In this document: positions 1-64,000 of the stretch, piece after piece
Layout: every line of letters starts with the position of its first letter
Position numbering within the stretch: the stretch's first letter is position 1
Source: Minisyncoccota bacterium
Lineage (GTDB): Bacteria; Patescibacteriota; Minisyncoccia; Phycocordibacterales; BOKC01
Reading direction: 5' to 3'
DNA: 64,000 nucleotides
Assembly (NCBI GenBank): GCA_030583745.1
Contig: CP129473.1
Span: 552,211 to 616,210 of the forward strand
The notes under the pieces: model-generated
What the model was told of the DNA's origin: nothing
Databases searched by the model: none
What the model saw: only the letters and a program-made list of their open reading frames with translations
Made by a program: the position numbers and the translations under genes

Positions 1-376
1 GCAAAACCCCTTTCAGTGGTTGAAGTTCGCCGTTCAACGATAATTCTCCCAAAAATAGTTTTTTGTCTGGATTAAATTTGATTTCTTCTGCGGCCAAAAG
101 GTATCCTAGGGCAATCGGCAAATCAAAAATTGGCCCTTCTTTTTTTAGGTCGGCTGGGGCCAGGGAGACAATAACTTTTTGATTTTTGGTTTTAGGTGAG
201 CTGAATCCTGTGTTTTTTATTGCAGCTGAAACACGATCTTTTGATTCTTCTACTGCTTTGTCGGGCAAACCAACAATTGAAAAAGAGTTTAAACCTTTTG
301 ATAAATCTATCTCAACACTGATAATTTTGGCTTTCAGTAAAACATTTTGGGCACTGAATACTTTTGCAAACGCCAT
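1..376 (-). CDS. ComM/YifB-family Mg-chelatase-like protein, N-terminal part only; the gene runs past the window start
   Basis: Manual minus-strand translation from the ATG at 376..374 gives MAFAKVFSAQNVLLKAKIISVEIDLSKGLNSFSIVGLPDKAVEESKDRVSAAIKNTGF..., which resembles the YifB/ComM N-terminal domain. Absent from the ORF track because the window edge truncates it. Confidence 0.6.
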   Translation of the reverse strand, partial: MAFAKVFSAQNVLLKAKIISVEIDLSKGLNSFSIVGLPDKAVEESKDRVSAAIKNTGFSSPKTKNQKVIVSLAPADLKKEGPIFDLPIALGYLLAAEEIKFNPDKKLFLGELSLNGELQPLKGVL

Positions 377-395
377 AATTATCTTTGCTTTTTAT

Positions 396-776
396 TTAGT
401 TATTCATATGCTCTTTACAAGTTTCGGCCGCAGGGTTGGCTTCCAGCCGGTCGCGCTCGATCGGCTCGCCAGAGATTTTGCAAAAACCGTAACTACCATC
501 CTCTATCTTTTTTAGGGCATTTTTGACATTGTTGAACCTGATTTCCAACTCATTTAAAATACTAGCGTTCTCTCTGTAGGCCTCATAGGCGTCTCCAACT
601 TCATTGGCGTCAGCCGAAGAAACTATAATTTCTGCCGGTCTTGCCTCCCAGTCTTCTTTGTTATCAGGGTTTATTCTTCCAACACTCTCCAATTCTTCTA
701 TTAGAATCTTTTTTTCTTCCTCAAGTTTTTGTCGGAGGTGTTCAAGGTCTAAATCGTTTCTTTTTTGCATATTCAA
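396..776 (-). CDS. DksA/TraR-family transcription factor-like protein
   Basis: 126 aa with a coiled-coil N-terminal part and a C-terminal ...GFCKISGEPIERDRLEANPAAETCKEH segment like the DksA/TraR zinc-finger region; only 2 Cys are present. Confidence 0.55.
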   Translation of the reverse strand: MNMQKRNDLDLEHLRQKLEEEKKILIEELESVGRINPDNKEDWEARPAEIIVSSADANEVGDAYEAYRENASILNELEIRFNNVKNALKKIEDGSYGFCKISGEPIERDRLEANPAAETCKEHMNN

Positions 777-1106
777 ATAATAGCATGAATTAGTCGGTGG
801 TTAGTAGTTTTTAGAAAAATTATCAAAAAAGAAAAGTAGGGACCGGTTTTGCTATATTAGGATCCTTAACGCACTAGGGGCCGGTTTTGTTACACCCCAC
901 ACAACACAATTCTTTGTCATTAAAATAAATTTTTACCAAAAATAACTCTTTACAAATAAACCACTAACCAAAAACCATTAACTCTATTTCAAACAATTTA
1001 AGACGTCCGTCCTAGATTGTTTGAAAACCAAAATAATTGAATTATTAATATCAAATGCATCAAAATCAAATTCTCAAAATTTTGTTTGTCCAAAACAGTG
1101 AAATTT

Positions 1107-2036
1107 TTATCTAACTGAAATAGTAAACCTGTTCAGAATTTCCCGAAATGCTTCTTCTCTGTCGGTGATAACCAAGTGTTGATTATCTAAGAAAGAATAC
1201 AAAACAATTGTTTCTCCGCCTCGGGCACGCAAAATTCTTAAATCGCGATTTCTGGATGTCGCGTCTTCAAAACCGCTTCTCGACTCCAAATCCTTAGCCA
1301 AGATGTCTTTAAGATCTTTTGCAACATTTTTTTCCCAAGAAAACATTCCAGCAAAGGTGTGGTCGAAAGACTCAATTTCTAAGATAACAAACGGCGAAAG
1401 GGTTTCTGTGGATACAAAACCAAAGATTGCTTTGTCGCCAAGAGCTCTTAAAAGAGATTGTGGCGCGTTTTCTGCAATTGACACAAAGTCCTTTGCGCTA
1501 ATTGGAATTTCTCCGCCCGGAGTTTTTTGAGTCAGATAAATTATGTTTATACCGCTTTGGACATCTTCTTTTTGAGAATTAATAGCAGAAATTAGCGTGT
1601 CTTTTTTTAATTCAGAAATAGAAACCACCTTTAAAGCGTCTGCGCGAATTATCGTGTCTTGTATTTGTTGTTCTGGTTTGACAGGGACTGATTTTATTAT
1701 TTTTCTCTCTCTAATCACTCTTGATATTTCCAAAGAAACAAGAATCATACCCAGGACAACTAGAAAGACCAACCCACCGATGATAATTTTTTTCATCAAG
1801 AGGGGTTCTTTTCGGAAGTTTCTTTCTTTTTTCTTCGAAGTGTTTTTTTTCTGCTCTTCTAGGTGGATTTGAGCTTTTGAAGCCTCTTTGTCTCGTATAA
1901 ATTCTGCTAAATCGCGCTCGTAAGTTCGTATCGGCTTAACAACTTTGAAATAATTTTCTTGGTTGTTGGAAACACTCGCCTCGCGATTTTGTTTTTTACT
2001 TTCTTCCGGTGTCCATTTCTGGTTTTCTAGAGTCAT
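1107..2036 (-). CDS. hypothetical membrane-anchored protein
   Basis: 309 aa with a single predicted TM helix (IIIGGLVFLVVLGMILVSL) and a Lys/Glu-rich N-terminal part. Its start overlaps the pnp 3' end by 41 nt. Confidence 0.5.
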   Translation of the reverse strand: MTLENQKWTPEESKKQNREASVSNNQENYFKVVKPIRTYERDLAEFIRDKEASKAQIHLEEQKKNTSKKKERNFRKEPLLMKKIIIGGLVFLVVLGMILVSLEISRVIRERKIIKSVPVKPEQQIQDTIIRADALKVVSISELKKDTLISAINSQKEDVQSGINIIYLTQKTPGGEIPISAKDFVSIAENAPQSLLRALGDKAIFGFVSTETLSPFVILEIESFDHTFAGMFSWEKNVAKDLKDILAKDLESRSGFEDATSRNRDLRILRARGGETIVLYSFLDNQHLVITDREEAFREILNRFTISVR

Positions 2037-4143
2037 TGTTTGATAATTTGTTTTTTATGAAATCCGGATCAGCTTCTTTCAGTGAAAGCTTTATCCTGTC
2101 TCTTTCGTCAATCTCTTTAATTATAACAGGTATTTTTTCTCCTAGACTTAAAACTTTTTCTATTCTTTCAATTCTTGTCGGCGCGATTTCCGAAATATGT
2201 AATAAGCCCTCGGCGTTTACTCCAATCTTTACGAAAGCCCCGAACTCAACGATTTTTGTTATTTCGCCAATATATTTTTCCCCAGCTTTATATTCTTTTG
2301 TCATTTCCCTAACAATAATTGCGGCTTTTTCAGCCCCGCCGTTTTTGCCGGTGATGAAGACACTACCGTCGTCCTCAATGTCAATTTCCGTCTCGGTAGC
2401 TTCTCTGATTTGGTTTATGGTTTTGCCGCCAGAGCCGATGACTAGTCCAATTTGATCCGGCTTTATTTTGACTATGACAATTTCCGGAGCATTTGGTGAA
2501 ATTTTTTCACGAGGTTTAATAATTTCACTTTCTATTTTGTCTAAGATTTGCAATCTCGCTTCTTTACCCTTTTGGAGTGCTTCTATCAGAATCTTGAGTG
2601 GTACACCGTGGACTTTGACGTCCATCTGAACGGCTGTGATCCCTTCTCGCGTGCCGGCAACTTTGAAATCCATATCCCCATGATGGTCTTCTGGGCCTTG
2701 AATATCGGTCAGGATTTTATACTTTTCTTCATTTTCCATCATAAGTCCGACTGCGATGCCGGCCACCGGTCTTTTTATTGGAACTCCGCCGTCCATTAAG
2801 GCCAAAGTGCCGGCGCAGACTGAAGCCATTGAGGTTGAGCCGTTGGAAGCAAAGCATTCCGAGACCAGACGAATCGTGTAAGGAAAATCTTCTTTGCTCG
2901 GCAAGACGGCAGACAAAGCTTTTTCTGCCAAAGCGCCGTGGCCGATCATTCGTCGGTTAAAACCGCCAACTCGTCCGGTTTCGCCTGTTGAAAATGGCGG
3001 GAAGTTGTAGTGATGCATAAATCTTTTCTGGGATTGGAATTCCATGGCATCTATTATCTGCGAGTCGCTTGGCCCGCCGAGCGTCAAAGCCGAGAAAACA
3101 TGCGTTCCGCCTCGGTAGAAAATTCCTGATCCGTGGAGAATTGGTGAAATTCCTCCGGCCTTAGCAAAAATCGGCCGGATTTCATCAAGTTTTCTACCAT
3201 CAGCTCGTTTTTCTTTTTCAATTGCCTCTTTGTGGATAAGTTCGTTGGTTTTTTCTTCGTAATATTCTTTGGCCAAATTAATATCAATTCCTGGCGCTTC
3301 TTTAACAAAAGTTTCAATCCATATTTCTCCTAGTTCGGAGATTTTTTCCTTAGAACCGCTAAAAAGATATTCCGACATTTTTTCTTTGATATGTTTGTCA
3401 AAAACTTCAGTCAATTCTTTTGGAAATTCGGCTTTTTCCACCAACATTTTTTCTTGGCCGATTTCTTTTATGATATTTTTTTGAAATTCTTGGAGTTTAT
3501 TGATTTCTGTCAAAGCTAGCTCAAAAGCTTCGGCGAGTTCGCCTTCTTTTATCTCTAATGCTCCAACCTCAATCATATTTATGCTGTTTTCTTTTCCACA
3601 ACAGAGAATATCAGCGATAGAATTTTCCTCGCGCTCTTTATAAGTCGGATTTACCTTTAAGCGAGAATCGTCTTGGTTTTTGCCGATTCTGACAGCGCTG
3701 ACTGGCCCGTTCCACGGAACTTTTGAGGTGCCCAAAGCCAAAGAGGCACCAATAACTGCTAAAACATCCGGATCGTATTCGCCGAGCGACAAAACGGTGA
3801 TGATGACTTGAACTTCGTGTCGAATATGTTGTTCAAACAGCGGTCTTATGGTTCTATCAACTATTCTGCCGGATAGGATCGCTTCTTCAGTTGGTCTCCC
3901 CTCTCTTTTGTTAAAACGTCCGCCTAGAATTTTGCCGACAGCGTAGAATTTTTCTTCAAAATCAACGGTTAAAGGGAAAAAATCTATGTTGTCTTTGGGG
4001 TATTTTGAGATTACGGATGTTGCCAGAATTACGGTGTCACCCATTCGTACCATTACCGAACCATTGGCTTGATCGGCCAAATTATTGAATTCAACTGATA
4101 GCTTTTGACCGGCGAGATCAAGCTCGTATTCTTTTTTGTCCAT
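1996..4143 (-). CDS. pnp: polynucleotide phosphorylase (PNPase)
   Basis: 715 aa with two RNase PH-like domains followed by KH and S1 C-terminal domains (GEKYIGEITKIVEFGAFVKI...). Confidence 0.9.
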   Translation of the reverse strand: MDKKEYELDLAGQKLSVEFNNLADQANGSVMVRMGDTVILATSVISKYPKDNIDFFPLTVDFEEKFYAVGKILGGRFNKREGRPTEEAILSGRIVDRTIRPLFEQHIRHEVQVIITVLSLGEYDPDVLAVIGASLALGTSKVPWNGPVSAVRIGKNQDDSRLKVNPTYKEREENSIADILCCGKENSINMIEVGALEIKEGELAEAFELALTEINKLQEFQKNIIKEIGQEKMLVEKAEFPKELTEVFDKHIKEKMSEYLFSGSKEKISELGEIWIETFVKEAPGIDINLAKEYYEEKTNELIHKEAIEKEKRADGRKLDEIRPIFAKAGGISPILHGSGIFYRGGTHVFSALTLGGPSDSQIIDAMEFQSQKRFMHHYNFPPFSTGETGRVGGFNRRMIGHGALAEKALSAVLPSKEDFPYTIRLVSECFASNGSTSMASVCAGTLALMDGGVPIKRPVAGIAVGLMMENEEKYKILTDIQGPEDHHGDMDFKVAGTREGITAVQMDVKVHGVPLKILIEALQKGKEARLQILDKIESEIIKPREKISPNAPEIVIVKIKPDQIGLVIGSGGKTINQIREATETEIDIEDDGSVFITGKNGGAEKAAIIVREMTKEYKAGEKYIGEITKIVEFGAFVKIGVNAEGLLHISEIAPTRIERIEKVLSLGEKIPVIIKEIDERDRIKLSLKEADPDFIKNKLSNNDSRKPEMDTGRK

Positions 4144-4351
4144 TTTCTTAACTCGCCTTCGGATTCTAGTTAGAAACCTGAAAGGGGTTTCTCCCTATCA
4201 CCGAAGACCAGTAATTATGAGTAATAAGAAAAATATAACAGATTATCCACTTTTCTGCCATTTTCAAAACCGTTTTTGTATTTTTTGTTATAATAAGATT
4301 GTTATTAATTAAAAACGGTCGATTAAATTTTATCAGCTACTTTTACAAAAA

Positions 4352-4606
4352 ATGAAAAATAGCGCTTTAAATTGGATTGTCTGGATTTTGTTGGTTGTCG
4401 GTGGTCTTAATTGGGGTTTGGTTGGCCTCGGTTCTTTCATGGGTGGCAACTGGAATGTCGTCAACTGGATTTTCGGTTCATGGCCACTTGTTGAGGGCTT
4501 GGTTTATGTTTTGGTCGGTCTTGCTGCAGTTCTTTTTGTTTTCAGCGGCCGATGTCGTACCTGCATGCCGAAAGGTTCCCAAGGCGGATCTGCTCCGATG
4601 GCTTAG
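4352..4606 (+). CDS. DUF378-family small membrane protein
   Basis: 84 aa; the VGGLNWGLVG motif is typical of DUF378; two TM helices. Confidence 0.6.
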   Translation: MKNSALNWIVWILLVVGGLNWGLVGLGSFMGGNWNVVNWIFGSWPLVEGLVYVLVGLAAVLFVFSGRCRTCMPKGSQGGSAPMA

Positions 4607-4700
4607 TTTTACTTGAATTTCAGCCGTAGTTGATCCGAACTCCGATTCGTTTTTTTGGGTCGGGGTTCGGCGACACGGTATTTTTTACGCTTAATACTTT

Positions 4701-5903
4701 ATGTTGGAAAAAATTTCCAACCTGTCTTTTAAAAAGGAAGATGGCGGAAGCGACATCTTAGAGATTTTGATAAAAGAAGCTTTTGAGTTGAATGCTTCAG
4801 ACATCCACATTGATCCGACAAGTACCTATTTGAATATTCGTTTCAGAATAGATGGTGGCTTATACAGACTACCCTCTGTTGATTTGGAAAAACATTCTGA
4901 AATCATTTCTAGAATTAAGATTTTGGCTGGTTTGCGGATTGACGAAAGAAGAAAGGCGCAAGATGGGCGGATGCGCTTGGAATTTCCAGGTGGTAAATTT
5001 GTTGATATCCGAATTTCAATGGTCCCCTCTTTTCACGGTGAGAGTGCTGTTTTAAGAATGCTCTATGATCGGGACGAGGCAATGAATCTTTCCTTTTTAG
5101 GTTTTGGAGACGAGAATCTTTTAAAAATAGAGAGGGCGATAAAGAAGACTGGGGGTATGATTTTATCAACGGGTCCGACTGGTTCGGGGAAAACCACCAC
5201 CTTATATTCCATACTTAAGGTCTTGAATAGAGAAGATGTTTCAATCGTTACTATAGAGGAACCGGTTGAATATTCTATCCCAAATATAAGGCAGATTCAG
5301 GTTGATTACGGTTGCCAATTAAATTTTGCCAATGGTCTGCGCTCTATTTTGCGGCAAGACCCAAATATAATAATGGTTGGTGAAATTCGTGATAAAGAAA
5401 CTGCCCAAATTGCTGTTAACGCAGCCCTTACTGGTCACCTCTTACTCTCAACTTTGCACACCAACGACTCCGTGGCCACCTTGCCACGGCTCATTGATAT
5501 GGGCGTTGAACCTTTTCTCTTGGCGTCAACTTTTAATTTGGCAATCAACCAAAGACTTGTCAAAAAGATTTGTCAAAATTGTAAAGCTGAAATGGAGATA
5601 AAAGATAAACAAAAGCGCTCGCTTGAGGAACTTTTGGGTCAAGCTTTACCCGACTCACCCTTTTACAAGGGTTTAGGATGTGAAATGTGCCACAAAAGCG
5701 GATATTCTGGTCGGACTTTGGTTGCAGAAGTTTTAAGCGTGGATGAAGAAATTCGCCGGCTTGTTATCGATAAAAAATCAGCCGGGGAAATCAGGCGAAT
5801 AGCGATAAAAAACGGGATGACACCACTACTTCACGATGGAATTTTAAAAGCTTCTCTTGGTATCACTACATTAGAAGAGGCTTTGCGTGTTGGTTATGAA
5901 TAA
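4701..5903 (+). CDS. pilB: GspE/PilB-family type IV pilus / T2SS assembly ATPase, short form lacking the N-terminal GSPII_E_N domain
   Basis: Walker A GPTGSGKTTTLYS, Asp/His boxes, and a tetracysteine motif (CQNC...CEMC) typical of PilB/GspE rather than PilT. Confidence 0.85.
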   Translation: MLEKISNLSFKKEDGGSDILEILIKEAFELNASDIHIDPTSTYLNIRFRIDGGLYRLPSVDLEKHSEIISRIKILAGLRIDERRKAQDGRMRLEFPGGKFVDIRISMVPSFHGESAVLRMLYDRDEAMNLSFLGFGDENLLKIERAIKKTGGMILSTGPTGSGKTTTLYSILKVLNREDVSIVTIEEPVEYSIPNIRQIQVDYGCQLNFANGLRSILRQDPNIIMVGEIRDKETAQIAVNAALTGHLLLSTLHTNDSVATLPRLIDMGVEPFLLASTFNLAINQRLVKKICQNCKAEMEIKDKQKRSLEELLGQALPDSPFYKGLGCEMCHKSGYSGRTLVAEVLSVDEEIRRLVIDKKSAGEIRRIAIKNGMTPLLHDGILKASLGITTLEEALRVGYE

Positions 5904-6990
5904 AATCTTTGATAAGTTAATAAATTTTAAAAAGATTCGTCGGCAAAAAATCAAAATCAGTTTGCCAGAGCAAATTAGTTTCGCCAGTCGACTTTCCTAT
6001 CTTCTGGATTCCGGAATTCCAATTTTAGAATCTATCAGAATTCTTGAAGTCAAAACTAAAAGTAAGCGGGTTAAAGATTTTTATAAAAAGATTTCCGAAG
6101 AAATCTCTTTGGGTCGGTCTTTGTCGCAAAGCTTGAGGCCGTATTTTGACGGCTTTGCTTTGAGTGTTATAGAGATTGGTCAGCAGGGCGGGTTTCTGGG
6201 CAGTAATTTGAAATATTTGGCGGAGGAGTTAAAAAAGAAAAAAGAATTGCGGAAAGGGGCGATTCAAGCCCTCGTTTACCCTTCTTTTATCGCTCTTTCA
6301 ACCTTGGGAATCATTATTTTTTTGTCAATGTATATTTTCCCAAAAATTCTACCTGTTATTTCCGGGCTCAATATAAAATTACCGCTTAGTACTCGTGCTG
6401 TTATATTTTTTAGTGATTTTTTAAGTCAGACATGGTTTTACTTCCTGATTCTTATTGTGCTTTTCACAACTCTGTTTTTTTGGGTGCTCAAAAAAAACGA
6501 TAAGTTTAAGTTTTTTGTCCACAAAAAGATTTTTCGAATCCCTTTTTGGGGTGGAATTTACCGAGACTGTCTGCTGGCAGGTTTCTGCCGAACTTTTGGA
6601 ATGTTGCTACAGGCCGGTCTATCTGTGGATCGGGCGCTGGAGATTTCTGAATCGGCTACTAGCAATCTTTTTCTTCAGTCAAAAATTTGTGAAATTCGTT
6701 CTGGTGTTTGTCGTGGTGTCAGTCTCTCTAGCTTTCTGTTTGCCGATAGCAAATTTTTTCCTTCCGATATTTCCGAGATGTCAGCGGTTGGCGAGAGAAC
6801 CGGAAATCTAGCATCGGTTTTTATCAGTCTTGGCGATTTCTATAGCGAACAGTTTTCCGACCAAATAAAAAGAATTTCTTCGGTGATAGAGCCGGGACTA
6901 CTTGTTGTCGCCGGTCTTTTGGTCGGTTTTGTTGCTGTCTCAATAATTTCACCTGTCTATGAAATCACAAAAAGTTTCCACCAAAGGTAA
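5887..6990 (+). CDS. pilC: PilC/GspF-family type IV pilus platform protein
   Basis: 367 aa polytopic membrane protein with duplicated GspF-like domains; it directly follows the ATPase gene. Confidence 0.8.
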   Translation: MLVMNKIFDKLINFKKIRRQKIKISLPEQISFASRLSYLLDSGIPILESIRILEVKTKSKRVKDFYKKISEEISLGRSLSQSLRPYFDGFALSVIEIGQQGGFLGSNLKYLAEELKKKKELRKGAIQALVYPSFIALSTLGIIIFLSMYIFPKILPVISGLNIKLPLSTRAVIFFSDFLSQTWFYFLILIVLFTTLFFWVLKKNDKFKFFVHKKIFRIPFWGGIYRDCLLAGFCRTFGMLLQAGLSVDRALEISESATSNLFLQSKICEIRSGVCRGVSLSSFLFADSKFFPSDISEMSAVGERTGNLASVFISLGDFYSEQFSDQIKRISSVIEPGLLVVAGLLVGFVAVSIISPVYEITKSFHQR

Positions 6991-7435
6991 TACTTTGCGC
7001 CTTGCCGGATTTTCAATCGCAGAAATTTTAATCGCTCTTTCAATTTTCTCTTTGGTCTTGTCTGGCGGGTTTTTTCTTAATCTAGACATGTTTACTGTTG
7101 GAAATTTTTTGGCGGAAGAAAAAGTTTTACGCGCTCTGTTAAAAGAGTCTCGAAGTCGAGCTCTGGCAAACTTTAATGAAATTTCTCACGGAGTCTTTGT
7201 TGGGTCTGATAAATTTTTCATTTTTGCTGGTGAAGACTTTTCCAATTCTGAAGTTTTGGAAGAATTTAACAGAAATAAAAAAGTGAAAATCACTCTTGAT
7301 GAAGAAGAAAATTTTGAAATAGTTTTTGAAAAACGTTCGGCGCGAGTAAAAGAAAAGAAAGAAATCATGATTTCTGACGGAGCGCGTAAAAGTTTTATTT
7401 TTATTGGTCTTGAGGGAGAGATTAAATTGCGATGA
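6959..7435 (+). CDS. prepilin-type (pseudopilin) protein
   Basis: N-terminal LAGFSIAEILIAL prepilin cleavage/methylation motif (G-F-x-x-x-E). Confidence 0.7.
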   Translation: MKSQKVSTKGNTLRLAGFSIAEILIALSIFSLVLSGGFFLNLDMFTVGNFLAEEKVLRALLKESRSRALANFNEISHGVFVGSDKFFIFAGEDFSNSEVLEEFNRNKKVKITLDEEENFEIVFEKRSARVKEKKEIMISDGARKSFIFIGLEGEIKLR

Positions 7436-8835
7436 GTTTTAGAAATAAGAATGTGAAAAGTTCTGGTTTTAGTATTTTTGAAATTCTCATCGCTCTTTTT
7501 ATTTTTGCTTCAACCGTAGCGGCAGTTTTTGTTTTGATGTTTGGCAATCAGCTAGCGGTCATTAAAGCCGGAGTTTTTCAGGAACTTTTGGCGCGCTCAC
7601 AGTTTGCGCTTGAGAGAGCTAAAGCCGACGCCGTTTTAGATTTTGAAGAAGTCTCATCTTGGAAACAAACAAAAGACGGGTTTGAAACGGAAAGAGAAGT
7701 TTCTTTGTTTTATGAGCACACAAAAGCTATTAAGACCACCACCTCTTCTCTCACAGATAAAAACTCTCGCCCCTCTGTTTTGTCAGTTTTAGTTTCAGAT
7801 TGGCAGAGCAGTATCGGACAATCAACTTGTTACAGAAAATTACCGCCAGCAAAAAAATATAAAATTCTTGGAGAAGCGTTCTCACTGCCAGGATCAACGT
7901 CTGCGTCAGGCGTGGATGTCTCTTACGGCCTTGCTTATGTCACCCTGGAGTCTGGCGCTGGCAACAATTTTTTAATTGTTGATGTGAGAGATCCAAGCGA
8001 TCCTTTTTTGTTTGAATCTTTGGCAACAGGACTAAGGTTGAATTTTCTACGTTCTGCTTCCGGCTTTGTCTTTCTCGCCGCCCATTCGCTTGCTTCTCAA
8101 TTACAAGTAATAAATTTGTCGGATTCGTCTATCTCTAATTTTAAAATTAGGTCAGACGATCCTGAAATCAAAGACCCCGGTCAAGGTGTGAGCTTACACT
8201 ATTCAAAAAATAAAATTTATTTAGGAACGGCGGCGTCTGAAAATTACGGACCGGAATTTCATATTCTGGACGTGAAAGACCCCCTGAATCCGAATCTAGT
8301 TTGGTCTTGGGACATAGGCAGTCGAGTTAATGACATTGTTGTGAAGAATAACTTTGCTTTTTTGGCCTCGGTCAATCCGCACCCGTTAAGAATCGTTGAT
8401 TTGAATAGCCCGCAATCCGAACCGATTAAGATTTCGGTCGATTCTTCCAGCAACCCTAATCATTCCGGACAAAAATTATTTTTATTAGACGATCTTCTGG
8501 TATTAGGTCGATCTGTTTTAAATCCAAATGACGATTACAATGAGCTTTTGGTTTTTAATATGAAACAGCCAGAATCGCCTGAATTTATTACTGGATTATC
8601 AATCAAAGAGAGTGTGCGAGACTTAATTTTCAGAGAAGGTTTGATTATTGCAGTAACAACTTTTGACAATGAAAACAAAATTAGGTTTTTTGATTTCCAA
8701 GACGGTGTTTTGGATGAAAATTCTTTTAATATAGAACTACCGGGGAAACCGACTTCCTTGGATTGTGAAGATGACATTTTTTATGTTGTGACAGAACAGC
8801 CAAGTAAATTAGTAATAATCGCGCCGGAAAAGTAA
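7432..8835 (+). CDS. large prepilin-motif protein with a beta-propeller-like C-terminal region (possible pilus tip/minor pilin)
   Basis: N-terminal SSGFSIFEILIAL motif; 467 aa; repeated hydrophobic blades (LIVDV..., LVLGRSV...). Confidence 0.6.
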   Translation: MSFRNKNVKSSGFSIFEILIALFIFASTVAAVFVLMFGNQLAVIKAGVFQELLARSQFALERAKADAVLDFEEVSSWKQTKDGFETEREVSLFYEHTKAIKTTTSSLTDKNSRPSVLSVLVSDWQSSIGQSTCYRKLPPAKKYKILGEAFSLPGSTSASGVDVSYGLAYVTLESGAGNNFLIVDVRDPSDPFLFESLATGLRLNFLRSASGFVFLAAHSLASQLQVINLSDSSISNFKIRSDDPEIKDPGQGVSLHYSKNKIYLGTAASENYGPEFHILDVKDPLNPNLVWSWDIGSRVNDIVVKNNFAFLASVNPHPLRIVDLNSPQSEPIKISVDSSSNPNHSGQKLFLLDDLLVLGRSVLNPNDDYNELLVFNMKQPESPEFITGLSIKESVRDLIFREGLIIAVTTFDNENKIRFFDFQDGVLDENSFNIELPGKPTSLDCEDDIFYVVTEQPSKLVIIAPEK

Positions 8836-9317
8836 TGAAACGAACAATTAGAAATAATGACGGATTTCTTTTACTAGAAGCAGTTATCTATTTGGCGCTC
8901 TTTTTGGTTTTTGTTGGAGGAGTCGCTTCCAGTTTTTACCACTTATCTTTTTCAGACCAAGATTTATCAGAAGAAGTGTTGGTCATTGACGAAGCCGAAT
9001 TTGTTTTGAAAAAAATAAATTGGCTTTTGTCCGACACCTCCAAAGTTCTTAAGCCAGCGTCTGGTGAAACGACTGAATATCTTTTGATAAAGGATGAATT
9101 TGAAAAGACTACAAAAATTTTTCTAGACAACGGATTGGTTGTTATGGAAGTTGATGAAGAAGAAATTTTTTTGCATGACGAAAAAGTGGTTTTTGAGAAT
9201 TTGAGATTTTTTAATCATTCCGATGTGCCAGTTCAAAATTTTTTAGTCGAGACCAGTTTTATGGTCGGAGGTCGACAGTTTCAATCAGCTCGTTTTGGTT
9301 ATGAAAAAACAAATTAG
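8835..9317 (+). CDS. prepilin-type (pseudopilin) protein
   Basis: N-terminal NDGFLLLEAVIYLALF motif. Confidence 0.6.
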   Translation: MKRTIRNNDGFLLLEAVIYLALFLVFVGGVASSFYHLSFSDQDLSEEVLVIDEAEFVLKKINWLLSDTSKVLKPASGETTEYLLIKDEFEKTTKIFLDNGLVVMEVDEEEIFLHDEKVVFENLRFFNHSDVPVQNFLVETSFMVGGRQFQSARFGYEKTN

Positions 9318-9708
9318 AAAGAAAAAAACCGAAGGATACGCAGCGCTTTTGGCAGTGGTTATAATTTCTTTTATGGCCTTTACCGCGGTTTCTTCTTCGT
9401 CACTTGAAGGTATTAAAAGTTTTTTCGGAGTTTTGGACAGAGAGAGTAAAGAAATCGGATTCAATTTAGCACTCTCTTGTTTTGACCAAGCGGTTTTGCG
9501 GGTTGTTCAAAATCCGAATTGGCAACCAAGTTCTACTTCCGAAGAATTGTTTTTAGATGGTGGGACGTGTTTGATAAAAGAAATTAGTTTTTTAGATAAT
9601 CAGAATTTTAAAGTTATGACCGAAGCCAAAGTTGGCAAAACCCACACTTCCTTAACCGGAGTTTTTGATTTGTTAAATTTTGAAATTATTTCTTTAAAAG
9701 AAATCTAA
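9295..9708 (+). CDS. pilin-like / PilX-like protein with a non-canonical N-terminus
   Basis: N-terminal TEGYAALLAVVIISF hydrophobic segment after a basic leader; it lies in the pilus operon. Confidence 0.45.
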   Translation: MVMKKQIRKKKTEGYAALLAVVIISFMAFTAVSSSSLEGIKSFFGVLDRESKEIGFNLALSCFDQAVLRVVQNPNWQPSSTSEELFLDGGTCLIKEISFLDNQNFKVMTEAKVGKTHTSLTGVFDLLNFEIISLKEI

Positions 9709-9712
9709 ATTT

Positions 9713-10414
9713 TCAGTTTAAAAGAATCTTAGCGGTGATACTGATAGCGGCAGTTTCAGTCCGCAAAATCTGATTGCCAAGCGAATAGACTGGGATATCG
9801 TTATTTTTAAAACTCTCAATTTCTTTTTGTGCGAAACCGCCTTCCGGGCCGATGAAAACACCAGCTTTGTTAAATCGGATTTTTTCTAATGAAAATTTCT
9901 CACCTCTTGGGTCAAGGGCGAAGTAAAAAATATCAGAAGCTCTATTTTTTATCACCTCACTTAAAATTCTCGGTTCACTGATTTCTGCCAACATATTTTT
10001 GCCTGATTGCTCCGCCGCTTCTTTTATTATTTTTCGGCTTCTTTCCAAATTGATTTTTTGTTTGATACTCCTTTCAGAAATTATCGGCGAGAATTTTTTA
10101 ACACCCAGCTCAACTCCCTTCTCCAGAATCCACTCAAATCGATCTTTTTTAATAAAAGCTGGGAAAAGTTCAAGTTCAAACTTTATGCTTTGTTCCACTT
10201 TTCTTTTTTCAACGACTGAAAATTTCGCGCCATCTTTACTAAGATTTTCTATAACACACTGAAATTCAAAATCACCGCCGTCAAAGAGAATGACTGAACC
10301 GCCAGTTTTTAGTCGCAGAACATTTTTCCATTGATTTATCAGATTCTTTTCTTTCACGACTATTTCCTGCTTCTCGTTTATTTTTTGTTCTATAAAAAAG
10401 CGATGGACTTTCAT
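9713..10414 (-). CDS. rsmE: 16S rRNA (uracil1498-N3)-methyltransferase RsmE
   Basis: 233 aa with RsmE-family motifs IGPEGGF and LRTETA near the C-terminus. Confidence 0.8.
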
Positions 10415-10470
10415 GGGAATTTTTGATAAATTTCAAACATTATAATAATTGTAGATTCCATAAAAACAAA

Positions 10471-11055
10471 ATGCTTATACCAACAGTTATAGAAAAAAGC
10501 CAATTTGGCGAAAGGGCCTACGACATCTATTCTCGGCTCCTAAAAGAAAGAATTATTTTTTTGGGTGGGCCGATTGACGATTATGTTGCTAACTTAGTTA
10601 TTGCCCAGCTTTTGTTTTTAGAATCAGAAGACAACAAAAAGGACGTGTCTTTGTATATTAACTCTCCAGGCGGTTCGGTAACTTCTACTTTAGCGATGCT
10701 CGATACCATGAACCACATAAAACCGGATGTCGCTACGGTCTGTGTGGGTATTGCCGCTTCAGGTGCTGCTATTCTTCTTTCTGCTGGTGCCAAAGGTAAA
10801 AGATTTGCTCTGCCAAATTCTGAAGTTATGATCCACCAGCCATGGGGTGGGGCGCAAGGTCAAGCAACGGACATAGAAATTACCGCTAAACAAATTTTAA
10901 AAACCAGAGACAAATTAAATCAGATTTTAGCCGAACAAACCGGTCAGTCGTTGGAAAAAATCAAAAAAGATGTGGATCGCGACTATTTTATGTCGGCGGA
11001 AGAAGCCAAAAAATACGGAATTATAGATAAGATTCACCAACCAAAAAGTTCTTGA
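10471..11055 (+). CDS. clpP: ATP-dependent Clp protease proteolytic subunit ClpP
   Basis: Catalytic Ser motif ([11 protein letters not shown]), His motif MIHQP, and [14 protein letters not shown]. The start is taken at MLIPTV within the longer ORF that begins at 10423. Confidence 0.9.
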
Positions 11056-11060
11056 TTTAC

Positions 11061-11088
11061 TTGCGTCTTGTTCCCTCTTTGTTATACT
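11061..11088 (+). promoter_or_regulatory. sigma70-like promoter TTGCGT-N16-TATACT
   Basis: acTTGCGTcttgttccctctttgtTATACTtaa, downstream of the clpP stop. Confidence 0.45.
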
Positions 11089-11094
11089 TAATTT

Positions 11095-11257
11095 GTCTGT
11101 TCTAGGTTTTGCAGGTTGTCCAGTTGGTGCCTGTCGGTCAAAGGTCTGACGCTCAATCGGCTCTAGACCGGCCACCCGCCCTGTGGGGCAAGAAAACGGG
11201 TAAAACTGGCTCCTGCGAATACCGGCCCCGGGGCGTTTCCACGCCCCGGGGCTTTTT
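11095..11257 (+). ncRNA. candidate structured small RNA (~160 nt, GC ~55%) between clpP and rny, ending in a strong intrinsic terminator
   Basis: GC-rich block CAGUUGGUGCCUGUCGGUCAAAGGUCUGACG...GGCCACCCGCCCUGUGGGGCAAG...; terminator GCCCCGGGGCG-TTTCC-CGCCCCGGGGC plus TTTTT at 11225..11257; no ORF. Confidence 0.4.
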
Positions 11258-11474
11258 CCTAGACTTTTTTGAAACTATAGAGTACTATAAAAAAGTACTT
11301 TTATTTTTTTAATTTGATGATTTCGCTTCTTTTTAGCTTTTCTTTCGGATTTTTCCTAAATTTTCAGGTCATGTTCAAGAAAAAACCAATCTTACCAAAT
11401 TCTTTACTTCCTTTTTAGGATTTTTCTGCGTTAGAAAATAGAAAGTTCAGAAGAAAGCGAATTCATTCGCTTTT

Positions 11475-13004
11475 ATGTCGTTAAAAATAGTGTTGCTGTT
11501 GCTTATAGCGGCGGGTTTAGCCGGAATCGCTTTTGGCTACTTTTTGCGTTGGATTATTTCACTTGGCAAAAAGGGTTCTGTTGAGCTTGAAATCAAGCAG
11601 AGAATTTTTGAAGCTAATACCGAAGCTAAGAAAATTGTTTCGGAAGCTGAAGAAAAAGCCAGAAAATTTCTTGAAGAAGCAAAAAAAGAAATCAAAGAAA
11701 GAGAGGTTGGAATTAAGAGGCAAGAAGAGAGGTTGATAAAAAAAGAAGAATTTTTGGATAAAAGGCAGGTTGATATAGACAAAGAAGCTGAAAGTATAAG
11801 ACAGAAAGTTGTTGAAGTCAGGGCGATTAAGGATAAAGTTGATGAGGTTTTGAAACAACGTCAATCGGAGCTTGAGAAAATAAGTCAATTAAGCAAGGAC
11901 GAGGCCAGAAAGGAACTTTTTGCTTCTGTTGAGAAAGAGAGCGAAGAAGATTTGGTTGCCCGGATGCAAAAACTTGAATCCCAAGCAAATGAGCGCTTGG
12001 AGAGAAAGGCGAAAGATATTTTAGCTACTACGATTCAGAGGTTGGCGTCTTCGGTTTCTTCAGACATTATGACCACAAACGTTGTAATTCCTTCTGATGA
12101 AGTGAAGGGTAAAATTATCGGCAAAGAAGGGCGTAATATCAAGGCCTTTGAGCGGGTAACTGGCGTTGAAGTTATAATTGATGACACACCGGGCTCTATC
12201 ACTCTTTCTTCTTTTGACCCTATCCGACGTCAAGTTGCTAAAGTGGCTTTGGAAAATCTTATTTTAGATGGCAGAATTCAGCCGGTAAAAATTGAGGAGA
12301 TGGTTGCTAAATCAAAAGAGGAAATTAGCAAGATAATTAAAGAAAAAGGTGAACAAGCGGCTTACGAATGCGGGGTTTTGAATCTTGATCCAAGAATTAT
12401 TATGATTCTAGGCCGACTCCATTTCCGTACCAGTTATGGTCAAAACGTGCTCCAACACTCAATTGAAATGACCCATATTGCTGGAATGCTTGCCGAAGAG
12501 CTTGGGGCAGACATTGCTGTAGCTAAAGCCGGCGCTCTTCTACACGATATCGGCAAAGCCCTTGACCATGAAGTAGCCGGTAGCCACGTCGAGATCGGAC
12601 GCAGAATTCTTCAAAAGTTTGGCGCTAGCGAAGAGATTATAAAAGCTATGCAGGCCCATCATGGTGAATACCCTTACGAGACCATAGAGTCAATAATCGT
12701 TCAGGTGGCTGATGCTATTTCTGGGGGACGCCCGGGCGCCAGAAGAGATACGGTGGAAAACTATTTGAAACGCCTTGGAGAGCTTGAGGCAATAGCCAAT
12801 TCATTTAAGGGGGTTGAAAAATCTTACGCTCTGCAAGCCGGAAGAGAGATCAGGATTTTTGTTACTCCAGATCAAGTTTCTGATTTAGATGCCCAAAAAA
12901 TGGCTAGAGATATAGCTTTAAGAGTTGAAAATGAGCTAAAATATCCGGGTGAAATAAGAGTAACTGTTATTAGAGAAACTAGAGTTGTAGAATATGCTCG
13001 GTAG
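11475..13004 (+). CDS. rny: ribonuclease Y
   Basis: N-terminal TM helix, coiled coil, KH domain (VIPSDEVKGKIIGKEGRNIKAFE) and HD domain (LLHDIGK). Confidence 0.9.
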   Translation: MSLKIVLLLLIAAGLAGIAFGYFLRWIISLGKKGSVELEIKQRIFEANTEAKKIVSEAEEKARKFLEEAKKEIKEREVGIKRQEERLIKKEEFLDKRQVDIDKEAESIRQKVVEVRAIKDKVDEVLKQRQSELEKISQLSKDEARKELFASVEKESEEDLVARMQKLESQANERLERKAKDILATTIQRLASSVSSDIMTTNVVIPSDEVKGKIIGKEGRNIKAFERVTGVEVIIDDTPGSITLSSFDPIRRQVAKVALENLILDGRIQPVKIEEMVAKSKEEISKIIKEKGEQAAYECGVLNLDPRIIMILGRLHFRTSYGQNVLQHSIEMTHIAGMLAEELGADIAVAKAGALLHDIGKALDHEVAGSHVEIGRRILQKFGASEEIIKAMQAHHGEYPYETIESIIVQVADAISGGRPGARRDTVENYLKRLGELEAIANSFKGVEKSYALQAGREIRIFVTPDQVSDLDAQKMARDIALRVENELKYPGEIRVTVIRETRVVEYAR

Positions 13005-13194
13005 GGGTCAGCAGTAGAGAGGATATCAGATAATAATTTTTTCCTGGAACGTCTAGATTTGAATTGTGAAGAACACTTGCTCTTAAAAAACCTTGATATA
13101 TAATGTTTTTTGAGCTATAAAGCAAGAAAGCTTTGTGGAATAAGGAAAAGTCGAATTTCCTTTCTGACAATTTATCAGTAAAAATCGTTTTACT

Positions 13195-13467
13195 ATGAAT
13201 AAAGCATCAATTGTGGAGGCCGTTCACGCCAAGATCGGTGGTACCAAAGTTCAAGCCGAGCAGGCCGTTGATACGGTAGTTGATTCAATTATTAGTGCCT
13301 TGAAACAAGGTAACGAAGTTTCTATTGCCGGCCTCGGTATCTTTTCAGTTAAAACTCGCGCCGCAAGAACCGCTCGAAATCCTCGCACCGGCGAGAGTAT
13401 TCAGGTTCCTTCAATGAAGGTTCCTAAGTTTAGAGCCGCCAAAGGTCTTAAAGACGCTGTAAAATAA
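13195..13467 (+). CDS. hup: DNA-binding protein HU
   Basis: 90 aa; the GFGxF arm motif appears as GLGIFSVKTRAARTARNPRTGE and PKFRAAKGLKDAV. Confidence 0.9.
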   Translation: MNKASIVEAVHAKIGGTKVQAEQAVDTVVDSIISALKQGNEVSIAGLGIFSVKTRAARTARNPRTGESIQVPSMKVPKFRAAKGLKDAVK

Positions 13468-13507
13468 CGGCTCAAGAGAAAAGGAATTTCCATAAGGTCT
13501 GCAAAAA

Positions 13508-13536
13508 CATCCTGCTAAAAGCAGGATGTTTTTGTT
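13508..13536 (+). terminator. rho-independent terminator after hup
   Basis: CATCCTGC-TAAAA-GCAGGATG hairpin followed by TTTTTGTTTT. Confidence 0.7.
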
Positions 13537-13538
13537 TT

Positions 13539-13982
13539 GGTGCGGGATGGGAGAATCGGTCACAAATATTTTGCTTCGCAAAATTTCGCTACCCCGTCTC
13601 GCTCTCGCCTTCGGCGAGAAGCTCCGACCTTCGATTCTCCACGCAGGCAAAGCAGTTTGCCTGCTCATCCCTTCCTCACTACGTTCGGTGCGGGATGGGA
13701 GAATCGGTCACAAATATTTTGCTTCGCAAAATTTCGCTACCCCGTCTCGCTCTCGCCTTTGGCGAGAAGCTCCGACCTTCGATTCTCCACGCAGGCAAAG
13801 CAGTTTGCCTGCTCATCCCTTCCTCACTACGTTCGGTGCGGGATGGGAGAATCGGTCACAAATATTTTGCTTCGCAAAATTTCGCTACCCCGTCTCGCTC
13901 TCGCCTTTGGCGAGAAGCTCCGACCTTCGATTCTCCACGCAGGCAAAGCAGTTTGCCTGCTCATCCCTTCCTCACTACGTTC
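13539..13982. repeat. 3 tandem copies of a 148-bp unit; each unit begins with the 20-nt 3' end of the adjacent tRNA-Gly(UCC)
   Basis: Unit starts at 13539, 13687 and 13835. They are near-identical, with one difference seen (ccttcgg in the first unit, cctttgg in the later two). The first 20 nt of each (ggtgcgggatgggagaatcg) equal the reverse complement of the tRNA 3' end at 13983..14002. Confidence 0.9.
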
Positions 13983-14055
13983 GGTGCGGGATGGGAGAAT
14001 CGAACTCCCGACCGCGGTTTGGAAAACCGCTATTATACCATTTAACTAATCCCGC
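13981..14055 (-). tRNA. tRNA-Gly (anticodon UCC)
   Basis: The minus-strand sequence GCGGGAT-TA-GTTAAATGGTATAAT-A-GCGGT-TTTCCAA-ACCGC-GGTC-GGGAG-TTCGATT-CTCCC-ATCCCGC-A-CC folds as a cloverleaf. The 7-nt anticodon loop TTTCCAA gives UCC. The terminal A of CCA is not encoded. Confidence 0.85.
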
Positions 14056-14082
14056 CCTTTTTCTAAACTCTAAAATACTAGC

Positions 14083-14123
14083 AAAAAACAAAAACCTCGA
14101 CAAATTTGTCGAGGTTTTTGTTT
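14083..14123. terminator. bidirectional intrinsic terminator (perfect 20-nt palindrome CCTCGACAAATTTGTCGAGG flanked by an A-tract and a T-tract)
   Basis: A-run, then the palindrome, then TTTTTG; it can terminate transcripts from either strand. Confidence 0.65.
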
Positions 14124-14387
14124 CTGAAAAGTCAGTGAAAGTTACATAGAACCTTCTCCACCTCCTTCTGTTCCTTCAGTTTCAGGAGCCGGGGTAGTTT
14201 CTTCTCCGTTGTCTACTGGTGTTTGATTGTCGTCCATTGTTTTTTATATTAACCCTGCAAAACCTGCCATCAAAAATTTATTTTAGCGGCAGACAAATCA
14301 GGATGTATTGATAATTATTAAATCCGGCTTTTAGCCAGATTCTTCCCTATTATACACTATATCTAGAAAAGTCAAAATATTTATCCC

Positions 14388-14714
14388 TCAATTATCAACA
14401 TCTAAAGCTTTCTGGAAGTCGTCATTTACATCCAACTTATTTGTTTTTTCTAAACCGCATGAGAGGCATTTGTGCAACAATAGATTTTTCTGGCTTCTCT
14501 TGAAAAAAGAAATCGGCTTCATGAGTCCACCGCAGTCCGAGCCCCTGTCCCCCGGGTTTATATCTACATGCCGGCTCCAAAGGCAAACGGGGCAATGATT
14601 GGTGTAGCCGTTTCCTTTCACAAACTGTCTGCAATTCAAACACTCAAAGTCCTCTATTTTTCTTTGAAATCTTTTCATTAAAACATTCATTGTTCTTGAG
14701 AAATATGCTAGCAT
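14388..14714 (-). CDS. RNHCP-domain protein
   Basis: GYTNHCPVCLWSRH matches the RNHCP signature; Cys-rich (CLNC..., CLSCGLEK). Confidence 0.65.
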   Translation of the reverse strand: MLAYFSRTMNVLMKRFQRKIEDFECLNCRQFVKGNGYTNHCPVCLWSRHVDINPGDRGSDCGGLMKPISFFKRSQKNLLLHKCLSCGLEKTNKLDVNDDFQKALDVDN

Positions 14715-14735
14715 AGCGATGTTGAAGAAAAAAGA

Positions 14736-14806
14736 CGGAGCGTAGTATAACGGTAGTATACATGGTTTGGGACCATGCGGTCCGAGTTCGATTCTCGGCG
14801 CTCCGA
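14736..14806 (+). tRNA. tRNA-Pro (anticodon UGG)
   Basis: Acceptor stem CGGAGCG/CGCTCCG; anticodon stem CATGG/CCATG with loop TTTGGGA gives UGG; T-arm CCGAG-TTCGATT-CTCGG; no encoded CCA. Confidence 0.85.
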
Positions 14807-14944
14807 ACGAAACGAAGTGGGGTGAGGGGTGAGCAAGCCAACTTCTTGGCCTGTGTTCGGAATAGAACGATGGAGCATGTTATGAGGGTGGGAAACACTC
14901 TCGGTGTCTCGATCAAATAAAGATTTGGTTTCTATCTAATTTTT

Positions 14945-15358
14945 CTATTCCGGCAGAATGTCCTCAATCATCCGGACTTTTGCTGTTTTTCGGTCCGGGC
15001 TTAATAGAATTGCAATTACCGCGAATTTCCAATCAGAATTTTCCATTTTATTTTGTAATAAATACGTTTGGACAGCCATGCCGATTCTCTTTATCTTATG
15101 CTTCTCGACTCTTTCTTCCGGCCGATTCAATTCCCTATCTTCTTTCTCAAGACTAGTTTTGACTTCAATGAAATAATAAAAAATGTCTTTTTTAGAGACA
15201 ATGTCTATTTCCCCAAATTTTCGTCTAAAATTACGATTAAGTATTTTATAACCCTTATTTTTGAGGAATTTGCAGGCAATTTCCTCACCTAACTCCCCTG
15301 TTTCTAAATGTTCCGGCAATTTTTTATTGTCTTTTTGACTTTTAAATGAAAATACCAT
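14945..15358 (-). CDS. yraN: UPF0102/YraN-family endonuclease-like protein
   Basis: GEIDIV...FIEVK pattern and overall 137-aa architecture typical of YraN. Confidence 0.7.
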   Translation of the reverse strand: MVFSFKSQKDNKKLPEHLETGELGEEIACKFLKNKGYKILNRNFRRKFGEIDIVSKKDIFYYFIEVKTSLEKEDRELNRPEERVEKHKIKRIGMAVQTYLLQNKMENSDWKFAVIAILLSPDRKTAKVRMIEDILPE

Positions 15359-15556
15359 TTTTACGGCTTAAACAAAGGATTTTTGGGTGAAAAATAATAA
15401 TTTTTTGTCCAATAAAATTTTGTCCTTTATGCACATTTCCCCAGAGTTATCCACAGATATTGTCGTTAAGAAGTTATATTTTGATGCTAGTGTGTCCGCA
15501 CGATAATTTTGTGATAGCGCACGGCACAGGGTAAAAACCAATGGTAAAAATTTAGT

Positions 15557-15628
15557 GTGCGGGTAGGGAGAATCGAACTCCCGTCTGATCCTTGGCAAGG
15601 ACCTGTCATACCACTAAACTATACCCGC
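15557..15628 (-). tRNA. tRNA-Gly (anticodon GCC)
   Basis: Minus-strand GCGGGTA...GGTCC-TTGCCAA-GGATC...GGGAG-TTCGATT-CTCCC-TACCCGC-A; the anticodon loop gives GCC. Confidence 0.85.
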
Positions 15629-15901
15629 AGTATCATTAAAACTTTTAACTTGTAAAAGTTAACGATAACCATAATAACAGAATAATAAATTCATTGTCCA
15701 GAGTAATTTGTTGTTAGTTTTGGTTATCGGTCATCATTTATTAGTTATTATAAACAATGTTTTTCTTTGTCGGAGTTCGGATTACTGAAATTCTAACGAA
15801 TTTCAGTCTTGGCGGCAAATTCTTTGTTCTTTTAAATTATTAAAAATGAAAAGACCACCGTTCGCTTTCGCTACTAGGCGGCCTGGCTGTGGAGGGATGT
15901 T

Positions 15902-16351
15902 CTACTCGTTCATTCCCACCATCTTCTTGAGCTCATGCAGTAAGCTCTTCTTCGGATTGGGATTGAGGTCGTTGCTGACGTCCCAACTTGCACCCGAGTG
16001 GATGATATGCAGGATGCGCTCACGCAACTTCATCACATCCTTCGCCGAAGTGCCCTGCACGGTTAAGATCAAGTTTCGAGAGCCGAACCGCAGAAGATGC
16101 TGATCGTTCTGTTCGTACTCCTTGAACCCATTGCGACACACTTGTCCATGTGCGTTGCCGAGGTAGAAGTAAGCTTCCAACGGCTCCTGGGGGCCGCGCC
16201 AACCCTCTCGCGGATCTGTGGAAGAGACATTAATCCCCATCCTCCAACTCACAGTCATCCCCTCCGGAACGACGAAGTCATCCGGCAGGGTGACGAACGA
16301 GAGTTTGCGGACGACTTCTCCTTCGCGATTCAAAAGAACTAGACTCGACAT
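15902..16351 (-). CDS. hypothetical 149-aa protein in a GC-rich (~55%) island; no recognisable family
   Basis: Uninterrupted 149-codon ORF; strong ribosome-binding site (AAAGGAG-7nt-ATG); sigma70-like promoter upstream; composition unlike the host. Confidence 0.6.
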   Translation of the reverse strand: MSSLVLLNREGEVVRKLSFVTLPDDFVVPEGMTVSWRMGINVSSTDPREGWRGPQEPLEAYFYLGNAHGQVCRNGFKEYEQNDQHLLRFGSRNLILTVQGTSAKDVMKLRERILHIIHSGASWDVSNDLNPNPKKSLLHELKKMVGMNE

Positions 16352-16440
16352 GGTACTACTCCTTTCTTCTTTGCGTCTTGAGTTGTCCCAAGATCGCTGA
16401 GTGAAGTGAACAAGCCATCATGGTGATTGCTCTAAATATT

Positions 16441-16468
16441 AGTATAGCAATTTATACTAGTTTGTCAA
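16441..16468 (-). promoter_or_regulatory. sigma70-like promoter TTGACA-N16-TATACT driving the GC-rich gene at 15902..16351
   Basis: Minus-strand reading: ccTTGACAaactagtataaattgcTATACTaat. Confidence 0.55.
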
Positions 16469-16547
16469 GGTTTCGTGAAGATAAAAAACAGCCATATTTC
16501 AGGTCATTTTTCACTCAAAAATCCAATGATTAACTTTTCCAACGCGG

Positions 16548-16619
16548 TGCCCCCGGCAGGAATTGAACCCACATCAACCGGTTCGAAGCCGGTTATTCTA
16601 TCCATTAAACTACGGGGGC
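16548..16619 (-). tRNA. tRNA-Arg (anticodon UCG)
   Basis: Minus-strand GCCCCCG-TA-GTTTAATGGATAGAAT-A-ACCGG-CTTCGAA-CCGGT...GGGTTCAATTCC...CGGGGGC-A-CC; the anticodon loop gives UCG. Confidence 0.8.
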
Positions 16620-16681
16620 GATGCCTAAAATTATATTGAAAAATTAGCGAAAAATCAAAGTCTGTAATAAAATTTAAGATT

Positions 16682-18169
16682 ATGCATCTGAACAATCCTA
16701 AAATTCCTAAGGAAATAATAAAAATTGCCGAAGAGTTGAAAAATGCCGGTTTTGAAGCTTATCTTGTGGGCGGTTGTGTTCGAGATTTGATTATTGGATT
16801 GAAACCGAAGGATTGGGATTTTGCCACCAATGCCCTACCCGACGAGATAATGAAGATTTTTAAAAACTCATTCTACGAAAATGAATACGGTACTGTCGGG
16901 GTTGTTAACGATTCGCCAGACGATGGAAATTTAGACGAGACTTTGAAAGTCGTAGAAATCACCCCCTACAGAGAAGAGACCGGCTATTCTGATTTTAGAA
17001 GGCCAGATGAAGTTAAGTTCGGGACAACATTGGAGAAAGACTTGAGCCGTAGGGATTTCACTATAAACGCCATAGCTCTAGACCCACATAAAGGACAAGT
17101 TATTGACCCATATAAAGGACAAGTTGATATAAAAGACAAAATTATAAAGGCCGTAGGCAAACCAGAAGAAAGATTTGGAGAAGACGGTTTAAGAATTCTA
17201 AGAGCTGTCCGTTTAGCTTCGGAGTTGGGATTTGAAATTGAAAAGCAAACAAGGACAGCGATTGTTTCCGGTTCGAGTTTCATAAGAAACATATCTCAAG
17301 AAAGGATAAGAGATGAGTTTTCTCGAATAATAATGTCAAAAAGCCCAGAAAATGGCCTTATTCTTTGCCAAGAGCTAGGTATTTTAAAAGAATTTTTACC
17401 AGAATTGGAAAGAGCTGTTGGGATAAAACAAAATAAAGCGCATTCTTACGATGTTTGGACGCACCTTTTAAAGAGTTTACAGCATGCAGCCAACAAAAAT
17501 ATGTCTTTTCACGTGAAACTATCAGCTCTATTCCACGATATTTCAAAGCCAAATACTAGGAGGTGGTCAGAAGAAAAAAAGGATTGGACTTTTTACGGTC
17601 ACGATGTTGTTGGTTCACGTGAAACAGAGAGAATATTAAAAAGACTGAAGTTTCCCGTGAAAACGGTTGAGAAAGTTTCTAAACTGGTTAGATGGCACAT
17701 GTTCTTTTCTGACACCGATAAAATAACACTTTCTGCGGTGAGAAGATTGGTTGCGAATGTGGGAAAAGAAGATATTTGGGAATTAATGGATTTAAGGTCT
17801 TGTGATCGAATAGGAACAGGGAGGCCAAAAGAAAGCCCATATAGATTAAGGAAATTCCATTCAATGATAGAAGAGGTTATTGCTGACCCAGTCTCTGTAT
17901 CTATGCTAAAGATAGATGGTGCGAGAATAATGGAAGTTACACAAGAAACACCCGGACCAAGAATAGGTTTTATTCTGCACGCACTACTTGAAGATGTTTT
18001 GGATGACCCGTCTTTAAATGATGAAAAATACTTAGAAAATAGGGCAGTTGAGCTATCAAAATTGGCAAATTCAGAACTTGAGAAGATAGGGCAAAGCGCA
18101 AAAGGTAGGAAGGAAGAGGAGGAAAACAAAAAATTGGCTGAAATTCGTGGAAAATACTATGTTAAATAG
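16682..18169 (+). CDS. cca: CCA-adding tRNA nucleotidyltransferase (class II) with an HD domain
   Basis: GGCVRDLIIG...DWDFAT head-domain motif and HD-domain His/Asp residues (HSYDVWTHLL, LFHDISKP). Confidence 0.85.
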   Translation: MHLNNPKIPKEIIKIAEELKNAGFEAYLVGGCVRDLIIGLKPKDWDFATNALPDEIMKIFKNSFYENEYGTVGVVNDSPDDGNLDETLKVVEITPYREETGYSDFRRPDEVKFGTTLEKDLSRRDFTINAIALDPHKGQVIDPYKGQVDIKDKIIKAVGKPEERFGEDGLRILRAVRLASELGFEIEKQTRTAIVSGSSFIRNISQERIRDEFSRIIMSKSPENGLILCQELGILKEFLPELERAVGIKQNKAHSYDVWTHLLKSLQHAANKNMSFHVKLSALFHDISKPNTRRWSEEKKDWTFYGHDVVGSRETERILKRLKFPVKTVEKVSKLVRWHMFFSDTDKITLSAVRRLVANVGKEDIWELMDLRSCDRIGTGRPKESPYRLRKFHSMIEEVIADPVSVSMLKIDGARIMEVTQETPGPRIGFILHALLEDVLDDPSLNDEKYLENRAVELSKLANSELEKIGQSAKGRKEEEENKKLAEIRGKYYVK

Positions 18170-18200
18170 CCAAGATACAGGTTTCACTTGAAACAGACAA

Positions 18201-18226
18201 AGCCTCGCGGTTGCGAGGCTTTTTTG
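18201..18226 (+). terminator. rho-independent terminator after cca
   Basis: AGCCTCGC-GGTT-GCGAGGCT hairpin followed by TTTTTTG. Confidence 0.7.
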
Positions 18227-18462
18227 TCTTTAATCGCCACGAGCAGAAATATCAGATAATTATACCTAGTTTTTAAGATGAAGTTTGTAGTGTGTATTTA
18301 TCGAACATCTCCGTTCGGGCGTTTTGCGGTTGAACCGCTGAAGAACAACATCTACTCGGCAACAGAGGTTGCCTAAAAGACATCCTTTTTAATTATACAA
18401 ATTAATAAAGGACATAAAAGTTTTTAAAGGACAAATATGTGGATAACTCGAACGAGTAATGA

Positions 18463-19233
18463 TTATTTGGCTATATTTAAAGAAATAGGGCAGTGGTCTG
18501 AACCAAAGATTTCGCTGTGTATTTTTGTTGAGATTAAATTTGGCATAAGATCTTGACTGGCAAAAAAATAATCAATTCTCCAACCAACATTTCGGTTTCT
18601 GGCAAAAGTTTTCATATCCCAGTAGGTGTAAGCTTCCTTTATGTCGGGGTAAAAATGACGAAATACATCCAAATATCCTCTTGCTATGACTTTGTCTATC
18701 CACGCGCGTTCTTCTGGAAGAAAACCTGTGTTTTTTGAATTTTCTCTTGGTCTGGCCAGATCAATTTCTTTGTGTGCGGTGTTTATATCTCCACAAAATA
18801 TGACAGAAAGCCCCATTTTTCTTAGATTTTCTGTGAATTTTAAGAATTCTTCGTAGAATTCAAGTTTGAATTTTAATCTATCCGGCCCGCTCCCGCCGTT
18901 TGGAAAATAGACATTTATTAAAGCTAAATCACCAAAATAAGCCGTTAAAAGCCGTCCTTCTTTATCAAATTTTTCTTGCCCCATTCCTTCTTCAACTGCG
19001 TCCGGTTTGTCTTTTGAATAAATGGCAACTCCGCTATAGCCCTTTTTTTCTTTGGAGTGGTCAAAAAAGCTGAAATATCCTTGAGGATTTCTGACCTCTT
19101 CCGGAAGTTGGTCTGGATGAGCTTTGGTCTCTTGAAGACAGAGAATATCGGGCTTTTCGTTCAAAAACCAATCCCAACAACCCTTTTTATAGCAAGCCCT
19201 TATGCCATTTACGTTCCAAGATATGATTTTCAC
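18463..19233 (-). CDS. xth: exodeoxyribonuclease III
   Basis: MKIISWNVNGIR...DILCLQETK and a C-terminal SDHCPI motif. Confidence 0.9.
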   Translation of the reverse strand: MKIISWNVNGIRACYKKGCWDWFLNEKPDILCLQETKAHPDQLPEEVRNPQGYFSFFDHSKEKKGYSGVAIYSKDKPDAVEEGMGQEKFDKEGRLLTAYFGDLALINVYFPNGGSGPDRLKFKLEFYEEFLKFTENLRKMGLSVIFCGDINTAHKEIDLARPRENSKNTGFLPEERAWIDKVIARGYLDVFRHFYPDIKEAYTYWDMKTFARNRNVGWRIDYFFASQDLMPNLISTKIHSEIFGSDHCPISLNIAK

Positions 19234-19425
19234 GGCTAAATGATAACACGGATGAAAATGAAAAACCGACCGCCCTTGTGCTTGGCAGTCTTGGATTCGG
19301 CGGAACCCAGTTTCTCTTTGGAGATTAAGATGACCACAAGCGGTGCCCTATTTTTGGCCATTTTTACACACATCCATTAAATCTAGTAAAAAGTGCCAAA
19401 AGTGTTTAGACATTACCTATTTTAA

Positions 19426-19453
19426 TTGACTTTTTGCTTTGTTTTGCTATAAT
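19426..19453 (+). promoter_or_regulatory. sigma70-like promoter TTGACT-N16-TATAAT
   Basis: aatTTGACTttttgctttgttttgcTATAATaaagg, upstream of the GC-rich lipoprotein gene. Confidence 0.55.
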
Positions 19454-19534
19454 AAAGGTAGATTTTTCGAAAACCTCTTGGACCTTCGGCTTGTTGCTGT
19501 TGGTTTCTTGAGAGACAAGAAAAAGGAGCGGGGA

Positions 19535-19789
19535 ATGAAAAGGCAAAGGCAGAAGTCCGCGCCTTTGGCGGCGGCAGGAACGCTACTGTTCGTGGTCGCG
19601 TTCGGTTCCGGCTGCTCAAATGCCGGGGAAGGTGCCTTGTCTGGCGCCGCGCTCGGGGCTCTGGCTGGAATGGGACTTGGGTCCCTTACCGGTAGCATGG
19701 GGCAGGGCGCGGCCGCCGGTGCGATCATCGGTGGCGTCGGGGGAGCAGTCATCGGCGACCAGAACAGTCGCCAGGAAAGGTACCGTTGA
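19535..19789 (+). CDS. OsmB-like glycine-zipper lipoprotein, GC-rich
   Basis: Lipobox LLFVVAFGSG-C-SN; Gly-zipper GALAGMGLGSLTGSMGQGAAAGAIIGGVGGAVIG; ribosome-binding site AAGGAG-6nt-ATG; ~65% GC over the coding region. Confidence 0.7.
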   Translation: MKRQRQKSAPLAAAGTLLFVVAFGSGCSNAGEGALSGAALGALAGMGLGSLTGSMGQGAAAGAIIGGVGGAVIGDQNSRQERYR

Positions 19790-19885
19790 CCCCGGAAGGG
19801 CTGTCCAGACTGAACCGAAAGGTGAAAGTCTGGCAGCCCCATTTTTTTGAATTGATATTTTATTAAATTATGCTAGAATATAGCT

Positions 19886-20158
19886 ATGTTGACAAAGAAT
19901 AAGAAACAAAGGGCCATAAAAGCTGTAAAAATCCATGATTCTGATACTGGGTCCCCGGAAGTTCAGATCGCCATTTTAACAAAAAGGATAGAAGAGCTTT
20001 CTGGTCATTTAAAGAAAAACAATAAAGACAATCATTCAAGAAGAGGTCTTTTGGGTCTAGTTGCTAAACGCCAAAAGCATATGAATTATCTTGCCAAAAA
20101 AAATCCGGCCAGATATAGGTCTGTTTTAAAAAAGTTAGAACTTAAAAAGGTTAAATAA
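19886..20158 (+). CDS. rpsO: 30S ribosomal protein S15
   Basis: 90 aa; HDSDTGSPEVQIAILTKRI...LSGHLKKNNKDNHSRRGLL matches S15. Confidence 0.9.
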   Translation: MLTKNKKQRAIKAVKIHDSDTGSPEVQIAILTKRIEELSGHLKKNNKDNHSRRGLLGLVAKRQKHMNYLAKKNPARYRSVLKKLELKKVK

Positions 20159-20186
20159 TGCCTATTTTATAAGATAAATTTTTACG

Positions 20187-20207
20187 ACGAGAATCCTTCT
20201 CGTTTTT
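20187..20207 (+). terminator. rho-independent terminator after rpsO
   Basis: ACGAGAA-TCC-TTCTCGT hairpin followed by TTTTT. Confidence 0.6.
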
Positions 20208-20217
20208 AAAGTGTTTT

Positions 20218-20751
20218 ATGTCTGTAATTAAACACGCGCATCAGAAAGTTGGAGTTTTCATAGATACCCAGAATCTTTATCACAGTGCCAAGCATTTATA
20301 CAACGCTCGAGTTAACTTCGGGCAAGTTTTAAAAGACGCGGTCTCTGATCGACTCATAATTCGAGCTATTGCTTATGTCATAACGACGGAAACCGGCGAG
20401 GAAAAGGCCTTTTTTGAGGCATTGGTTAAACTTGGGATAGAAACCAAGACAAAAAACCTCCAGATTTTTGCTGGCGGGGCTAAAAAAGGGGATTGGGATG
20501 TCGGGATTGCTGTTGATGCTATAAAATTTGCGCCGAAACTTGACGCTGTTGTTTTGGTTTCGGGTGATGGTGATTTCGTGCCTCTTGTTGAGTATCTTAA
20601 GACCAATCAAGGTTGTCAGGTTGAAGTTGCTTCTTTCAGGCGCTCGGCTTCAAGCCGGCTCATAGAAGTAGCTGATGATTTTATTGATCTAGATAAAGAT
20701 CCTAAGAAATATCTTCTTCAGTCTAGCCGACCGAGAAGGCAGAGAGGTTAG
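20218..20751 (+). CDS. NYN-domain (LabA-like) predicted RNase
   Basis: VGVFIDTQNLY and VLVSGDGDF motifs of the NYN/LabA family. Confidence 0.7.
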   Translation: MSVIKHAHQKVGVFIDTQNLYHSAKHLYNARVNFGQVLKDAVSDRLIIRAIAYVITTETGEEKAFFEALVKLGIETKTKNLQIFAGGAKKGDWDVGIAVDAIKFAPKLDAVVLVSGDGDFVPLVEYLKTNQGCQVEVASFRRSASSRLIEVADDFIDLDKDPKKYLLQSSRPRRQRG

Positions 20752-20792
20752 TTTTTTCGGATTGTTGGTGGGCTCTCGAAATAGGGTAGTGA

Positions 20793-20818
20793 TGCCTGAC
20801 GTTTTTCAGGCCTTTTTG
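20793..20818 (+). terminator. rho-independent terminator
   Basis: GCCTGAC-GTTTTT-CAGGC hairpin followed by CTTTTTG. Confidence 0.5.
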
Positions 20819-20899
20819 TGTATAAAAGTGTTTGTAAAAATTTAGATTAGATAGTATATTTTGTTTCGGGTCAAATTTTATGAATCTAATTTTTTTTAA

Positions 20900-21508
20900 A
20901 TGAAAAAATCAATAATCGTCTTAGTTATTGTTGTAGCTCTGGTTGTAGTCGGAGCGGTTTGGGCTTTCAACACCAACCGAGCCGTCGCACCGGAGAATGG
21001 AGTTGTCCAAAATGGGGAGGTTGATACTTCCGATTGGCAGACGTATCGAAATGAGGAGTTAGGGTTTGAGTTTAGGTATCCAAGGGAGTGGGGGGAAGTT
21101 GCAGTTTCTCCGGTAACTCCAATAGTTTCAATGGTTATAGGCATACCAGGTAATGATCAGAGTAAAATTCGCTTTAACATAAATTCTGCTCAAAGAACTG
21201 ATCAACAGTTGAAAAACTTAGTATATTTACAGGTAGAGGGAGATCAGTGTGAATTCAATCTAGCAACCTCAAGAGAACTTCCAAATAGTAAATTTTCCAG
21301 TATAAGAATGGAGCAAACACAAACACGACTATCCTGGGAAGAATGTCTGACTATTTCTAATACTATTCCAGACGATAGAAAAGAAAGAAAAGTTATTAGT
21401 CCTCACGCCTATACCGTTGTCTATCTTAATGACAACGAAGTTCCAGAAGTTATGCGAAAAGATTATCAGGAATTTAAATTATTTATAAAATCGTTTAAAA
21501 CGATATGA
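20900..21508 (+). CDS. hypothetical secreted/membrane-anchored protein
   Basis: N-terminal TM/signal segment (IIVLVIVVALVVVGAVWAF); 202 aa. Confidence 0.5.
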   Translation: MKKSIIVLVIVVALVVVGAVWAFNTNRAVAPENGVVQNGEVDTSDWQTYRNEELGFEFRYPREWGEVAVSPVTPIVSMVIGIPGNDQSKIRFNINSAQRTDQQLKNLVYLQVEGDQCEFNLATSRELPNSKFSSIRMEQTQTRLSWEECLTISNTIPDDRKERKVISPHAYTVVYLNDNEVPEVMRKDYQEFKLFIKSFKTI

Positions 21509-22218
21509 TGATCAAACAAAAACATCTTTTTATCACTATTCTTGTTTTGGGTCTGTTCACTCTATCTTTACTTGCTGTAGCAGACACCACGAATTCTACA
21601 CAATCTCTTATTTCTAATTCTGAAACAGAAAAAGATGTTGTGGAGGGTAAATCAAAAACCACTAGTTCTAGCGACCCGATTCTCCCAATAATTACTGATA
21701 CACAAAAGCCAGCAACAACCTATACTCACCCAGAACTCGGTTATTCTTTTGAGTATTTATCAGATTGGTTGCTCGGCACTTATAAAAGCAACGGCTATGA
21801 GGCAGTAGGACTATGGGACCCCGTAGCACAACAGCAAGAGGGCGCGGAAGGCCATCTCATACAAGGGGCGAAGATTGAAATATCCACCTGCAACTGCGCT
21901 CCAATAAGTTCTTTCAAAAACACAATCGTAGAACGAACCGGAAAAGGCCCTGAAACAATAACCAGTGTTTCTGAATCAACCCTTAATATTTATAAGGACC
22001 AAACACCAGTATCAGTTGTAAGAGTAGATTACAAAACAGAACTCGGGGGAGGTAAAAGCGTATATTTTGTTGGTAGAGATGGATTGCTTTATGTGCTCAC
22101 TTTAGGGATTCCGAATCTTGAAACTTTGGGAACTGGCCAACTTCAAGAATACAGGTCTGTTTTTGAGGACGTGATTCAATCATTTACCTTTAGCGAAATT
22201 GCTTATGAAAACCACTAA
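21505..22218 (+). CDS. hypothetical secreted protein
   Basis: Signal-peptide-like N-terminus; 237 aa; start and stop overlap the neighbouring genes. Confidence 0.5.
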   Translation: MMIKQKHLFITILVLGLFTLSLLAVADTTNSTQSLISNSETEKDVVEGKSKTTSSSDPILPIITDTQKPATTYTHPELGYSFEYLSDWLLGTYKSNGYEAVGLWDPVAQQQEGAEGHLIQGAKIEISTCNCAPISSFKNTIVERTGKGPETITSVSESTLNIYKDQTPVSVVRVDYKTELGGGKSVYFVGRDGLLYVLTLGIPNLETLGTGQLQEYRSVFEDVIQSFTFSEIAYENH

Positions 22219-25200
22219 GATATTAAGCATAATTTTTGGAACACTCATTTTCTTTGCTGTAGTTTTATCTGTTTTTGCCAACCCAAGAATATTATATCTA
22301 CCTTTTACTGATCTTGAAGTTTTTCTCAAGCACGGATGGTACTATGATGAACAGGAAACAGATGAGCATAAAGGAATAGATTATTTCAAAGGACAGTCAG
22401 GAAACTGGCAAGAGTTTGAAATTCTCGCTGTGGCGGGAGGAGTAGCTGAGTATAGACCAAATGGTAGTCCAACGTGGGGTAATTATGTTGTTATTGACCA
22501 TCAAACCGGCTCACCCCCTTATTATACCGTTTACGCTCATCTAGAAAGCTCACCCTTACCCGCTTATACACAAACGGCAGTTAATGAAGGTGATTTAATA
22601 GGTATTGCTGGTGCTACTGGGTTCACCGATCCACCGGGAACAGTTCATCTACATCTTGAATGGTCAAAGGACGGAATAGGGCAGTTTGGTACTAAACTTG
22701 ATCCTTATGGGATTAAAAAATATTACACATATTATCCTGGTTATCCAAATTTTATAGATTGTGGCATTGACCTTCAAAATCCAGGTGTTTTCTGGTGGAC
22801 AGAATGTCCGCCGATTCCACCTGGTGGAGGCGGGGATGATCCACTTCCGGTAATAAATGTTTCCGGAAATATCACCGAAGACACAACATGGAAAGCGGGG
22901 TATGTGTATTTAATTCAGGGGTCAGTGACGGTGGTTGAAAATGTAACTTTAACTTTAGAGCCCGGAGTAATCGTCAAATTTCAAAACACCTCCTCCCGCT
23001 TCAACATCTACGGAAACCTCTACGCCCAAGGAACCCAACAAAACAAAATCCACTTCACCTCATACAAAGACGATACGGTCGGCGGTGATTCAAACGGAGA
23101 TGGCAACAATTCATCGCCGGCTCCCAGCAATTGGCGGCAAATCACTGTCTTTGAGAATGGTTCAGCCGATCTTTCCCACGCCGTCTTGCGCTATGGCGGC
23201 TACACTTGCGCCTACTGCGGCATCAATCCCGGAGGTCTTTTAGTGGACGGCGGACAACTTACCCTCGCCGACACTTTGATTGAGAAGAACAATTATGGGA
23301 TATATTTCAAAAACATCACCGGCACTACAAGCATTTCCAACTCCACCATTTCTAACAACACTTCTTATGGCATCTTCTCAACCGGCGGCAACCACGACAT
23401 ATATCTCTCCAACTCCACCATCTCCAACCATTCCGATACCGGTATCTATGCTTCCGCCAGCGCCACAACTACTGTTTCGCTTTTGAACAATACTTTCCAG
23501 AACAACCAAACAAGAGACGGTTACTTTTCCATTTCCAACATTAACTTCATCAACCAAGGGAACACTACTTCAGGCACCGGAGGCAACGGCTTCCACATTT
23601 CAGGCACTCTTTTAGGCAACCAAATCTGGAACCCTGGTGTCCCTTACATTATCAGCACCGTCACCTTACCGGCCGATACCACTCTCACAATTAACCCCAA
23701 TACCATCGTCAAATTTCAAAACACCTCCTCCCGCTTCAACATCTACGGAAACCTCTACGCCCAAGGAACCCAACAAAACAAAATCCACTTCACCTCATAC
23801 AAAGACGATACGGTCGGCGGTGATTCAAACGGAGATGGCAACAATTCATCGCCGGCTCCCAGCAATTGGCGGCAAATCACTGTCTTTGAGAATGGTTCAG
23901 CCGATCTTTCCCACGCCGTCTTGCGCTATGGCGGCTACACTTGCGCCTACTGCGGCATCAATCCCGGAGGTCTTTTAGTGGACGGCGGACAACTTACCCT
24001 CGCCGACACTTTGATTGAGAAGAACAATTATGGGATATATTTCAAAAACATCACCGGCACTACAAGCATTTCCAACTCCACCATTTCTAACAACACTTCT
24101 TATGGCATCTTCTCAACCGGCGGCAACCACGACATATATCTCTCCAACTCCACCATCTCCAACCATTCCGATACCGGTATCTATGCTTCCGCCAGCGCCA
24201 CAACTACTGTTTCGCTTTTGAACAATACTTTCCAGAACAACCAAACAAGAGACGGTTACTTTTCCATTTCCAACATTAACTTCATCAACCAAGGGAACAC
24301 TACTTCAGGCACCGGAGGCAACGGCTTCCACATTTCAGGCACTCTTTTAGGCAACCAAATCTGGAACCCTGGTGTCCCTTACATTATCAGCACCGTCACC
24401 TTACCGGCCGATACCACTCTCACAATTAACCCCAATACCATCGTCAAATTTCAAAACACCTCCTCCCGCTTCAACATCTACGGAAACCTCTACGCCCAAG
24501 GAACCCAACAAAACAAAATCTACTTCACCTCATACAAAGACGATACGGTCGGCGGTGATTCAAACGGAGATGGCAACAATTCATCGCCGGCTCCCAGCAA
24601 TTGGCGGCAAATCACTGTCTTTGAGAATGGTTCAGCCGATCTTTCCCACGCCGTCTTGCGCTATGGCGGCTACACTTGCGCCTACTGCGGCATCAATCCC
24701 GGAGGTCTTTTAGTGGACGGCGGACAACTTACCCTCGCCGACACTTTGATTGAGAAGAACAATTATGGGATATATTTCAAAAACATCACCGGCACTACAA
24801 GCATTTCCAACTCCACCATTTCTAACAACACTTCTTATGGCATCTTCTCAACCGGCGGCAACCACGACATATATCTCTCCAACTCCACCATCTCCAACCA
24901 TTCCGATACCGGTATCTATGCTTCCGCCAGCGCCACAACTACTGTTTCGCTTTTGAACAATACTTTCCAGAACAACCAAACAAGAGACGGTTACTTTTCC
25001 ATTTCCAACATTAACTTCATCAACCAAGGGAACACTACTTCAGGCACCGGAGGCAACGGCTTCCACATTTCAGGCACTCTTTTAGGCAACCAAATCTGGA
25101 ACCCTGGTGTCCCTTACATTATCAGCACCGTCACCTTACCGGCCGATACCACTCTCACAATTAACCCCAATACCATCGTCAAATTTCAAAACACCTCCTC

Positions 25201-25756
25201 CCGCTTCAACATCTACGGAAACCTCTACGCCCAAGGAACCCAACAAAACAAAATCTACTTCACCTCTTACCGAGACGACACAATCGGAGGTGACTCCAAC
25301 GGAGATGGCAACAATTCATCGCCGGCTCCCAGCAATTGGCGGCAAATCACTGTCTTTGAGAATGGTTCAGCCGATCTTTCCCACGCCGTCTTGCGCTATG
25401 GCGGCTACACTTGCGCCTACTGCGGCATCAATCCCGGAGGTCTTTTAGTGGACGGCGGACAACTTACCCTCGCCGACACTTTGATTGAGAAGAACAATTA
25501 TGGGATCTACCGGCGGACTAGCGGTAATGTTTCCGTCACTCAAAGCTCAATTAAAGAGAATACCTCCTACGGCATATATCACACCGGCACCGGGACAACG
25601 ACCGCCACTTCAAACTGGTGGGGAGATCCGAGCGGGCCTTATCATCCGCAAAACAATCCAAACGGACAAGGCGACAGAGTCTCAAATAATGTGGAATTCA
25701 GCTCCTGGTTAATTGAGGATCCTTTTTGGAAACAATTTATATTTCCCAAAAAGTAG
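22199..25756 (+). CDS. giant secreted protein: N-terminal M23 (LytM) peptidase domain followed by tandem right-handed beta-helix (NosD/pectin-lyase-like) repeats
   Basis: HKGIDYF...VVIDHQ...HLHLEW M23 zinc-site motifs. Three identical 245-aa repeats rich in NxT/S and I-Y-G/S-N-T-I-S-N rungs. Confidence 0.75.
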   Translation: MLMKTTKILSIIFGTLIFFAVVLSVFANPRILYLPFTDLEVFLKHGWYYDEQETDEHKGIDYFKGQSGNWQEFEILAVAGGVAEYRPNGSPTWGNYVVIDHQTGSPPYYTVYAHLESSPLPAYTQTAVNEGDLIGIAGATGFTDPPGTVHLHLEWSKDGIGQFGTKLDPYGIKKYYTYYPGYPNFIDCGIDLQNPGVFWWTECPPIPPGGGGDDPLPVINVSGNITEDTTWKAGYVYLIQGSVTVVENVTLTLEPGVIVKFQNTSSRFNIYGNLYAQGTQQNKIHFTSYKDDTVGGDSNGDGNNSSPAPSNWRQITVFENGSADLSHAVLRYGGYTCAYCGINPGGLLVDGGQLTLADTLIEKNNYGIYFKNITGTTSISNSTISNNTSYGIFSTGGNHDIYLSNSTISNHSDTGIYASASATTTVSLLNNTFQNNQTRDGYFSISNINFINQGNTTSGTGGNGFHISGTLLGNQIWNPGVPYIISTVTLPADTTLTINPNTIVKFQNTSSRFNIYGNLYAQGTQQNKIHFTSYKDDTVGGDSNGDGNNSSPAPSNWRQITVFENGSADLSHAVLRYGGYTCAYCGINPGGLLVDGGQLTLADTLIEKNNYGIYFKNITGTTSISNSTISNNTSYGIFSTGGNHDIYLSNSTISNHSDTGIYASASATTTVSLLNNTFQNNQTRDGYFSISNINFINQGNTTSGTGGNGFHISGTLLGNQIWNPGVPYIISTVTLPADTTLTINPNTIVKFQNTSSRFNIYGNLYAQGTQQNKIYFTSYKDDTVGGDSNGDGNNSSPAPSNWRQITVFENGSADLSHAVLRYGGYTCAYCGINPGGLLVDGGQLTLADTLIEKNNYGIYFKNITGTTSISNSTISNNTSYGIFSTGGNHDIYLSNSTISNHSDTGIYASASATTTVSLLNNTFQNNQTRDGYFSISNINFINQGNTTSGTGGNGFHISGTLLGNQIWNPGVPYIISTVTLPADTTLTINPNTIVKFQNTSSRFNIYGNLYAQGTQQNKIYFTSYRDDTIGGDSNGDGNNSSPAPSNWRQITVFENGSADLSHAVLRYGGYTCAYCGINPGGLLVDGGQLTLADTLIEKNNYGIYRRTSGNVSVTQSSIKENTSYGIYHTGTGTTTATSNWWGDPSGPYHPQNNPNGQGDRVSNNVEFSSWLIEDPFWKQFIFPKK
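22970..25505. repeat. 735-bp tandem repeat: 3 essentially identical copies (22970, 23705, 24440) plus a diverged partial 4th copy (25175..~25505)
   Basis: Period 735 nt (245 codons). Copies 1-2 differ from copies 3-4 by one SNP (CAC/TAC, His/Tyr). The 4th copy carries a ~40-nt patch with 9 mostly synonymous substitutions. Confidence 0.95.
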
Positions 25757-26254
25757 CTATCTTACAACTTTCATTGGAATGTTCTCGTCAATTTCAGCCG
25801 ACCGGGCGTAAATTATTATTCTATTTCCTTCCTCGGCGCCCGTCTTGCCGATATAGTAGCCGGTATTGTAATCAGTTTTGTCTTTTAGGTGCCCGTCTTT
25901 TGGGTCAATTGGCATTTCGGCAATATATTTTGGCACTAAGCAATCATACAGATCAATTTCTCCTTGCGAGCTTCCAGATTTTATAACTGTGGTTGGCAAG
26001 CCATTGTCATCCTGACTTGTTAGAATTTCTTTTTCTACTCCGTTGCAGGTAAAGATGCCTCTATTTTCAGCCATATTTTGGCCGACAGCATTTAAAATAG
26101 CGTGGATTGCGCTAGCCCTCTGCGTGTCGCGGGCTTGGGCGAACTGATGCCCCGGATTAATAGCAACTAAAACTATGCCAGCCAAAATGGCCAGAATCCC
26201 AATGACTATTAGAACTTCAATTAGAGTAAATCCCAGTTTTTTGTTTGTTTCCAT
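25757..26254 (-). CDS. type IV pilin-like protein (prepilin N-terminal methylation domain)
   Basis: KKLGFTLIEVLIVIGILAILAGIVLVAINP shows the canonical G-F-T-L-I-E motif; 165 aa. Confidence 0.8.
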   Translation of the reverse strand: METNKKLGFTLIEVLIVIGILAILAGIVLVAINPGHQFAQARDTQRASAIHAILNAVGQNMAENRGIFTCNGVEKEILTSQDDNGLPTTVIKSGSSQGEIDLYDCLVPKYIAEMPIDPKDGHLKDKTDYNTGYYIGKTGAEEGNRIIIYARSAEIDENIPMKVVR

Positions 26255-26311
26255 AAAAAAGACAAATCGCCATTTTTAAATTTTAATTTTTGGCAATATT
26301 CCTTTTTTATT

Positions 26312-27325
26312 TTACTGCTGATTCTCCAAGAACTCCAGAACCGCTGTGTTTATAAGAATTGTTTCTACAAAGATTTCAGCTCGATTTCTATCAGCACCCG
26401 GGTATTCTTTAATAACCTTTTCAACTTCTTGCTCCAAGATTTTCGGGTCAGCGGTAATTTTTTCCACAGCGGCTATTTTGTTCAGCACCAACTGGCTTTG
26501 AGCCCTTTTTTCTGCCTGTGGACGCCAATCTTGCCTTATTTTCTCTTCATCGGCCTTGGTTTTTTCCAAATAATCTTTAAATGACATACCGGCGACTTCT
26601 ATCTCTTCTTTAAATTGCGCCAACATCTTTTCCAACTCTCCTCTTACTAGAATTTCCGGTAATTCAATTTCTGAATCTTTTATTATTTTTTCCAGAATTG
26701 CTGTCCTTTTTTTGTTTTTTTGTTGGTGCTTCTTTTCTTCTTTTAAATTTTGTTTGATCTTTTGTTTTAAGTCTTCTAAATCTGTGAAATTTCCAAGCTC
26801 TTTTACGAAATCTTGATCCAATTCCGGCAATTTCCCATCTTCCTGTTTTCGGGCCTGTCTGACTGAATCTATTACCTTTTCAACTTCGTCATCACCAACT
26901 TCAGGATCCTCCTCAATCGGATTTTTGTCTTCCGAAGCGATTTTTTTGTAGTCAGCTAATTTAACTTCCGGCACTATTGAGGTTTTAATTTTTACACCAA
27001 GCTCGTTGCCTAAAGCCAGTTTTGTAATGGTAACTTCCGGCCGACCTATAGCTTCAATTTTGTGTTCCAACAAAATTTGCGGATAAATTTCTTTAATAGC
27101 TTCTTCAGCGGCGTCTTCGAGAATCCGAGCTTCGCCGACTTTTTCAATAATCATTTTTTCCGGCGCGTTTCCTTTACGAAAACCGGGGAGCTCCAAGTTT
27201 TCTTTGTATCTTTTTACAATCTTTTTTCTCTGCTCCGCTAGTTTTTCTGCTGAAATTTGCAGGTCAATTTCTATCTCGGCGTTCCCGAGTTTTTTTATTT
27301 CCAATTTGTAATTTTTGTTTGTCAT
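26312..27325 (-). CDS. tig: trigger factor (short form)
   Basis: N-terminal ribosome-binding signature GFRKGNAPEKMI; central PPIase-like region and Glu/Lys-rich C-terminus; 337 aa. Confidence 0.75.
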   Translation of the reverse strand: MTNKNYKLEIKKLGNAEIEIDLQISAEKLAEQRKKIVKRYKENLELPGFRKGNAPEKMIIEKVGEARILEDAAEEAIKEIYPQILLEHKIEAIGRPEVTITKLALGNELGVKIKTSIVPEVKLADYKKIASEDKNPIEEDPEVGDDEVEKVIDSVRQARKQEDGKLPELDQDFVKELGNFTDLEDLKQKIKQNLKEEKKHQQKNKKRTAILEKIIKDSEIELPEILVRGELEKMLAQFKEEIEVAGMSFKDYLEKTKADEEKIRQDWRPQAEKRAQSQLVLNKIAAVEKITADPKILEQEVEKVIKEYPGADRNRAEIFVETILINTAVLEFLENQQ

Positions 27326-27377
27326 CGTCCAGGCACTATATACTTTTTGCTTTTTATTTTCAAGTTTGGGGTTTAAA

Positions 27378-27408
27378 CAAAAAATCCCGCAGAAGCGCGG
27401 GATTTTTT
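27378..27408. terminator. bidirectional intrinsic terminator
   Basis: A-tract, then ATCCCGC-AGAAGC-GCGGGAT, then TTTTTT. Confidence 0.65.
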
Positions 27409-27437
27409 GTTTCAGAATAGAGTATAGAGTTTTGTTG

Positions 27438-27761
27438 TTAGATTTCCTCGATTTCTCTTGCCGCGGCTTCTAGCTCGGCGTCCAGATTGCTAAGGTCTGT
27501 TTTTTCGAGATCAGCTTCTATCGATGCCAACTCGTCTGAATCGTCCAAACTTCTAAAGTCTCCCAATTCGTTTTCTATATCAGTAACCGATGGCTCATTG
27601 GCCGATGGGCCTATTGGACTTTCATCGTTGATAAAGAAGTACAAACTGCCGACAATTATCAAAGCTAGGATAATAACAAGGCCGATTGTTGGGCCCCAAG
27701 ATTTGGAGTCTCCAGATGATGTTTGAGAGTTTGCGTTTTGGTTGTTTTCAAAATTATCCAT
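27438..27761 (-). CDS. hypothetical acidic membrane-anchored protein
   Basis: One TM helix (TIGLVIILALIIVGSLYFFI), followed by an Asp/Glu-rich tail. Confidence 0.45.
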   Translation of the reverse strand: MDNFENNQNANSQTSSGDSKSWGPTIGLVIILALIIVGSLYFFINDESPIGPSANEPSVTDIENELGDFRSLDDSDELASIEADLEKTDLSNLDAELEAAAREIEEI

Positions 27762-27784
27762 AAAATTTTTTTAACTTTTTAATT

Positions 27785-28810
27785 TTATTGTGACCTCATA
27801 CTTATGACAACCTCCACAAGCGCCTGATGAGCTTCTTGTATTGTGTTTCTCAAGTTGTGGACGAGTTCTCTAATTCTAGCAAATTCTTCCGTCAGGTTTT
27901 CTCCTGTCAAAATTTCTTGGTAGTTTTGGGATACTGTCGTTAATTTGGCGCTAGCGTCTTCGATTTTTGTTCTGGCTTCGGCCAAAAGATTTTTAGCTTG
28001 GGTTAGGTCTTGGCCTTCAGCTTCACTTTTTTCGATTCTTGATTCAATTCTGTCCGCCAAATTATTTAATCTCTCTATTGCGGCAGTCATTCTGGTCAGC
28101 ATATTACTCATGTATTTTAGGTAATTTCTGACGCGCATTTCAACGCCTCTTTCAATCTGCTCTGGGCTCATTGTTCCAGCTAGTTCTGCTCTGCTGACAG
28201 CTCTTTCAACTAGAGCCGGAGAGACATTCTTGCTTCTCAAGCTAACCTCCTCTTCTTGCATTGAGACCGCCAAACACCTTCTCTGAAGCTCTGATGCTCT
28301 GACTGTTTGACACTTTTCCAAAACTCCAGAAATTCTAGGAAGATCTTCTTGATATCTAGTGAAGTTGTTCAAAAGGAGTAGGGCATCAAGTGTGTTGACT
28401 GTTCTGTCGTTATTTAAGTCGGCTGGGCAACTTGTGCTAACCGCAGGACAAGGTCCGAACGATTCGACTAATATTTTGAAGTCTGTGAAATCAACGTGAC
28501 CGTCGCCATTAAGGTCGCCAAAGATTCTGTCTTCTGGCGGTACCAAAGAGGCAATTTGAGTTAAACTTGCCCGACCAGGCATTGCTCCGCTTCTGATTGG
28601 CGAAACTGATGCCGGATTCATTCTGGAATCGCGGATAACTGGATTAACTCCTTGCACATTTTCTTCTGGGACTGGAATAATATTCCCCAAAGTTCTATTG
28701 ATTTCTTCGTTTATCCTGTGGGAAGGCGCTTCTTGCTCAACTTCAGCATAAACGGCTGGCGCTGAAAAAATCAGCCCCAAAGACAAAACAAAAATGAAAT
28801 TTTTTTTCAT
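27785..28810 (-). CDS. secreted protein with dockerin-like calcium-binding repeats and a coiled-coil C-terminal half
   Basis: Signal peptide MKKNFIFVLSLGLIFSAPAVYA; DLNGDGHVDFTDF and DLNNDRTVNTLD dockerin/EF-hand-like motifs. Confidence 0.55.
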   Translation of the reverse strand: MKKNFIFVLSLGLIFSAPAVYAEVEQEAPSHRINEEINRTLGNIIPVPEENVQGVNPVIRDSRMNPASVSPIRSGAMPGRASLTQIASLVPPEDRIFGDLNGDGHVDFTDFKILVESFGPCPAVSTSCPADLNNDRTVNTLDALLLLNNFTRYQEDLPRISGVLEKCQTVRASELQRRCLAVSMQEEEVSLRSKNVSPALVERAVSRAELAGTMSPEQIERGVEMRVRNYLKYMSNMLTRMTAAIERLNNLADRIESRIEKSEAEGQDLTQAKNLLAEARTKIEDASAKLTTVSQNYQEILTGENLTEEFARIRELVHNLRNTIQEAHQALVEVVISMRSQ

Positions 28811-28890
28811 ATGGTTTTTGTTAAAATAATAAATTTAAACTTATAAAAAAACTCGTTACTTATTACAAAGACGTAAATATCTAAGTTTTC

Positions 28891-29415
28891 TTACTTCCGG
28901 TCTTCTGATTTATACATTTCAACCGAGCGTAAAAATGCTTTTTGCGCTTCGTCTTTGCCTTTAAATCCAAGAATCACAACTTCTTTGTTTTGCAGTTTTT
29001 TGTAAGTTGAAAAGAAATGCTCGATTTCTTTTAGAGTGTGCTTGTTTATGTCTGCCAAATCGTGTATTTCGGAAAAACGCGGGTCATCAACTGGAACGGC
29101 AATAATTTTGTCATCGCTATCCCCGCTGTCTGTCATATTTAAAATTGCCACCGGTCTTGCTCGGACTAAAACGGAAGGCAAGAGCGGAAAAGTGGTTAAA
29201 ACTATGACGTCCAAGGCATCGCCGTCATCCCAGAGTGTTTGTGGAACAAAGCCGTAGTCCATCGGATAGTCTTGAGCGGTGTGCATTGTCCGATCCAGAG
29301 CGATTAAGCCGGTTTTTTTATCAATTTCGTATTTATTTTTTGAGCCACGCGGAATTTCAATAATCACATTCATTTTTTCCGCTGTCCCCGGGTCTATGTC
29401 GTGGAGAAGATTCAT
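28891..29415 (-). CDS. ppa: inorganic pyrophosphatase (family I)
   Basis: ...YPMDYGFVPQTL...DGDALDVIVL... active-site region. Confidence 0.9.
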   Translation of the reverse strand: MNLLHDIDPGTAEKMNVIIEIPRGSKNKYEIDKKTGLIALDRTMHTAQDYPMDYGFVPQTLWDDGDALDVIVLTTFPLLPSVLVRARPVAILNMTDSGDSDDKIIAVPVDDPRFSEIHDLADINKHTLKEIEHFFSTYKKLQNKEVVILGFKGKDEAQKAFLRSVEMYKSEDRK

Positions 29416-29439
29416 AATTATTCCGTATTTATATTTTTA

Positions 29440-30618
29440 TTATTCTGTAAGGTTTTCTTTGATCTCTGTTTCTCCCGTTGCATCCGCTTCCGCCAGATTT
29501 TCGCCTTTGGCAGACCTGACATCTATTTTCCAGCCGGTTAATTTGGCGGCCAGTCGGACATTTTGTCCGCCACGGCCAATTGCAAGTGACTGTTGGTCTT
29601 CCGTAACAAACGCTATCGCTTTGTTTTCTTTCTCATCTATCTCAACTTCCATGACTTTAGCAGGCGACAGGGAATCTTCAACAAATTTTTTCGGATCTTC
29701 AGACCATTCTATTATATCAATCTTTTCTCCGCCAAGCTCGGACATTACTGTGGAAACTCTGACTCCGCGCTGGCCGACCATCGAACCGACTGGATCTATG
29801 TGTTCGTCAATTGAGGCGACTGCGATTTTTGAGCGCGAACCGGCTTCTCGGGCGACTGTCTTGACCACTACTGTTTCAGCGCTGATTTCCGGCACTTCAG
29901 CTTCAAAAAGTTTTTCCAAAAACTTCGGGTTTGTTCTGGAGAGTCGTAGAAAAATACCTCTAGCACTTTCTTCTACTTTGTAGAGATACGCCCTGACTCT
30001 TTCTCCCTGTGAAAATCTTTCTCCTGGTATTTGGTCTTCAAAAGATAAAATTCCAGTTGCTTTACCAACATCTATGAATATATTTCCTCTCTCAATTCTC
30101 TGAACCGTTCCACTGACGATTTCCCCTTCTTGTGCACCGTATTCTTTAAGAACCGCCACTTTTTCGGCCTCTCTGATTTTTTGGATTATGACTTGTTTAG
30201 CTGTCTGTGAAGCGATTCTGCCGAAATCCCCCTTAGATTCAAGAGGAAAGACCAATTCTTCGCCGACTTGCGTGTCCTTCTTAACTTTTTTGGCGTCCTC
30301 AATCCAGATATGGTGTTCCGGATTGAATAATTCTTTAACTGGTTCTTTTTCGTCTTGTTGTTCAGCTTTGATTTCCTCTAATGCTTCCTTGTCGGCAACT
30401 GCGGTATTTTCATCCACAACTATCTTTACTTGGAAAAATTGGGCTTGGCCGGTTTGCGGATCAAACTGGGCTTTGATAATTTGACCTCGTTCGCCGTATT
30501 CTTTTTTATAGGCCGTGGCCAAAGCCGACTCTATGGCTTCAAAGGCCTTTTCTTTCGGCACACCCCTTTCTTCTTCAAGCTGTTCTAAAACTGAATTTAT
30601 TACTTTTAGGTCAAACAT
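29440..30618 (-). CDS. nusA: transcription termination/antitermination factor NusA
   Basis: N-terminal NusA domain, S1 domain and two KH domains (...VVKTVAREAGSRSKIAVAS...GRGGQNVRLAAKLTGWKIDV). Confidence 0.9.
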   Translation of the reverse strand: MFDLKVINSVLEQLEEERGVPKEKAFEAIESALATAYKKEYGERGQIIKAQFDPQTGQAQFFQVKIVVDENTAVADKEALEEIKAEQQDEKEPVKELFNPEHHIWIEDAKKVKKDTQVGEELVFPLESKGDFGRIASQTAKQVIIQKIREAEKVAVLKEYGAQEGEIVSGTVQRIERGNIFIDVGKATGILSFEDQIPGERFSQGERVRAYLYKVEESARGIFLRLSRTNPKFLEKLFEAEVPEISAETVVVKTVAREAGSRSKIAVASIDEHIDPVGSMVGQRGVRVSTVMSELGGEKIDIIEWSEDPKKFVEDSLSPAKVMEVEIDEKENKAIAFVTEDQQSLAIGRGGQNVRLAAKLTGWKIDVRSAKGENLAEADATGETEIKENLTE

Positions 30619-30799
30619 TTATTTTATTTATTTTTCTAAAAATTAAGTCCGCCGGAGGGCGAACTTCAAGTGTCCTTATTTTACTCTTTTGCAATTTATT
30701 AGTCAAATTCGGGGTGTAAGAATGGGTGTAATACAACGTCTTCATTGGTGGTCGAAACGAAAGATTACTTTAGATTTTACTTTATAAACAAAGTTAATT

Positions 30800-31579
30800 A
30801 TGAAAAATTCAAAATTTATTAGAGTCAGTTTTTCTGTGGTTTTGGTTTTTGTCTTGGCTTTCGTCGTGTCTGGTGTGGTTTTTGCCCAATCAGACAATGA
30901 TACGAGAGTTAATGACAGGGCAAAATCGATTGAGCCGATTTCAGTAATGCCGGTAAGTTTGCAATTCGGCAATATTCTTAGAGTCGGTTCAGACAACGAA
31001 AATGTCAGACAGTTGCAAGTCAATCTTAAACGCTTGGGTTATTTCCCAGCTGAAGTTTCTGAAACTGGTTTCTTTGGTTCAATAACCGAAGAAGCGGTTA
31101 GAAAATTTCAGATTGCCAGAAGTATTCCTGTTTCAGGAATTGCTGATAGTGTGACTCTTGGCGCTTTGATGAAAACTGCCAACCCAGCTAGAGTTTCTGC
31201 CGAAAGTCTTGTTGGTACACGCTGTCTTGCTGATTGGAATAATGACGGCCTCGTTGATACAAGAGATTTACTGGCTTTCTTGAACGCCTGGTCTGCTAAA
31301 GACATCTCGGCTGATATAAACAGAGATAACGTTGTAGATCACCTAGATTTTGGGATGTTTGTCAGAGTTTGGAATCAGGGCTGTCCCGCACCAAATCTAG
31401 ACAAATGTTCTTCAACTGACTTCAACAAGGACAACGTAATTGATACTAGGGACTTAACCTCTTATCTAAACGCTTGGACTTTGAGAGACATCTCGGCTGA
31501 TATGAATGGCAATGGCTCTGTTGAGCAAGAAGATTTTCAAACCTTCCTTGATCTCTGGAAAGAGTGTTCTGTAAGATAA
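30800..31579 (+). CDS. secreted protein with a peptidoglycan-binding (PG_binding_1-like) domain and dockerin-like repeats
   Basis: Signal peptide; NVRQLQVNLKRLGYFPAEVSETGFFGSITEEAVRKFQ resembles PG_binding_1; DWNNDGLVDTRD, DINRDNVVDHLD and DMNGNGSVEQED repeats. Confidence 0.6.
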   Translation: MKNSKFIRVSFSVVLVFVLAFVVSGVVFAQSDNDTRVNDRAKSIEPISVMPVSLQFGNILRVGSDNENVRQLQVNLKRLGYFPAEVSETGFFGSITEEAVRKFQIARSIPVSGIADSVTLGALMKTANPARVSAESLVGTRCLADWNNDGLVDTRDLLAFLNAWSAKDISADINRDNVVDHLDFGMFVRVWNQGCPAPNLDKCSSTDFNKDNVIDTRDLTSYLNAWTLRDISADMNGNGSVEQEDFQTFLDLWKECSVR

Positions 31580-31615
31580 ATACCGAAACTTGCTTGACTA
31601 AAAATACGAAACAAC

Positions 31616-31665
31616 CCTGCCTTTAGGCGGGGTTGTTTCGTATCTTCCTTTTTTTGATATTTAGT
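31616..31665 (+). terminator. rho-independent terminator
   Basis: ACGAAACAACCCTGCC-TTTA-GGCGGGGTTGTTTCGT long hairpin followed by a T-tract. Confidence 0.7.
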
Positions 31666-31793
31666 GTTAAATTTATTTTGATGAGAATAATAAAGGCTCC
31701 CCGGGGCAAAGCCACAGGGTATTGTCAGAACCCGCTTTACTCGTCCATTCGCGTGACAGAGCCGCGCGGTATTGAACCTATATTAGCTCCTCG

Positions 31794-31877
31794 GCCGTCG
31801 GCACGATGGAGTCGGCCTTTGGCCAGACGAAGTCAGCCGTCGGCACGATGGAGTCGACCTTTGGCCAGACGAAGTCG
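31794..31877. repeat. 2 tandem copies of a 42-nt GC-rich unit in the leader of the downstream gene
   Basis: gccgtcggcacgatggagtcg[g/a]cctttggccagacgaagtc[a/g]; units at 31794..31835 and 31836..31877. Confidence 0.85.
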
Positions 31878-31887
31878 GCTCGGAAAT

Positions 31888-33213
31888 GTGAAAGCTTTGC
31901 TTTCCCATTTCTCTCGCTCTACGTCGCTAATAAAAGGAAGAGTTTTTGTTTATTTTGCTTTTCCCGTTATTTTTTCTATTCTATTTTCTGTCGGTCTAAA
32001 TTCTGCCAATGCCCAGATTGGTGGTGGGGTTCCAACTTTTACAAAACTTTATGGCGCCGCTTGGTCTTCTAATATCGGCTGGATAAGTTTCAATTCTTGC
32101 GAGGTGGATTTGTCGGAAGGAGCGGAGGACTGCCCACCGGGGGTTTCGTATTCTGTCCAAGTAAATAATGAGACAGGTCTTATGACCGGCACCGCTTGGT
32201 CTCCCAATGTTGGCTGGCTACAATTTGGCGGTTTGTCTGGTTTTCCTGAAGGCGGTGGTACTGAAGCGACCAATGCCAAAATTGTGCTTTCACAGGGAGC
32301 GTCCTTCGGGAAGGTTGAGGGCTGGGCTAGATTTTTAGCTGGTACGGATGACCCGGATGACGGCTGGGATGGTTGGGTTTCAATGTCAGGAACTAATTAT
32401 CCATCCCCGCAAAGTAATGGTAACGGCGGAGTAACTTATAATGCGGAGCTCGGTAAATTACTTGGTGCTGCTTGGGGTGGGCCGGTTGTCGGTTGGATTT
32501 ATTTTGGCGATACGACGGGTGATTGGCCGAATGTTTGGTATGGCTTGCCAGACGCAGTGCCGGACGAGTTTGATTATTCTCTAGACTCTTCGTCTCCTAA
32601 TTATGAAATTTCAATTCCTGCGGGTGGATCAGGAGATGTTACTGTTTCTATAGATTTAGAGAGTGGGGAACCAGAAAGCGTAGAATTGTCGTATCCGGTA
32701 AATCCCAACGACGGCATCTCTGTTTCTAAAGTTGGTGGTGATGAAAATCCTTGTGTACCAATGCAAAATGACAGTTGCGAGATTATTCTTCGGATAAGTG
32801 TTGGGGGTGATGTGGAGGAAGGAGAATACGAATTTATTGTTTCCGGAACTCCATTAGATAAAAACACAACGGTGAGATTTTCTGTGCCCGCTCCGCAACC
32901 GCCACCGCCGGTCGTAAATTGCTCGGCTGAAGGTGGAATAGCCGGCGGGAAATTCTTCTTTTTAGACGAAACGCCAGTTAATTGGAGTGCTTCCATATCT
33001 ATAACAGGAGAGGGTGAGCCGGAAGAGCCGGAATATGTTTGGCGGAGCGATGGTATAGTTGTGGCTGATTGTGATGATGACGACGAGTGCGAATTGTCTT
33101 ATACGACCGTCGGTCCAAAATTGACTGAAATATCAATTGACGGCGGTTTGGAATTCTATCAATGTGACCCAATATTTATAATCCCGAGAAGTATCTTCTT
33201 TATAGAAATTTAA
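31888..33213 (+). CDS. secreted repeat protein with a GxAWSxNxGW(I/L)xF motif repeated three times; start position uncertain
   Basis: The ORF is open from 31633, but its first ~85 codons cover a GC-rich repeat region (SARWSRPLARRS x2) that reads like non-coding sequence. In-frame GTG (31888) or TTG (31897) would give a signal peptide (...VFVYFAFPVIFSILFSVGLNSANA-Q). Confidence 0.5.
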   Translation: MKALLSHFSRSTSLIKGRVFVYFAFPVIFSILFSVGLNSANAQIGGGVPTFTKLYGAAWSSNIGWISFNSCEVDLSEGAEDCPPGVSYSVQVNNETGLMTGTAWSPNVGWLQFGGLSGFPEGGGTEATNAKIVLSQGASFGKVEGWARFLAGTDDPDDGWDGWVSMSGTNYPSPQSNGNGGVTYNAELGKLLGAAWGGPVVGWIYFGDTTGDWPNVWYGLPDAVPDEFDYSLDSSSPNYEISIPAGGSGDVTVSIDLESGEPESVELSYPVNPNDGISVSKVGGDENPCVPMQNDSCEIILRISVGGDVEEGEYEFIVSGTPLDKNTTVRFSVPAPQPPPPVVNCSAEGGIAGGKFFFLDETPVNWSASISITGEGEPEEPEYVWRSDGIVVADCDDDDECELSYTTVGPKLTEISIDGGLEFYQCDPIFIIPRSIFFIEI

Positions 33214-33222
33214 TAAAAAACT

Positions 33223-33561
33223 ATGGTTCATAAAGTTTATTCTGAAGAATTGGAAAAGAGATTAAAAAGAGTAAAATGGTATTATCTCGGACTTTTCTCT
33301 GCTATTTCTGTTGCCATTATTTTATTACTTATAGTTATTAGGTCCGAAACCCGTTTTTTTGTTGAGGTGCAGGAGACGAGGGTTAGTTTGACAGCCGAAG
33401 AAAGGACAGAGATTGAAAATCGACTACTGGCTGGTTGGGCGAAAAGAGATTTGGGTTTTAACGAGCGCAGGGAGATCGAAATAAAGGTCTTGGGGGCGGA
33501 TGTGGAAGCTAAAGTTTTATCGCCAGAGGAAAGAGAAAAAATTGAAGAGCGTTTAAAATGA
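33223..33561 (+). CDS. hypothetical small membrane protein
   Basis: One TM helix (YYLGLFSAISVAIILLLIVI); 112 aa. Confidence 0.45.
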   Translation: MVHKVYSEELEKRLKRVKWYYLGLFSAISVAIILLLIVIRSETRFFVEVQETRVSLTAEERTEIENRLLAGWAKRDLGFNERREIEIKVLGADVEAKVLSPEEREKIEERLK

Positions 33562-33610
33562 TTAAAAATTATAATTTAATTTTCAAGTCTGACTTGAAAC
33601 TTTAAAAATT

Positions 33611-34192
33611 ATGAAAAAATATTTAACAAGCGTAAAAATTGTAATTCTGGCCGGCGCATTATCGGTCGGAGTCGGTTTTGTCTTGGCACAATGGACACCA
33701 CCAGGGCAACCTTTTCCAGATGGTAATACGCCACCTCCGGTGAATGTTGGTTCAAGTGAACAGGTCAAAGAAGGTTCTTTTTGGGCGAACTTTATCGGCT
33801 CACAAGGTCCGGCTTATGTTGCTGGAAATTTTGAAGTCGGCAGTCGGCTGACAATTGCCGGTGGTGATCCGGAAGCTACTAAAATTTTAGTAGCTGAAAA
33901 CAACGAAGGGCTGGTGGCTTGGAGCAGTGTCAGTTCTTTTTCCTGTGAGAGAAGAACAAGCACTTCTGCCAATTCTTCAACCGCTTCGGTCTCCTGTGTG
34001 CCCGGGGAAATTTTAACTGGCGGAGGCGGGGATTGTGGTAATCGGACCATGAATTACTCAAGACCCCATGCAACTCAAGAGAGGTGGGAGGTTCAGTGCG
34101 CACAAATTGCGACTTCGGTTTCTGCAATGGCAATTTGTTGTGAACCAAATTTGAGATTTCTTGATGTTGGTGGGCCAATGCAACCTATTTAA
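33611..34192 (+). CDS. hypothetical secreted Cys-containing protein
   Basis: Signal peptide MKKYLTSVKIVILAGALSVGVGFVLA; 193 aa. Confidence 0.5.
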   Translation: MKKYLTSVKIVILAGALSVGVGFVLAQWTPPGQPFPDGNTPPPVNVGSSEQVKEGSFWANFIGSQGPAYVAGNFEVGSRLTIAGGDPEATKILVAENNEGLVAWSSVSSFSCERRTSTSANSSTASVSCVPGEILTGGGGDCGNRTMNYSRPHATQERWEVQCAQIATSVSAMAICCEPNLRFLDVGGPMQPI

Positions 34193-34204
34193 AAAAATGT
34201 GAAC

Positions 34205-34233
34205 AAAAAACCCCGCTTTCGCGGGGTTTTTTG
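34205..34233 (+). terminator. rho-independent terminator
   Basis: AAAAAA-CCCCGC-TTTC-GCGGGG-TTTTTTG. Confidence 0.8.
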
Positions 34234-34272
34234 TTATAATTCAATTGTAGAAATTTTTCTTAAACATTTTTT

Positions 34273-36024
34273 ATGCACGTTAACTCGGAACAATTAAAAG
34301 AATTTATCGTTGACTCCGGTCTAATTTCTCAAAAGGATTTAAAAGAAGCGGAAAAAAAATCTAAATCTGAAAAAAAACAACTGGAAGACGTGCTTCTTAA
34401 AAATAATTTGTTAAATACCGATGAGCTTCGGAGGATTCAAGCTATGGTTTTAGGCATTCCCTTTGTAGATCTTAAAAATCAAAAGATTGATTTTGAAGTT
34501 TTGTCTCTAATTCCGGAGCCGGTGGCTAGAAGTCACAGCATTGTGGCTTTTCGAAAGACTAAAGATTCTCTTGAGGTGGCAATGCTTGATACTGATGATT
34601 TACCAGCGATTGATTTTGTCAGGAAGCGGGTTGGCTTGAAGATTCTACCCCGCTTGACCAATGAAGAGTCAATTAGAGATGTTATTCTCCAGTATCAAAA
34701 ATCACTTAAAGCTGAATTCGGAGAAATAATCAAAAAAGAATCAGATTCTCTGAAAATGGTGACAGAAGGCGGACCCGAGGAGATGTCGGGCGACGATTTG
34801 AAAAAGCTGGCGGAGGATTTGCCGGTCGTAAGGATTGTTGACACTCTTCTCAAACACGCAATTATTCAAAAGGCGTCCGATATTCATATTGAACCACTGG
34901 AGAGCCAAGTTGTTGTTCGTTATCGCATAGATGGAATTTTGCGCGATGCGATGGTTTTGCCGAAAAATGTCGCTTTAAGCATAATTGCTAGAATAAAAGT
35001 TCTTGCTAACTTGAAATTGGATGAAAAGCGCTTGCCGCAAGACGGTCGTTTCAGGATTGATATGGCCAGCGAGAAAGTTTCTTTTCGCGTCTCAACTCTG
35101 CCGGTGTATTACGGAGAAAAAGCTGTTATGCGCCTTTTGCGCGAGAACGCCTCCGGTTTTACTTTGGAATTACTTGGTTTTCACGGTGAGGCCCTAGAAA
35201 GAATTCACACTGCCACACGGCTTTCAAACGGAATGATTTTGACCACCGGTCCGACCGGTTCCGGAAAAACCACAACTTTGTATTCGGTTTTAGAAATTTT
35301 GAATACCCCGGATGTAAATATTTCAACCATTGAGGATCCAGTTGAATATCAAATGAATAGAGTGAATCAAACCCAGGTCAAACCGGAAATTGGACTGACT
35401 TTTGCTGCCGGATTGAGAACTCTTGTCCGTCAAGATCCAGACATAATTATGGTTGGCGAAATTCGAGACAATGAGACAGCTTCTTTGGCGGTCAACGCCG
35501 CCCTGACTGGTCATTTAGTGTTGTCCACTTTGCACACCAATTCGGCTGCGGGCGCTATTCCTCGTCTGATCGACATGAAGGTTGAGCCGTTTCTTATTGT
35601 TTCAACCGTTAATGTTGTGATTGCTCAACGCTTGGTTAGAAAATTAACGGAAAAAAGGGAGAAACATTTTCTGACTCAAGCCGAATTAGACAATTTAGGC
35701 AAAATGGTTGATCTGGAAAGAATTTTGGATTTTCTTAAAGAGGAAAAAATTGTTGACGCAAAAGCCGATTGGAAAGAAATTCCTTTTTTCAAACCAAAGC
35801 CGGGTGAAGAATCGGAAGATGGATTTAGCGGTAGAATCGGAATATATGAAGTTTTAAAAATCTCACCTTCTATAAAAGAATTAATCTTACAGAGTAAAAC
35901 CGACAAAGAAATAGAAGAGCGAGCTAAAAAAGAGGGAATGATGACAATGATTGAAGATGGGATTTTTAAGGCGGTTCAGGGCTACACTACTATTGAAGAG
36001 ATTTTAAGGGTTATTTCAGAATAA
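34273..36024 (+). CDS. pilB: GspE/PilB-family type IV pilus assembly ATPase (full length, with N-terminal GSPII_E_N domain)
   Basis: 583 aa; Walker A GPTGSGKTTTLYS; N-terminal domain present; no tetracysteine motif. Confidence 0.85.
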   Translation: MHVNSEQLKEFIVDSGLISQKDLKEAEKKSKSEKKQLEDVLLKNNLLNTDELRRIQAMVLGIPFVDLKNQKIDFEVLSLIPEPVARSHSIVAFRKTKDSLEVAMLDTDDLPAIDFVRKRVGLKILPRLTNEESIRDVILQYQKSLKAEFGEIIKKESDSLKMVTEGGPEEMSGDDLKKLAEDLPVVRIVDTLLKHAIIQKASDIHIEPLESQVVVRYRIDGILRDAMVLPKNVALSIIARIKVLANLKLDEKRLPQDGRFRIDMASEKVSFRVSTLPVYYGEKAVMRLLRENASGFTLELLGFHGEALERIHTATRLSNGMILTTGPTGSGKTTTLYSVLEILNTPDVNISTIEDPVEYQMNRVNQTQVKPEIGLTFAAGLRTLVRQDPDIIMVGEIRDNETASLAVNAALTGHLVLSTLHTNSAAGAIPRLIDMKVEPFLIVSTVNVVIAQRLVRKLTEKREKHFLTQAELDNLGKMVDLERILDFLKEEKIVDAKADWKEIPFFKPKPGEESEDGFSGRIGIYEVLKISPSIKELILQSKTDKEIEERAKKEGMMTMIEDGIFKAVQGYTTIEEILRVISE

Positions 36025-36031
36025 AAATAAA

Positions 36032-37255
36032 ATGAAATTTAATTTCAAAGCGATTAAATCAACAGGCGAGCGTTATGAAGGTGTCAGGGAGGCAGTTGAC
36101 GAGCGCTCTCTTTATAGTGAATTGAAAAAAGCGGGAGATACTGTAATTTCAGTTTTTGAAGTTAAAGGTAAAAAGAAGAATTCTTTGGTGGCGAGTTTGT
36201 CCGGACTTTTTGGACGAGTTGGAGCATCTGAAAAAATAAATTTTGCGAAGAATCTCGGTTCGATGATTGATTCGGGGTTGCCAATGACGCGCTCTCTTTC
36301 GGTTTTGGAAAGGCAAACTAGAAACAAAAAATTCAAAACAATAATTTCACGGATTCAACAAGGCGTTGGTCGCGGTGAATCTTTGAGTGAGTCGGTGACG
36401 CAATTTCCCGAAGTTTTCTCGCCCCTCTTTGTTTCTATGGTTAAGGCGGGCGAAGAAAGCGGAAGTATCGCTAAATCGCTTAAGTCTGTATCTGAACAAA
36501 TGGAAAGAACACGTCTTTTGGTCAGCAGGTTGAGGGGGGCAATGATTTATCCGGCGATCGTAATCTCGGTAATGCTTATAATCAGTGTTTTGTTGCTTAT
36601 CTTTCTGGTACCAACTTTGACCCAGACTTTTTCCGAGCTTGATCTGGATTTGCCCTTGAGCACCAGAATAATAATTGGCTTAAGTAGCTTTCTTAAAGAA
36701 AATACTTTTTCTTCTTTGCTTATCTTGGTTTTTCTAGTTTCTTCAATGGCTTTTATTTTCCGGACGAAAGGTGGTAGAAGAGTGTTGAGTTTCAGTTTTC
36801 TTAAAATGCCGGTGATTTCAGCTTTGATAAAAGAAAGCAATTCCGCCCGCACAGCTCGCACGCTTTCAAGTTTATTATCCGCTGGAGTTGATTTTTTGGT
36901 TGCGATTCAGATAACTCAAGAGGTTGTTCAAAACCCCTTCTACAAAAAAGTCTTGAAAAAAGCCGAGGAGAATGTGAAAAAAGGCGATTCCATTGCTTCG
37001 GTTTTCTTGGAAAAGAACGCTCAGAATTTGTATCCGCCTTTTGTCGGCGAAATGGTTTCTATTGGGGAAGAAACTGGGAAGCTTTCGGAAATGTTTTCCA
37101 ATATCGCCGATTTTTATGAAGAAGAAGTCAATCAAAAGACCAAGAATTTTTCTACGATTGTTGAACCGGTTTTGATGGTTTTTATCGGACTCTTTGTTGG
37201 TATTTTTGCTGTCTCAATGCTCGGTCCGATTTACTCGCTCGTTGATGCACTGTAG
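36032..37255 (+). CDS. pilC: PilC/GspF-family platform protein
   Basis: 407 aa, polytopic, duplicated GspF domains. Confidence 0.8.
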   Translation: MKFNFKAIKSTGERYEGVREAVDERSLYSELKKAGDTVISVFEVKGKKKNSLVASLSGLFGRVGASEKINFAKNLGSMIDSGLPMTRSLSVLERQTRNKKFKTIISRIQQGVGRGESLSESVTQFPEVFSPLFVSMVKAGEESGSIAKSLKSVSEQMERTRLLVSRLRGAMIYPAIVISVMLIISVLLLIFLVPTLTQTFSELDLDLPLSTRIIIGLSSFLKENTFSSLLILVFLVSSMAFIFRTKGGRRVLSFSFLKMPVISALIKESNSARTARTLSSLLSAGVDFLVAIQITQEVVQNPFYKKVLKKAEENVKKGDSIASVFLEKNAQNLYPPFVGEMVSIGEETGKLSEMFSNIADFYEEEVNQKTKNFSTIVEPVLMVFIGLFVGIFAVSMLGPIYSLVDAL

Positions 37256-37293
37256 AATAACAATCAGTTTTTGTGCAGAAGGTTTAGCTTTTT

Positions 37294-37791
37294 ATGTCAA
37301 AAATCAAAAATCAAAAATCTTTTTTTAAGCAGGGTTTTACTCTTCTTGAAATTCTTGTTGTCATCGTTATTGTCACCATCTTATCGTTTATTTCCTACGC
37401 TTCTTTTGCCGCCTTGCATAAAAACAGAATATTAGAAAAAGAAGCGGGTGTTGTAGTTTCTGTGCTCGAAGAAGCGCGCTCTCTCTCAATTTCTTCAAAA
37501 GATGCCTCACAATACGGAGTTTTTTTTGAAGTTGGGGGCAATACAATAGCTTTGTTTTCCGGAGCTAATTATTCTCCCGAGTCGCAAGACAACAAAGTTT
37601 ATATTTTAGATGAACTGGTTGTCATTTCTGGAGTAAATTTGGTCGGTGGGGAGACCGACACAGTTGTTTTCCAAAGATTGACTGGCGCGACTGATCAACA
37701 TGGGACAATTGTTATTGCTCGCACTCAAGATTCAGAGGACAATATTACTATCGCTGTCTATCCGACCGGTGTAATAGAGAGATTAGAATAG
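37294..37791 (+). CDS. prepilin-type pseudopilin
   Basis: KQGFTLLEILVVIVIV N-terminal motif. Confidence 0.7.
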   Translation: MSKIKNQKSFFKQGFTLLEILVVIVIVTILSFISYASFAALHKNRILEKEAGVVVSVLEEARSLSISSKDASQYGVFFEVGGNTIALFSGANYSPESQDNKVYILDELVVISGVNLVGGETDTVVFQRLTGATDQHGTIVIARTQDSEDNITIAVYPTGVIERLE

Positions 37792-37803
37792 TCTAATATT
37801 TTT

Positions 37804-38280
37804 ATGAAGAATAGAAACAATAGAGGGTTGACTGTTGTGGAGCTTTTGGTGGCAGTTGCGATTATAACGGTTTTTATAACCTCAATTGCTTATTCGTATT
37901 CGGCTATTTTGCGATTGGCTTTTAATAACACACTAAGCATTAAAGCTGCTTTTCTGCTTGAGGATACGGTAGAAGCGGTAAAATTTTTGAAAAGAGTCAG
38001 CTGGCAAAATAATATCGCCGTCCTTGATTCAGATCAGGATTATTTTTTGAGTTTTACAGGTAGCGGTTGGGAGGTAGTTTCAGAAAATATTTTTATTGAC
38101 GGGGTTTTTGAGAGAAAGTTTATTTTGGAAGATGTTAATCGTGACTCTGACGGTCGAGTCGTTGAATCGCCGAGCGGTACGCTTGATGCTGGCACCAAAA
38201 AATTAACCGCTTATGTTTCTTGGCAGAAAAGTAGTGCCACTACCACGCGTTCTATTACAACGTATCTATCAGATATATGA
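37804..38280 (+). CDS. prepilin-type pseudopilin
   Basis: NRGLTVVELLVAVAII N-terminal motif. Confidence 0.65.
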   Translation: MKNRNNRGLTVVELLVAVAIITVFITSIAYSYSAILRLAFNNTLSIKAAFLLEDTVEAVKFLKRVSWQNNIAVLDSDQDYFLSFTGSGWEVVSENIFIDGVFERKFILEDVNRDSDGRVVESPSGTLDAGTKKLTAYVSWQKSSATTTRSITTYLSDI

Positions 38281-38789
38281 AAACAGGTCTCAAAAAAACA
38301 AAATCTGGTTTTTCTCTAATTGAGATGGTGATATATATTGCTATTATGGCTTTGATTTTGGTTGTTGTCGTCAATACTCTTTCAGTGATGATTTTGTCTC
38401 AAAAAAAGATAAAAAATCACAGAGTTATAGAACATTCATCTTCGGTGGCCTTAGAACGTTTGACTCGAGAGATAAAGAGTTCCAAGAGAATCGACTTTGA
38501 CCAAAGCGTGTTTGGTTCTAATCCCGGCCGGCTCGTACTTGAAGTCGAAAATCTGATTGGTGAATCAAGAGAGATTGAGTTTTTTGTCGAGGACAGTATT
38601 TTAAAATTTAGAGATGGTGAATTAGTCGCGCCGCTAATTGATTCGCGAGCTACAATTGGAAGTTTTCTGCTCTATAGCTTGTCGGAAGACGGTGCGCAGG
38701 CCGTCCGGATTGCTCTGACAATAGAAGCTGGCTCTGGTGAGTTTGCTAAGACCGAAACATTTTACGCTAGCGCTTTAATGCGTAATTAA
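38277..38789 (+). CDS. prepilin-type pseudopilin
   Basis: KSGFSLIEMVIYIAIM N-terminal motif. Confidence 0.7.
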   Translation: MKTGLKKTKSGFSLIEMVIYIAIMALILVVVVNTLSVMILSQKKIKNHRVIEHSSSVALERLTREIKSSKRIDFDQSVFGSNPGRLVLEVENLIGESREIEFFVEDSILKFRDGELVAPLIDSRATIGSFLLYSLSEDGAQAVRIALTIEAGSGEFAKTETFYASALMRN

Positions 38790-38802
38790 ACAAGTTTGTT
38801 TT

Positions 38803-40746
38803 ATGAAAAAAAATAGAAATAACGACTTATCACTTTGCCGAGGCCAAGCTGTCTTGATTGCTGCTATTTTCTTTTTGCTTATTTCTTCTGTTGTAATTTT
38901 TGGAATTGCTATTCCGATTTCAAAGCAAATTGCCGTGGCCTCCGACCTTTTTAAATCAAAAGAAAGCTTTTTTCTAGCCGAAGGCGGATTAGAAGACGTT
39001 TTTTATAGACTGGCTAACGGGTATGAGGTTTTGTCGTCCGAGCAACTTAACTTTGGTGATTATAATGTAAATATTGCTATTACTGATGCCGGTCAAAATA
39101 AGGTGATTGTCGCTGAAGCGGACAGAGGGTCTTATTTTCGTAAAATAAAAAGCGAATTATTTTTAGGTGAAGGTAATTCGTTTAATTATGCCGTCCAGTC
39201 AGGTAACGGAGGTTTTCGTATAGAGGGTGGGGCGACCGTGAATGGCAATATTTATTCTAATGGTGATGTTATTGGTCTTAGTGGTGTAACAGTAACCGGC
39301 TCTGTCGTAGCGGCAAGTAGCCCGACAGTTTTTCCTAATCAATCCAATAGCTCTCCATCCATTCCCCCAAACGACCTAACCTTCGGTTCTTCAAACGGTA
39401 ATCAAGATTTTGCTCAAAGTTTTCGGCTAAGCGAGTCCGGTGCTGTTTACAAAGCCAGGATGTATATGAGAAAAAGCGGAAGTCCGAGCAATATTACCGT
39501 CAAAATTGCTTTTGACAATAATGGTCTCCCAGGCGCAATGGTGAGCGGTGCACAGGTAACATTACCGGCCGGTTCGGTCGGCACATCCTACGGTTGGGTG
39601 GAGGTGGTTTTTGGTTCTCAACCATATATACAATCCGACACTACTTATTGGTTGGTCTTAGACAAAGCAAATAATTCTGGAAGTTATACAATTGGAGCAA
39701 ATACTGATTATGCGAGTGGCGTTGGCAAGGTCGGGAGATTTGGTTCGACGTGGAACGACACCTTTCCTTCGGGGTTAGATGGCTATTTTGAAATATTTAT
39801 TGATGGCTTTGTTTCAAAGATTGAGGGGGAAGGCGGTAGTCAGTGGTATCAACCTTTTAATATAAACGGCGACAGTTGGGCAAACACAATTATTCAGACT
39901 AGGACTTATGGCACAATGTATTGTCAAAACTCAATTAATAATTATCCAGGACCTAGCGGAACCCCATGTGACACATCTCGTGCTGATCCTGCGCCTCAAG
40001 GTTTCCCAATTTCTGATTCAAATATTCAGTCATGGAAGGATGAGGTTTCGGACTCTATATCTAACAGTGATTTATGGGAGCAGAGTGAGACAATGACTGT
40101 GCCGTGGGACGGAATTAATAAAAACACGCCCCTCAAGGTAAATGGTAACTTAACCATTAGTTGCAATAACGGTTATCAAGCAGTTTTCAGCGACCTTTTG
40201 GTTACTGGTAATATGAGCATAGGTTCAAGTTGCACGACAATAATAAATGGATTTTTGAAAGTGAACGGCAATTTATCTATGTCTGGTGGCGATACAAATA
40301 TCCTAATGCCGACTAAGACTGTTTGGGTTGGTGGCAATATTGATTTCGGAACAAAAAAACTTCAACTTCATTCGTCATATCTTAATGATAGTGGAATAAT
40401 TTTAGTTGACGGAAGAGCAAATATTGGTGGCAGTTTTGTTTTTGAGGGTTCGGGGCAACCAACAAGTTTTCCAATTTTGGTTTCAACAAGCTTATGCCCG
40501 TTTGGTGCATCGTGTGGGGGAAACCCAGCTATAAGTGTGGCCGGTAGCGCTGGGGCTGCGGTTGTTGTTGCCCCTTACGGAACCTTGCGACTTGCAGGTG
40601 GTTCTGGGGTAAAAGCGATGGTTGCTCACCGAATTGAAATTTCCGGAAGCGGAGAGGTGAATTATGAGTCTGGACTAGCTGACATAACATTCTCTTCAGG
40701 TCCGTCAGGTGGCTGGAATGTGTTAAATTGGAGAGAGGTTGAGTAA
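38803..40746 (+). CDS. large pilus-associated protein (PilX/PilY-like position), N-terminal TM anchor
   Basis: 647 aa; N-terminal hydrophobic segment AVLIAAIFFLLISSVVIFGIAI; Gly/Ser/Asn-rich beta-type C-terminal part; last gene of the pilus operon. Confidence 0.5.
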   Translation: MKKNRNNDLSLCRGQAVLIAAIFFLLISSVVIFGIAIPISKQIAVASDLFKSKESFFLAEGGLEDVFYRLANGYEVLSSEQLNFGDYNVNIAITDAGQNKVIVAEADRGSYFRKIKSELFLGEGNSFNYAVQSGNGGFRIEGGATVNGNIYSNGDVIGLSGVTVTGSVVAASSPTVFPNQSNSSPSIPPNDLTFGSSNGNQDFAQSFRLSESGAVYKARMYMRKSGSPSNITVKIAFDNNGLPGAMVSGAQVTLPAGSVGTSYGWVEVVFGSQPYIQSDTTYWLVLDKANNSGSYTIGANTDYASGVGKVGRFGSTWNDTFPSGLDGYFEIFIDGFVSKIEGEGGSQWYQPFNINGDSWANTIIQTRTYGTMYCQNSINNYPGPSGTPCDTSRADPAPQGFPISDSNIQSWKDEVSDSISNSDLWEQSETMTVPWDGINKNTPLKVNGNLTISCNNGYQAVFSDLLVTGNMSIGSSCTTIINGFLKVNGNLSMSGGDTNILMPTKTVWVGGNIDFGTKKLQLHSSYLNDSGIILVDGRANIGGSFVFEGSGQPTSFPILVSTSLCPFGASCGGNPAISVAGSAGAAVVVAPYGTLRLAGGSGVKAMVAHRIEISGSGEVNYESGLADITFSSGPSGGWNVLNWREVE

Positions 40747-40781
40747 AATTAAAATATGAAAAAAATAATAATTGGTAATTG

Positions 40782-40946
40782 CCCCGAAAAATTTAAAATC
40801 TTTGATTTTTTAATTTTTCGAGGGTCCCGTGATGTTCGAACCTTTTTTGTTAGTAGATATTATACTAGTTAATTAGATTTTAAATTAAACGGGGTCCTCG
40901 AAAATGTAATCTCACTCTGTTCGAACATTTTCGGGAGAAAATGAAT
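40782..40946. mobile_element. MITE-like ~165-bp insertion with imperfect terminal inverted repeats, flanked by a 30-bp direct duplication of the tpiA start
   Basis: The direct repeat aaatatgaaaaaaataataattggtaattg occurs at 40752..40781 and 40947..40976. The element ends are ccccgaaaaat ... attttcggg; internal palindromes (gttcgaac x2) and inverted segments are present. Confidence 0.5.
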
Positions 40947-40951
40947 TAAAT

Positions 40952-41731
40952 ATGAAAAAAATAATAATTGGTAATTGGAAGATGAATCCGGAAACGGCTG
41001 AAGAGGCCAAGCGGATTTTTTCCGGTATAAAAAAGCTGGCAAGAGATTTTAAAAAAACCGAAATTGTTATCTGCCCGCCGTTTGTTTTTCTTGTTTCACT
41101 TTCGACTTCCAACCTCCAGCTTTCAAACTTAAAGCTTGGCGCTCAAAATATTTTTGAAGAAGACCCGAAAAATGGCAGTCGGGCTTTTACCGGCGAAACG
41201 AGCGCCACAATGCTGAAAGGTTTAGCTGTTAAATATGTAATTTTAGGTCATTCTGAAAGGCGGGCGCGTGGCGAGACGGATGAGGTAGTTAATAAAAAAA
41301 TAAAAACTGCTCTTAAAGCCGGCCTTACGCCCGTGGTTTGCGTTGGAGAAAACGAGCGCGATAGTGATGGAAAATTTTTTGAGATTTTAAAAAATCAAAT
41401 TAAGAATACCTTTGCCGGACTAAAGAAAAATGATTTTTCAAGAATAATTTTGGCTTATGAGCCGGTCTGGGCGATTGGCAAGAGTGAAAGAGATAATCTC
41501 AAAGGTGCCGATTTACATGAAGCGGTAATTTTTATTAGAAAAGTTTTATCAGAAATTGTTGGTAAGCCGTCGGCTTTTAATGCCCGAATTATTTATGGCG
41601 GGTCGGTGTCTTCGGCTAACGTCGCGGATATCATTTCAAACGGTCGGGTTTCCGGAATTTTACCAGGCCGAGCCAGTTTGGATCCGAAAGAGATGAAAGA
41701 GATCTTAATAATCCTGGAAAAATTAAAGTGA
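40952..41731 (+). CDS. tpiA: triosephosphate isomerase
   Basis: MKKIIIGNWKMN..., ...ILGHSERR..., ...AYEPVWAIG...GGSV... Confidence 0.9.
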   Translation: MKKIIIGNWKMNPETAEEAKRIFSGIKKLARDFKKTEIVICPPFVFLVSLSTSNLQLSNLKLGAQNIFEEDPKNGSRAFTGETSATMLKGLAVKYVILGHSERRARGETDEVVNKKIKTALKAGLTPVVCVGENERDSDGKFFEILKNQIKNTFAGLKKNDFSRIILAYEPVWAIGKSERDNLKGADLHEAVIFIRKVLSEIVGKPSAFNARIIYGGSVSSANVADIISNGRVSGILPGRASLDPKEMKEILIILEKLK

Positions 41732-42855
41732 GAAGTTTAAAAGGAATTGGTGATTTGTTCGGTAAGAAGGTTTTACTGCGTATTGATCTGAACGTTCCGA
41801 TCAAAGACGGTAAAGCTCTGGAAAATTTCCGGATAAAAAAAGTCCTGCCAACTATAAATTTTTTAAAAGAGAGTGGGGCTAAGATAATCCTTCTTTCTCA
41901 TTTGGAAGACAAGAATAAAAATGTTTTGGGACTAGGGCCGGTTTATGAATATTTGAGAAAATATTTTCCGGAAATTATTTTTGCCTCGGATTTTAGCGAG
42001 CTTAAAATAGCTATTCAGAATGCCGGGGCCGGAGATTTAATTCTTTTAGAAAATTTAAGGAATTGGCCGGGTGAAAAAAGTTGCGATGAAAATTTTATTA
42101 ATGAACTGGCTTCATTCGGTGATATTTACATAAACGATGCTTTTTCGGTCTCTCACCGAGAGCACGCCTCAATTGTCGGTTTGCCGAAAAAACTTCCGAG
42201 TTTCACTGGATTTTTATTTGAGGAAGAATTGAAAAATTTATCGAAAGTTTTTTCGCCCGAACACCCCTTTCTTTTTATTCTCGGCGGCGCAAAAACCGAA
42301 ACCAAACTTCCACTCTTTGCAAAATTTATTAAAACTGCCGATTATATTTTTATCGGCGGTGTTTTAGCCAACGATTTTTTAAAAGCCCGAGGATTTGAAG
42401 TTGGAAAATCCCTTGTTTCAAAAGGCATAGAAGAAGAAATCATTCGGCTTTCACAAAACTCAAAAGTTATTCTTTCTCAAAATGTCATTGTCGGAAACAA
42501 AGATATCTCGATTAAAAAATCTATTGGCAATGTTTCAGAAGAAGATGCGATAAAAGACGTGGTGGTTAGTGACTTAGAAGTTCTTGAGCGAGTCATTCAA
42601 AAATCAAAATTTATTCTTTGGAACGGCCCAATGGGGAATTTAGAAGAAAGTTTTTTGGAAGGTACGCAGAAATTAGCCAAGTTGATTTCTCAAAGTCCGG
42701 CCAAATCAATTATGGGCGGTGGAGATACAATTTCAGCTTTAGATGACTCCGTTTTGGAAAAATTCAGTTTTGTCTCAACCGCCGGCGGCGCGATGTTGGA
42801 TTTTCTGGCCAACGAGACTTTGCCGGGGATAGAAGCGCTTGAGCTAGGAAATTAG
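41728..42855 (+). CDS. pgk: phosphoglycerate kinase
   Basis: N-terminal LLRIDLNVP, and C-terminal ...MGGGDT...STAGGAMLDFL. Confidence 0.9.
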   Translation: MRSLKGIGDLFGKKVLLRIDLNVPIKDGKALENFRIKKVLPTINFLKESGAKIILLSHLEDKNKNVLGLGPVYEYLRKYFPEIIFASDFSELKIAIQNAGAGDLILLENLRNWPGEKSCDENFINELASFGDIYINDAFSVSHREHASIVGLPKKLPSFTGFLFEEELKNLSKVFSPEHPFLFILGGAKTETKLPLFAKFIKTADYIFIGGVLANDFLKARGFEVGKSLVSKGIEEEIIRLSQNSKVILSQNVIVGNKDISIKKSIGNVSEEDAIKDVVVSDLEVLERVIQKSKFILWNGPMGNLEESFLEGTQKLAKLISQSPAKSIMGGGDTISALDDSVLEKFSFVSTAGGAMLDFLANETLPGIEALELGN

Positions 42856-42880
42856 GCGCTAGGCGTTAGGAATTTAGTAA

Positions 42881-43121
42881 GAAAAAAGCCCGGCGTCCTT
42901 GCGTCCGCCGGGCTTCTGGGGTCTCGCGTAACGCTAGTGCGCGCTGACGCAACCCCATCGCCCAACCTCACTTTCCTGCAAAGTGGGGTGGGCGTGTTGA
43001 GTCGCAACCTCCAGGTCGTGCCCGTTTGACCCGAAGTGAAGAGCTCCGCTGAACTAGGGGCCGTATTGCAGGCAGGCCAATTTCAATGCGTGCTCGTTGC
43101 GACCAACTTAACTTGTTTCTA
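42881..43121 (-). ncRNA. candidate structured non-coding RNA of unknown family (~240 nt, GC-rich) with its own promoter and terminator
   Basis: Minus-strand TTGACA-N17-TAATCT promoter at 43128..43156; long-range helices (GGUCGCAAC/GUUGCGACU); intrinsic terminator GCCCGGCG...CGCCGGGC plus U6 at 42881..42913; no ORF with a ribosome-binding site. Confidence 0.45.
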
Positions 43122-43127
43122 TTTAGG

Positions 43128-43156
43128 AGATTACCACCGTGCCTTTTTCTTGTCAA
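43128..43156 (-). promoter_or_regulatory. sigma70-like promoter TTGACA-N17-TAATCT
   Basis: Minus-strand reading: tctagaTTGACAagaaaaaggcacggtggTAATCTcc. Confidence 0.5.
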
Positions 43157-43197
43157 TCTAGACCTTGCCGGGGATTGAATACTCGCGTTAGATTTTA

Positions 43198-43374
43198 CTT
43201 TTAAAATAGAAAACCCGTCGCGAGGGCATAACTCGCGACGGGTTGTGGAGAAAATGATTAAAGACAGAGGATTCTCCTGTACGGAAGGTGAATGACTTCT
43301 TCCGCACATCCTCTACCTCTTCGTTCGGGGTCACGGCGCAGGGCACAGCCCCAAATCGCTACCCGAACGCTCTG
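43198..43374 (-). ncRNA. candidate structured small RNA of unknown family (~175 nt) with a consensus promoter and an intrinsic terminator
   Basis: Minus-strand TTGACA-N16-TAGAAT promoter at 43381..43408. Nested helices: GACAGAG/CUCUGUC, CGUUCGGG/CCCGAACG, and a 9-bp GUGCGGAAG/CUUCCGUAC helix. Terminator: an 11-bp stem (CCCGTCGCGAG/CTCGCGACGGG) followed by a U-tract. Confidence 0.5.
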
Positions 43375-43380
43375 TCGAAG

Positions 43381-43408
43381 ATTCTATACCTTTTTTTATT
43401 TTTGTCAA
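43381..43408 (-). promoter_or_regulatory. sigma70-like promoter TTGACA-N16-TAGAAT
   Basis: Minus-strand reading: aaatacTTGACAaaaataaaaaaaggtaTAGAATctt. Confidence 0.55.
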
Positions 43409-43574
43409 GTATTTTCAGCTATCTTTCTTCTCTAAGTAGTTAAAACACGCCTTAAAATAAAGCTTTTACAAGGACTACCCTTGGTACAAGGACTACCCTT
43501 GGATTGGGGGGATTGATTGTCTGACTAAGAATTTTCTAGTATTTCCCTAAACCCTAAACCCTAGTCTCTAGACT

Positions 43575-43940
43575 CTATTCAAGGTTTTCTTTTATCTTTT
43601 CAGCGTTCTCTGGTAGGTCGCTTTTGTGTCCCTCGGCATCTCCGGCTGGGAAGACCCAAATGTGGGCGTGGGGCTGTTCGTCGCCGATAATTCGGCATAA
43701 AATCCACTCTGTTTTAAAGGCCTTTCTCTGGGCTAGGGCGATTTTCCGGGTAATTTCAAAATATTCACCAATATTAGGCACATCCCAAACCCAACGGTAA
43801 TGCTCTTTGGGAACAACTTGAACGTGTCCCGGTGTCTGTGGATTGATGTCTAAAAAAGCCATAAAGTTTTCGTCTTCGTAAACTATGTGAGCCGACACTT
43901 CCTTTCTGGCAATTTTGCAAAAAATGCAATCTTTTTCCAT
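43575..43940 (-). CDS. HIT-family (histidine triad) hydrolase
   Basis: CIFCKI N-terminus, and an HxHxH triad region (...QPHAHIWVFP...). Confidence 0.8.
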   Translation of the reverse strand: MEKDCIFCKIARKEVSAHIVYEDENFMAFLDINPQTPGHVQVVPKEHYRWVWDVPNIGEYFEITRKIALAQRKAFKTEWILCRIIGDEQPHAHIWVFPAGDAEGHKSDLPENAEKIKENLE

Positions 43941-43966
43941 GTTGGGGATTATAGCATGATATAATC

Positions 43967-45682
43967 TTGAAAATGAAAGAATATTCTTTGGCGGAAGTCC
44001 CGGTTTTGGCAGGTGACTCGGGGAATGACGCCGACATTCTTCTTAAAAAACTTCTTTATTTAAGGGGATTAAAAACTGAAGCGGAGATAGAAAAATTTTT
44101 AAATCCAGATTACGACGAGCATCTTCACGACCCTTTTCTATTGAACGATATTGAAATTGCCGCTGAACGGATTATTTCTGCTATAAAAGAGAATCAAAAA
44201 ATTATCATTTACAGCGACTACGACGCCGATGGTATTCCGGGCGCAGTAATGCTTCGGGATTTCTTTGAGCAAATCAACTTTAAAAATTTTGAAAACTATA
44301 TTCCGCATCGACACAACGATGGCTTCGGCTTACATTTGGAGGCGGTTGAAAGTTTTGCTGAAAAAAATACTCGACTTATCATTACAATTGATTGTGGCAC
44401 GGCGGACGTTGCGCAAGTCAAAAAAGCTAACGACCTTGGAGTTGATGTCATTATTACGGACCACCACGAAATAAACGGCGGTGGCTTACCTCCGGCTTTG
44501 GCGGTCATAAATCCCAAGCGACCGGACTCAACTTATCCTTTTCCGCATCTATGCGGGGCGGCGGTGGTTTATAAGCTCATTCAAGCTCTGATCCAAAAAG
44601 GCGATTTTTCTTGGCCGTCTGGCAAAGAGAAATGGTTTTTAGATATGGCCGGCCTGGCGACTCTCTCTGACATGGTGCCGCTTTTGGGAGAGAACAGAAT
44701 TTTTGCTTATTACGGCCTGAAAGTTTTGCGAAAGTCGCGGCGGCCGGGTCTGCGTCAAATTTTCCAGAAATTGAGAATAAACCAAAGATTTCTTTCCGAA
44801 GACGATATAACTTTTATGATTACCCCTCGGATTAACGCCGCTTCCAGAATGGGCAGCGCTGACGACGCCTTTTCTTTTTTAACCGCTAAGAATTTTTCGG
44901 AAGCCGAAGTGGCGGTGTTACGGCTAAATAAAATCAACGATGAAAGAAAGGGTCTTGTGGCCATAATCGTAAAAGAAATTAGAGGAAGAATTAGAGACAA
45001 TGATCCAGGAATCCACGACAGGGCGGTTGTAATTGGTAATCCAAACTGGCGGCCATCTCTGCTTGGTTTAGTAGCCAATAGTTTGGTTGAGGATTTTAAA
45101 CGACCGGTTTTTCTTTGGGGTCGAGACGGGGAGAATATGATAAAAGGTTCGTGTCGTTCCGATGGCAGGGCAGATATTCTGGCTGTGATGGAGCGGACTA
45201 AAGATTGTTTTTTAGAGTTCGGCGGTCACAAAATGGCCGGCGGTTTCTCGGTCTTTTTTGAAAAAATTCACACTTTGCCGGAGAGAATTTTTGCGGTTTG
45301 CGACGATTTGGCTCTTGAAAATAAAATAGAGGGTGGGATTTTGGCAATTGACGGAAAATTGAGTAGCCAAGACTTAACTCCGAAAACTTTTGAATTAATT
45401 GAAAAACTATCACCTTTTGGTGTCGGTAATCCTAAGCCCGTTTTTCTTTTGGAGAATTTGGAAATAAAATCAATCAAAAAATTTGGTCAAGGAGGCAAGC
45501 ATGTTCGAATTACTTTTCTGGAAACTGACATACCAGGCATTTGTTTTTTTGCCAAACCGGAGAAATTTGAAGATTTGGTGGAGGGAAGCAGAGTGGATTT
45601 AGCGGTCAACTTGGAGAAGTCTTTTTTTATGAATCGTCCGGAGCTTCGTCTGCGGATTGTTGAAGTTTTTAAAAAAATATAA
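43967..45682 (+). CDS. recJ: single-stranded-DNA-specific exonuclease RecJ
   Basis: DHH-family motifs YSDYDADG and ITDHHE, plus a DHHA1-like C-terminal region. Confidence 0.85.
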   Translation: MKMKEYSLAEVPVLAGDSGNDADILLKKLLYLRGLKTEAEIEKFLNPDYDEHLHDPFLLNDIEIAAERIISAIKENQKIIIYSDYDADGIPGAVMLRDFFEQINFKNFENYIPHRHNDGFGLHLEAVESFAEKNTRLIITIDCGTADVAQVKKANDLGVDVIITDHHEINGGGLPPALAVINPKRPDSTYPFPHLCGAAVVYKLIQALIQKGDFSWPSGKEKWFLDMAGLATLSDMVPLLGENRIFAYYGLKVLRKSRRPGLRQIFQKLRINQRFLSEDDITFMITPRINAASRMGSADDAFSFLTAKNFSEAEVAVLRLNKINDERKGLVAIIVKEIRGRIRDNDPGIHDRAVVIGNPNWRPSLLGLVANSLVEDFKRPVFLWGRDGENMIKGSCRSDGRADILAVMERTKDCFLEFGGHKMAGGFSVFFEKIHTLPERIFAVCDDLALENKIEGGILAIDGKLSSQDLTPKTFELIEKLSPFGVGNPKPVFLLENLEIKSIKKFGQGGKHVRITFLETDIPGICFFAKPEKFEDLVEGSRVDLAVNLEKSFFMNRPELRLRIVEVFKKI

Positions 45683-46431
45683 TGAATCAGAAATCACAAA
45701 TTATAATTTTTACAGACGGCGCGTCACGGGGTAATCCGGGCCCGGGGGGCTGGGGTGCCATCATCGCTGAAAGCGGCGATGTACGGATTAACGCGGATGA
45801 AAATGCACGCGGATTAACGCGGATTGTCGAACTCGGCGGGCGAGAAGAACATACCACCAACAACCGCATGGAATTAACTGCCGCAATAAAGGCTTTAGAA
45901 TTTTCTCATACCCTAAACTCTGGTGGCTATACACTAATTTACACCGATTCAAAATACTTAATAGACGGAATAACTAAATGGATTTTTTCTTGGGAGAAAA
46001 GAAATTGGGTTACCAAAAACAAAGAGCCAGTTTTGAACAAAGATTTATGGGAAAAACTTTTAGAGCTGACAAAGTTTAGAGAGATAGAATGGAAATATGT
46101 TGGTGGACATTCCGGAATTGCCGGCAATGAGAGAGTAGACCAAATTGCCACTGAATTTGCCGACGGAAAAGCCACAAATCTTTTTTCAAGTGATATTTCA
46201 AAATATAAAATTGATATTTTAAATTTGAACGGGGAAGAAAAGAAAAAAAGTTCTAAAAATCGCTCTCGCAGTAAAGCTTATTCGTATTTAAGTATGGTAG
46301 AAGGTGTGGTCGAGAAGCATAAAACTTGGGCAGAGTGTGAGAGGAGGGTAAAAGGCAAAAGTGGCGCCAGATTCAAAAAAGCATTAAGTGCGGAAGAAGA
46401 AAAAGAAATTATAAAAAACTGGTCTCTCTGA
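45682..46431 (+). CDS. rnhA: ribonuclease HI with a C-terminal extension
   Basis: IIFTDGASRGNPGPGGWG..., ...NNRMELTAAIKAL..., YTDSKY..., ...HSGIAGNERVDQIA. It contains a short internal direct repeat (acgcggattaacgcggat x2). Confidence 0.8.
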   Translation: MNQKSQIIIFTDGASRGNPGPGGWGAIIAESGDVRINADENARGLTRIVELGGREEHTTNNRMELTAAIKALEFSHTLNSGGYTLIYTDSKYLIDGITKWIFSWEKRNWVTKNKEPVLNKDLWEKLLELTKFREIEWKYVGGHSGIAGNERVDQIATEFADGKATNLFSSDISKYKIDILNLNGEEKKKSSKNRSRSKAYSYLSMVEGVVEKHKTWAECERRVKGKSGARFKKALSAEEEKEIIKNWSL

Positions 46432-46530
46432 AGTTAATTTTCTGGGCGGTGCAGGGCGGTGTAGAGTAGTGTAGAAAAATGAAGCTGAAAAGAAGTCGAT
46501 TTTTAAGCATGATTGCTCTTATTCATAACC

Positions 46531-48027
46531 CTAGAGTGTTTCCGAGTTTCTTTGTTTTAAATATTTATTTCTTAAGAACACTACAGTGGTAATTAGAAAA
46601 ACATAAAAAACAATCACGAGTGACCAATGGAAATTTTCTACTTTTATACCGCTCCATTTAAAGTTATCAAAAAACTGGCTTAAAGAAATTATATAGCTCA
46701 ATAAAAGAAATGCCGGAAAAGAGAAAACCACTCCAACAGCTTGAGAAACGAGGCCGGCTAAGATTCCGATAAAACCGAAACCGATGACAAAAGGCAAGAG
46801 GGGCACGACAAGAACGTTGACTACCGGCGCGGAAAGAGAAAAGAGTCCGAAGTTGTAAACCAAAATCGGCAAAGTTGAAATCTGGGCGCCTAAAGTCATT
46901 GATAAGACTTTTTTCAACCAAACTAATTTTTTGTTTTTCAATACAGAAATTTTTTCAAGTATTAAATTAAAAAGCGGGGCGATATAGATAATTCCCAAAA
47001 CCGCTAGAAATGACAGTTGAAAACCGGCATCAAAACGCAAAAGTGCGGGATTAAAAAGAAGCATTGCGAATGCCGCCAAGACTAAAGCTCTTGGTGCGAA
47101 GTAATTTCTCCGCACCTTTTCCGCCAGAAGCACTATACTTGCCATAATGCCGGCTCTGACCGCTGATGGTGGAAAGCCGACAAGGGCAATATAAAAAATA
47201 AGAAAAAATAAAACCAGATAAAAACCCCGATCCTTTCCCAACTTGGTTCCATAAGCAAAAAAAGCCATAAGAAGTGAAGCGATGATGGTGATGTGCATTC
47301 CAGAAATGGCGGTGATGTGGCGGATACCGGTTGTGTTAAAAGATTCCTTCAGATAATCCGGCAGAAGTTGTTTATCGCCCAAAACCATCGCGCCTAAAAG
47401 TTCGCTTTCAGGAAAAGGTAGGGCGCGTCTGTTGGCCTGCCTTAGCTTTTCTTTTATTTGTAAAATCGCGACATAGAAATTGAAACCACTCTTTTGGAGA
47501 ATTTCTATTTCCGGATAATAGGAAACGGTTCGGATGCCGTCTTTTGATAAGAATTCGCGATAATTGAAATCAGGAAATTCTTTAGGAGTTTGTAATGTGC
47601 CTTGAATTAAAATTTTGTCTCCCGGGTTAAATTTTTGGGAAAGCTCGGTGCTGACTAAAATCTTTTCGTTTAGAGGTTGGGTTAGCAAGATATACTTGAT
47701 GTGATTTTCTCTTAAATCTCTTTGCCCCCTTATGACGCCAGAGATTTTGACGACTTCTTCAGTGTCTCTAAAAATCCGCAGTTCATCTTTAGCAAAGAGT
47801 TTTGCTTCGGTTCTTAAAATTCCCAAACCGGCAAAAACAGAAATGAAAGCGATACCAAGAAAAAATTTAAGCGCTTGGCGATCTAATATAAAGATTAGCG
47901 TAAATACAGCGAGTGAAATAAAAGAGAGGTTAATGAAAAAAAGCCAGGGAAAATCAAAAAATGACCTTAAGAAAACTCCGACAACAAAAGCGGCGAGAGA
48001 ATAAAACAGCCAATCAGCCAACTTCAT
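46531..48027 (-). CDS. comEC: ComEC/Rec2-family DNA internalisation channel protein (membrane competence domain only)
   Basis: 498 aa polytopic membrane protein with a ComEC N-terminal/competence-domain architecture; it has no metallo-beta-lactamase domain. Confidence 0.65.
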   Translation of the reverse strand: MKLADWLFYSLAAFVVGVFLRSFFDFPWLFFINLSFISLAVFTLIFILDRQALKFFLGIAFISVFAGLGILRTEAKLFAKDELRIFRDTEEVVKISGVIRGQRDLRENHIKYILLTQPLNEKILVSTELSQKFNPGDKILIQGTLQTPKEFPDFNYREFLSKDGIRTVSYYPEIEILQKSGFNFYVAILQIKEKLRQANRRALPFPESELLGAMVLGDKQLLPDYLKESFNTTGIRHITAISGMHITIIASLLMAFFAYGTKLGKDRGFYLVLFFLIFYIALVGFPPSAVRAGIMASIVLLAEKVRRNYFAPRALVLAAFAMLLFNPALLRFDAGFQLSFLAVLGIIYIAPLFNLILEKISVLKNKKLVWLKKVLSMTLGAQISTLPILVYNFGLFSLSAPVVNVLVVPLLPFVIGFGFIGILAGLVSQAVGVVFSFPAFLLLSYIISLSQFFDNFKWSGIKVENFHWSLVIVFYVFLITTVVFLRNKYLKQRNSETL

Positions 48028-48037
48028 TTTTTATTTT

Positions 48038-48625
48038 TTAATTTTGCGAGTAATTGTTTTCAATGGTCTCCCAATTTAAATTTTCAAAAAAGTCTTCCAC
48101 GTATTGTTTTTTACCGCTCGGTTGATAATCGTAAACGAAAGCGTGCTCCCACATATCAAGCGCCAAAATCGGAGAAAGTCCTGTTAAGTGTCCTAAATGT
48201 TGTTCGTCAATCCAGGCGTTTAAGAGTCGGTCGGCTTTTTTGTCGTGATAAAGGATTGCCCATCCGATTCCGCGGGTTAGTGCCATATGCTTGAATTCCG
48301 CAAGCCAATCTTCAAAATTTCCGAATTCTTCTGTGGTTTTTGTTTTTAGTTTTGAGTCGTCTTTAAGCTCTCTTGCTCCGCCTTCAAATGATTTGAAATA
48401 AAATTCGTGGTTTCTCATGCCGTCAAATTCAAAGCCAAGCCGTCGGCGGAGTTCGCCAATCTGGTAAGTATTTTTTTCTCTGTCTTTTGAAAGTTCGGCA
48501 ATTTTCTCCAAAATTAAATTAGTATGCTTAACATAGCCCGAATAAAGCTTCAAATGCTCCTCAATATTTTTCGCTGATATTCCCTTAAGCTCCGGAATAT
48601 TAAATTTTTGTTCTTGATACTGCAT
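48038..48625 (-). CDS. Fe/Mn-family superoxide dismutase
   Basis: C-terminal signature DMWEHAFVYDY, and an N-terminal ...EEHLKLYSGYVKHTN region. Confidence 0.75.
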   Translation of the reverse strand: MQYQEQKFNIPELKGISAKNIEEHLKLYSGYVKHTNLILEKIAELSKDREKNTYQIGELRRRLGFEFDGMRNHEFYFKSFEGGARELKDDSKLKTKTTEEFGNFEDWLAEFKHMALTRGIGWAILYHDKKADRLLNAWIDEQHLGHLTGLSPILALDMWEHAFVYDYQPSGKKQYVEDFFENLNWETIENNYSQN

Positions 48626-48680
48626 ATTTTTTAATGAGAGTAAGTAATTTTTACATTATAACATCTATCAATTTTTTAAA

Positions 48681-48945
48681 AAAAGAAAAACCCCACCAAA
48701 AGGCGGGGCGGTGGGACGGGTTTAGGGTGAACGGAAAGTAGTTACGTCATCATGCAGGCAAATGCCCCAGACCATGCTGCAAGTCCGACTGCCCCCACAT
48801 AAATCTCCGGGCAATTCTTCCAGATTGTTGTAAGAAATTTCAGGATCACACCTCCAGCTGTATTTGTCTTGTGCACGTCTAACCTCTTTCTGTTTGTTGG
48901 TGTGTGGGGCAAACACAACGAGTGTTTACCAAGCTCCGTTTATTA
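48681..48945 (-). ncRNA. candidate structured non-coding RNA (GC-rich, ~250 nt) ending in an intrinsic terminator
   Basis: Minus-strand: a TATAAT -10 box near 48946..48951; GC ~55% against a ~38% background; terminator CCCACC...GGTGGG plus a U-tract at 48681..48716. The only ORF (64 aa, GTG start, no ribosome-binding site) is unconvincing. Confidence 0.4.
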
Positions 48946-49020
48946 TAATACATAAAAATCCAATAGTTGTCTATGAGGGGGAGAGGTTGTATTATTATCT
49001 TGATTTTTTATTTTTTTAGA

Positions 49021-49884
49021 ATGTTAGAAACTATTCAAAAGCATTCAAAAATTGCGCTTGTTGTTCTGCTTCTTCTAACAAATGTTTTTATTTGGAGTGT
49101 TGTTTGGTCTTCCGGTAATTCTCAATTTCAAATTTATTTTTTAGATGTCGGTCAAGGAGATGCAATTTTAATAAAATCACCCTCTGGCAATAAAATGTTA
49201 ATTGATGGCGGGCAGAGCGCTTCGGCTTTGATGTTGGCCTTATCTAAAGCTATACCTTTCTATAGTAAAAAGATTGATGTTGTATTGGCAACACACCCGG
49301 ATGCCGATCACATTGGCGGCTTGTCGGAAATTTTCAGGCGTTTTGAGGTGGATTTTGTTATCGATCCGGACGTCTTAGCTGAAACCAGAATTTTTAGGGA
49401 TTTTCAAAATGCAGTTGCCTTGTCTGATTCCCAAAAACTGATAGCAAGAAGAGGTATGAAAATTGATTTGGGCGGTGGGGTTGTTTTTGTTGTCTTGTTT
49501 CCCGACCGAGATGTTTCAGGGCTTAACCCGAATGACGCTTCAATCGTCGGTAAATTATTTTTTGGTGATACAAGTTTTTTGCTTGCGGGCGACGCGCCGA
49601 TAAAAATAGAGGAATATTTGAATTTTTTGGATAATGAATTTTTAGAAAGCGACGTCTTGAAAGTTGGGCATCACGGCTCTCGAACGTCAACTTCCGATGA
49701 TTTTGTTACAGCTGTTAATCCAAAATACGCAATTATTTCGGCTGGTCGTGATAATAGATATGGTCATCCACACAGCGAAGTCTTGGAAATTTTGAAAAAC
49801 ACCGGAACAAAAATCCTCGGCACTTATGACCGCGGTACAATCCTTTTCAAATCCGACGGCCGGCGGTTGGAAATTAGAGATTAA
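49021..49884 (+). CDS. ComEC-type metallo-beta-lactamase-fold domain protein with an N-terminal TM anchor
   Basis: YFLDVGQGDAILI...MLIDGG and HPDADHIGG (HxHxDH) motifs. A separate gene, on the opposite strand from the ComEC channel gene. The start is taken at MLETIQ. Confidence 0.75.
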   Translation: MLETIQKHSKIALVVLLLLTNVFIWSVVWSSGNSQFQIYFLDVGQGDAILIKSPSGNKMLIDGGQSASALMLALSKAIPFYSKKIDVVLATHPDADHIGGLSEIFRRFEVDFVIDPDVLAETRIFRDFQNAVALSDSQKLIARRGMKIDLGGGVVFVVLFPDRDVSGLNPNDASIVGKLFFGDTSFLLAGDAPIKIEEYLNFLDNEFLESDVLKVGHHGSRTSTSDDFVTAVNPKYAIISAGRDNRYGHPHSEVLEILKNTGTKILGTYDRGTILFKSDGRRLEIRD

Positions 49885-49899
49885 TTTAAGTAAATTTAA

Positions 49900-49931
49900 A
49901 ACCCCCAACGGTCTGACCGCTGGGGGGTTTT
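49900..49931 (+). terminator. rho-independent terminator
   Basis: CCCCAACGGTC-T-GACCGCTGGGG hairpin followed by GGTTTTG. Confidence 0.65.
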
Positions 49932-49964
49932 GCTAGAGCCTAGCGCCTAACACCTAGCGCCTAT

Positions 49965-50207
49965 TTAAATCACCCCAGCTTCCTTTAGAGTTTTGAAAGC
50001 TCCGTTTTTGCGAATAGTTTTCAGGCCTTTAGTAGAGATGTTTAAAGATACCGTTTTTTTAAGTTCCGGAATGTAGATTCTTTTGCGTTGGATATTCGGC
50101 CGCTTTGGTTTTTTGCCAGTCGGATTAAATTTGGTGGCACGTGTGCGGTTGGAATATCCCCCACCAACGATTGTTTTCTTTTGTGTGATTGGACAAATCT
50201 TACTCAT
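49965..50207 (-). CDS. rpmB: 50S ribosomal protein L28
   Basis: MSKICPITQKKTIVGGGYSNRTRATKF... matches L28. Confidence 0.85.
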   Translation of the reverse strand: MSKICPITQKKTIVGGGYSNRTRATKFNPTGKKPKRPNIQRKRIYIPELKKTVSLNISTKGLKTIRKNGAFKTLKEAGVI

Positions 50208-50347
50208 GGAACAGGTAACATGTAATATTGAACATTGGAATTTCAGCCAGTTCTGTTCTAGACTTCATGTTTTATATTATATGAAATATTATGCTATCAT
50301 AATCTCATTAAAAATCCAAACTTTTAACTTCCCACTTTAAACTTTTT

Positions 50348-50998
50348 ATGGCCGGTCCTGATTTTATTTTTATAATAGTCATACTCATAATGTCGGTAGT
50401 GATCCACGAACTGGCTCACGGCTACTCGGCTCTTTGGCTTGGCGATTCTACCGCTAAATACGCCGGTCGGCTGACTCTAAACCCGATTAAACACCTTGAC
50501 CCGGTCGGCTCGGTTTTGGTTCCGCTTTTACTCTATATTTTACCCGGCAATCTAATTTTTGGTTGGGCGAAGCCGGTTCCTTACAATCCCTACAATCTTC
50601 GCAACCAAAAATGGGGAGAAGCGATTGTAGCCGCCGCTGGGCCCTTAACCAATATATTGATAGCCGTAATATTCGGCTTAATCGTCCGACTGAATGTCGT
50701 TTTTGGAGTTTTTCCGCCGGCTTTCACTGATTTAGCGAGTATTGTTGTCTTTATGAATATTATTCTGGCGATTTTCAATCTTGTCCCAATCCCACCTCTT
50801 GATGGTTCAAAAATACTTTTTTCCGTTTTGCCATACCACATGCAGAGATTTCGTCTTGTCTTGGAGCAATTTGGCTTAATTTTGGTAATTTTTTTCATCT
50901 TTGTTCTTTGGCGATTTATCTTTCCGGTTGTCTTGTGGTTCTTTTATCTAATAACTGGTCCAGCTGGTATAGACGGACTAATGAGATTTTTGGGCTGA
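50348..50998 (+). CDS. M50-family (site-2 protease-like) membrane metalloprotease
   Basis: HELAHG zinc motif in the first TM region; polytopic; 216 aa. Confidence 0.75.
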   Translation: MAGPDFIFIIVILIMSVVIHELAHGYSALWLGDSTAKYAGRLTLNPIKHLDPVGSVLVPLLLYILPGNLIFGWAKPVPYNPYNLRNQKWGEAIVAAAGPLTNILIAVIFGLIVRLNVVFGVFPPAFTDLASIVVFMNIILAIFNLVPIPPLDGSKILFSVLPYHMQRFRLVLEQFGLILVIFFIFVLWRFIFPVVLWFFYLITGPAGIDGLMRFLG

Positions 50999-51104
50999 CT
51001 TTAGTTTTCCCAGATTCCAAGTCTTGCTTTCTCTTTGGTCTGTGATAATATACAGCCCTGTATTTGTTTTTTAGCGTTTCGGGTTTTCAAATTTGATTTT
51101 AATT

Positions 51105-51512
51105 ATGCCGACGATCAATCAATTAGTAAAAAAAAGCAGAAAAAAGATTTCAAAGAAGTCAAAAGCGGTGGCTTTGGCCAAAGGTTTTAATGTGCTTAAA
51201 AATAAGCCGGTATATTACCCGGCGCCTTTTAAAAGAGGTGTTTGCGTTAAAGTTACTACCAAAACTCCAAAAAAACCGAATTCTGCTATCAGAAAAATCG
51301 CCAGAGTACGTTTGACAAATGGCATGGAAGTAACCGCCTATATTCCTGGTATTGGACATGCTCTACAGGAACACTCCGTTGTGCTTTTAAGAGGAGGAAG
51401 AGTAAAGGATGTTGGTTTGCGCTACACGATTGTCCGTGGCGTTTTGGATACGACCGGTGTTGAGAGCCGCCGACAGGGTAGAAGTTTATATGGATCTAAA
51501 AAACCAAAGTAA
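51105..51512 (+). CDS. rpsL: 30S ribosomal protein S12
   Basis: [10 protein letters not shown]...[10 protein letters not shown]... Confidence 0.95.
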
Positions 51513-51562
51513 CTAGGCGCTAGGAAAATTCCTAAAACCTAACATCCTAATAACCTAATTTT

Positions 51563-52033
51563 ATGCGTAGAAAAATTAAAGACAAAAGAATATTGAGGCC
51601 AGACAATAAATACGATTCTCAAAAGATAGAGAAGTTTATAAATTACGTTATGGAAGACGGCAAAAAAGAGGTTGCTCGTAAGGTTGTATACGATTCTTTT
51701 GATTTGTTAACTAAAAAAGCCAAAGTGGAAGACCCGTTGGAAATTTTTGAAACTGCCCTGAAAAATACTACTCCAAACATGGAAGTCCGTTCGCGCCGAA
51801 TTGGAGGTGCCAATTACCAGATTCCGAGAGAAGTCAGAGCCGAAAGAAGGCAAGCCCTTTCAATGAAGTGGATTATTGAAGCGGCGAGAAACAAAAAAGG
51901 CAAGCCGATGAGAGAGCGGCTTTCAGACGAGATTTTATCAGCCAGCAAAAATGAAGGCGAGGCGGTGAAGAAGCGAGAAAATACGCACAAAATGGCGGAA
52001 GCCAATAAGGCCTTTGCCCATTTCGCGTGGTAG
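51563..52033 (+). CDS. rpsG: 30S ribosomal protein S7
   Basis: Conserved S7 core (...[11 protein letters not shown]..., ...[11 protein letters not shown]...). Confidence 0.95.
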
Positions 52034-52095
52034 TGTCTTATTTTTTTTGATAAATTTTCTTACACTGCAAACTTTTTAAAAAATTCTCAATATTT

Positions 52096-54234
52096 ATGAA
52101 TCGCGACTATCCATTAGAAAAAGTACGAAATTTTGGCATTATCGCTCATATTGATGCTGGGAAAACCACCACTTCCGAACGCGTTCTTTTTTATACTGGC
52201 GTTTCTCACAAAATAGGCGAGGTGCATGAAGGGCAAGCGATTATGGATTGGATGGAGCAGGAGAAGGAGCGTGGCATTACGATAACTTCTGCTGCCACCA
52301 CTTGTTTTTGGGTGCCGACCTATGAAGAAAAATCCGACCAAAGTAAGAAGCATAGGTTTAATATAATTGATACTCCGGGCCACGTTGATTTTACAGTTGA
52401 AGTGGAGCGCTCACTTAAGGTTTTAGACGGCGGAGTCGTAGTTTTTGATGGTGTGGCCGGCGTTGAGCCACAATCAGAAACAGTTTGGCGACAAGCTGAC
52501 AAATATAAAGTTCCAAGAATTTGTTTTATCAACAAGCTAGACAGAATGGGCGGAAGTTTCGAGAAGTCGTTTCAGTCAATTTTGAAAAGGTTGACGAAAA
52601 ACGCAGTCAGAATGCAGATTCCAATCGGTGAAGAAAGCTCTTTTGAGGCGATTATAGACCTCCTTAGAATGAAGACTTATTATTTTGAAGGCGAGATGGG
52701 AAATACTTTGCGAGAAGCAGAAATTCCGGAGAGCCATAAGGCCGACGCTCTAAAGTACCACGCGGAACTTGTTGAAAAAATTGTAGAAAATGACGAGCTT
52801 TTAATGAGTAAATATCTTGATGGACAGGAAATTCCTATTAGTGATTTGAAAAAGACTTTAAGAAAAGCCGTCATTGAAAATAAGATAGTGCCGGTTTTCA
52901 CTGGTTCGGCTTTGAAAAATAAGGGAGTGCAGTTGGTTTTGGATGCAGTGATAGATTATTTACCCTCGCCGATTGACGTGCCTCCGATAAAAGGAATAGA
53001 CCCGAAGACTGGAGAGGAGATAGACAGAAAATCTTCTGACAGCGAGCCCTTTGCCGCTCTAGCTTTCAAGCTTCAAACCGATCCTTATGTCGGTCAATTA
53101 ACTTATTTCCGGGTTTACTCTGGCATAATTTCTTCTGGCTCTTATGTTTATAATTCCACAACAGGAGAAAAAGAGAGACTTGGTCGTATTCTTAGAATGC
53201 ACGCCAACGAAAGAGAAGAGGTCAAGACAGTTTTTGCTGGAGAAATCGCCGCCGCTGTGGGTCTTAGAAATGCCAAAACGGGGGACACTCTTTGTGATGA
53301 AAACAAGCAAATCATTTTGGAAAAAATAGAATTTCCGGAACCGGTTATTTCGTTGAGAGTTGAGCCAAAGACTAAGGCCGACCAGGAAAAAATGGGTATT
53401 GCCCTAAAGCGCCTATCGGATGAAGATCCAACCTTCAGGGTTAAAAGTGATCCGGAAACCGGTGAGACGGTTATTATGGGAATGGGCGAACTCCATTTGG
53501 AAATTTTAGTTGATCGAATGAAAAGAGAATTTAGTGTTGAGACAAGTGTCGGTAAACCGCAAGTAGCATATAAAGAAACAATTACCGGCACGGCTGAAGT
53601 TGAAAATAAATATATCAAACAAACTGGTGGTCGTGGACAATATGGTCATGTAAAGATAGTTTTAAAACCACTTGGACCCGCTCCAGAAAAATTACCGAAA
53701 AATATCAAACGGGAAGAGGGCTTTGAATTTATTGATTCAATCAAGGGCGGAGTCATACCGCAAGAATTCATTCCTGCTGTTGAAAAGGGAGTGAGGGAAG
53801 CTATGGAGAGAGGTGTTGTTGCCGGCTACAAAATGACAGATGTTTCCTGCGAATTAACTTTCGGCTCATATCACGATGTTGATTCTTCAGAAATTGCGTA
53901 TAAGATTGCCGCCTCGCAAGCTTTTCAAGAAGCGGCCAAGAAAGCCAAGCCAGTACTTTTAGAGCCAATAATGAAAGTTGAAGTCGTTGTTCCGGAAAAA
54001 TTTATGGGTGATATAACAGGCAATTTGAATTCTAAAAGAGGTCAGATTGATTCTATGGAAGACAAGGGTGAATTAAAATCAATTGTTGCCAAAGTTCCGC
54101 TTTCCGAAATGTTCGGATATGTTACTGCCTTGCGTTCTATGACTGAAGGACGAGGCACTGCTATGATGGAATTTGATCATTACGAAATCGTACCTCCAAA
54201 CGTTGCTCAAGAAATAATTGAGTCAAGAAAATAG
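52096..54234 (+). CDS. fusA: elongation factor G
   Basis: [21 protein letters not shown], and the five-domain EF-G architecture. Confidence 0.95.
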
Positions 54235-54441
54235 GTATTTAAAAAAGAGTATTCAACTGTCTTGCTTTTAGTGATAGAAACGTTTTGAATACTCAAATCT
54301 TAATAATTAACAGGAAATCCTTGACTCTAACTGTTTTTCTGTTAGTATGGTTCTACACTTAAAAGTGAAGTGATTTTTGTTGCTTGTTTTGAAAGACAGC
54401 GACAATCAGTTAATAATTAACAATTAACAATAAAAAATAAT

Positions 54442-55632
54442 ATGGCAGATTTTGATAGATCCAAGCCACATGTCAACGTCGGAACCATTGGTCACGTTGA
54501 CCACGGCAAAACTACTTTGACCGCTGCGATTTTGAATGTTTTGAATCGTGCCGGCAAAAACGTTAAGTTGAAGGGCGTAGACCAAATTGACTCGGCTCCG
54601 GAAGAAAAAGCCAGAGGTATTACTATTGCTTTGTCTCACAACGAATATGAGACAGACAAAAGACATTATGCTCACATTGATGCCCCGGGCCACGCTGACT
54701 ATATTAAAAACATGATTACTGGTGCCGCTCAAATGGACGGCGCGATTTTGGTTGTTGCCGCAACCGACGGTGTTATGCCACAGACCAGAGAGCACATTCT
54801 TTTGGCCAAGCAAATCGGCGTGCCTAAAATAATCGTTTTTCTAAATAAGTGTGACGCTGTGCCAGACAAAGAGCTTATTGACCTAGTTGAAGAAGAAGTC
54901 AGAGAGCTTTTGAATAAATATGAATTTGACGGTGCTAATGCTCCGGTTATTCGCGGTTCTGCTCTCAAGGCATTAGAATCTCAAGACAATAATGATGAAT
55001 GGTCGCAAAAGGTTATGGAATTGGCTAATGCTCTTGACGAATATATTCCAATGCCGGAAAGAGATGTTGAAAAACCATTTCTTATGCCAGTTGAAGATAT
55101 TTTCTCAATTGAAGGTAGAGGAACTGTGGTAACAGGTAGAATAGAGAGAGGAAAGTTGAAAGTTGGTGAAGAAATTGAGGTTGTCGGACTTAAAGATACC
55201 CAGAAAACAGTTGTTACTGGAATTGAAATGTTCAATAAATCACTCTCCGAAGGTATGGCTGGTGATAATGCCGGAATACTACTTCGCGGTTTGAAGAAAG
55301 AGGATATTCACCGCGGTCAAGTTCTAGCCAAGCCAGGTTCAATTACTCCGCACACCGAATTTGAAACGGAAGTCTATATCTTGAAGAAAGAGGAAGGTGG
55401 ACGCCACACTCCATTTTTTACTGGATACAAACCGCAATTCTACATGAGAACAACTGACGTTACTGGAGAATCTACTTTGCCGGAAGGCGTTGAAATGGTT
55501 ATGCCCGGAGATACAGTAAAACTCAAAGTCAAACTTGTGGCACCGGTCGCCCTTGAAGAACAACAAAGGTTTGCCATTAGAGAAGGAGGTAAAACAGTTG
55601 GTGCCGGAGTTGTTACCAAGGTTATAGCATAG
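54442..55632 (+). CDS. tuf: elongation factor Tu
   Basis: [22 protein letters not shown]. Confidence 0.95.
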
Positions 55633-55695
55633 ATAATCAATCAAGCTCATTGTCATCTTAAGTTAACGGTGTTTGGTAAATCGTAAAACCAAAAT

Positions 55696-56055
55696 ATGCC
55701 AACTAAAGAAAAAAAAGAAAAAAAGGCCAAAAAGGGCGGAGATGCTGGTATTTCAAAACTGAGGATTCGTGTCAGAGCTTATGAACATAAAGTTCTGGAT
55801 CTATCGGTAAAACAGATTATTGATACCGCCTTGAGGTTTGATGCTGAAGTCGTTGGGCCAATTCCTCTTCCAACAGAGATAAAAAAATACACCGTTAACC
55901 GAGCATCTTTTGTTTATAAAAACTCAAGAGAGCAATTTGAGATGAGGGTTCATAAAAGACTGATTGATATCATTAATCCGGACCCTAAAATAGTTGAATC
56001 TTTAACCAACCTTAACCTACCTTCAGGAGTTGAAATAGACGTGAAAATAATGTAA
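55696..56055 (+). CDS. rpsJ: 30S ribosomal protein S10 (N-terminal Lys-rich extension)
   Basis: ...[12 protein letters not shown]...GPIPLPT... Confidence 0.9.
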
Positions 56056-56129
56056 GAATAGGCGCTAGACTTTGGGTGCTAGAGACTAAAATTTGTTTCT
56101 GGGCCTGAAGTCTAGTTTTCTAAATTATT

Positions 56130-56756
56130 ATGAAATTTATCATCGGAGAGAAAATCGGAATGACCCAAATATTTGATACCGACGGACGGGCTGTGCCGGC
56201 AACGGTTGTTAAAACTTGTCCGCAGGTTGTCACGCAGATAAAAAATCTTGAAACTGATGGCTATTTTGCCTTGCAGGTTGGTTTTCAGGAGGTAAAAGAA
56301 AAAAAGATAAAAAAGCCACAAAAGGGTCATTTGAAAGATTTGGGAAACTATAGATACTTTAAAGAGTTTCGCTTGTCCGGAGAAGATTTGTCTTCTTTTA
56401 AGGTTGGTGACAAGATTGTTTCCTCGATTTTCTCTGAAAACGACGATGTCCGTGTCTCGGCGGTTTCCAAAGCCAAGGGTTTTCAGGGCGTTGTAAAAAG
56501 ACATGGTTTTGCCGGTGGTCCTAGGACTCACGGTCAGAAACATTCTGAAAGGGAGCCAGGATCAATTGGTGGTGGCGGACGAGCGGGTGGCCGAGTGGTA
56601 AAAGGCATGAAAATGGCCGGTAGAATGGGTGGAGACAGAGTAACTGTCAAAAATTTGAAAATCGTTAAAGTTGACAATGATGAAGGGTATTTAATGGTTT
56701 CCGGTGCGGTGCCCGGCAGAAAAGGAACTTTTGTTGAAATCTTGTCTATAGAGTAG
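56130..56756 (+). CDS. rplC: 50S ribosomal protein L3
   Basis: GEKIGMTQIFD..., ...KGFQGVVKRHGF... Confidence 0.95.
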   Translation: MKFIIGEKIGMTQIFDTDGRAVPATVVKTCPQVVTQIKNLETDGYFALQVGFQEVKEKKIKKPQKGHLKDLGNYRYFKEFRLSGEDLSSFKVGDKIVSSIFSENDDVRVSAVSKAKGFQGVVKRHGFAGGPRTHGQKHSEREPGSIGGGGRAGGRVVKGMKMAGRMGGDRVTVKNLKIVKVDNDEGYLMVSGAVPGRKGTFVEILSIE

Positions 56757-56778
56757 TATTGATTTTTACTTAATATTT

Positions 56779-57438
56779 ATGGAAGCCAAAATTTACAACA
56801 AAGAAGGAAAAGAGGCGGGAAAGATTCAATTACCCGAAGAGGTTTTTGGTGTTGCGTGGAATGACGATTTGATTCACAAAGTTGCGGTTTCTATGGCTTC
56901 AAACAAAAGGGCCGGTACGGCTCACACTAAAAATAGAGGTGAAGTAAGTGGTGGTGGTAAAAAACCTTGGAGGCAAAAAGGGACTGGTCGTGCCAGACAC
57001 GGCTCAATTCGAAGCCCGATTTGGGTTGGTGGCGGAGTTGCTCACGGTCCTCGAAGTGATAAGAGTTTTGAAAAAAAGATAAATAAAAAAGAAAAAAATA
57101 AGGCCTTAAGGGTGGTTTTGAGCCGAAAGTTAGCTGATGGTGAGATATTATTTATTGAATCTTTTGATTTCTCTGGGCCAAAAACCAGTGAAGCTAAAAA
57201 AGCGCTGTCCTCTCTTTCCGCTGTTTCTGGTTTTGAAAATTTGGTTTCTAAGAAAAAGAATTCAGCAGTCATTGCTTTGGCTGATAAAAATAAAAATTTG
57301 GAGAAGAGTTTTAGGAATTTTGGGAATATGGAAGTGGAAGAGATTAAAAATATCAATCCGCTTTTATTACTCGAGCATAAATATTTGATTATAGCCAACC
57401 CCGAAGAATCATTGAAAAAAATTCCAGGTAAAATTTAA
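56779..57438 (+). CDS. rplD: 50S ribosomal protein L4
   Basis: Assigned from size and operon position; the only sequence feature noted is the basic GGGKKPWRQKGTGRAR segment. Confidence 0.9.
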   Translation: MEAKIYNKEGKEAGKIQLPEEVFGVAWNDDLIHKVAVSMASNKRAGTAHTKNRGEVSGGGKKPWRQKGTGRARHGSIRSPIWVGGGVAHGPRSDKSFEKKINKKEKNKALRVVLSRKLADGEILFIESFDFSGPKTSEAKKALSSLSAVSGFENLVSKKKNSAVIALADKNKNLEKSFRNFGNMEVEEIKNINPLLLLEHKYLIIANPEESLKKIPGKI

Positions 57439-57440
57439 TT

Positions 57441-57857
57441 ATGGCGCTCTTTAAAACAAAAAAAGAAAAAAAACCAGCGATCGCAAAAGCTGTTGAAGAA
57501 AAAAAAGCCGAAAAGGTTTCTTCTGAATCTGGTGCAAACCCGACTTTGACGAAGGGTGATTTTTTGGCTAATTCGACGCTGAATTATCCAGCCGATGTCA
57601 TTTTGAGGCCAAGGATTACCGAAAAAGCTACAGACGAACAACAAAAAGGCGTCTATATTTTTGAGGTCAGAAAAGATGCGACAAAAATTTCTGTTAGAAA
57701 AACCATAGAAAAAATTTATAAAGTTAATCCGCGCAAGATAAACATAGTAAAAAATCCAGCAAAAAACTTGATCGTAAGGGGAAGAAAAGGGGTTAAGCCG
57801 GCAGTTAAAAAAGCGTATGTTTATCTGAAAGATGGCGATAAAATAGACATTGTCTAA
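57441..57857 (+). CDS. rplW: 50S ribosomal protein L23 (N-terminal extension)
   Basis: ILRPRITEKA... motif. Confidence 0.9.
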   Translation: MALFKTKKEKKPAIAKAVEEKKAEKVSSESGANPTLTKGDFLANSTLNYPADVILRPRITEKATDEQQKGVYIFEVRKDATKISVRKTIEKIYKVNPRKINIVKNPAKNLIVRGRKGVKPAVKKAYVYLKDGDKIDIV

Positions 57858-57895
57858 CTTTTTCGGAACAGACTTTTATTTGTTTTTTAAAAAAT

Positions 57896-58741
57896 ATGAA
57901 AACATTCAAACCGACAACTGCAAGCAGAAGACAAATGTCTATCCCCGGCTTTAAGGGAGTTTTGACATCTAAGAAACCCCAGAAGTCTTTGACTAAAGGC
58001 GGGAAATTGGCTGTTGGGAGAAATAACCAAGGGCGGATTACCACCAGACATAAAGGTGGCGGACACAAGAAAAGATACAGAATGGTTGATTTTGCTTTGA
58101 ATAAAAAAGGAATACCTTTCAAAATAGTTTCTGTTGAATATGATCCTTTCCGGACTGGTTTTATTGGTCTTGCAGTTTTTGCCGATGGAGAAAAGGCATA
58201 CATACTCTTGCCTCAAGGGGTGGTGGCTGGTGAAGAGCTTTTGATTGGGGAAGAAGCTCCTATCAAGGCTGGTAATCGTTTACCTCTTAAGAATCTGGAG
58301 GTTGGAACCTTTGTCTACAATGTTGAATTAAAACCTTCCGGCGGAGCACGCCTTGTGAGAAGCGCGGGAAGTTTTGCTGAAATAGTCGCAAAAGACGCTG
58401 GATATATTGGACTTAAAATGCCTTCGAGCGAAGTGCGTAGGGTGCCAGAAAATTGCTGGGCATCAGTTGGTTCGGTTTCTAATCCGGAAAATCGTTTGGT
58501 AAATATTGGTAAAGCCGGAAGGAGCAGGTGGCTTGGTATCCGTCCGACCGTCAGGGGTTCGGCTATGAATCCGGTTGACCATCCTTATGGTGGAGGTGAA
58601 GGGCGTTCCGGTCGCGGATTAAGAAGGGCTAAAAGCAAATGGGGAAAGCCGACAGGTAAGGGCCAAAAGACCAGAAAAACCAAGAAGTACTCAAATAAGT
58701 TCATAGTTTCCAGAAGGAAGGTCGGCAAGAAGCGCCAATAG
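57896..58741 (+). CDS. rplB: 50S ribosomal protein L2
   Basis: GRNNQGRITTRHKGGGHKKRYR, GNRLPLKNLEVGTFVYNVE. Confidence 0.95.
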   Translation: MKTFKPTTASRRQMSIPGFKGVLTSKKPQKSLTKGGKLAVGRNNQGRITTRHKGGGHKKRYRMVDFALNKKGIPFKIVSVEYDPFRTGFIGLAVFADGEKAYILLPQGVVAGEELLIGEEAPIKAGNRLPLKNLEVGTFVYNVELKPSGGARLVRSAGSFAEIVAKDAGYIGLKMPSSEVRRVPENCWASVGSVSNPENRLVNIGKAGRSRWLGIRPTVRGSAMNPVDHPYGGGEGRSGRGLRRAKSKWGKPTGKGQKTRKTKKYSNKFIVSRRKVGKKRQ

Positions 58742-58812
58742 GACTTTTTGTTTGACAATAAAACGCTTTCTGCTATTCTTTTTATAGCTCGCCATGAGCT
58801 TTTATTTTTAAT

Positions 58813-59166
58813 ATGGTTAGATCATCAAAAAAAGGACCTTACGTTGACCCAAGATTACTGAAGAAGATTTCCGGTAAAAAACCTGATGATGTTGGAGTTA
58901 TCAAGACTTGGTCGCGGGACAGTCAAATTTCACCGGAAATGGTGGGTTTTGCTTTTGGTGTTCATAATGGCAGGGAACATATTGAGGTAAGAGTAAATGA
59001 AGACATGGTCGGACATCGTCTTGGCGAATTCTCTTTGACTAGAAAATTTGTTAAACACGGCGGAAAGATGCAGAAAGATTTGGAGCAGAAAAAGAAAGAA
59101 TCTGAAATAGAGGCGGCAAGAGCGGCAAAGACAAGTGGGGATTCAGCTAAAGCTCCGGGAAAATAA
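58813..59166 (+). CDS. rpsS: 30S ribosomal protein S19 (C-terminal extension)
   Basis: SSKKGPYVD..., ...HNGREHIEV... Confidence 0.9.
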
Positions 59167-59180
59167 TTTAAATAAGGAAC

Positions 59181-59573
59181 ATGAAAACCGTTTCAGCAAA
59201 ACTGAATATGTTGAGGCAGTCGCCGAGAAAAGTCCGATTGGCGGCGGATGCAATTCGCGGCAAGGCGGTTAATGATGCCTTGGTGGCTTTAAGTTTTTTA
59301 AATAAAAGCGCCGCTTCACCGATTAAAAAACTTGTTCAATCAGCCGCGGCTAATGCCAAAGGACTTGGACTTGACCCAGATCAGCTAAAAGTCAAAAAAA
59401 TTTCAGTGGATGCAGGAACGATATTATACCGACGCCGGTTTCGCGCCCGAGGACGAGTTATGCCGGTTCGCAAAAGAACCAGCCATATTTCTTTAGTTTT
59501 GGAAGAAAAACCGATGAAAAAAGATGGCGCGGAAATTATAAGTAGTAAAAAATCCAAGCCAAACAAAAAATAA
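59181..59573 (+). CDS. rplV: 50S ribosomal protein L22
   Basis: ...RQSPRKVRLAADAIRGK... Confidence 0.9.
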   Translation: MKTVSAKLNMLRQSPRKVRLAADAIRGKAVNDALVALSFLNKSAASPIKKLVQSAAANAKGLGLDPDQLKVKKISVDAGTILYRRRFRARGRVMPVRKRTSHISLVLEEKPMKKDGAEIISSKKSKPNKK

Positions 59574-59577
59574 ATTT

Positions 59578-60255
59578 ATGCCGCACAATGTTCATCCTTA
59601 TGCTCATAGAATTGGAATTTTAAGAGGTTGGAAGTCTCAATGGTTTGGCTTGAAGCAGAAATATACCGATTCTTTAAGAAGCGACCTTCTGATTAGAGAC
59701 TTTCTAAAGAAAAGGTTGAAAGGATTTTATATTGCGAACGTTATAATTGAAAGAAATCAAAAAATTTTGAAAGTCGTTATCGAGACTTCAAGACCGGGCT
59801 TAATTATAGGCCGGAGTGGAGAAGGTGCCGCTAAACTGAAAGAAGAATTGGTCAAGAAGATTAGAAAGGCCGGTTTTTCTTCGGAAGCGCAGGAGTTAAA
59901 GATCGATATTAAAGAAGTGAAATCTCCAGAATCAAACGCCGCTATTGTCAGTCAAATGATCGCTGAAGGTTTGGAGAAAAGAATGCCTTTTCGTCGAGTA
60001 ATAAAGCAGACCCTGGACAAAGTAATGGCTAATCGAGATGTAATTGGTGCAAAGATTCAGCTTTCAGGCCGTTTAGGTGGCGCAACAATGTCCAGAAAGG
60101 AGAGCAAAAAAGCCGGTAGAATTCCTCTTCAGACTTTTCGCGCTGATGTTGATTTTGCGAGACAAGAAGCCGTGTTGCCTTACGGTAACTTGGGAATAAA
60201 AGTCTGGATTTACAGAGGAGATATCTTTGAGGAGAAAGGTGCAAAAAGTAATTAG
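59578..60255 (+). CDS. rpsC: 30S ribosomal protein S3
   Basis: KH domain plus S3 C-terminal domain (...GAKIQLSGRLGGA...). Confidence 0.95.
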   Translation: MPHNVHPYAHRIGILRGWKSQWFGLKQKYTDSLRSDLLIRDFLKKRLKGFYIANVIIERNQKILKVVIETSRPGLIIGRSGEGAAKLKEELVKKIRKAGFSSEAQELKIDIKEVKSPESNAAIVSQMIAEGLEKRMPFRRVIKQTLDKVMANRDVIGAKIQLSGRLGGATMSRKESKKAGRIPLQTFRADVDFARQEAVLPYGNLGIKVWIYRGDIFEEKGAKSN

Positions 60256-60339
60256 CCCAATGTAGTTTTGAGATACCATTACACAGAATTTATTTAGAGC
60301 AACTGTTTCCAATAGAGTAATAAAAATAATTTAAAAATC

Positions 60340-60759
60340 ATGCTGTTCCCAAAGAAAGTAAAATACAGAAAGTGGCACACTTTTCGAGAAAATCCTAAAA
60401 AAGTAAAAATTGCCACTCGCGGAACGGAAGTCTCTTTCGGCTCTTTCGGTCTGAAAGCGACAACCACATCTCGCATCAGGTCTAATCAAATAGAATCAGC
60501 CAGAAAAACAATCTCTCGAGCTATCGGCAAGACCGGAAAAATGTGGATTCGTATTTTTCCTGACATGCCCTTCACCTCTAAACCGGCTGAAGTTAAGATG
60601 GGTAAGGGTAAGGGAGACATTCAAGGATATCAGGTCCAAATAAGGCCCGGACGAATTCTTTTCGAGGTTGATGGAGTTTCTGCTGAAGTTGCGGCTGAAG
60701 CTTTGCGTAAGGGTGGTACGAAATTACCAGTCAAAACTAAAGTGGTCAGCCGTTTGTAA
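60340..60759 (+). CDS. rplP: 50S ribosomal protein L16
   Basis: MLFPKKVKYRKWH... Confidence 0.95.
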   Translation: MLFPKKVKYRKWHTFRENPKKVKIATRGTEVSFGSFGLKATTTSRIRSNQIESARKTISRAIGKTGKMWIRIFPDMPFTSKPAEVKMGKGKGDIQGYQVQIRPGRILFEVDGVSAEVAAEALRKGGTKLPVKTKVVSRL

Positions 60760-60763
60760 TTTT

Positions 60764-60952
60764 ATGGCGTTTAAACAAGACACAAAAGAATTAATAAAAA
60801 TGTTGGCGGAGAAAAAAGAAGCTTTGAGAAATTTTCGCTTTAACATCGCCGGAGGAAAAATCAGAAATACCAAAGAAGGTCGGGACTTGAGGAAAGAGAT
60901 TGCCAGAATTCTTACGGAGTTGCACCAAAGAGAGATTAATGTTAAGAAATAG
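60764..60952 (+). CDS. rpmC: 50S ribosomal protein L29
   Basis: MAFKQDTKELIKMLAEKKEALRNFRFN...; start taken at the internal ATG 60764 of the longer ORF track entry. Confidence 0.85.
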   Translation: MAFKQDTKELIKMLAEKKEALRNFRFNIAGGKIRNTKEGRDLRKEIARILTELHQREINVKK

Positions 60953-61200
60953 TGCTTATGGATCAAGAGAAAACAACAAAAAGGAAAGTCTTGTCTGGGG
61001 TTGTGGTTTCAGACAAAATGAAAGACACAATCGTTGTTAAAGTTCAGCGTTTTGTTAAACATCCTAAATTTGGTAAATACGTTAAGATAAACAAGAAGTT
61101 TAAAGCCCACGATGCTGGTAATAGTAAAAAAATTGGAGACAAGGTTTCAATTGAAGAATGCCGTCCAATTAGTAAAGACAAGCATTTCAAAGTAATTTAA
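60952..61200 (+). CDS. rpsQ: 30S ribosomal protein S17
   Basis: ...KVLSGVVVSDKMKDTIVVKVQRFVKHPKFGKY... Confidence 0.9.
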   Translation: MLMDQEKTTKRKVLSGVVVSDKMKDTIVVKVQRFVKHPKFGKYVKINKKFKAHDAGNSKKIGDKVSIEECRPISKDKHFKVI

Positions 61201-61259
61201 GTTCTGTCGTTTAAAACCACTGGTTTCAAATCATAGAATCCGAAATTTAAAATTAAAAC

Positions 61260-61631
61260 ATGCTTCAACCTCGTTCAATCGTAAATATCACCGACAATTC
61301 CGGCGCCAAAATCGGCCGAGTTTTTAAGATTTTAGGTGGTTCTAAAAGAAGATATGCGCAGATTGGAGATGTTTTGGTTTTATCAGTTCAGAAAGCCGAA
61401 CCAAGAAAGGCGGTCAAGAAAAAGGATGTTTTGAGAGCAGTGGTTGTTAGGCAGAAGAAACCTTATCGACGCTCTGATGGGTCATATGTGCGTTTTGACG
61501 ATAATGCAGTAGTTATTTTAGAGAAAGAGAAGAATGAGCCAATTGCCGGACGCGTATTCGGTCCGATTCCAAGAGAGATAGGTGAAAGAGGATTTCAAAA
61601 GATTGTTTCTTTGGCACCGGAAATCGTATAA
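61260..61631 (+). CDS. rplN: 50S ribosomal protein L14
   Basis: MLQPRSIVNITDNSGAK... Confidence 0.95.
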   Translation: MLQPRSIVNITDNSGAKIGRVFKILGGSKRRYAQIGDVLVLSVQKAEPRKAVKKKDVLRAVVVRQKKPYRRSDGSYVRFDDNAVVILEKEKNEPIAGRVFGPIPREIGERGFQKIVSLAPEIV

Positions 61632-61657
61632 CACAAGTTGCCAAGAATATTTGTAAT

Positions 61658-61966
61658 ATGAAAATAAAAAAAGGAGACACAGTAAAAATAATTGCCGGAA
61701 AAGATAAAGGAAAATCGGGAAAAGTTGAAAGGGTTTTAACCGACAACAATAAAGTAATTATCCCGGGCCTTAACTTGTTTAAGTCGCACCAAAGACCAAA
61801 AAAACAAGGTCAAAAAGGGCAGATGGTTGATAAAAGTATGCCAATTCATATTTCCAATGTTATGTTTGTGGATCCTAAAAGCCAGAAACCTACAAGAATC
61901 GGAAAACGTTCAGAAAATGGCCGAATGAAAAGATATGCCAAAAAAAGCGGGCAATTAATTGATTAG
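61658..61966 (+). CDS. rplX: 50S ribosomal protein L24
   Basis: MKIKKGDTVKIIAGKDKGKSGKV... Confidence 0.9.
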   Translation: MKIKKGDTVKIIAGKDKGKSGKVERVLTDNNKVIIPGLNLFKSHQRPKKQGQKGQMVDKSMPIHISNVMFVDPKSQKPTRIGKRSENGRMKRYAKKSGQLID

Positions 61967-61976
61967 TTAAAAGATT

Positions 61977-62510
61977 ATGACTCAAATTGCGCAAAAATTG
62001 GAAAAGACCTTTGAAGCTTTGAAGCCAGCTATGGGCTATCAAGGCCAGATGCAAGCGCCTCGGTTAGAGAAGGTGGTTTTGAGTGTCGGCGTTGGATCTG
62101 TAAAAGACAAGAAGAAGCTTGAGGTTATTGAAGATCGATTAGCAAAAATAACTGGTCAAAAACCATCTCCTAGACCAGCAAAGATTTCTATAGCTAATTT
62201 TAAATCAAGACAAGGTGAAATTGTTGGTTACCAGATTACTTTAAGGGGTAAGAGAATGATAGATTTTTTGGAGAGATTTATCAGAATAGCCCTGCCTCGC
62301 TCCAAAGATTTCAAAGGTATTTCCTCTGATTTTCTTGACGATATAGGCAATTTGACTATCGGCATTAAAGAACACACCATTTTTCCTGAAACTTCTGATG
62401 AAGATATAAAGGATGTTTTTGGTTTGGCAGTGACGATTGTAACTACAGCCAAAAATAAGCCAGAAGCCGAAGCGTTTTTCAGACACCTCGGTTTACCTTT
62501 TAAAAAATAG
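61977..62510 (+). CDS. rplE: 50S ribosomal protein L5
   Basis: ...GYQITLRGKRMIDFLERFI... Confidence 0.95.
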   Translation: MTQIAQKLEKTFEALKPAMGYQGQMQAPRLEKVVLSVGVGSVKDKKKLEVIEDRLAKITGQKPSPRPAKISIANFKSRQGEIVGYQITLRGKRMIDFLERFIRIALPRSKDFKGISSDFLDDIGNLTIGIKEHTIFPETSDEDIKDVFGLAVTIVTTAKNKPEAEAFFRHLGLPFKK

Positions 62511-62596
62511 GGATTGGGGTATAGCCAATAGTTCGGGTTTGTTGATTTATCAAATTGAGAATTTTTGATTTCGCATCATTCTGCGCAAAATTTTTA

Positions 62597-62624
62597 TTGA
62601 CAAATAAATTAGTTATGATAGAAT
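62597..62624 (+). promoter_or_regulatory. sigma70-like promoter TTGACA-N16-TAGAAT immediately downstream of rplE
   Basis: tattTTGACAaataaattagttatgaTAGAATag. Confidence 0.55.
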
Positions 62625-62660
62625 AGAAAAGGATGTTATTTTACATTGTCGTTGCAAACG

Positions 62661-62770
62661 GGCAGGAAAATGTGTCTTAAGGACTCATTTTCCTGCCTGT
62701 GTTGGGCTGGATTTCCCGAAAGTGTCGACGGGCCAAGGGGAACTTGGAAAATCGACACAAGTATCTTCGC
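62661..62770 (+). promoter_or_regulatory. structured 5' leader: perfect 12-bp stem hairpin plus a second nested hairpin, upstream of the GC-rich gene
   Basis: GGCAGGAAAATG-tgtcttaaggact-CATTTTCCTGCC; then GTGTCGAC...(CCAAGG-ggaa-CTTGG)...TCGACAC. Confidence 0.5.
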
Positions 62771-62795
62771 CTCCAGGTGAGGCAAGGAGAAAGTC

Positions 62796-63245
62796 ATGAG
62801 GTATCTCAGTGAGAAGCGTCGTCAGCGGTTCGCCCGGGAATTTCCGGGGTTGGATCAGATCCCCGGTTTCAAATGGGCGTCGATCAAGAAGTTCGACGTC
62901 CAGCGTGTCAGTCCGTTCCTTCTTCAGGGAGGAGGGATTATCATGGATGATCACAGAACGGTCTTCTACGTTGTCTACAATGGAGCGATGACGCGCCTGG
63001 ATGCCAATGTGATCTTCGATCCTTCCTCTGATCGGCGGCCGAGCATTTACGTGCGGTCTAATGGAGAGCAGATTTTTCAGATCAGTTCCAGACCGCCAGA
63101 CTTCATCGTTGAGATCCGCAGCGAATGGGATTCCCACGGTAATTCCATTGATGTCTGCATTATCTACAAGGCCGACAAGTTCGACTGGGATGGATACTTC
63201 AAGCGTTTCGAGCCTGGACCGGAGAAGTTCGAGCAGTTCGTCTGA
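62796..63245 (+). CDS. hypothetical 149-aa protein, GC-rich (~54%), no recognisable family
   Basis: Ribosome-binding site AAGGAG-6nt-ATG; uninterrupted ORF; followed by an intrinsic terminator; enterobacterial-style codon choices (CGT, CGG, CTG, CCG). Confidence 0.6.
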   Translation: MRYLSEKRRQRFAREFPGLDQIPGFKWASIKKFDVQRVSPFLLQGGGIIMDDHRTVFYVVYNGAMTRLDANVIFDPSSDRRPSIYVRSNGEQIFQISSRPPDFIVEIRSEWDSHGNSIDVCIIYKADKFDWDGYFKRFEPGPEKFEQFV

Positions 63246-63294
63246 TGACAGCCAGCAACGGCAAAACGTTCTCGATTGACGTCTAAACAATCGA

Positions 63295-63326
63295 AGCCCC
63301 GACCATCTGGCCGGGGTTTTCTTTTG
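63295..63326 (+). terminator. rho-independent terminator
   Basis: AGCCCCGACC-atctg-GCCGGGGTT followed by a T-tract. Confidence 0.65.
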
Positions 63327-63407
63327 TATTTTCCTAAACCCTACACCCCAAACCCTAAACCTCACTGGCTATACCCCAGACCCTATACCCTAATTTAAGA
63401 CCTACGG

Positions 63408-63489
63408 CAAGGTTAAACCTCCCAGAGAAAATACTGCTTAACAAAGCGATATTTTTCTTACACCTAATTGTCAAGGTTTAACCTTGACA
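63408..63489. promoter_or_regulatory. two operator-like palindromes (AGGTTAAACCT at 63410..63420; TGTCAAGGTT-T-AACCTTGACA at 63469..63489) upstream of the terminal membrane-protein gene
   Basis: Perfect 21-nt palindrome and a related 11-nt palindrome ~60 nt apart; a TTGACA -35 box at 63511..63516 follows. Confidence 0.5.
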
Positions 63490-63650
63490 GTGCTTACGCC
63501 TTTATTTTTCTTGACATTGCAATTAAATTGTACTATCCTTAAAAAGGATACGGAAAAACATGTGGTTTTCCGACAAAGTTTGTCATCCGGTTTGCCTAGC
63601 TCCATGTAGGAGTTAGCGCTGAAATAGTCAAGAGACAAAAGGAGATAAAG

Positions 63651-64000
63651 ATGAAGAATCTGTGGATTTGTACGACCAGGATCTTTCTGTTTCAGATCTT
63701 GGTTGGTGGAGTGACGTTCGGTATGACCGGCGATGTTGCACTTGCGGCTACCGCGGTCATCATCATGACCGCCGCCGCGGTCATTGTCACCGCCCTCTCT
63801 GCAATCTCCACAACCGCCACCTACGCTGATCTTTTAACCACTCTTGCCGCTCTCATCGCCGCCTTCGCTGCCCATGCCGCTCTCATCGCCGCTTTCGCCT
63901 TCATCGAACTCGCCGCCTTCGTCATCGCCGCCCTCGTCTTCGTCATCGCCAAAAACGCGAGGGAAAACGGAGCCAAGGAGCCGTTCTGGGCTCTGTGGCT
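63651..64000 (+). CDS. GC-rich hydrophobic (multi-TM, Ala/Ile/Thr-rich) membrane protein, 5' part only; runs off the window end
   Basis: Manual translation from ATG 63651 gives MKNLWICTTRIFLFQILVGGVTFGMTGDVALAATAVIIMTAAAVIVTALSAISTTATYADLLTTLAALIAAFAAHAALIAAFAFIELAAFVIAALVFVIAKNARENG...; ribosome-binding site AAAGGAG-7nt-ATG. Absent from the ORF track because it is incomplete. Confidence 0.55.
   Translation, partial: MKNLWICTTRIFLFQILVGGVTFGMTGDVALAATAVIIMTAAAVIVTALSAISTTATYADLLTTLAALIAAFAAHAALIAAFAFIELAAFVIAALVFVIAKNARENGAKEPFWALW

Follow-up and report, generated by a model that had tools for sequence, protein, structure and literature searches.

The locus raises the question of why short GC-rich patches interrupt a chromosome of the class Paceibacteria (Patescibacteria), and whether they share one origin. 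The stretch analysed, called the window, is 64 kb of native chromosome from a genome of about 0.69 Mb and about 41% GC. The relatives of its rplE were without exception Patescibacteria/Paceibacteria MAGs, and two patch proteins (I2 and I3 below) had exact matches on a contig of 691,769 bp from a 'Candidatus Paceibacterota bacterium'. The patches are probably of two kinds, structured RNA elements (I1, I5a, I5b and I4) and exchanged, moron-like protein cassettes (I2, I3, I6, I7 and I8).

Composition and expression signals

Patches were called in sliding windows of 120 nt with GC of at least 0.52. The patches located by an earlier note were confirmed, with GC of 0.51-0.59 against a mean of 0.408 for the whole window:

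11069-11295, GC 0.51
15851-16378, GC 0.54
19464-19860, GC 0.59
31677-31942, GC 0.54
42745-43130 and 43213-43398 (pair), GC 0.55 and 0.52
48675-48830, GC 0.51
62681-63329, GC 0.52
63655-64000, GC 0.58

The units within them, with their putative functions, are as follows:

I1, 11061..11258, plus strand, stand-alone sRNA gene between clpP and rny; promoter TTGCGT (11061-11066)-16-TATACT (11083-11088), extended -10 TG
I2, 15840..16468, minus strand, protein cassette in the slot between tRNA-Gly(GCC) (15557-15628) and tRNA-Arg (16546-16619); promoter TTGACA-16-TATACT (16468-16441), with TG
I3, 19426..19848, plus strand, lipoprotein cassette; promoter TTGACT-16-TATAAT (19426-19453), with TG
I4, 31690..31887, plus strand, GC-rich 5' leader upstream of a secreted-protein gene
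I5a, 43205..43408, minus strand, sRNA gene; promoter TTGACA-16-TAGAAT (43408-43381)
I5b, 42878..43156, minus strand, second sRNA gene; promoter TTGACA (43156-43151)-17-TAATCT (43133-43128)
I6, 48667..49010, minus strand, small-peptide cassette; promoter-like TAGACA-17-TATTAT (48973-48945)
I7, 62597..63330, plus strand, protein cassette in the rplE/rpsZ interval; promoter TTGACA-16-TAGAAT (62597-62624), with TG
I8, 63397..64000 (cut by the window end), plus strand, membrane-protein cassette; promoter TTGACA-17-TATCCT (63511-63539)

The proposal that all patches are built alike was overstated. The segment 31690-31880 is a 5' leader and is not autonomous, having neither a terminator of its own nor a strong SD, and 42881-43408 and 62597-64000, each taken as one unit, contain two units apiece, the last of which runs past the window end. 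GC-rich DNA off this pattern was also observed, namely tandem tRNA-like repeats (13528-14059), and a repeat ORF (22.8-25.7 kb) and portions of native genes (for example 2593-3190 and 12465-12790) without the patch architecture.

Promoters, terminators and SD sites were predicted as consensus matches. Both strands of the 64 kb were scanned for TTGACA-N16-18-TATAAT with at least 11 of 12 matches. Only four such sigma-70 sites were found (16468 and 43408, minus strand; 19426 and 62597, plus strand), and all four lay directly upstream of GC-rich patches in the correct orientation. Two further sites, at 48973 (minus strand) and 63511 (plus strand), matched at 10 of 12 positions. The total of promoter-like sites showed no excess over shuffled sequence, so that the signal lies in co-location with the patches and not in the count. 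An AGGAG/GGAGG motif 4-10 nt before a real gene start was found only at 16351 (minus strand), 19535, 62796 and 63651, all of them starts of cassette ORFs, and at none of about 65 native genes, in accordance with the claim that native genes mostly lack an SD. Even a 4-mer SD occurred at only 5 of 73 ORF starts, and two of these, the start of I2 and that of a dubious ORF inside I5 (42968-43309), are within patches. Native genes, too, have sigma-70-type promoters and intrinsic terminators, which are weaker and AT-richer. The predicted GC-rich hairpin with T-run closes each unit except the I4 leader. An SD-led cassette inside an SD-less host recurs in Vogelbacteria (L117, L142 and L120), and at the Harrisonbacteria locus L115 the SD is used natively. 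The anti-SD motif is missing from about half of Parcubacteria (Tsurumaki et al. 2022, PMC9297842).

The GC3 of the cassette ORFs I2, I3 and I7 was 0.66-0.69, compared to 0.31-0.41 for native genes. The ORF mRNAs of I2 and I7 showed no excess folding (z = -0.5 and -0.9), and their GC-richness is due to third codon positions. The suggestion that the patches are host sRNAs whose GC-richness is structural holds only for the non-coding units (I1, I5a and I5b, the leader I4 and the leaders of the cassettes) and fails for the cassette ORFs.

Structured RNA units

I1, I5a and I5b are predicted structured sRNA genes and I4 a predicted leader; all would be transcribed, and their high GC would be what stable helices cost an AT-rich genome. 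The four elements folded (I1, I5a, I5b and the I7 leader) gave z-scores of -5.6 to -7.1. The I1 RNA (about 11096-11258) ends in a 13-bp GC hairpin (11224-11253) followed by a T-run, and its MFE was -82.5 kcal/mol (z = -5.65). No Rfam family matched I1 at the gathering threshold or at E<=5. It was present in every strain sampled and was 95-100% identical across 10 related contigs. The I5a RNA (about 43375-43205) showed an MFE of -75.5 kcal/mol (z = -5.66), no Rfam match and a terminator stem at 43244-43212, through which the only ORFs present read. The I5b RNA of about 240 nt, with a terminator hairpin at 42913-42888 and a T-run, was the most strongly folded (MFE -120 kcal/mol, z = -7.10), also without an Rfam match; it was 98.5-100% identical in two related contigs, and I5a/I5b were found in both contigs checked. 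The I4 leader carries a 42-nt tandem duplication (31794-31876), and the true start of the secreted-protein gene downstream is likely GTG 31888. In strain L096, the one related contig examined for I4, 63 nt of the repeat are missing.

Protein cassettes and their variation

Each cassette would be a full transcription unit, in which a near-consensus sigma-70 promoter is followed by a conserved structured leader, an SD (AAGGAG; AAGAGG in I6), a GC-rich ORF and an intrinsic terminator. Its translation product would be a small envelope or membrane protein or an orphan soluble protein.

The I2 leader of about 85 nt is followed by a 149-aa ORF (16351-15902), with AAGGAG 7 nt ahead of the ATG, and a terminator at about 15883-15840 (hairpin GGCCGCC..GCGAAAGC..GGTGGTC and T-run). 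The slot varies between strains, and the change looks like segment replacement. The I2 family is Paceibacteria-wide, with 73 homologue clusters, every one in CPR lineages; it was not found in IMG/VR. The homologues occupy unrelated genomic contexts, the promoter, leader and terminator travel along, and the UTRs are conserved. The dS of I2 against Harrisonbacteria was 0.86, whereas that of r-proteins against a closer species was saturated at 2.6-3.9. The differing contexts, the conserved UTRs and the unsaturated dS against a distant lineage indicate that I2 spreads by horizontal transfer.

The I3 ORF (19535-19789, 84 aa, GC 0.65, GC3 0.68) follows a leader with AAGGAG at 19523-19528, contains the lipobox GSGC and a glycine zipper and matches Pfam Gly-zipper_Omp (E = 9e-9); its terminator is a hairpin (19798-19839) with a T-run. 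It was found in 13 of 13 related contigs, with an identity of 92.7-100% compared to 97-99% for the flanks. In some strains, 19291-19415 is replaced by an extra GC-rich cassette of 153 aa. I6 lies in the divergent sod/comEC-like intergenic region, where the probable ORF (GTG 48873 to 48742), led by AAGAGG, would encode a peptide of 43 aa whose C-terminal helix is hydrophobic, ahead of a terminator at 48709-48690. The I6 segment was present in L087 and L091, and about 59 bp stands instead in L088 and L090, which looks like segment replacement.

The I7 ORF (62796-63245, 149 aa; AAGGAG at 62784-62789) is followed by a 3'UTR (63246-63330) with a conserved hairpin and terminator. Its structured leader (62631-62795, about 165-170 nt) is strongly folded and far better conserved than the ORF. 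It shares 90% identity with the leader of a second species, which keeps the rplE-rpsZ position and whose ribosomal genes are just 67% identical. The hairpins of the leader are invariant, the last being a GCCUC..GAGGC stem adjoining the SD; no Rfam family matched the leader, and covariation comprised 2 compensatory pairs amid too little variation for support. Within-species I7 alleles had a dS of 0.84-1.0 compared to 0.03 for rplE and fusA, which is about 30-fold over the flanks. In three species with a GC3 of their own of about 0.22-0.4, I7 keeps a GC3 of 0.61-0.67 although dS is saturated; a simple recent import that is still unameliorated does not explain this persistently high GC3.

The I8 ORF starts at 63651, after a leader and AAGGAG (63639-63644). 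The full-length cassette (L003, 5600-6040) codes for an Ala-rich protein of 146 aa with about 4 TM segments and ends in a terminator. Direct repeats of 26-29 bp flank the insert (the first at 63371-63396), and L004 lacks I8 with a clean junction. A paralogue, P0077 (45% identical, GC3 0.76), is located elsewhere in a host of 41% GC and has a promoter and leader resembling those of I8.

Presence/absence polymorphism between strains was found for I2, I6 and I8, while no sampled strain lacked I1, I3, I5 or I7, and these units thus behave as fixed, not mobile. The phylogenetic spread was uneven, with I7 in 3 species, I2 in dozens and I6 confined to this species. Further GC-rich strain-specific inserts share the cassette layout.

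Origin of the patches

The cassettes are probably drawn from an accessory-gene pool circulating among Paceibacteria. Recombination would gain, lose and allele-swap them at intergenic 'safe harbours' (the rplE/rpsZ operon break, the inter-tRNA slot, divergent/convergent intergenic regions). The window's ComEC and type IV pilus genes (ComEC/Competence, T2SSE/F and pilin) could mediate DNA uptake, followed by homologous recombination within conserved flanks or conserved UTRs. The cassette SD and GC3 bias, in a host whose core genes start without SD, suggest that the cassettes came from SD-using lineages of higher GC or are kept up by exchange with them.

The idea of acquired modules was supported for the protein cassettes by presence/absence, homologues in other Paceibacteria contexts and dS far out of line with core genes. 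It is unlikely that every patch is instead native and vertical with purely functional GC (RNA structure, Gly/Ala-rich proteins). The strong structure of I1, I5a and I5b, the presence of I1 (10 contigs), I5a/I5b (2 contigs) and the I4 leader (1 contig) in each related contig checked, the Gly/Ala-rich I3 and I8 proteins (GC2 0.55-0.61) and the synteny of I7 in the second species agree with such an account. However, the I2 and I7 proteins have an ordinary amino-acid composition despite a GC3 of 0.66-0.69 and no excess mRNA folding, I2, I6 and I8 vary between strains (insertion/deletion polymorphism largely shown), other genomes hold I2, I7 and I8 homologues at different loci, the I2 dS is unsaturated and the SD is confined to cassette ORFs.

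A single co-acquired set, that is, scattered pieces ('morons') of one GC-rich CPR mobile element, plasmid or phage, is rather less probable still. No sequence similarity was found between the units, which are dispersed over seven separate loci and differ in population frequency and phylogenetic depth; the common origin that had been proposed is not supported. The cassettes are alike in GC3 (0.66-0.69) and architecture, and I8 has its paralogous cassette elsewhere; the shared architecture is required for autonomous expression of any insert and is not proof of a single origin. The inserted GC-rich Band7 operon of one strain matches the phage family phrog_11908 (4e-48), but PHROGs and PADLOC were null for the window cassette proteins apart from two weak PHROG matches of I3 (E ~0.004), IMG/VR yielded no member of the I2 family, and gene tables near the units show no phage, plasmid or integrase genes. 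No integrase, mobility gene or consistent target-site signature was found at the units, direct repeats occurring only at I8. Chimeric assembly, contaminating reads and engineered DNA are refuted as sources of the patches. The near-textbook promoter/RBS/terminator layout and sharp compositional edges do look 'designed'; against this, the same patches and junctions occur in three NCBI MAGs (GCA_013328895.1, GCA_013328875.1 and GCA_016860785.1), at least 10 independent samples show identical junctions, the patches recur at 93-100% identity in many independent SRA assemblies, the allelic variation, mosaics and indels are of a natural kind, and unrelated studies of other Patescibacteria species contain homologous cassettes.

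The moron-like cassettes of the favoured reading were compared with known systems. The phage moron concept is reportedly due to Hendrix and Juhala. What defines a moron is a promoter and terminator of its own, together with a deviant GC (Cumby, Davidson & Maxwell 2012, PMC3594210). Like them, the cassettes are single genes set between conserved syntenic genes, with their own promoter and factor-independent terminator, GC unlike the neighbours and variable presence among relatives, often coding for small membrane/envelope proteins. Unlike them, the cassettes lie amid housekeeping genes (ribosomal operon, tRNAs) of a chromosome that belongs to a free-standing CPR bacterium; this setting is neither phage nor prophage and has no phage genes nearby, and the units include several RNA genes. 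Integron gene cassettes are also compact single-ORF units of foreign composition, possibly in tandem (I7 and I8), and the repeated 3' sequence bounding I8 is a further likeness; here, however, there is no IntI integrase and no attC-type imperfect inverted repeats, and the units have their own promoters and terminators at seven dispersed loci instead of a single array.

According to Gios et al. 2025 (PMC12455944), detected HGT in Patescibacteria is mostly from Patescibacteria to Patescibacteria, recognised by composition and context, which fits I2; that study treats islands and transferred genes in general and is not known to cover single-gene promoter-to-terminator units, their SD contrast with the host or conserved UTRs. 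The I7 leader, folded and conserved beyond its ORF, resembles riboswitches and structured cis-regulatory leaders in its predicted fold and conservation, though it matches no Rfam family. In SD-poor systems (Bacteroidetes; Parcubacteria without anti-SD, PMC9297842) core starts are likewise A/T-rich or leaderless and strong-SD genes few; unlike in those systems, the SD-led minority here coincides exactly with the GC-rich accessory cassettes, and the host genes do not use this RBS.

Expression signals of the GC-rich units

The mean GC of the window was 0.408, and GC windows confirmed the GC-rich patches that an earlier note on this DNA had claimed. The units, the insertion points of other strains and a C-rich repeat motif are located as follows.

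Units and related sites of the window
11061-11258: I1, RNA unit
15840-16468, minus strand: I2, protein cassette
19426-19848: I3, protein cassette
31690-31887: I4, leader
43205-43408, minus strand: I5a, RNA unit
42878-43156, minus strand: I5b, RNA unit
48667-49010, minus strand: I6, peptide cassette
62597-63330: I7, protein cassette between rplE and rpsZ
63397 to past the window end: I8, membrane-protein cassette
14872-14876: insertion point of another strain's insert
49860-49890: insertion point of another strain's insert
19291-19415: insertion point of another strain's insert
43545-43563: C-rich CCCTAAA/CCCTATA repeats
63332-63392: C-rich CCCTAAA/CCCTATA repeats
6100-6260 of the related contig L003: C-rich CCCTAAA/CCCTATA repeats

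Putative promoters were identified on both strands by a consensus scan, and those of I2, I3, I5a, I6, I7 and I8 match TTGACA, a 16/17-nt spacer and TAnnnT. The 28 promoter-like sites of at least 10/12 in the window were not in excess over shuffles. The four sites of at least 11/12 were all directly 5' of I2, I3, I5a and I7 and oriented into them, while I6 and I8 have matches of 10/12. AGGAG or GGAGG was found 4-10 nt before true gene starts only at I2, I3, I7 and I8 in the 64 kb, and even a 4-mer Shine-Dalgarno (SD) sequence preceded only 5 of the 73 ORF starts, which agrees with the claim that native genes mostly lack a canonical SD. Native gene starts showed A/T-rich sequence upstream, and some of them, such as rpsO, look leaderless. 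A GC-rich hairpin with a T-run ends I1, I2, I3, I5a, I5b, I6, I7 and I8, and I4 is the sole unit without a terminator. The GC3 of the cassette ORFs was 0.66-0.69 compared to 0.31-0.41 for native genes. The pattern of promoters, SD, terminators and GC3 is therefore real, but the wording that every GC-rich patch shares one architecture was too strong: I4 amounts to a leader in which 42 nt are duplicated, two of the patches contain two units apiece, and GC-rich stretches outside the list depart from the architecture, namely tRNA-like tandem repeats at 13.5-14.0 kb, a repeat ORF at 22.8-25.7 kb and parts of native genes.

The genes of the window include the S10-spc ribosomal cluster (51.1-62.5 kb), tuf, fusA, clpP, rny, pgk, tpiA and sod, and further comEC, genes for type IV pili and four tRNAs. 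The closest relatives of its rplE among 185,579 species representatives were all Patescibacteria/Paceibacteria MAGs with 58-71% identity. Two window proteins matched proteins of 'Candidatus Paceibacterota bacterium' exactly, and one SRA assembly was 100% identical to the window over 16.7 kb. The window is native chromosome of a CPR bacterium. Few CPR/Patescibacteria have been cultured, their genomes are tiny, and their gene acquisition and expression are poorly known.

Three results stand out: SD coincides exactly with the accessory cassettes while the CPR genome around them is SD-less, the I7 leader is highly conserved and its ORF hypervariable, and several structured RNAs have no family match. 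In Vogelbacteria (L117), L142 and L120, native genes also lack SD and the cassette has AGGAG; at the Harrisonbacteria locus SD is used throughout. The anti-SD motif is missing in about half of Parcubacteria (PMC9297842). If the host is without it, the kept AAGGAG calls for another explanation; if the host has it, SD use would be reserved for accessory genes. The units thus offer a way to test how SD-poor bacteria translate their genes. Accessory DNA is readable here from GC3-rich, SD-led ORFs with a consensus promoter and terminator against an SD-less core, and this signature could help to locate the flexible genome of other CPR MAGs.

For rpsO (19852-19888) and trigger factor (27363-27325, minus strand) the -10 box lies only ~6-9 nt 5' of the ATG, a nearness which suggests that both mRNAs are leaderless. 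A Peptidase_M23/beta-helix ORF of 1185 aa (22199-25756, GC3 0.53) contains 735-bp tandem repeats; its repeat copy number varies, as the protein has 448, 710, 713 or 723 aa in related strains. Three tandem 148-nt units of 99% identity (13539-14002, minus strand) adjoin tRNA-Gly(UCC) at 13983-14055, and each contains a terminal copy of the 3' end of this tRNA (..GAUUCUCCCAUCCCGCACC). One unit gave a tRNA-like multi-branch fold of -64 kcal/mol (z = -5.7), Rfam GA-cis matches at the units were sub-threshold (21.6 bits vs 34.7), and only one unit is present in strains L102 and L103. The array may represent tRNA-derived sRNAs.

Structured RNAs and the I7 leader

I1, I5a and I5b have a predicted promoter and terminator and no credible ORF. 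The fold z values against shuffles were -5.65 for I1, -5.66 for I5a and -7.10 for I5b, and I1 was found in 10 of 10 related contigs. The GC of these three units is structural, and the idea of structured sRNAs was right for a subset of the units. Only the four tRNAs passed the Rfam gathering threshold in the whole window, and permissive Rfam searches of I1-I3, I5, I7 and I8 gave only sub-threshold, chance-level matches; those to His_leader, NsiR1, GA-cis and others were discarded as terminator-like or chance-level. Together with the I7 leader, at least four candidate new structured RNAs are present. An 18-nt perfect direct repeat (TACAAGGACTACCCTTGG, two copies, 43467-43502) lies ~60-95 nt 5' of the I5a promoter and could be a regulator binding site.

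Across strains the promoter and ~165-nt leader of I7 are almost invariant and the ORF is a recombination mosaic, 74-94% identical compared to 95-99% for the flanks. The alleles have a dS of 0.84-1.0 against 0.03 for rplE and fusA (~30 times the core) at a dN/dS of ~0.3. The I7 alleles are old and joined by recombination and do not reflect a mutation burst. A hypervariable small protein is placed within the ribosomal spc cluster with alleles far older than the core divergence of the species, as is typical where a gene is in conflict with hosts or phages or interacts with them.

A search of 1.8 billion representatives yielded just five members of the I7 family. A homologue of another species (43% identity) is likewise located between rplE and rpsZ, with a GC3 of 0.67 against 0.22-0.32 for its host. 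Between the two species the leader is 90% and the 3'UTR 85-87% identical, compared to 67% for the adjacent ribosomal genes. A metagenome scan for the leader core revealed a third species, in which the leader, a 187-aa homologue and the 3'UTR adjoin recJ. The high GC3 of I7 is kept despite saturated divergence, which a simple recent import does not explain. In 73 loci (L007-L086) of Paceibacteria genomes and strains, the rplE-rpsH gap was between 219 bp and 5.4 kb long; insertions seem to favour this operon junction generally, as a hotspot. A separate predicted promoter, TTGACA-16-TATTCT, would restart transcription before rpsZ in the host species.

The central hairpin of the I7 leader (GUGUCGAC..CCAAGGGGAACUUGG..UCGACAC) and its GCCUC..GAGGC-AAGGAG stem do not vary; the first hairpin does, and two of its pairs are compensatory. 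The fold z is -5.69. No Rfam family matched the leader, and its covariance model revealed no further copies in ~1.07 Mb of loci, among them the rplE loci of 80 other Paceibacteria. As a candidate, the leader would be a new cis-regulatory RNA preceding a fast-diversifying protein. A metagenomic contig of 50% GC (L147, Ga0310691_10001135) has the 22-nt leader core CGACGGGCCAAGGGGAACTTGG at 2853-2881 in an otherwise unrelated context. It was not accepted as a further copy, having only this 22-mer in common, and the match could be a coincidence or a fragment.

Variation of the protein cassettes

Pfam matched only I3 among the cassette proteins, a glycine-zipper lipoprotein. I6 is predicted to encode a 43-aa hydrophobic peptide, and I8 encodes an Ala-rich membrane protein of 146 aa with ~4 TM. 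The mRNA fold z was -0.9 for I2 and -0.5 for I7, values without excess structure which rule out mRNA structure as the cause of GC-richness; the GC of these two ORFs is a codon-usage signal. The I6 peptide has a hydrophobic helix. A type I toxin-antitoxin system would pair a small membrane toxin ORF with an antisense sRNA gene overlapping it, and the signal scan showed no convincing antisense promoter/terminator pair at I6.

The I2 slot between tRNA-Gly(GCC) and tRNA-Arg is occupied in other strains by an AT-rich 225-aa gene or a 444-aa gene. The I2 family comprises 73 clusters of 50-75% identity, all from CPR (Uhr-, Harrison-, Lipton- and Vogelbacteria), and the homologues of three other genomes (L115, L117, L118) stand in three unrelated contexts. 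The promoter, ~45 nt of leader and an odd terminator, GGCCGCC-UAGUAGCGAAAGCGAAC-GGCGGCC, travel with I2. From the Harrisonbacteria copy, the I2 copy of the window differs by a dS of 0.86; ribosomal-protein genes, compared between the window and a species much closer to it, have reached saturation at a dS of 2.6-3.9. The patchy distribution, the varied contexts and a divergence out of line with the host, seen in I2 contexts and dS and in I7 allele dS, point to horizontal transfer.

I8 is absent with a clean junction in one strain, and the edges of the insert are a 26-29-bp direct repeat. The I6 segment is swapped for ~59 bp in two assemblies. Strain-specific GC-rich inserts of the same species (a 153-aa gene, a 79-aa gene plus Band7, and a 297-aa gene) likewise show this arrangement of promoter, SD and terminator.

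In several strains the whole segment 15459-16544 was exchanged for an unrelated one (compared with L093, 1366-2423), with a different tRNA-Gly(GCC) allele and the AT-rich 225-aa gene, which has an HTH-like N-terminal region. I6 is inserted directly 5' of a comEC-like Lactamase_B gene (start region 48967-49023), and the N-terminus of this gene differs in a strain without I6. The longest-ORF rule starts it at TTG 48967; the start is probably ATG 49021 (MLETIQKH...). Inserts absent from the window include an AT-rich Fic and HTH_17 pair after tRNA-Pro, the GC-rich 79-aa and Band7 operon (GC3 0.61-0.66), whose Band7 protein matches phrog_11908 at 4e-48, and the GC-rich 153-aa cassette upstream of I3.

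Origin of the shared architecture

The earlier note had offered artificial or contaminant DNA as one source of the units. The same units with the same junctions were found at 93-100% identity in contigs of three NCBI MAGs and more than 10 SRA runs, and these independent contigs showed SNPs, indels and mosaics of a natural kind, so an artificial or contaminant source was rejected. A single co-acquisition was also rejected and a common origin is not supported, because the units have no common sequence, lie at seven loci and differ in frequency and spread. All-against-all blastn of the units found nothing in common but the C-rich tail repeats, the I2 and I7 proteins were unrelated on comparison, and the motif TWAAAAGGATR was not enriched as a common initial-transcribed motif. 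Every sampled strain has I1, I3, I5 and I7, and polymorphism was seen for I2, I6 and I8; I6 is confined to the host species, I7 is found in three species and I2 in dozens. Acquisition of modules does hold for a subset, given the polymorphism of I2, I6 and I8, the contexts of I2 and the dS patterns. The observation is largely confirmed and its interpretation partly supported. The common architecture is genuine and is best read as what autonomous expression demands of any unit rather than as a sign of one origin.

Among known systems the phage moron is the closest concept, defined as extra DNA between syntenic genes with its own promoter and terminator and deviant GC (PMC3594210). The units are alike in that predicted promoters of 10-11/12 precede I2, I3, I5a, I6, I7 and I8, terminators of their own end them, and their composition is deviant, with the same GC3 contrast for cassette homologues in other hosts. 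Extra DNA relative to syntenic relatives was seen for I2, I6 and I8, and I1, I3, I5 and I7 were found in each related strain sampled. Morons, however, live in phage or prophage genomes. The neighbour tables showed no phage genes near the units, which adjoin clpP, rny, tRNAs, rpsO, pgk, sod and rplE/rpsZ, and a prophage was rejected on this ground. PHROGs gave nothing significant for the cassette proteins of the window (two weak matches for I3, E ~0.004), the I2 family had no match in IMG/VR, and PADLOC gave 0 matches for 10 cassette proteins. A 16-mer of the I2 terminator in 20 viral contigs was disregarded as approximately the chance number estimated for the collection size. The units are named moron-like and not morons because the defining phage setting is lacking. 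An integron array would have an IntI tyrosine recombinase with attI adjacent, whereas the Pfam tables of the genes flanking the units showed no integrase domain. Integron cassettes end in an attC imperfect inverted repeat and are mostly promoterless, whereas the units end in ordinary terminators and every cassette has a predicted promoter; the integron reading fails on these three points. A flanking direct repeat (26-29 bp) was present for I8 alone among the units.

A tentative reading, which we consider possible though rather unlikely, is that Paceibacteria (CPR) carry on their chromosomes a kind of mobile expression cassette, moron-like and not described before, each one moving between lineages whole, from promoter to terminator. 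The conserved structured UTRs could act both in regulation, as RNAs, and as arms of homology through which hypervariable ORFs are swapped, the I7 leader being a candidate new riboswitch-like motif. The GC-rich ORFs led by SD would then be an accessory regime with translation of its own, where core genes abandoned SD initiation.

As transfer route of the cassettes we propose natural transformation via ComEC and type IV pili, with recombination in conserved flanks or UTRs as the next step. Transfers detected in Patescibacteria are mostly within the group (PMC12455944). Known biology is not overturned, as transfer in Patescibacteria and the moron concept are already established; testable elements are added.

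The C-rich, telomere-like CCCTAAA/CCCTATA repeats occurred 5 times compared to 0.3 expected. They follow the terminators of I7 and I8, lie just 5' of the rpsZ start (in species L142 too) and are also seen 3' of the HIT gene. The direct repeat at the borders of the I8 insert is part of this motif.

Follow-up and report, generated by a model that had tools for sequence, protein, structure and literature searches.

Between two tRNA genes of a Candidatus Paceibacterota (Patescibacteria/CPR) genome lies a segment whose composition sets it apart from its surroundings, which raises the question of what it is, how it came to lie there and what its single gene does. An earlier note on the 64-kb stretch of DNA analysed here (the window) had taken it for a horizontal islet at a tRNA hot spot, with an orphan gene carrying its own expression signals, and this reading is supported by synteny, codon usage and homology searches. 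Our verdict is a moron-like, non-autonomous, mobile cassette. More precisely, we consider it rather probable that positions 15759-16545 were acquired horizontally and form a non-autonomous cassette with a single gene, placed at the tRNA-Arg(UCG) 3' end.

Extent and composition

The compositionally foreign segment occupies 15759-16545 of the window, between tRNA-Arg(UCG) and tRNA-Gly(GCC). Both tRNAs were detected where the earlier note had placed them, and both lie on the strand of the cassette (-); the unit itself is larger than the limits of 15846-16470 proposed there. In 200-bp windows, GC content reached 0.47-0.57 across 15800-16399 and was ~0.30-0.40 in the flanks on both sides, and the ORF showed 0.536 versus 0.408 for the entire 64-kb window, which confirms the GC-rich island. 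The figures given for it before need trivial changes only, the background being ~41% rather than 38% and the ORF ~54% rather than 55%. Compared with 23 long ORFs of the window, the ORF displayed a GC content of 0.537 versus 0.414±0.026 (max 0.475), a GC3 of 0.685 versus 0.377±0.038 and a CAI-like index of 0.547 versus 0.723±0.023 (min 0.682); its GC3 and codon usage, the latter ~7 SD below host genes, fall far outside the host range. The genes nearby encode RNase Y, HU, YraN, the CCA enzyme, ExoIII and S15. At 10 of 10 genome loci, including those of other Patescibacteria, the cassette gene was GC-richer than its own flank. The locus comprises the following features, in window coordinates.

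15459-16546, no strand assigned: segment differing from the same-species contig L043, made up of the cassette, an AT-rich spacer and a different tRNA-Gly(GCC) allele
15557-15628, minus strand: tRNA-Gly(GCC), found by ARAGORN and Rfam, the far-side bound of the island
15759-15844, minus strand: right-arm remnant, including the palindrome ACUGAAAUUC-GUUA-GAAUUUCAGU (15784-15807)
15845-15884, minus strand: intrinsic terminator, with the hairpin GGCCGCC-UAGUA-GC-GAAA-GC-GAAC-GGUGGUC (15852-15884) and then a U-rich tract
15902-16351, minus strand: 149-aa ORF, MSSLVLLNREGEVV..., with an alpha/beta globular domain (residues 1-128), an NDLNPxPK linker and a cationic amphipathic C-terminal helix
16352-16434, minus strand: 5'UTR of ~82 nt, with two hairpins followed by single-stranded CAAAGAAGAAAGGAG that holds the Shine-Dalgarno sequence (16359-16364)
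16356-16421, minus strand: upstream ORF of 21 codons, MMACSLHSAILGQLKTQRRKE*, present in the window, frame not conserved
16373-16397, minus strand: leader hairpin 2, GCG-A-UCUUGGG-ACAA-CUCAAGA-CGC, from covariation and RNAfold
16408-16432, minus strand: leader hairpin 1, from covariation and RNAfold
16441-16468, minus strand: sigma-70-type promoter, TTGACA-16-TATACT, with an extended -10 TG
16469-16545, minus strand: left arm, beginning directly after the tRNA end (..GGGGGCACCG / CGTTGGAAAAGTTAAT..) and closing with a degenerate terminator-like hairpin and a T-run right before the -35
16546-16619, minus strand: tRNA-Arg(UCG), found by ARAGORN and by Rfam with 65.9 bits, at whose 3' end both the cassette and the strain-variable segment have their left junction

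Expression signals and the encoded protein

With its promoter, two-hairpin 5'UTR, Shine-Dalgarno sequence, ORF and intrinsic terminator, the cassette is a complete portable expression unit, and its sequence predicts one autonomous minus-strand transcription unit. The TTGACA-N16-TATACT promoter claimed in the earlier note was recovered by a scan as the best site of the region, with 11/12 matches, and reads TTGACA-16-TGnTATACT with its -10 context. Across 28 aligned leader sequences TTGAC and TGCTAnnAT are kept and the spacer is variable. The left arm in front of it is conserved with locus L022, where it stands behind another tRNA (Leu-tag), and similar starts are seen in L008, L037 and L005; across loci, it follows the CCA end of Leu-tag, Met and Arg-tcg tRNAs.

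Pairing in the leader was evident from an alignment of 26 loci (A3), in which 93.7% of cells were paired and 10 of 18 pairs showed double changes, while none of 500 shuffles was as good and slid controls paired at 30-48%. RNAfold of the window sequence reproduced both hairpins. Behind them, the ribosome-binding site AAAGGAG (16359-16364) lies open in an unpaired A-rich region, 7 nt upstream of the ATG, and thus at the ideal spacing claimed before. A leader that sequesters the Shine-Dalgarno sequence was considered and rejected, since the weak pairing seen in the fold of the window is not kept in relatives, which carry GGAGCAG. The upstream ORF of the earlier note does exist in the window, but its frame is not maintained in relatives, whose sequences show 5-nt indels in the stretch separating the leader hairpins and read GGAGCAG for GGAGTAG and GTG, ATA or GTC for ATG. 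These frame-breaking indels and start and stop changes rule out a conserved upstream ORF or leader peptide and, because the frame is not conserved, we judge the ORF to be an artefact of the conserved structured RNA leader, non-functional as a coding sequence.

The terminator hairpin was found in 18 of the 19 loci searched, with a divergent form visible in the 19th. Its stem carries compensatory changes (G-C to A-U, C-G to U-A), its apical part is invariant and its fold energy is -14.8 kcal/mol. Beyond it, a right arm is common to L005, L007, L015, L017, L018, L019, L022 and L037; in the window it is shorter than in relatives and stops after ..AAAGAAAAAC. The pairing of its palindrome is kept despite changed sequence in L017/L037 and in L005, and folding supports it. 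Mean pairwise identity was 94% for the terminator hairpin and 83% for the other UTR element, versus 58% at four-fold sites, and in an Rfam search of leader, terminator and arms only tRNAs reached the gathering threshold. Leader and 3'-hairpin motifs occur in one copy in each locus that has them, the leader once in the 64-kb window. Some distant members (L010, L012, L013, L033 and L035) keep the protein with ordinary terminators and divergent leaders.

The single 149-aa minus-strand ORF reported before was confirmed at 15902-16351 (-). It is coding and under purifying selection, with a dN/dS of 0.19-0.38, differences of 0.31/0.24/0.50 at codon positions 1/2/3, the third being the most variable, and a frame that is intact in 23 complete copies, where indels are multiples of three. 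For the claim that it has no recognisable family, the answer is divided. As far as curated libraries go it stands, as Pfam, NCBIfam, PHROGs and PADLOC, searched with the window protein and 43 aligned members, gave nothing below E ~0.004 and no family that was matched by more than one of the 43, and the best PDB hit by sequence and by profile had an E of 0.25; it does not stand insofar as 73 uncharacterised homologue clusters exist. The AF2 model is confident (pLDDT 87.6), with a tail of low pLDDT and a terminal helix at 136-145, and its secondary-structure order is an N-terminal beta-hairpin, a long antiparallel sheet and C-terminal helices. A Foldseek search with this model gave no structural neighbour and listed no coat protein or other RNA-binding fold; remote-homology and structure searches found no known family.

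Among the 43 members only G11 and P57 are invariant. Near-invariant positions are mostly hydrophobic, plus Q99 and N127, and the conserved columns contain no Ser/Tyr/His/Asp/Glu/Lys catalytic constellation. Throughout the family the C-terminal tail is positively charged (net +3 to +6), has a hydrophobic moment of 0.4-1.0 and stays amphipathic also in members where its sequence is divergent; it reads K(K/R)GFLQRLMGK or GLLQRLKKMVG and stands at the extreme C-terminus behind a flexible Pro/Lys linker. The C-terminal tail of E. coli MinD is KKGFLKRLFGG. The protein thus shares with the C-terminal amphipathic anchors of MinD and FtsA a cationic amphipathic C-terminal helix after a flexible linker, whereas there is no relation between its globular domain and the MinD ATPase. 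The tail pattern, set beside that of MinD, predicts that the 149-aa protein probably attaches to the membrane. More tentatively, it would most likely be an abundant, constitutive, non-enzymatic peripheral membrane protein, as suggested by the lack of conserved catalytic-type residues together with the Pro/Lys linker and the amphipathic helix.

Distribution and the tRNA slot

Homologues were found in 10 of 185,579 species genomes, all of them Patescibacteria, and as 56 representatives among 1.84 billion proteins. Their similarity does not follow taxonomy: the window protein is 74% similar to an Uhrbacteria copy, 58% to one from Vogelbacteria and 54% to one from Jorgensenbacteria, and dS is just 0.66-0.9 to copies in Uhr-, Lipton- and Harrisonbacteria, while the CCA enzyme encoded next to the cassette is at ~60-65% already within Paceibacterota relatives. 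The neighbourhoods of the homologues are unrelated across loci, with no recurrent partner gene and no linked recombinase in the flanks of any locus. A phage or plasmid origin was rejected, with no match by tblastn in phage (INPHARED) and plasmid collections, none in IMG/VR for the protein or the UTR motifs and none in PHROGs. A link to IS30 was likewise dismissed; the IS30-family element beside the cassette in L037 is a separate insertion, because it carries its own 20-nt inverted repeats (3708-4755). The literature on Patescibacteria tRNA islands and on the GA-cis motif yielded nothing usable.

Syntenic intervals between tRNA-Gly and tRNA-Arg differ among close relatives. In the more distant L042 and L040 the slot is empty, with tRNA-Arg(tcg) and tRNA-Gly(gcc) 122 bp apart in the former and the tRNAs 88-89 bp apart in the latter, and in L043, of the same species and with flanks 97-98% identical, it holds a different, 225-aa gene. 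By blastn, the window matches L043 over 14872-15458 at 98.5% and over 16547-19290 at 97.3%, with nothing between, so that homology breaks at 16546/16547, the 3' end of tRNA-Arg. Related genomes without the gene and homologues elsewhere that are also GC-richer than their flanks both fit the islet proposed in the earlier note. The ORF in the L043 slot stands alone and has an N-terminal HTH, and inspection by eye showed an HNH-like CxxC..DH..N..CxxCH pattern in an ORF that occupies the neighbouring gap of one relative. Pfam and PDB searches gave no confirmation that the 225-aa and 135-aa genes in the slots of relatives are homing endonucleases.

The cassette is sporadic in distant Patescibacteria lineages, is absent from the closest relatives and lies preferentially just downstream of tRNA genes. 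Of 26 loci, 10 have a same-strand tRNA at most 800 bp upstream, and these tRNAs represent ten different anticodons (expected 2.7%, P ~6e-10); the other 16 lack a nearby upstream tRNA. In L018 a 29-nt perfect direct repeat, GGTGAGGCCGCTTCCTACCGGGGGCACCA, which is like the 3' end of tRNA-Arg(tcg), brackets the unit at a spacing of 1028 bp, and in L037 the unit is bracketed by 48-nt direct repeats, 73% identical, at a spacing of 966 bp. The junction motif reads CGT(A/T)GGAAAAG. On its far side the window copy, which has a shortened right arm, shows no direct repeat of the tRNA-Arg 3' end (attR), and because of this integration is inferred from the relatives only. As the variable segment also contains a different tRNA-Gly allele, homologous replacement fits at least as well as site-specific integration.

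Mobility, role and competing explanations

Phage morons have been described as independent transcription units that spread among phage genomes by horizontal transfer (PMC3594210). The cassette resembles them in being a single dispensable ORF with its own promoter and intrinsic terminator, a differing composition and a horizontal spread, and moron cargo, too, is usually a small accessory protein. Unlike morons, it lies outside any prophage, with no phage genes nearby, in cellular Patescibacteria chromosomes at tRNA 3' ends, and its UTRs are conserved RNA structures. Non-autonomous tRNA-targeted islands are integrase-less, bounded by att repeats and mobilised in trans. With these the cassette has in common a junction exactly at a tRNA 3' end, polymorphism of presence and cargo among strains and direct repeats resembling the tRNA 3' end that bracket the unit in relatives (L018 and, partly, L037); it differs in its size of ~0.8-1.0 kb, with one gene, no integrase and ten different tRNAs across the family, and in the distal repeat that is missing in the window, where homologous replacement may have occurred.

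Under the moron-like reading, the cassette would travel between genomes as naked DNA or aboard larger elements. It could become fixed at tRNA 3' ends by a recombinase supplied in trans, to which the att-like direct repeats of 29-48 nt around units of 0.97-1.03 kb in two relatives would correspond, or else by homologous or homology-facilitated recombination with the conserved tRNA as an anchor; the window copy would have lost its distal end and any attR by deletion. The conserved hairpins would make the stability and translation of the mRNA independent of the host, and the 149-aa protein itself may bind to them. Judging by what phage morons and small islets carry, our best guess is that the role of the cargo may be protective or of the exclusion type, with phage, foreign DNA or a competitor as conceivable targets. 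For a defence function, there was no PADLOC or PHROG match and no defence-island context, and signs of a type II or III toxin-antitoxin system were absent as judged from a conserved neighbour, leader repeats and PADLOC.

Conservation of the RNA could also mean that the protein is an RNA-binding autoregulator or RNA-localising factor which recognises two structures of the mRNA that encodes it, 5' hairpin 2 and the loop-E/sarcin-ricin-like 3' hairpin, with protein and RNA together as the functional unit. The loops are conserved beyond pairing (an ACCA-type loop, the UAGUA/GAAC internal loop and the GAAA tetraloop), synonymous sites vary more than the UTRs do and the AF2 secondary-structure order is one that we take to be superficially like that of RNA-phage coat proteins. 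We nevertheless think this unlikely, as the five distant members named above keep the protein without the conserved leader and terminator forms, Foldseek lists no coat protein or RNA-binding fold and selection for portable strong expression explains the conserved UTRs equally well. Some of the same elements would have a different part in an autonomous minimal mobile element, in which the 149-aa protein would be a new recombinase or homing protein acting on the hairpins or arms and targeting tRNA 3' ends. It is encoded by the sole gene that always accompanies the unit, att-like repeats bracket the unit in L018 and L037, the slot of the sister strain holds the stand-alone HTH gene and the gap of a relative the HNH-like ORF, and size and layout, with an upstream terminator-like hairpin and one ~150-aa ORF in ~0.8-1 kb, recall IS200. 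Elements of the IS200 type measure about 0.7 kb and have a single ~150-aa ORF and a structured leader, and the likeness extends to the hairpins around the transcript start; the cassette leader, however, does not sequester the ribosome-binding site but leaves it open, its motifs occur once per locus or window searched and none of the 43 members matched the Y1/HUH transposase (Pfam Y1_Tnp). None matched any nuclease, recombinase or transposase family either, LAGLIDADG, GIY-YIG, HNH and PD-(D/E)xK homing endonuclease motifs included, and the conserved columns, with G11 and P57 as the only invariant residues, offer no catalytic constellation and no acidic, His or Lys candidates. As the leader and 3'-hairpin motifs are also single in each locus, and the leader in the whole window, as the membrane-type tail would be odd for a DNA enzyme and as Pfam and PDB searches left the slot neighbours unconfirmed as endonucleases, we regard an autonomous element as improbable. 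The same low probability is given to its fullest version, a self-sufficient element in which the protein, 5' hairpin 2, the loop-E-like 3' hairpin and the right-arm palindrome would drive insertion at tRNA 3' ends, and 129-nt elements at other tRNA 3' ends would be non-coding relatives or sites.

That the unit is an integron-type cassette, or an analogous hairpin-site recombination unit near tRNAs by chance, seems very unlikely. Like integron cassettes it is a one-gene mobile unit, and in Kerfeldbacteria (L014) the gene stands in a tandem row of four single-gene units, each followed by a 49-nt imperfect palindrome AAC..GTT, at spacings of 943, 904 and 572 bp; in other loci the right arm has a palindrome of variable sequence and kept pairing. 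Palindromes of the AAC..GTT type are, however, absent from the window and most loci, no attC-type core site was recognised in the window and no integron integrase was seen in the locus flanks, the cassette has a strong promoter of its own, unlike typical integron cassettes, and the tRNA association is far above chance. Even harder to uphold is an old, vertically inherited Patescibacteria gene of unusual composition that was lost many times: the family does span several Patescibacteria classes under purifying selection, yet it is present in 10 of 185,579 species only and missing at the site in L043 and two close relatives, its neighbourhoods are unrelated, its similarity is off taxonomy with a dS of only 0.7-0.9 between classes and its codon usage differs from that of host genes by ~7 SD. 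GC islands in AT-rich genomes are often structured non-coding RNA genes, and here the island is flanked by same-strand tRNA genes and the UTR hairpins are real RNA structures. Such a gene with a fortuitous ORF can nonetheless be given next to no credence, being refuted by codon-periodic substitutions and a dN/dS of 0.2-0.4; the frame is intact in the 23 complete copies and there is no Rfam match.

Patescibacteria have tiny genomes, and little is known of their gene exchange or of the roles of their accessory genes. The moron-like cassette offers a clean, tractable case of inter-class gene flow in this group: a 0.8-kb unit with built-in expression signals, found at tRNA 3' ends in at least 10 independent places and variable between strains of one species. 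Its conserved 5'UTR/3'UTR RNA motif pair is new and not in Rfam, and its orphan protein family combines a confident predicted structure that has no detectable structural neighbour with a MinD-like tail. The interest would be much higher if the protein proved to have a protective role or to bring about its own movement. The miniature tRNA-end elements may mark the recombination system responsible, and the portable set of promoter, leader and terminator could be of use as a module for expressing genes in organisms in which engineering is difficult.

Composition and signals of the islet

The earlier note described the DNA between tRNA-Gly(gcc) and tRNA-Arg(tcg) as a GC-rich island carrying one minus-strand gene of 149 codons with its own promoter, an AGGAG-type ribosome-binding site and a short upstream ORF. 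The following features were located there.

15557-15628, minus strand, as the 149-aa ORF: tRNA-Gly(gcc) (ARAGORN and Rfam)
about 17 nt past the stop codon, minus strand: 3' hairpin GGCCGCC-UAGUA-GC-GAAA-GC-GAAC-GGCGGCC, then a U tract
15902-16351, minus strand: 149-aa ORF (ORF call)
7 nt 5' of the ATG of the 149-aa ORF: ribosome-binding site AAAGGAG
16356-16421, minus strand: short upstream ORF, present in the window sequence
16373-16397, minus strand: hairpin 2, GCG-A-UCUUGGG-ACCA-CUCAAGA-CGC
16408-16432, minus strand: hairpin 1, consensus GAACAUGCC-AUGGU-GGCUUGUUC
16468..16441, minus strand: promoter TTGACA-16-TATACT with TG ahead of the -10 (promoter scan, 11/12)
16546-16619, minus strand, as the 149-aa ORF: tRNA-Arg(tcg) (ARAGORN and Rfam)

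This description is borne out; the standing of the upstream ORF is discussed below. The promoter is the top-scoring site of the region, and GC content in 200-bp windows is 0.47-0.57 at 15800-16399 versus 0.30-0.40 on both sides. Against 23 long ORFs of the window, which also formed the reference set of the CAI-like index, the 149-aa ORF stands apart in GC (0.537 vs 0.414±0.026, maximum 0.475), GC3 (0.685 vs 0.377±0.038, maximum 0.529) and CAI-like index (0.547 vs 0.723±0.023, minimum 0.682).

A second rise in GC within the window, reaching 0.675 at 19439-19789, coincides with the gene of a 116-aa glycine-zipper protein (Pfam Gly-zipper_Omp); the sister strain has this gene too, and its GC is therefore attributed to Gly/Ala codons and not to foreign origin. 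GC is further raised (0.47-0.50) at 63000-64000 and at 22199-25756, the latter coinciding with one 1185-aa plus-strand ORF and showing a strongly negative GC skew.

The tRNA slot in related genomes

Three related contigs, fetched with the CCA-adding enzyme as a handle, provided the empty-site comparison that is decisive for a foreign, mobile origin. The sister strain L043 has a 99% identical CCA enzyme, flanks 97-98% identical to the window at the DNA level, and the same tRNA-Arg(tcg) and YraN gene; what lies between these two is another gene, of 225 aa, and another allele of tRNA-Gly(gcc), with blastn homology ending at 15458 and restarting at 16547, the base with which the tRNA-Arg 3' end begins. 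In contig L042 (CCA enzyme 71%) the two tRNAs lie 122 bp apart, and in L040 (79%) tRNA-Gly(gcc), tRNA-Arg(ccg) and tRNA-Arg(tcg) are spaced by 88-89 bp. The syntenic interval is thus without the gene in two relatives and occupied by another one in the third, which upholds the view of a horizontally acquired islet. The cassette in the window is portable, self-sufficient in expression and foreign in composition; it occupies a hot spot that varies between strains and whose fixed edge is the tRNA-Arg 3' end.

The 225-aa gene of L043 (2646-3323; equivalent to window 15459-16546) encodes an N-terminal HTH and, by eye, a possible LAGLIDADG-like YWGEGDK, with only a weak HTH_SB match in Pfam. L043 also carries a Fic + HTH_17 pair past tRNA-Pro (859-1577) that is missing from the window; the insert of the sister strain has, at its start, 33-36 nt (GCCGAAATACGTTCGGACTAATTCAAGAATACTG) in common with the distal part of the right arm in cassette loci. 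In L040, a 135-aa ORF (4490-4897) that separates tRNA-Arg(tcg) from the gene of the CCA enzyme shows, by eye, CxxC pairs and an EFDH...N...CANCH typical of HNH endonucleases, with nothing significant in Pfam or PDB. A perfect DnaA-box sequence, TTATCCACA (about 15448-15456), falls within a short block conserved in L040, L042 and L043 (TGTGGATAACTCTGGGGAAATGTG on the other strand); it is located upstream of the YraN-like gene, where the strain-variable segment has its left edge. Between tRNA-Gly(tcc) and tRNA-Pro, which belong to the same tRNA cluster, the window encodes a 108-aa RNHCP-domain protein (14388-14714, Pfam E 5e-26).

The association with tRNA genes, which the earlier note called integration hot spots, extends beyond the window. 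Of 26 distinct loci in which the upstream sequence is long enough, ten have a same-strand tRNA ending 150-785 bp upstream, with ten different anticodons, versus the 2.7% predicted by how densely tRNAs occur in the rest of these loci (binomial P ~6e-10). In long-form cassettes, the left arm begins immediately past the CCA end of the tRNA.

Left-arm junctions (end of tRNA shown as /)
window: ..CACCG/CGTTGGAAAAGTTAAT
L022, tRNA-Leu: ..CACCA/CGTTGGAAAAGTTAATGCC
L008: ..CACCA/CGTAGGGAAGATTGATGCC
L037: ..GCGCCA/CCTAGGAAAAGTCGAAG

Direct repeats bracket two of the homologous loci: L018 has a perfect repeat of 29 nt, GGTGAGGCCGCTTCCTACCGGGGGCACCA, closely resembling the window tRNA-Arg 3' end, around a 1028-bp unit, and L037 has a 48-nt repeat (73%) around 966 bp. 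In the window, the right arm is truncated after ..AAAGAAAAAC (about 15759), with no distal repeat found beyond it. Directly past the right-hand repeat of L037 lies an IS30-family element (3708-4755; 335-aa transposase with HTH_38); its own 20-nt inverted repeats mark it as a separate insertion.

Related short elements, which start with GAACG(A/T)AGTGAGG and have a GC hairpin, were seen directly after other tRNA 3' ends:

L042, about 800-870: after tRNA-Gly(gcc)
L018, 34-130
L006, 2550-2982
L008, 3628-3788

In L006 and L008, tRNA-end repeats of 16-17 nt bracket inserts of 150-420 nt, inside which pieces of the T arm occur in inverted orientation. The window itself has, downstream of tRNA-Gly(tcc) (13983-14055), three tandem 148-bp units, 99% identical (13536-14002, minus strand), each made up of a GC-rich element of 129 nt (GAACGTAGTGAGGAAGGGATGAGCAGGCAAACTGCTTTGCCTGC...) and a 19-nt tRNA 3'-end copy, GATTCTCCCATCCCGCACC; the tRNA end is thereby present four times before the native terminator. 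They look like a miniature element with att-like flanking repeats, amplified threefold, and have sub-threshold Rfam GA-cis matches (21.6 vs 34.7 bits). These sequences suggest a family of tRNA-end mini-elements in Patescibacteria with the same junction motif as the cassette left arm.

RNA elements and the encoded protein

In a DNA alignment of up to 28 loci, conservation begins at the -35 hexamer (TTGAC, variable spacer, TGCTAnnAT) and continues through an almost invariant leader of ~82 nt. Over 26 sequences, 93.7% of cells in its two hairpins are paired, and both sides have changed in 10 of 18 pairs; none of 500 shuffles reached these values and slid registers pair only 30-48%. Some of the 'unpaired' helix 1 cells, the window's included, are due to the alignment being out of register by 2 nt. 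RNAfold keeps helix 1 of the window intact. As CAAAGAAGAAAGGAG-N7-AUG 3' of hairpin 2 is unpaired, the leader looks suited to stability and efficient initiation rather than to occlusion. The 3' hairpin was found by pattern search in 18 of 19 loci, the 19th having a divergent form; its stem shows compensations (G-C to A-U, C-G to U-A) around an unchanged apical part, whose AGUA/GAA internal loop and GNRA cap we take to resemble a loop-E/sarcin-ricin module. In 15 main-clade copies, pairwise identity averages 94% over the 3' hairpin and 83% over the final 50 nt of the leader, against 58% at four-fold sites, which argues that both RNA elements are under selection of their own. Neither matches Rfam, and both occur once per locus having them, always accompanying this gene.

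The upstream ORF exists in the window, but its frame, start and stop are not conserved: the ATG, in the loop of hairpin 1, is GTG, ATA or GTC in other copies, 5-nt indels between the hairpins break the frame, and GGAGTAG at the stop is GGAGCAG in most copies. A conserved coding feature is ruled out by these changes, and the ORF is a by-product of the conserved leader.

The 149-aa ORF itself is, by its pattern of substitution, a real gene. Differences by codon position (0.31/0.24/0.50; 23 complete copies) are greatest at the third, and dN/dS against the window copy is 0.19-0.38. An identical database protein (QY304_03025, Candidatus Paceibacterota MAG) and all 73 homologue clusters (50-75% identity, ~145 aa) are unnamed or 'hypothetical'. 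Six entries (P0004, P0010, P0021, P0053, P0055, P0070; 169-195 aa) are 20-45 residues overlong, the gene caller having placed the start within the conserved leader; that of P0070, MPWWLLIPLAILGPLKTQRRKEYVM, is translated hairpin 2 plus ribosome-binding site. A profile search of 1.84 billion representatives returned 56 proteins, all short (71-192 aa) with a single-stretch match except two much longer ones with weak, multi-stretch matches. No member matched Pfam, NCBIfam, PHROGs, PADLOC or PDB sequences, in line with the earlier note's finding no recognisable family, and Foldseek gave no neighbour for the confident predicted model.

Only 10 of 185,579 species genomes have the gene, all in the Patescibacteria group (Uhr-, Harrison-, Lipton-, Vogel-, Jorgensen- and Kerfeldbacteria, Saccharibacteria, Elulimicrobium), and gene GC exceeds flank GC in 10/10 genome loci. 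Protein similarity to the window is 74% for an Uhrbacteria copy, 58% for one from Vogelbacteria and 54% for one from Jorgensenbacteria, and does not track taxonomy; dS to the window copy is only 0.66-0.9, and the adjoining CCA-adding enzyme is already at 60-65% identity within Paceibacterota-type relatives. Annotated contexts include ribosomal protein genes, ScpAB, FtsEX, CofD and BipA, and an all-against-all comparison of flanking ORFs yielded no recurrent partner.

Mobility and possible role

An acquired autonomous cassette is very probably what these loci represent. Its promoter and leader would give strong, constitutive expression, hairpin 1 at the 5' end probably shielding the mRNA and the open A-rich/SD region driving initiation. 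Searches revealed no linked integrase, transposase or other recombinase, and the phage, plasmid and IMG/VR collections yielded nothing that matched the cassette. The repeats in L018 and L037 point to a site-specific recombinase that would act in trans on tRNA-end att sites; the co-replaced tRNA-Gly allele points to homologous or homology-facilitated replacement, for which the conserved tRNA and the conserved 15402-15458 may serve as anchors. That the 149-aa protein itself mediates tRNA-end insertion is highly improbable, since its conserved residues do not look catalytic: G11 and P57 alone never vary among 43 diverse members, and the positions that come close to this are taken by hydrophobic residues, Pro or Gly, besides Q99 and N127, a pattern unlike that of an active site. 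At the C-terminus, a conserved NDLNP(K/R)P(K/R) linker is followed by a short cationic amphipathic segment (GFLQRLMGK, GLLQRLKKMVG, GFFRFIKSLF, GIWRWIKRQ; net charge +3 to +6) that closely resembles the membrane-targeting tail of MinD, KKGFLKRLFGG. The tail and the residue pattern tentatively suggest a non-enzymatic peripheral membrane protein.

Among known systems, the cassette resembles tRNA-targeted islands in junction, polymorphism and, in relatives, repeats, but has no integrase and, in the window, no attR. With no Y1 transposase it is no IS200, and neither is it a toxin-antitoxin pair; it does not look like a standard integron cassette and is not recognisable as a homing endonuclease gene. 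The L014 copy lies in a row of four small genes, each followed by an imperfect 49-nt AAC..GTT palindrome (AACAGCGCGTATACGAT..ATCGTATACGCGCAAACGTT; 2720-2768, 3663-3711, 4567-4615, 5139-5187) that may be either attC-like or REP-like; the 8.4 kb examined hold no integrase. Phage morons are described (PMC3594210) as independent transcription units spread by horizontal transfer, and the cassette shares this way of working but is not within a phage. By analogy with moron and islet cargo, the benefit might be protective or of an exclusion type, or the gene simply addictive, a functional class that we offer as a doubtful guess.

As a phenomenon, small islets of foreign DNA beside tRNAs are ordinary. 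New are a single-gene cassette that occurs across Patescibacteria on a fixed chassis of promoter, leader and terminator, RNA motifs that Rfam does not contain, an orphan protein that has a MinD-like tail and a confidently predicted model with no Foldseek neighbour, and a spread without integrase to the 3' ends of many different tRNAs.

Follow-up and report, generated by a model that had tools for sequence, protein, structure and literature searches.

A compact transcription unit is located between xth and rpsO in the window (the whole 64-kb stretch of DNA that was analysed), and it carries a real gene that encodes a glycine-zipper membrane protein of the lipoprotein type. We consider it probable that this gene is functional, that it was acquired horizontally, and that it is ancestral to a small clade of Patescibacteria (CPR). 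Horizontal transfer is the best explanation of the locus.

Gene locus and expression signals

The unit and its neighbours are arranged as follows.

18463..19233, minus strand: xth (exonuclease III)
19236..19373, minus strand: decayed remnant of a divergent 153-aa orphan gene, recognized by strain comparison
19426..19453, plus strand: promoter, TTGACT-N16-TATAAT with TG before the -10 box (extended -10), near-consensus, 11 of 12 matches
19454..19534, plus strand: 5' untranslated region (UTR), about 75 nt, containing AAGGAG
19523..19528, plus strand: ribosome-binding site AAGGAG, with a 6-nt spacer to the ATG at 19535
19535..19789, plus strand: glycine-zipper ORF, 84 aa
19535..19615, plus strand: signal peptide and lipobox Cys (codons 1-27), with K/R-rich n-region, hydrophobic h-region and FGSG-C
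19616..19789, plus strand: mature 57-aa peptide with two glycine-zipper helices, polar DQN..R tail and stop codon
19796..19848, plus strand: intrinsic terminator, a long GC-rich hairpin GGGCTGTCCAGACT...AGTCTGGCAGCCC followed by T7, from RNA folding
19886..20158: rpsO (S15)

A preliminary description of this DNA had reported a TTGACT-N16-TATAAT promoter and an AAGGAG-6-ATG start signal, and both are present, at 19426..19453 and 19523..19535. The promoter is of the housekeeping sigma-70-like type. Sites with at least 11 of 12 matches number four in the whole window, both strands included, compared to about 1.5 expected by chance. TG precedes the -10 box in three of these four and also in the weaker rpsO promoter at 19852..19879, which has the identical N16 and TG layout, and the spacer is 16 nt in all of them; the promoter of the glycine-zipper gene therefore looks native to the host. 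ATG 19535 is the preferred start because it has a ribosome-binding site and because the resulting 26-residue signal peptide resembles those of the homologues. Some gene callers choose an alternative start, TTG at 19478, which adds 19 residues.

The terminator hairpin has a free energy of -29.5 kcal/mol in the RNA fold, and it was overlooked by a consensus scan because its loop exceeds 8 nt. Seven aligned strain loci hardly differ in promoter, UTR and terminator, with no more than two substitutions in the promoter and UTR together; the terminator is kept among strains, and the changes in it are confined to the loop. Some of these signals extend to two diverged CPR lineages, one represented by GCA_020724885.1 and SRR6488455 (L186/L187) and the other by SRR25057013 (L188). 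When L186 and L188 are aligned to the window, both retain the -35 box and its T-run, and the UTR stretch TCGGCTTGTTGC is common to all three. DNA homology between the UTR and the Phycisphaerales loci discussed below was not found by blastn.

A glycine-zipper protein of the lipoprotein type

The protein reads MKRQRQKSAPLAAAGTLLFVVAFGSG followed by CSNAGEGALSGAALGALAGMGLGSLTGSMGQGAAAGAIIGGVGGAVIGDQNSRQERYR, the first part being the signal peptide, after which comes Cys27-Ser-Asn. It matches the Pfam family PF13488 (Gly-zipper_Omp) with 35.5 bits against a gathering cutoff of 25, and the alignment spans residues 37-81 and profile positions 2-46 of 46. Matches to the sister families YMGG, OmpA-zipper and Rick_17kDa were below threshold, as was PF05433 (Glycine zipper 2TM, SlyB/Pcp; 16.3 bits, cutoff 24.2). 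A search of a 5.8-billion-protein collection yielded 257 homologues. In an alignment of 120 homologues, eleven glycines (G33, G37, G41, G45, G49 and G53, then G58, G62, G66, G70 and G74) are invariant, as is Cys27. The GxxxG zipper proposed in the preliminary description is borne out by these invariant positions and by the Pfam score.

The lipobox had been described as classic (FGSG-C-SN), which is right in part. Cys27-Ser-Asn is present, and Gly at -1 and Ser at -2 conform to the pattern that was applied, [LVI][ASTVI][GAS]C after a positive n-region and a hydrophobic h-region, but position -3 is Gly instead of Leu, Val or Ile and is non-canonical. The lipobox of the strain alleles reads SATGC, ATGGC or FGSGC, with the Cys retained in every one. 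Crude motif and tblastn screens, the latter with E. coli queries, found no Lgt or LspA gene and no other lipobox ORF in the 64-kb window, and no Lgt or LspA gene in the other loci that were fetched.

An AF2 model built with the homologue alignment predicts a helix for the signal peptide and a hairpin of two helices (H29-52 and H55-83), with a mean pLDDT of 81 and values of 88-93 across the hairpin. Searches of solved structures returned near-significant matches only to the glycine-rich hydrophobic segment of the prion protein, which we rejected as a glycine-zipper look-alike and not a case of homology.

Likeness to characterized glycine-zipper lipoproteins is of a general kind. E. coli OsmB, an outer-membrane protein that a diderm expresses under RpoS/osmotic control, is similar in being a small lipoprotein-type precursor with Cys-Ser-Asn after cleavage, GxxxG helices and membership of the same Pfam-level Gly-zipper group. 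The window protein nonetheless received no NCBIfam OsmB assignment and gave no BLASTP alignment, at E up to 100, to OsmB, so the earlier designation "OsmB-like" applies no further than the glycine-zipper lipoprotein superfamily, and its assignment to the OsmB type does not stand. SlyB and YfgH share with the window protein an N-terminal lipid anchor (predicted in the latter) followed by a glycine-zipper hairpin. No other mechanism for this motif is understood as well as theirs. The local fold match to SlyB (7ojf) is weak, with 41% identity over 41 residues, an rmsd of 2.1 Å and a Foldseek E of 8.4; the phmmer value (E = 1.9) is not significant, and neither are the fold matches to SlyB and TraT as a whole (E 1.6 to 8.4). 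SlyB has an extra periplasmic domain, whereas the window protein is a hairpin only, in a host without an outer membrane. The best NCBIfam match is the N-terminal segment of YiaD (NF053611), which covers lipobox and zipper and scores 26.5 bits, the cutoff being 175; the window protein has no counterpart of the OmpA-like C-terminal domain of YiaD.

Base composition

The GC content of the gene is 0.65, compared to about 0.40 for the window, and GC jumps from 0.26 to 0.78 inside 300 bp at the locus. Codon usage of the window predicts a GC1 of 0.646, a GC2 of 0.607, a GC3 of 0.417 (sd 0.052) and a total GC of 0.557; the observed values at the three positions are 0.659, 0.612 and 0.69. Since GC1 and GC2 match expectation and GC3 does not, the Gly/Ala content of the protein accounts for about half of the GC excess. 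The remainder is in third positions, where the observed value lies about 5 sd above expectation and was never reached in 10,000 simulations. This excess is due to GGG and GCG, codons that are rare in the host. The third-position excess is thus a true anomaly, and the gene is compositionally foreign to its AT-rich genome, as had been suspected from its GC content of about 65%.

Roughly, the GC3 of the gene may be said to lie half-way from a donor-like value of about 0.85 toward the host value of about 0.4. Rough arithmetic for neutral decay from about 0.88, which assumes that each lineage has replaced about half of its four-fold sites since diverging, predicts a GC3 of 0.63-0.69, against 0.69-0.77 observed in the CPR copies. 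Because this prediction comes close to the observed values, no selection on codon choice is needed, and we rejected selection maintaining GC3 as an unnecessary assumption. Strain polymorphisms, counted by hand to look for a mutational bias toward AT, comprise five GC-to-AT and four AT-to-GC changes, a split that is uninformative.

Homologues in the Planctomycetota

The eight homologues that bear an organism name are all from Phycisphaerales, Phycisphaerae or Planctomycetota, and none is proteobacterial. Five homologue contigs that were fetched, one of them 3.47 Mb long (assembly GCA_048500435.1), have a GC content of 69-70%, and their copies of the gene have a GC3 of 0.82-0.89. The proteobacterial origin and E. 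coli-like codons once suggested for the gene are contradicted by these data. The glycine-zipper family appears instead to be characteristic of Phycisphaerae (Planctomycetota), where it is large and diverse and where its composition is native. The Phycisphaerae homologues adjoin a gene for a LON-substrate-binding-domain protein and look like ordinary chromosomal single genes. One family member (L183) sits in a contig of 35% GC, so the family is not strictly limited to high-GC organisms.

The uncharacterized small glycine-zipper lipoproteins of Phycisphaerae/Planctomycetota, for example KDA28_05165 (P0024, Phycisphaerales) and KJZ54_13180 (P0028), are like the window protein in architecture, length and Pfam domains. 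Family and window protein have in common a signal peptide, a lipobox Cys, a 51-aa core of the form C[SN]NAGEGA...GDQN and a basic tail. They differ in that the window gene resides in an AT-rich CPR host, has a GC3 of 0.69 compared to 0.82-0.89, and has other neighbouring genes. The turn is GSMGQG in the window and GDMGKG in the Phycisphaerae family, with both charges lost, and the window protein has a short tail that lacks the terminal W/Y-rich part still present in L186 and L188.

The core, which runs from the lipobox Cys to GDQN, is of fixed length among the top matches and is exactly 51 residues long in the window. Placement of the window protein rests on identity counts over this highly constrained segment, which are 48/51 to the Phycisphaerales protein P0024 (the best match), 47/51 to several others and 46/51 to the family consensus. 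Identity to the consensus is 45-46/51 for the three CPR cores, and it is 45/51 between the window core and the other two CPR copies. Identity to the closest Phycisphaerales gene at codon positions 1, 2 and 3 is 0.96, 0.98 and 0.39. DNA homology to the Phycisphaerales genes is restricted to the core of the coding sequence (19609..19766), with an identity to the GC-rich homologues of at most 78%, and short-word blastn against five GC-rich homologue loci found no homology of donor flanks beyond it. Because all of the CPR cores are about equally distant from the consensus and third-position identity is so low, the donor is not nameable more precisely.

Insertion site and distribution among CPR relatives

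The genes neighbouring the locus match Patescibacteria MAGs best. In the GTDB species set, which is without the window's own species and close relatives, the best match to the window's S15 reaches 67% identity; the best CPR names in that scan were Zambryskibacteria and Kaiserbacteria. With tblastn, no copy of the glycine-zipper gene was detected in two sets of 80 loci. One set was drawn from other genomes by way of S15, and eight of its loci are CPR-like as judged by rpsO-NYN synteny; the other consists of CPR-like metagenome loci retrieved with xth, among which the best xth match was 68% identical. The order CCA, xth, gap, rpsO, NYN is kept in about 25 of these 160 loci. In about 45 loci the gap is filled by a gene for a XerC/XerD-like tyrosine recombinase directly next to xth. 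Since there is no XerC-like recombinase gene anywhere in the window, the cassette occupies the place that the recombinase has in these relatives.

Besides the glycine-zipper gene, the cassette appears to include the 153-aa orphan gene, of which the window has only a remnant. In strains L012, L178 and L179 the orphan is an intact divergent ORF (GC 0.51, GC3 0.56) between xth and the glycine-zipper promoter. Neither Pfam nor PHROGs nor PADLOC has a match for it, and it forms only three clusters in the 5.8-billion-protein collection, and in the examined contig of each of the three it adjoins the glycine-zipper gene. The closer CPR relatives, L186/L187 and L188, were reached only by way of this neighbour. 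A tblastn search of 72,556 plasmids and 50,697 phages gave no indication of a mobile vector, although the low-complexity filter may hide matches; a PADLOC search produced no match, and PHROGs only two weak matches of unknown function.

Age of the proposed transfer

L186/L187 and L188 share the order xth, orphan, glycine-zipper gene and then rpsO, the L188 contig stopping at the rpsO promoter. Protein identity between L186/L187 and the window is 80-83% for xth, 87.5-88% for S15 and 90-93% for NYN. The gene in these lineages encodes 86 or 89 aa and has a GC content of 0.68-0.70 and a GC3 of 0.76-0.77, against backgrounds of 0.43-0.52. When the window is compared to L186, the identity at four-fold sites comes to 0.475 in the glycine-zipper gene and 0.36-0.49 in S15, NYN and xth, and this similarity indicates that the gene diverged alongside its flanks.

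The simplest reading of these comparisons would be that three or more CPR lineages inherited the gene vertically from a common ancestor that had acquired it once. The preliminary description had suggested recent horizontal acquisition. Transfer stands as the best explanation, but recency does not, given that two further CPR lineages have the cassette in the same position, with a divergence like that of the flanks; the event appears to be ancestral to a small CPR clade. Copies in related Patescibacteria with a similar local GC had been named as evidence that would count against transfer. Related CPR copies do exist, but they show the same GC anomaly relative to their own genomes, and transfer is not refuted by them.

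Strain variation and selection

Across CCA, xth, rpsO and NYN, identity among strains is 97.4-100%, and three of the four that were compared reach about 99% or higher. The signal-peptide segment has changed more, with an identity of only about 85% between strain L009 and the window. It occurs as six DNA alleles that differ by substitutions and by in-frame indels of 3, 6 and 9 nt, the indel units being duplicated (AGGCAR, AAGTCS, GTACTC and GGC); all indels among the strain alleles are in frame.

Twelve codons of the mature part vary among strains. In the 51-aa core, eight synonymous changes stand against two conservative replacements (A to T and A to V), and the tail has two changes, S to G and a stop that deletes the final two residues. 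Roughly estimated, dN/dS in the core is about 0.1, which argues that the peptide is functional. The spectrum of changes points clearly to purifying selection on the mature peptide.

Alternative explanations for the locus

The sharp GC step, together with homologues from another phylum, is what a GC-rich fragment wrongly joined into a CPR contig would look like, and contamination or chimerism had been raised in the preliminary description. The assemblies leave this a negligible probability. The exact protein occurs in nine separately assembled contigs, and the order xth, gene, rpsO, NYN is found in all eight of those examined, of which SRR13617028-41 supplied seven and DRR859401 the eighth. Variant alleles with 87-94% identity occupy this position in the NCBI MAG GCA_016860785.1 and in DRR258781, SRR23332754, DRR859393, SRR34423825, SRR22401809, SRR28297103, SRR21707676 and SRR29564157. 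Counting all contigs, about 20 from no fewer than 14 runs share the same junctions, and two NCBI MAGs do as well. The diverged lineages L186/L187 and L188 have the same arrangement, the promoter, UTR and terminator are contiguous with the gene and host-like, and DNA identity to the sampled GC-rich homologues is only 78%, within the core of the coding sequence. As far as assemblies can show, chimerism and contamination are excluded. Hardly any weight attaches, either, to a GC-rich structured RNA that carries a chance ORF. In AT-rich genomes a GC-rich island is often an RNA gene, and the locus has a promoter and a terminator, but Rfam has no match in the region even at E up to 1, and the Pfam match, the hundreds of protein homologues, the codon-periodic substitutions and the in-frame indels are decisive for a protein. 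Searched with Rfam, the segment 18000..21500 (E up to 1) and the whole window (gathering scores) gave only four tRNAs and weak terminator-like matches elsewhere, and ARAGORN found no tmRNA.

A native CPR gene whose GC-richness is a mere by-product of a Gly/Ala-rich sequence is very unlikely, though it has somewhat more in its favour. Host codons alone would raise the GC content to 0.557, GC1 and GC2 fit expectation, and three or more CPR lineages have the gene at one fixed site. Such a gene would leave the third-position excess of about 5 sd to be explained, as well as the GC3 of 0.76-0.77 in the other two lineages. It would also have to be reconciled with absence from all 160 loci retrieved, where most of the relevant ones are CPR-like, and with a family that is large, diverse and of native composition in Planctomycetota.

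Possible role in the cell

Under horizontal transfer, an ancestor of a small Patescibacteria clade would have taken up the coding sequence of a Phycisphaerae-type family between xth and rpsO, beside the 153-aa orphan. The gene would be transcribed from a host-style promoter (N16 and TG) and end in its own terminator, and Sec would export the precursor. Provided that the host possesses Lgt and LspA, lipid modification and cleavage at Cys27 may follow, which would leave the 57-aa mature peptide tethered at the outer face of the cytoplasmic membrane. That face is the expected site of action because CPR bacteria lack an outer membrane. There the two GxxxG helices may form a hairpin, pack helix to helix and oligomerize in or on the bilayer. 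The role might be that of a membrane-stabilizing or stress-buffering element, like SlyB, YfgH and OsmB in diderms. Taken by itself, this membrane mechanism, with its lipidation, location, oligomerization and physiological role, is offered tentatively, as a serious possibility that falls somewhat short of being probable. SlyB, YfgH, OsmB and YiaD have been described as glycine-zipper lipoproteins that stabilize the outer membrane, SlyB forming rings (bioRxiv 10.64898/2025.12.22.696046). These known functional analogues act in a membrane that CPR bacteria are thought to lack.

That discrepancy can be turned into an argument for a role outside the cell, in which an episymbiotic CPR cell would deploy the protein as a membrane-damaging effector or toxin, or as a mimic of host outer-membrane lipoproteins, in which case the phylum of the donor would indicate the host. 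A protein of the outer-membrane type has no evident place in a cell that lacks such a membrane, and purifying selection has preserved the gene across three or more CPR lineages. Pore-forming and membrane-damaging effectors can contain glycine-zipper segments, one of them being the T7SS effector LXG-T2 of Streptococcus suis (PMC12955049), and the weak fold matches include alpha-pore-forming toxins; these toxin matches are not significant. We nevertheless regard an effector as unlikely. The neighbours are xth, rpsO, NYN and the orphan, with no secretion-system, immunity or toxin-domain gene among them; there is no PADLOC match; and the Phycisphaerae homologues resemble ordinary chromosomal single genes by the gene for the LON-substrate-binding-domain protein. 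A bolder version is distinctly improbable. It would have the CPR clade, itself without an outer membrane, retain a Phycisphaerae-derived lipoprotein of the outer-membrane type since before its own speciation and use it at the symbiont-host interface, where it would insert into or mimic the host envelope; the donor phylum would name the host, and the fast-changing signal peptide would reflect the re-fitting of a diderm export signal to CPR machinery.

Significance

In one survey, cross-phylum transfers into Patescibacteria were far fewer than transfers within the group (PMC12455944). The acquisition proposed here would be a real but fairly ordinary inter-phylum gene transfer, and it introduces no new kind of system. 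It offers a clean, well-bounded case of cross-phylum transfer into Patescibacteria in which insertion site, promoter, compositional drift and constraint may all be read from the sequence. It also raises the question of what role a glycine-zipper lipoprotein may have in a cell without an outer membrane, when the characterized relatives of that protein stabilize one.

The gap between xth and rpsO

In related Patescibacteria, a gene for an XerC/XerD-like tyrosine recombinase occupies the exact position that the window gives to its cassette, which consists of the gene for the predicted glycine-zipper lipoprotein and what is left of a divergent orphan gene in the gap between xth (exonuclease III) and rpsO. 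No XerC/XerD-like recombinase gene is present in the 64 kb of the window. The occupants of the gap are as follows.

L015 2580..3614, L100 2008..2970 and about 45 other loci: XerC/XerD-like recombinase gene
Window 19236..19373, minus strand: remnant of the 153-aa orphan gene
L012 5430..5891 and L178 2430..2891 (closely related strains): intact copies of the 153-aa orphan gene

The orphan gene has a GC content of 0.51 and matches nothing in any of the family libraries (Pfam, PHROGs, PADLOC). Among 5.8 billion proteins only three clusters of it were found, and in the contig examined from each of the three a glycine-zipper gene adjoins it.

Variation and resemblance in the glycine-zipper protein

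The signal peptide (19535..19615) is a micro-hotspot of variation in strains whose flanking sequences are about 99% identical. Six alleles were found across the strains (the window, L001, L009, L011, L178 and L182), distinguished by in-frame indels of 3, 6 and 9 nt at short direct repeats, and their lipoboxes vary among FGSGC, SATGC and ATGGC. The mature peptide, in contrast, is almost invariant in the same strains.

Window 19697..19771: second zipper helix (protein residues 55-79), MGQGAAAGAIIGGVGGAVIG

This helix is similar to the hydrophobic glycine-rich segment of the mammalian prion protein, AGAAAAGAVVGGLGGY, which the profile of the glycine-zipper family matches at E = 0.003. We read the likeness as one of motif rather than as homology.

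Other features of the window

Window 13983..16619: four loosely clustered tRNA genes (Gly-TCC, Pro-TGG, Gly-GCC, Arg-TCG)
Window 18165..18274: GC-rich perfect hairpin, AAAGCCUCGCGGUUGCGAGGCUUU, in the interval where the CCA-adding enzyme gene and xth converge
Window 20900..22218: pair of secreted PsbP_2-like proteins of 202 and 237 aa
Window 22205..25756, plus strand: 1184-aa ORF (GC 0.47, GC3 0.53)

The hairpin is bordered by A- and T-runs and probably serves as a bidirectional terminator; the weak Rfam leader-peptide matches arise from it. The PsbP_2-like pair differs among strains: L009 and L178 retain the version found in the window, while L001, L003, L011 and L012 carry proteins of 179 and 229 aa instead, and only the first 117 nt are common to both versions. 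GC content is moderately above the window background (about 0.40) in the 1184-aa ORF, as it is at 13-14, 32-33 and 63-64 kb.

A family member in a second low-GC setting

L183 (ENA ERZ27292242, 819 bp) 249..494: glycine-zipper gene with the 51-aa core

This core, the fixed segment from the lipobox Cys to GDQN, is common to the Phycisphaerae-type family. The L183 gene (GC 0.53, GC3 0.51) lies in surroundings of 35% GC and adjoins a dUTPase-like gene. It may represent a second transfer, into a low-GC organism, that has been ameliorated more fully.
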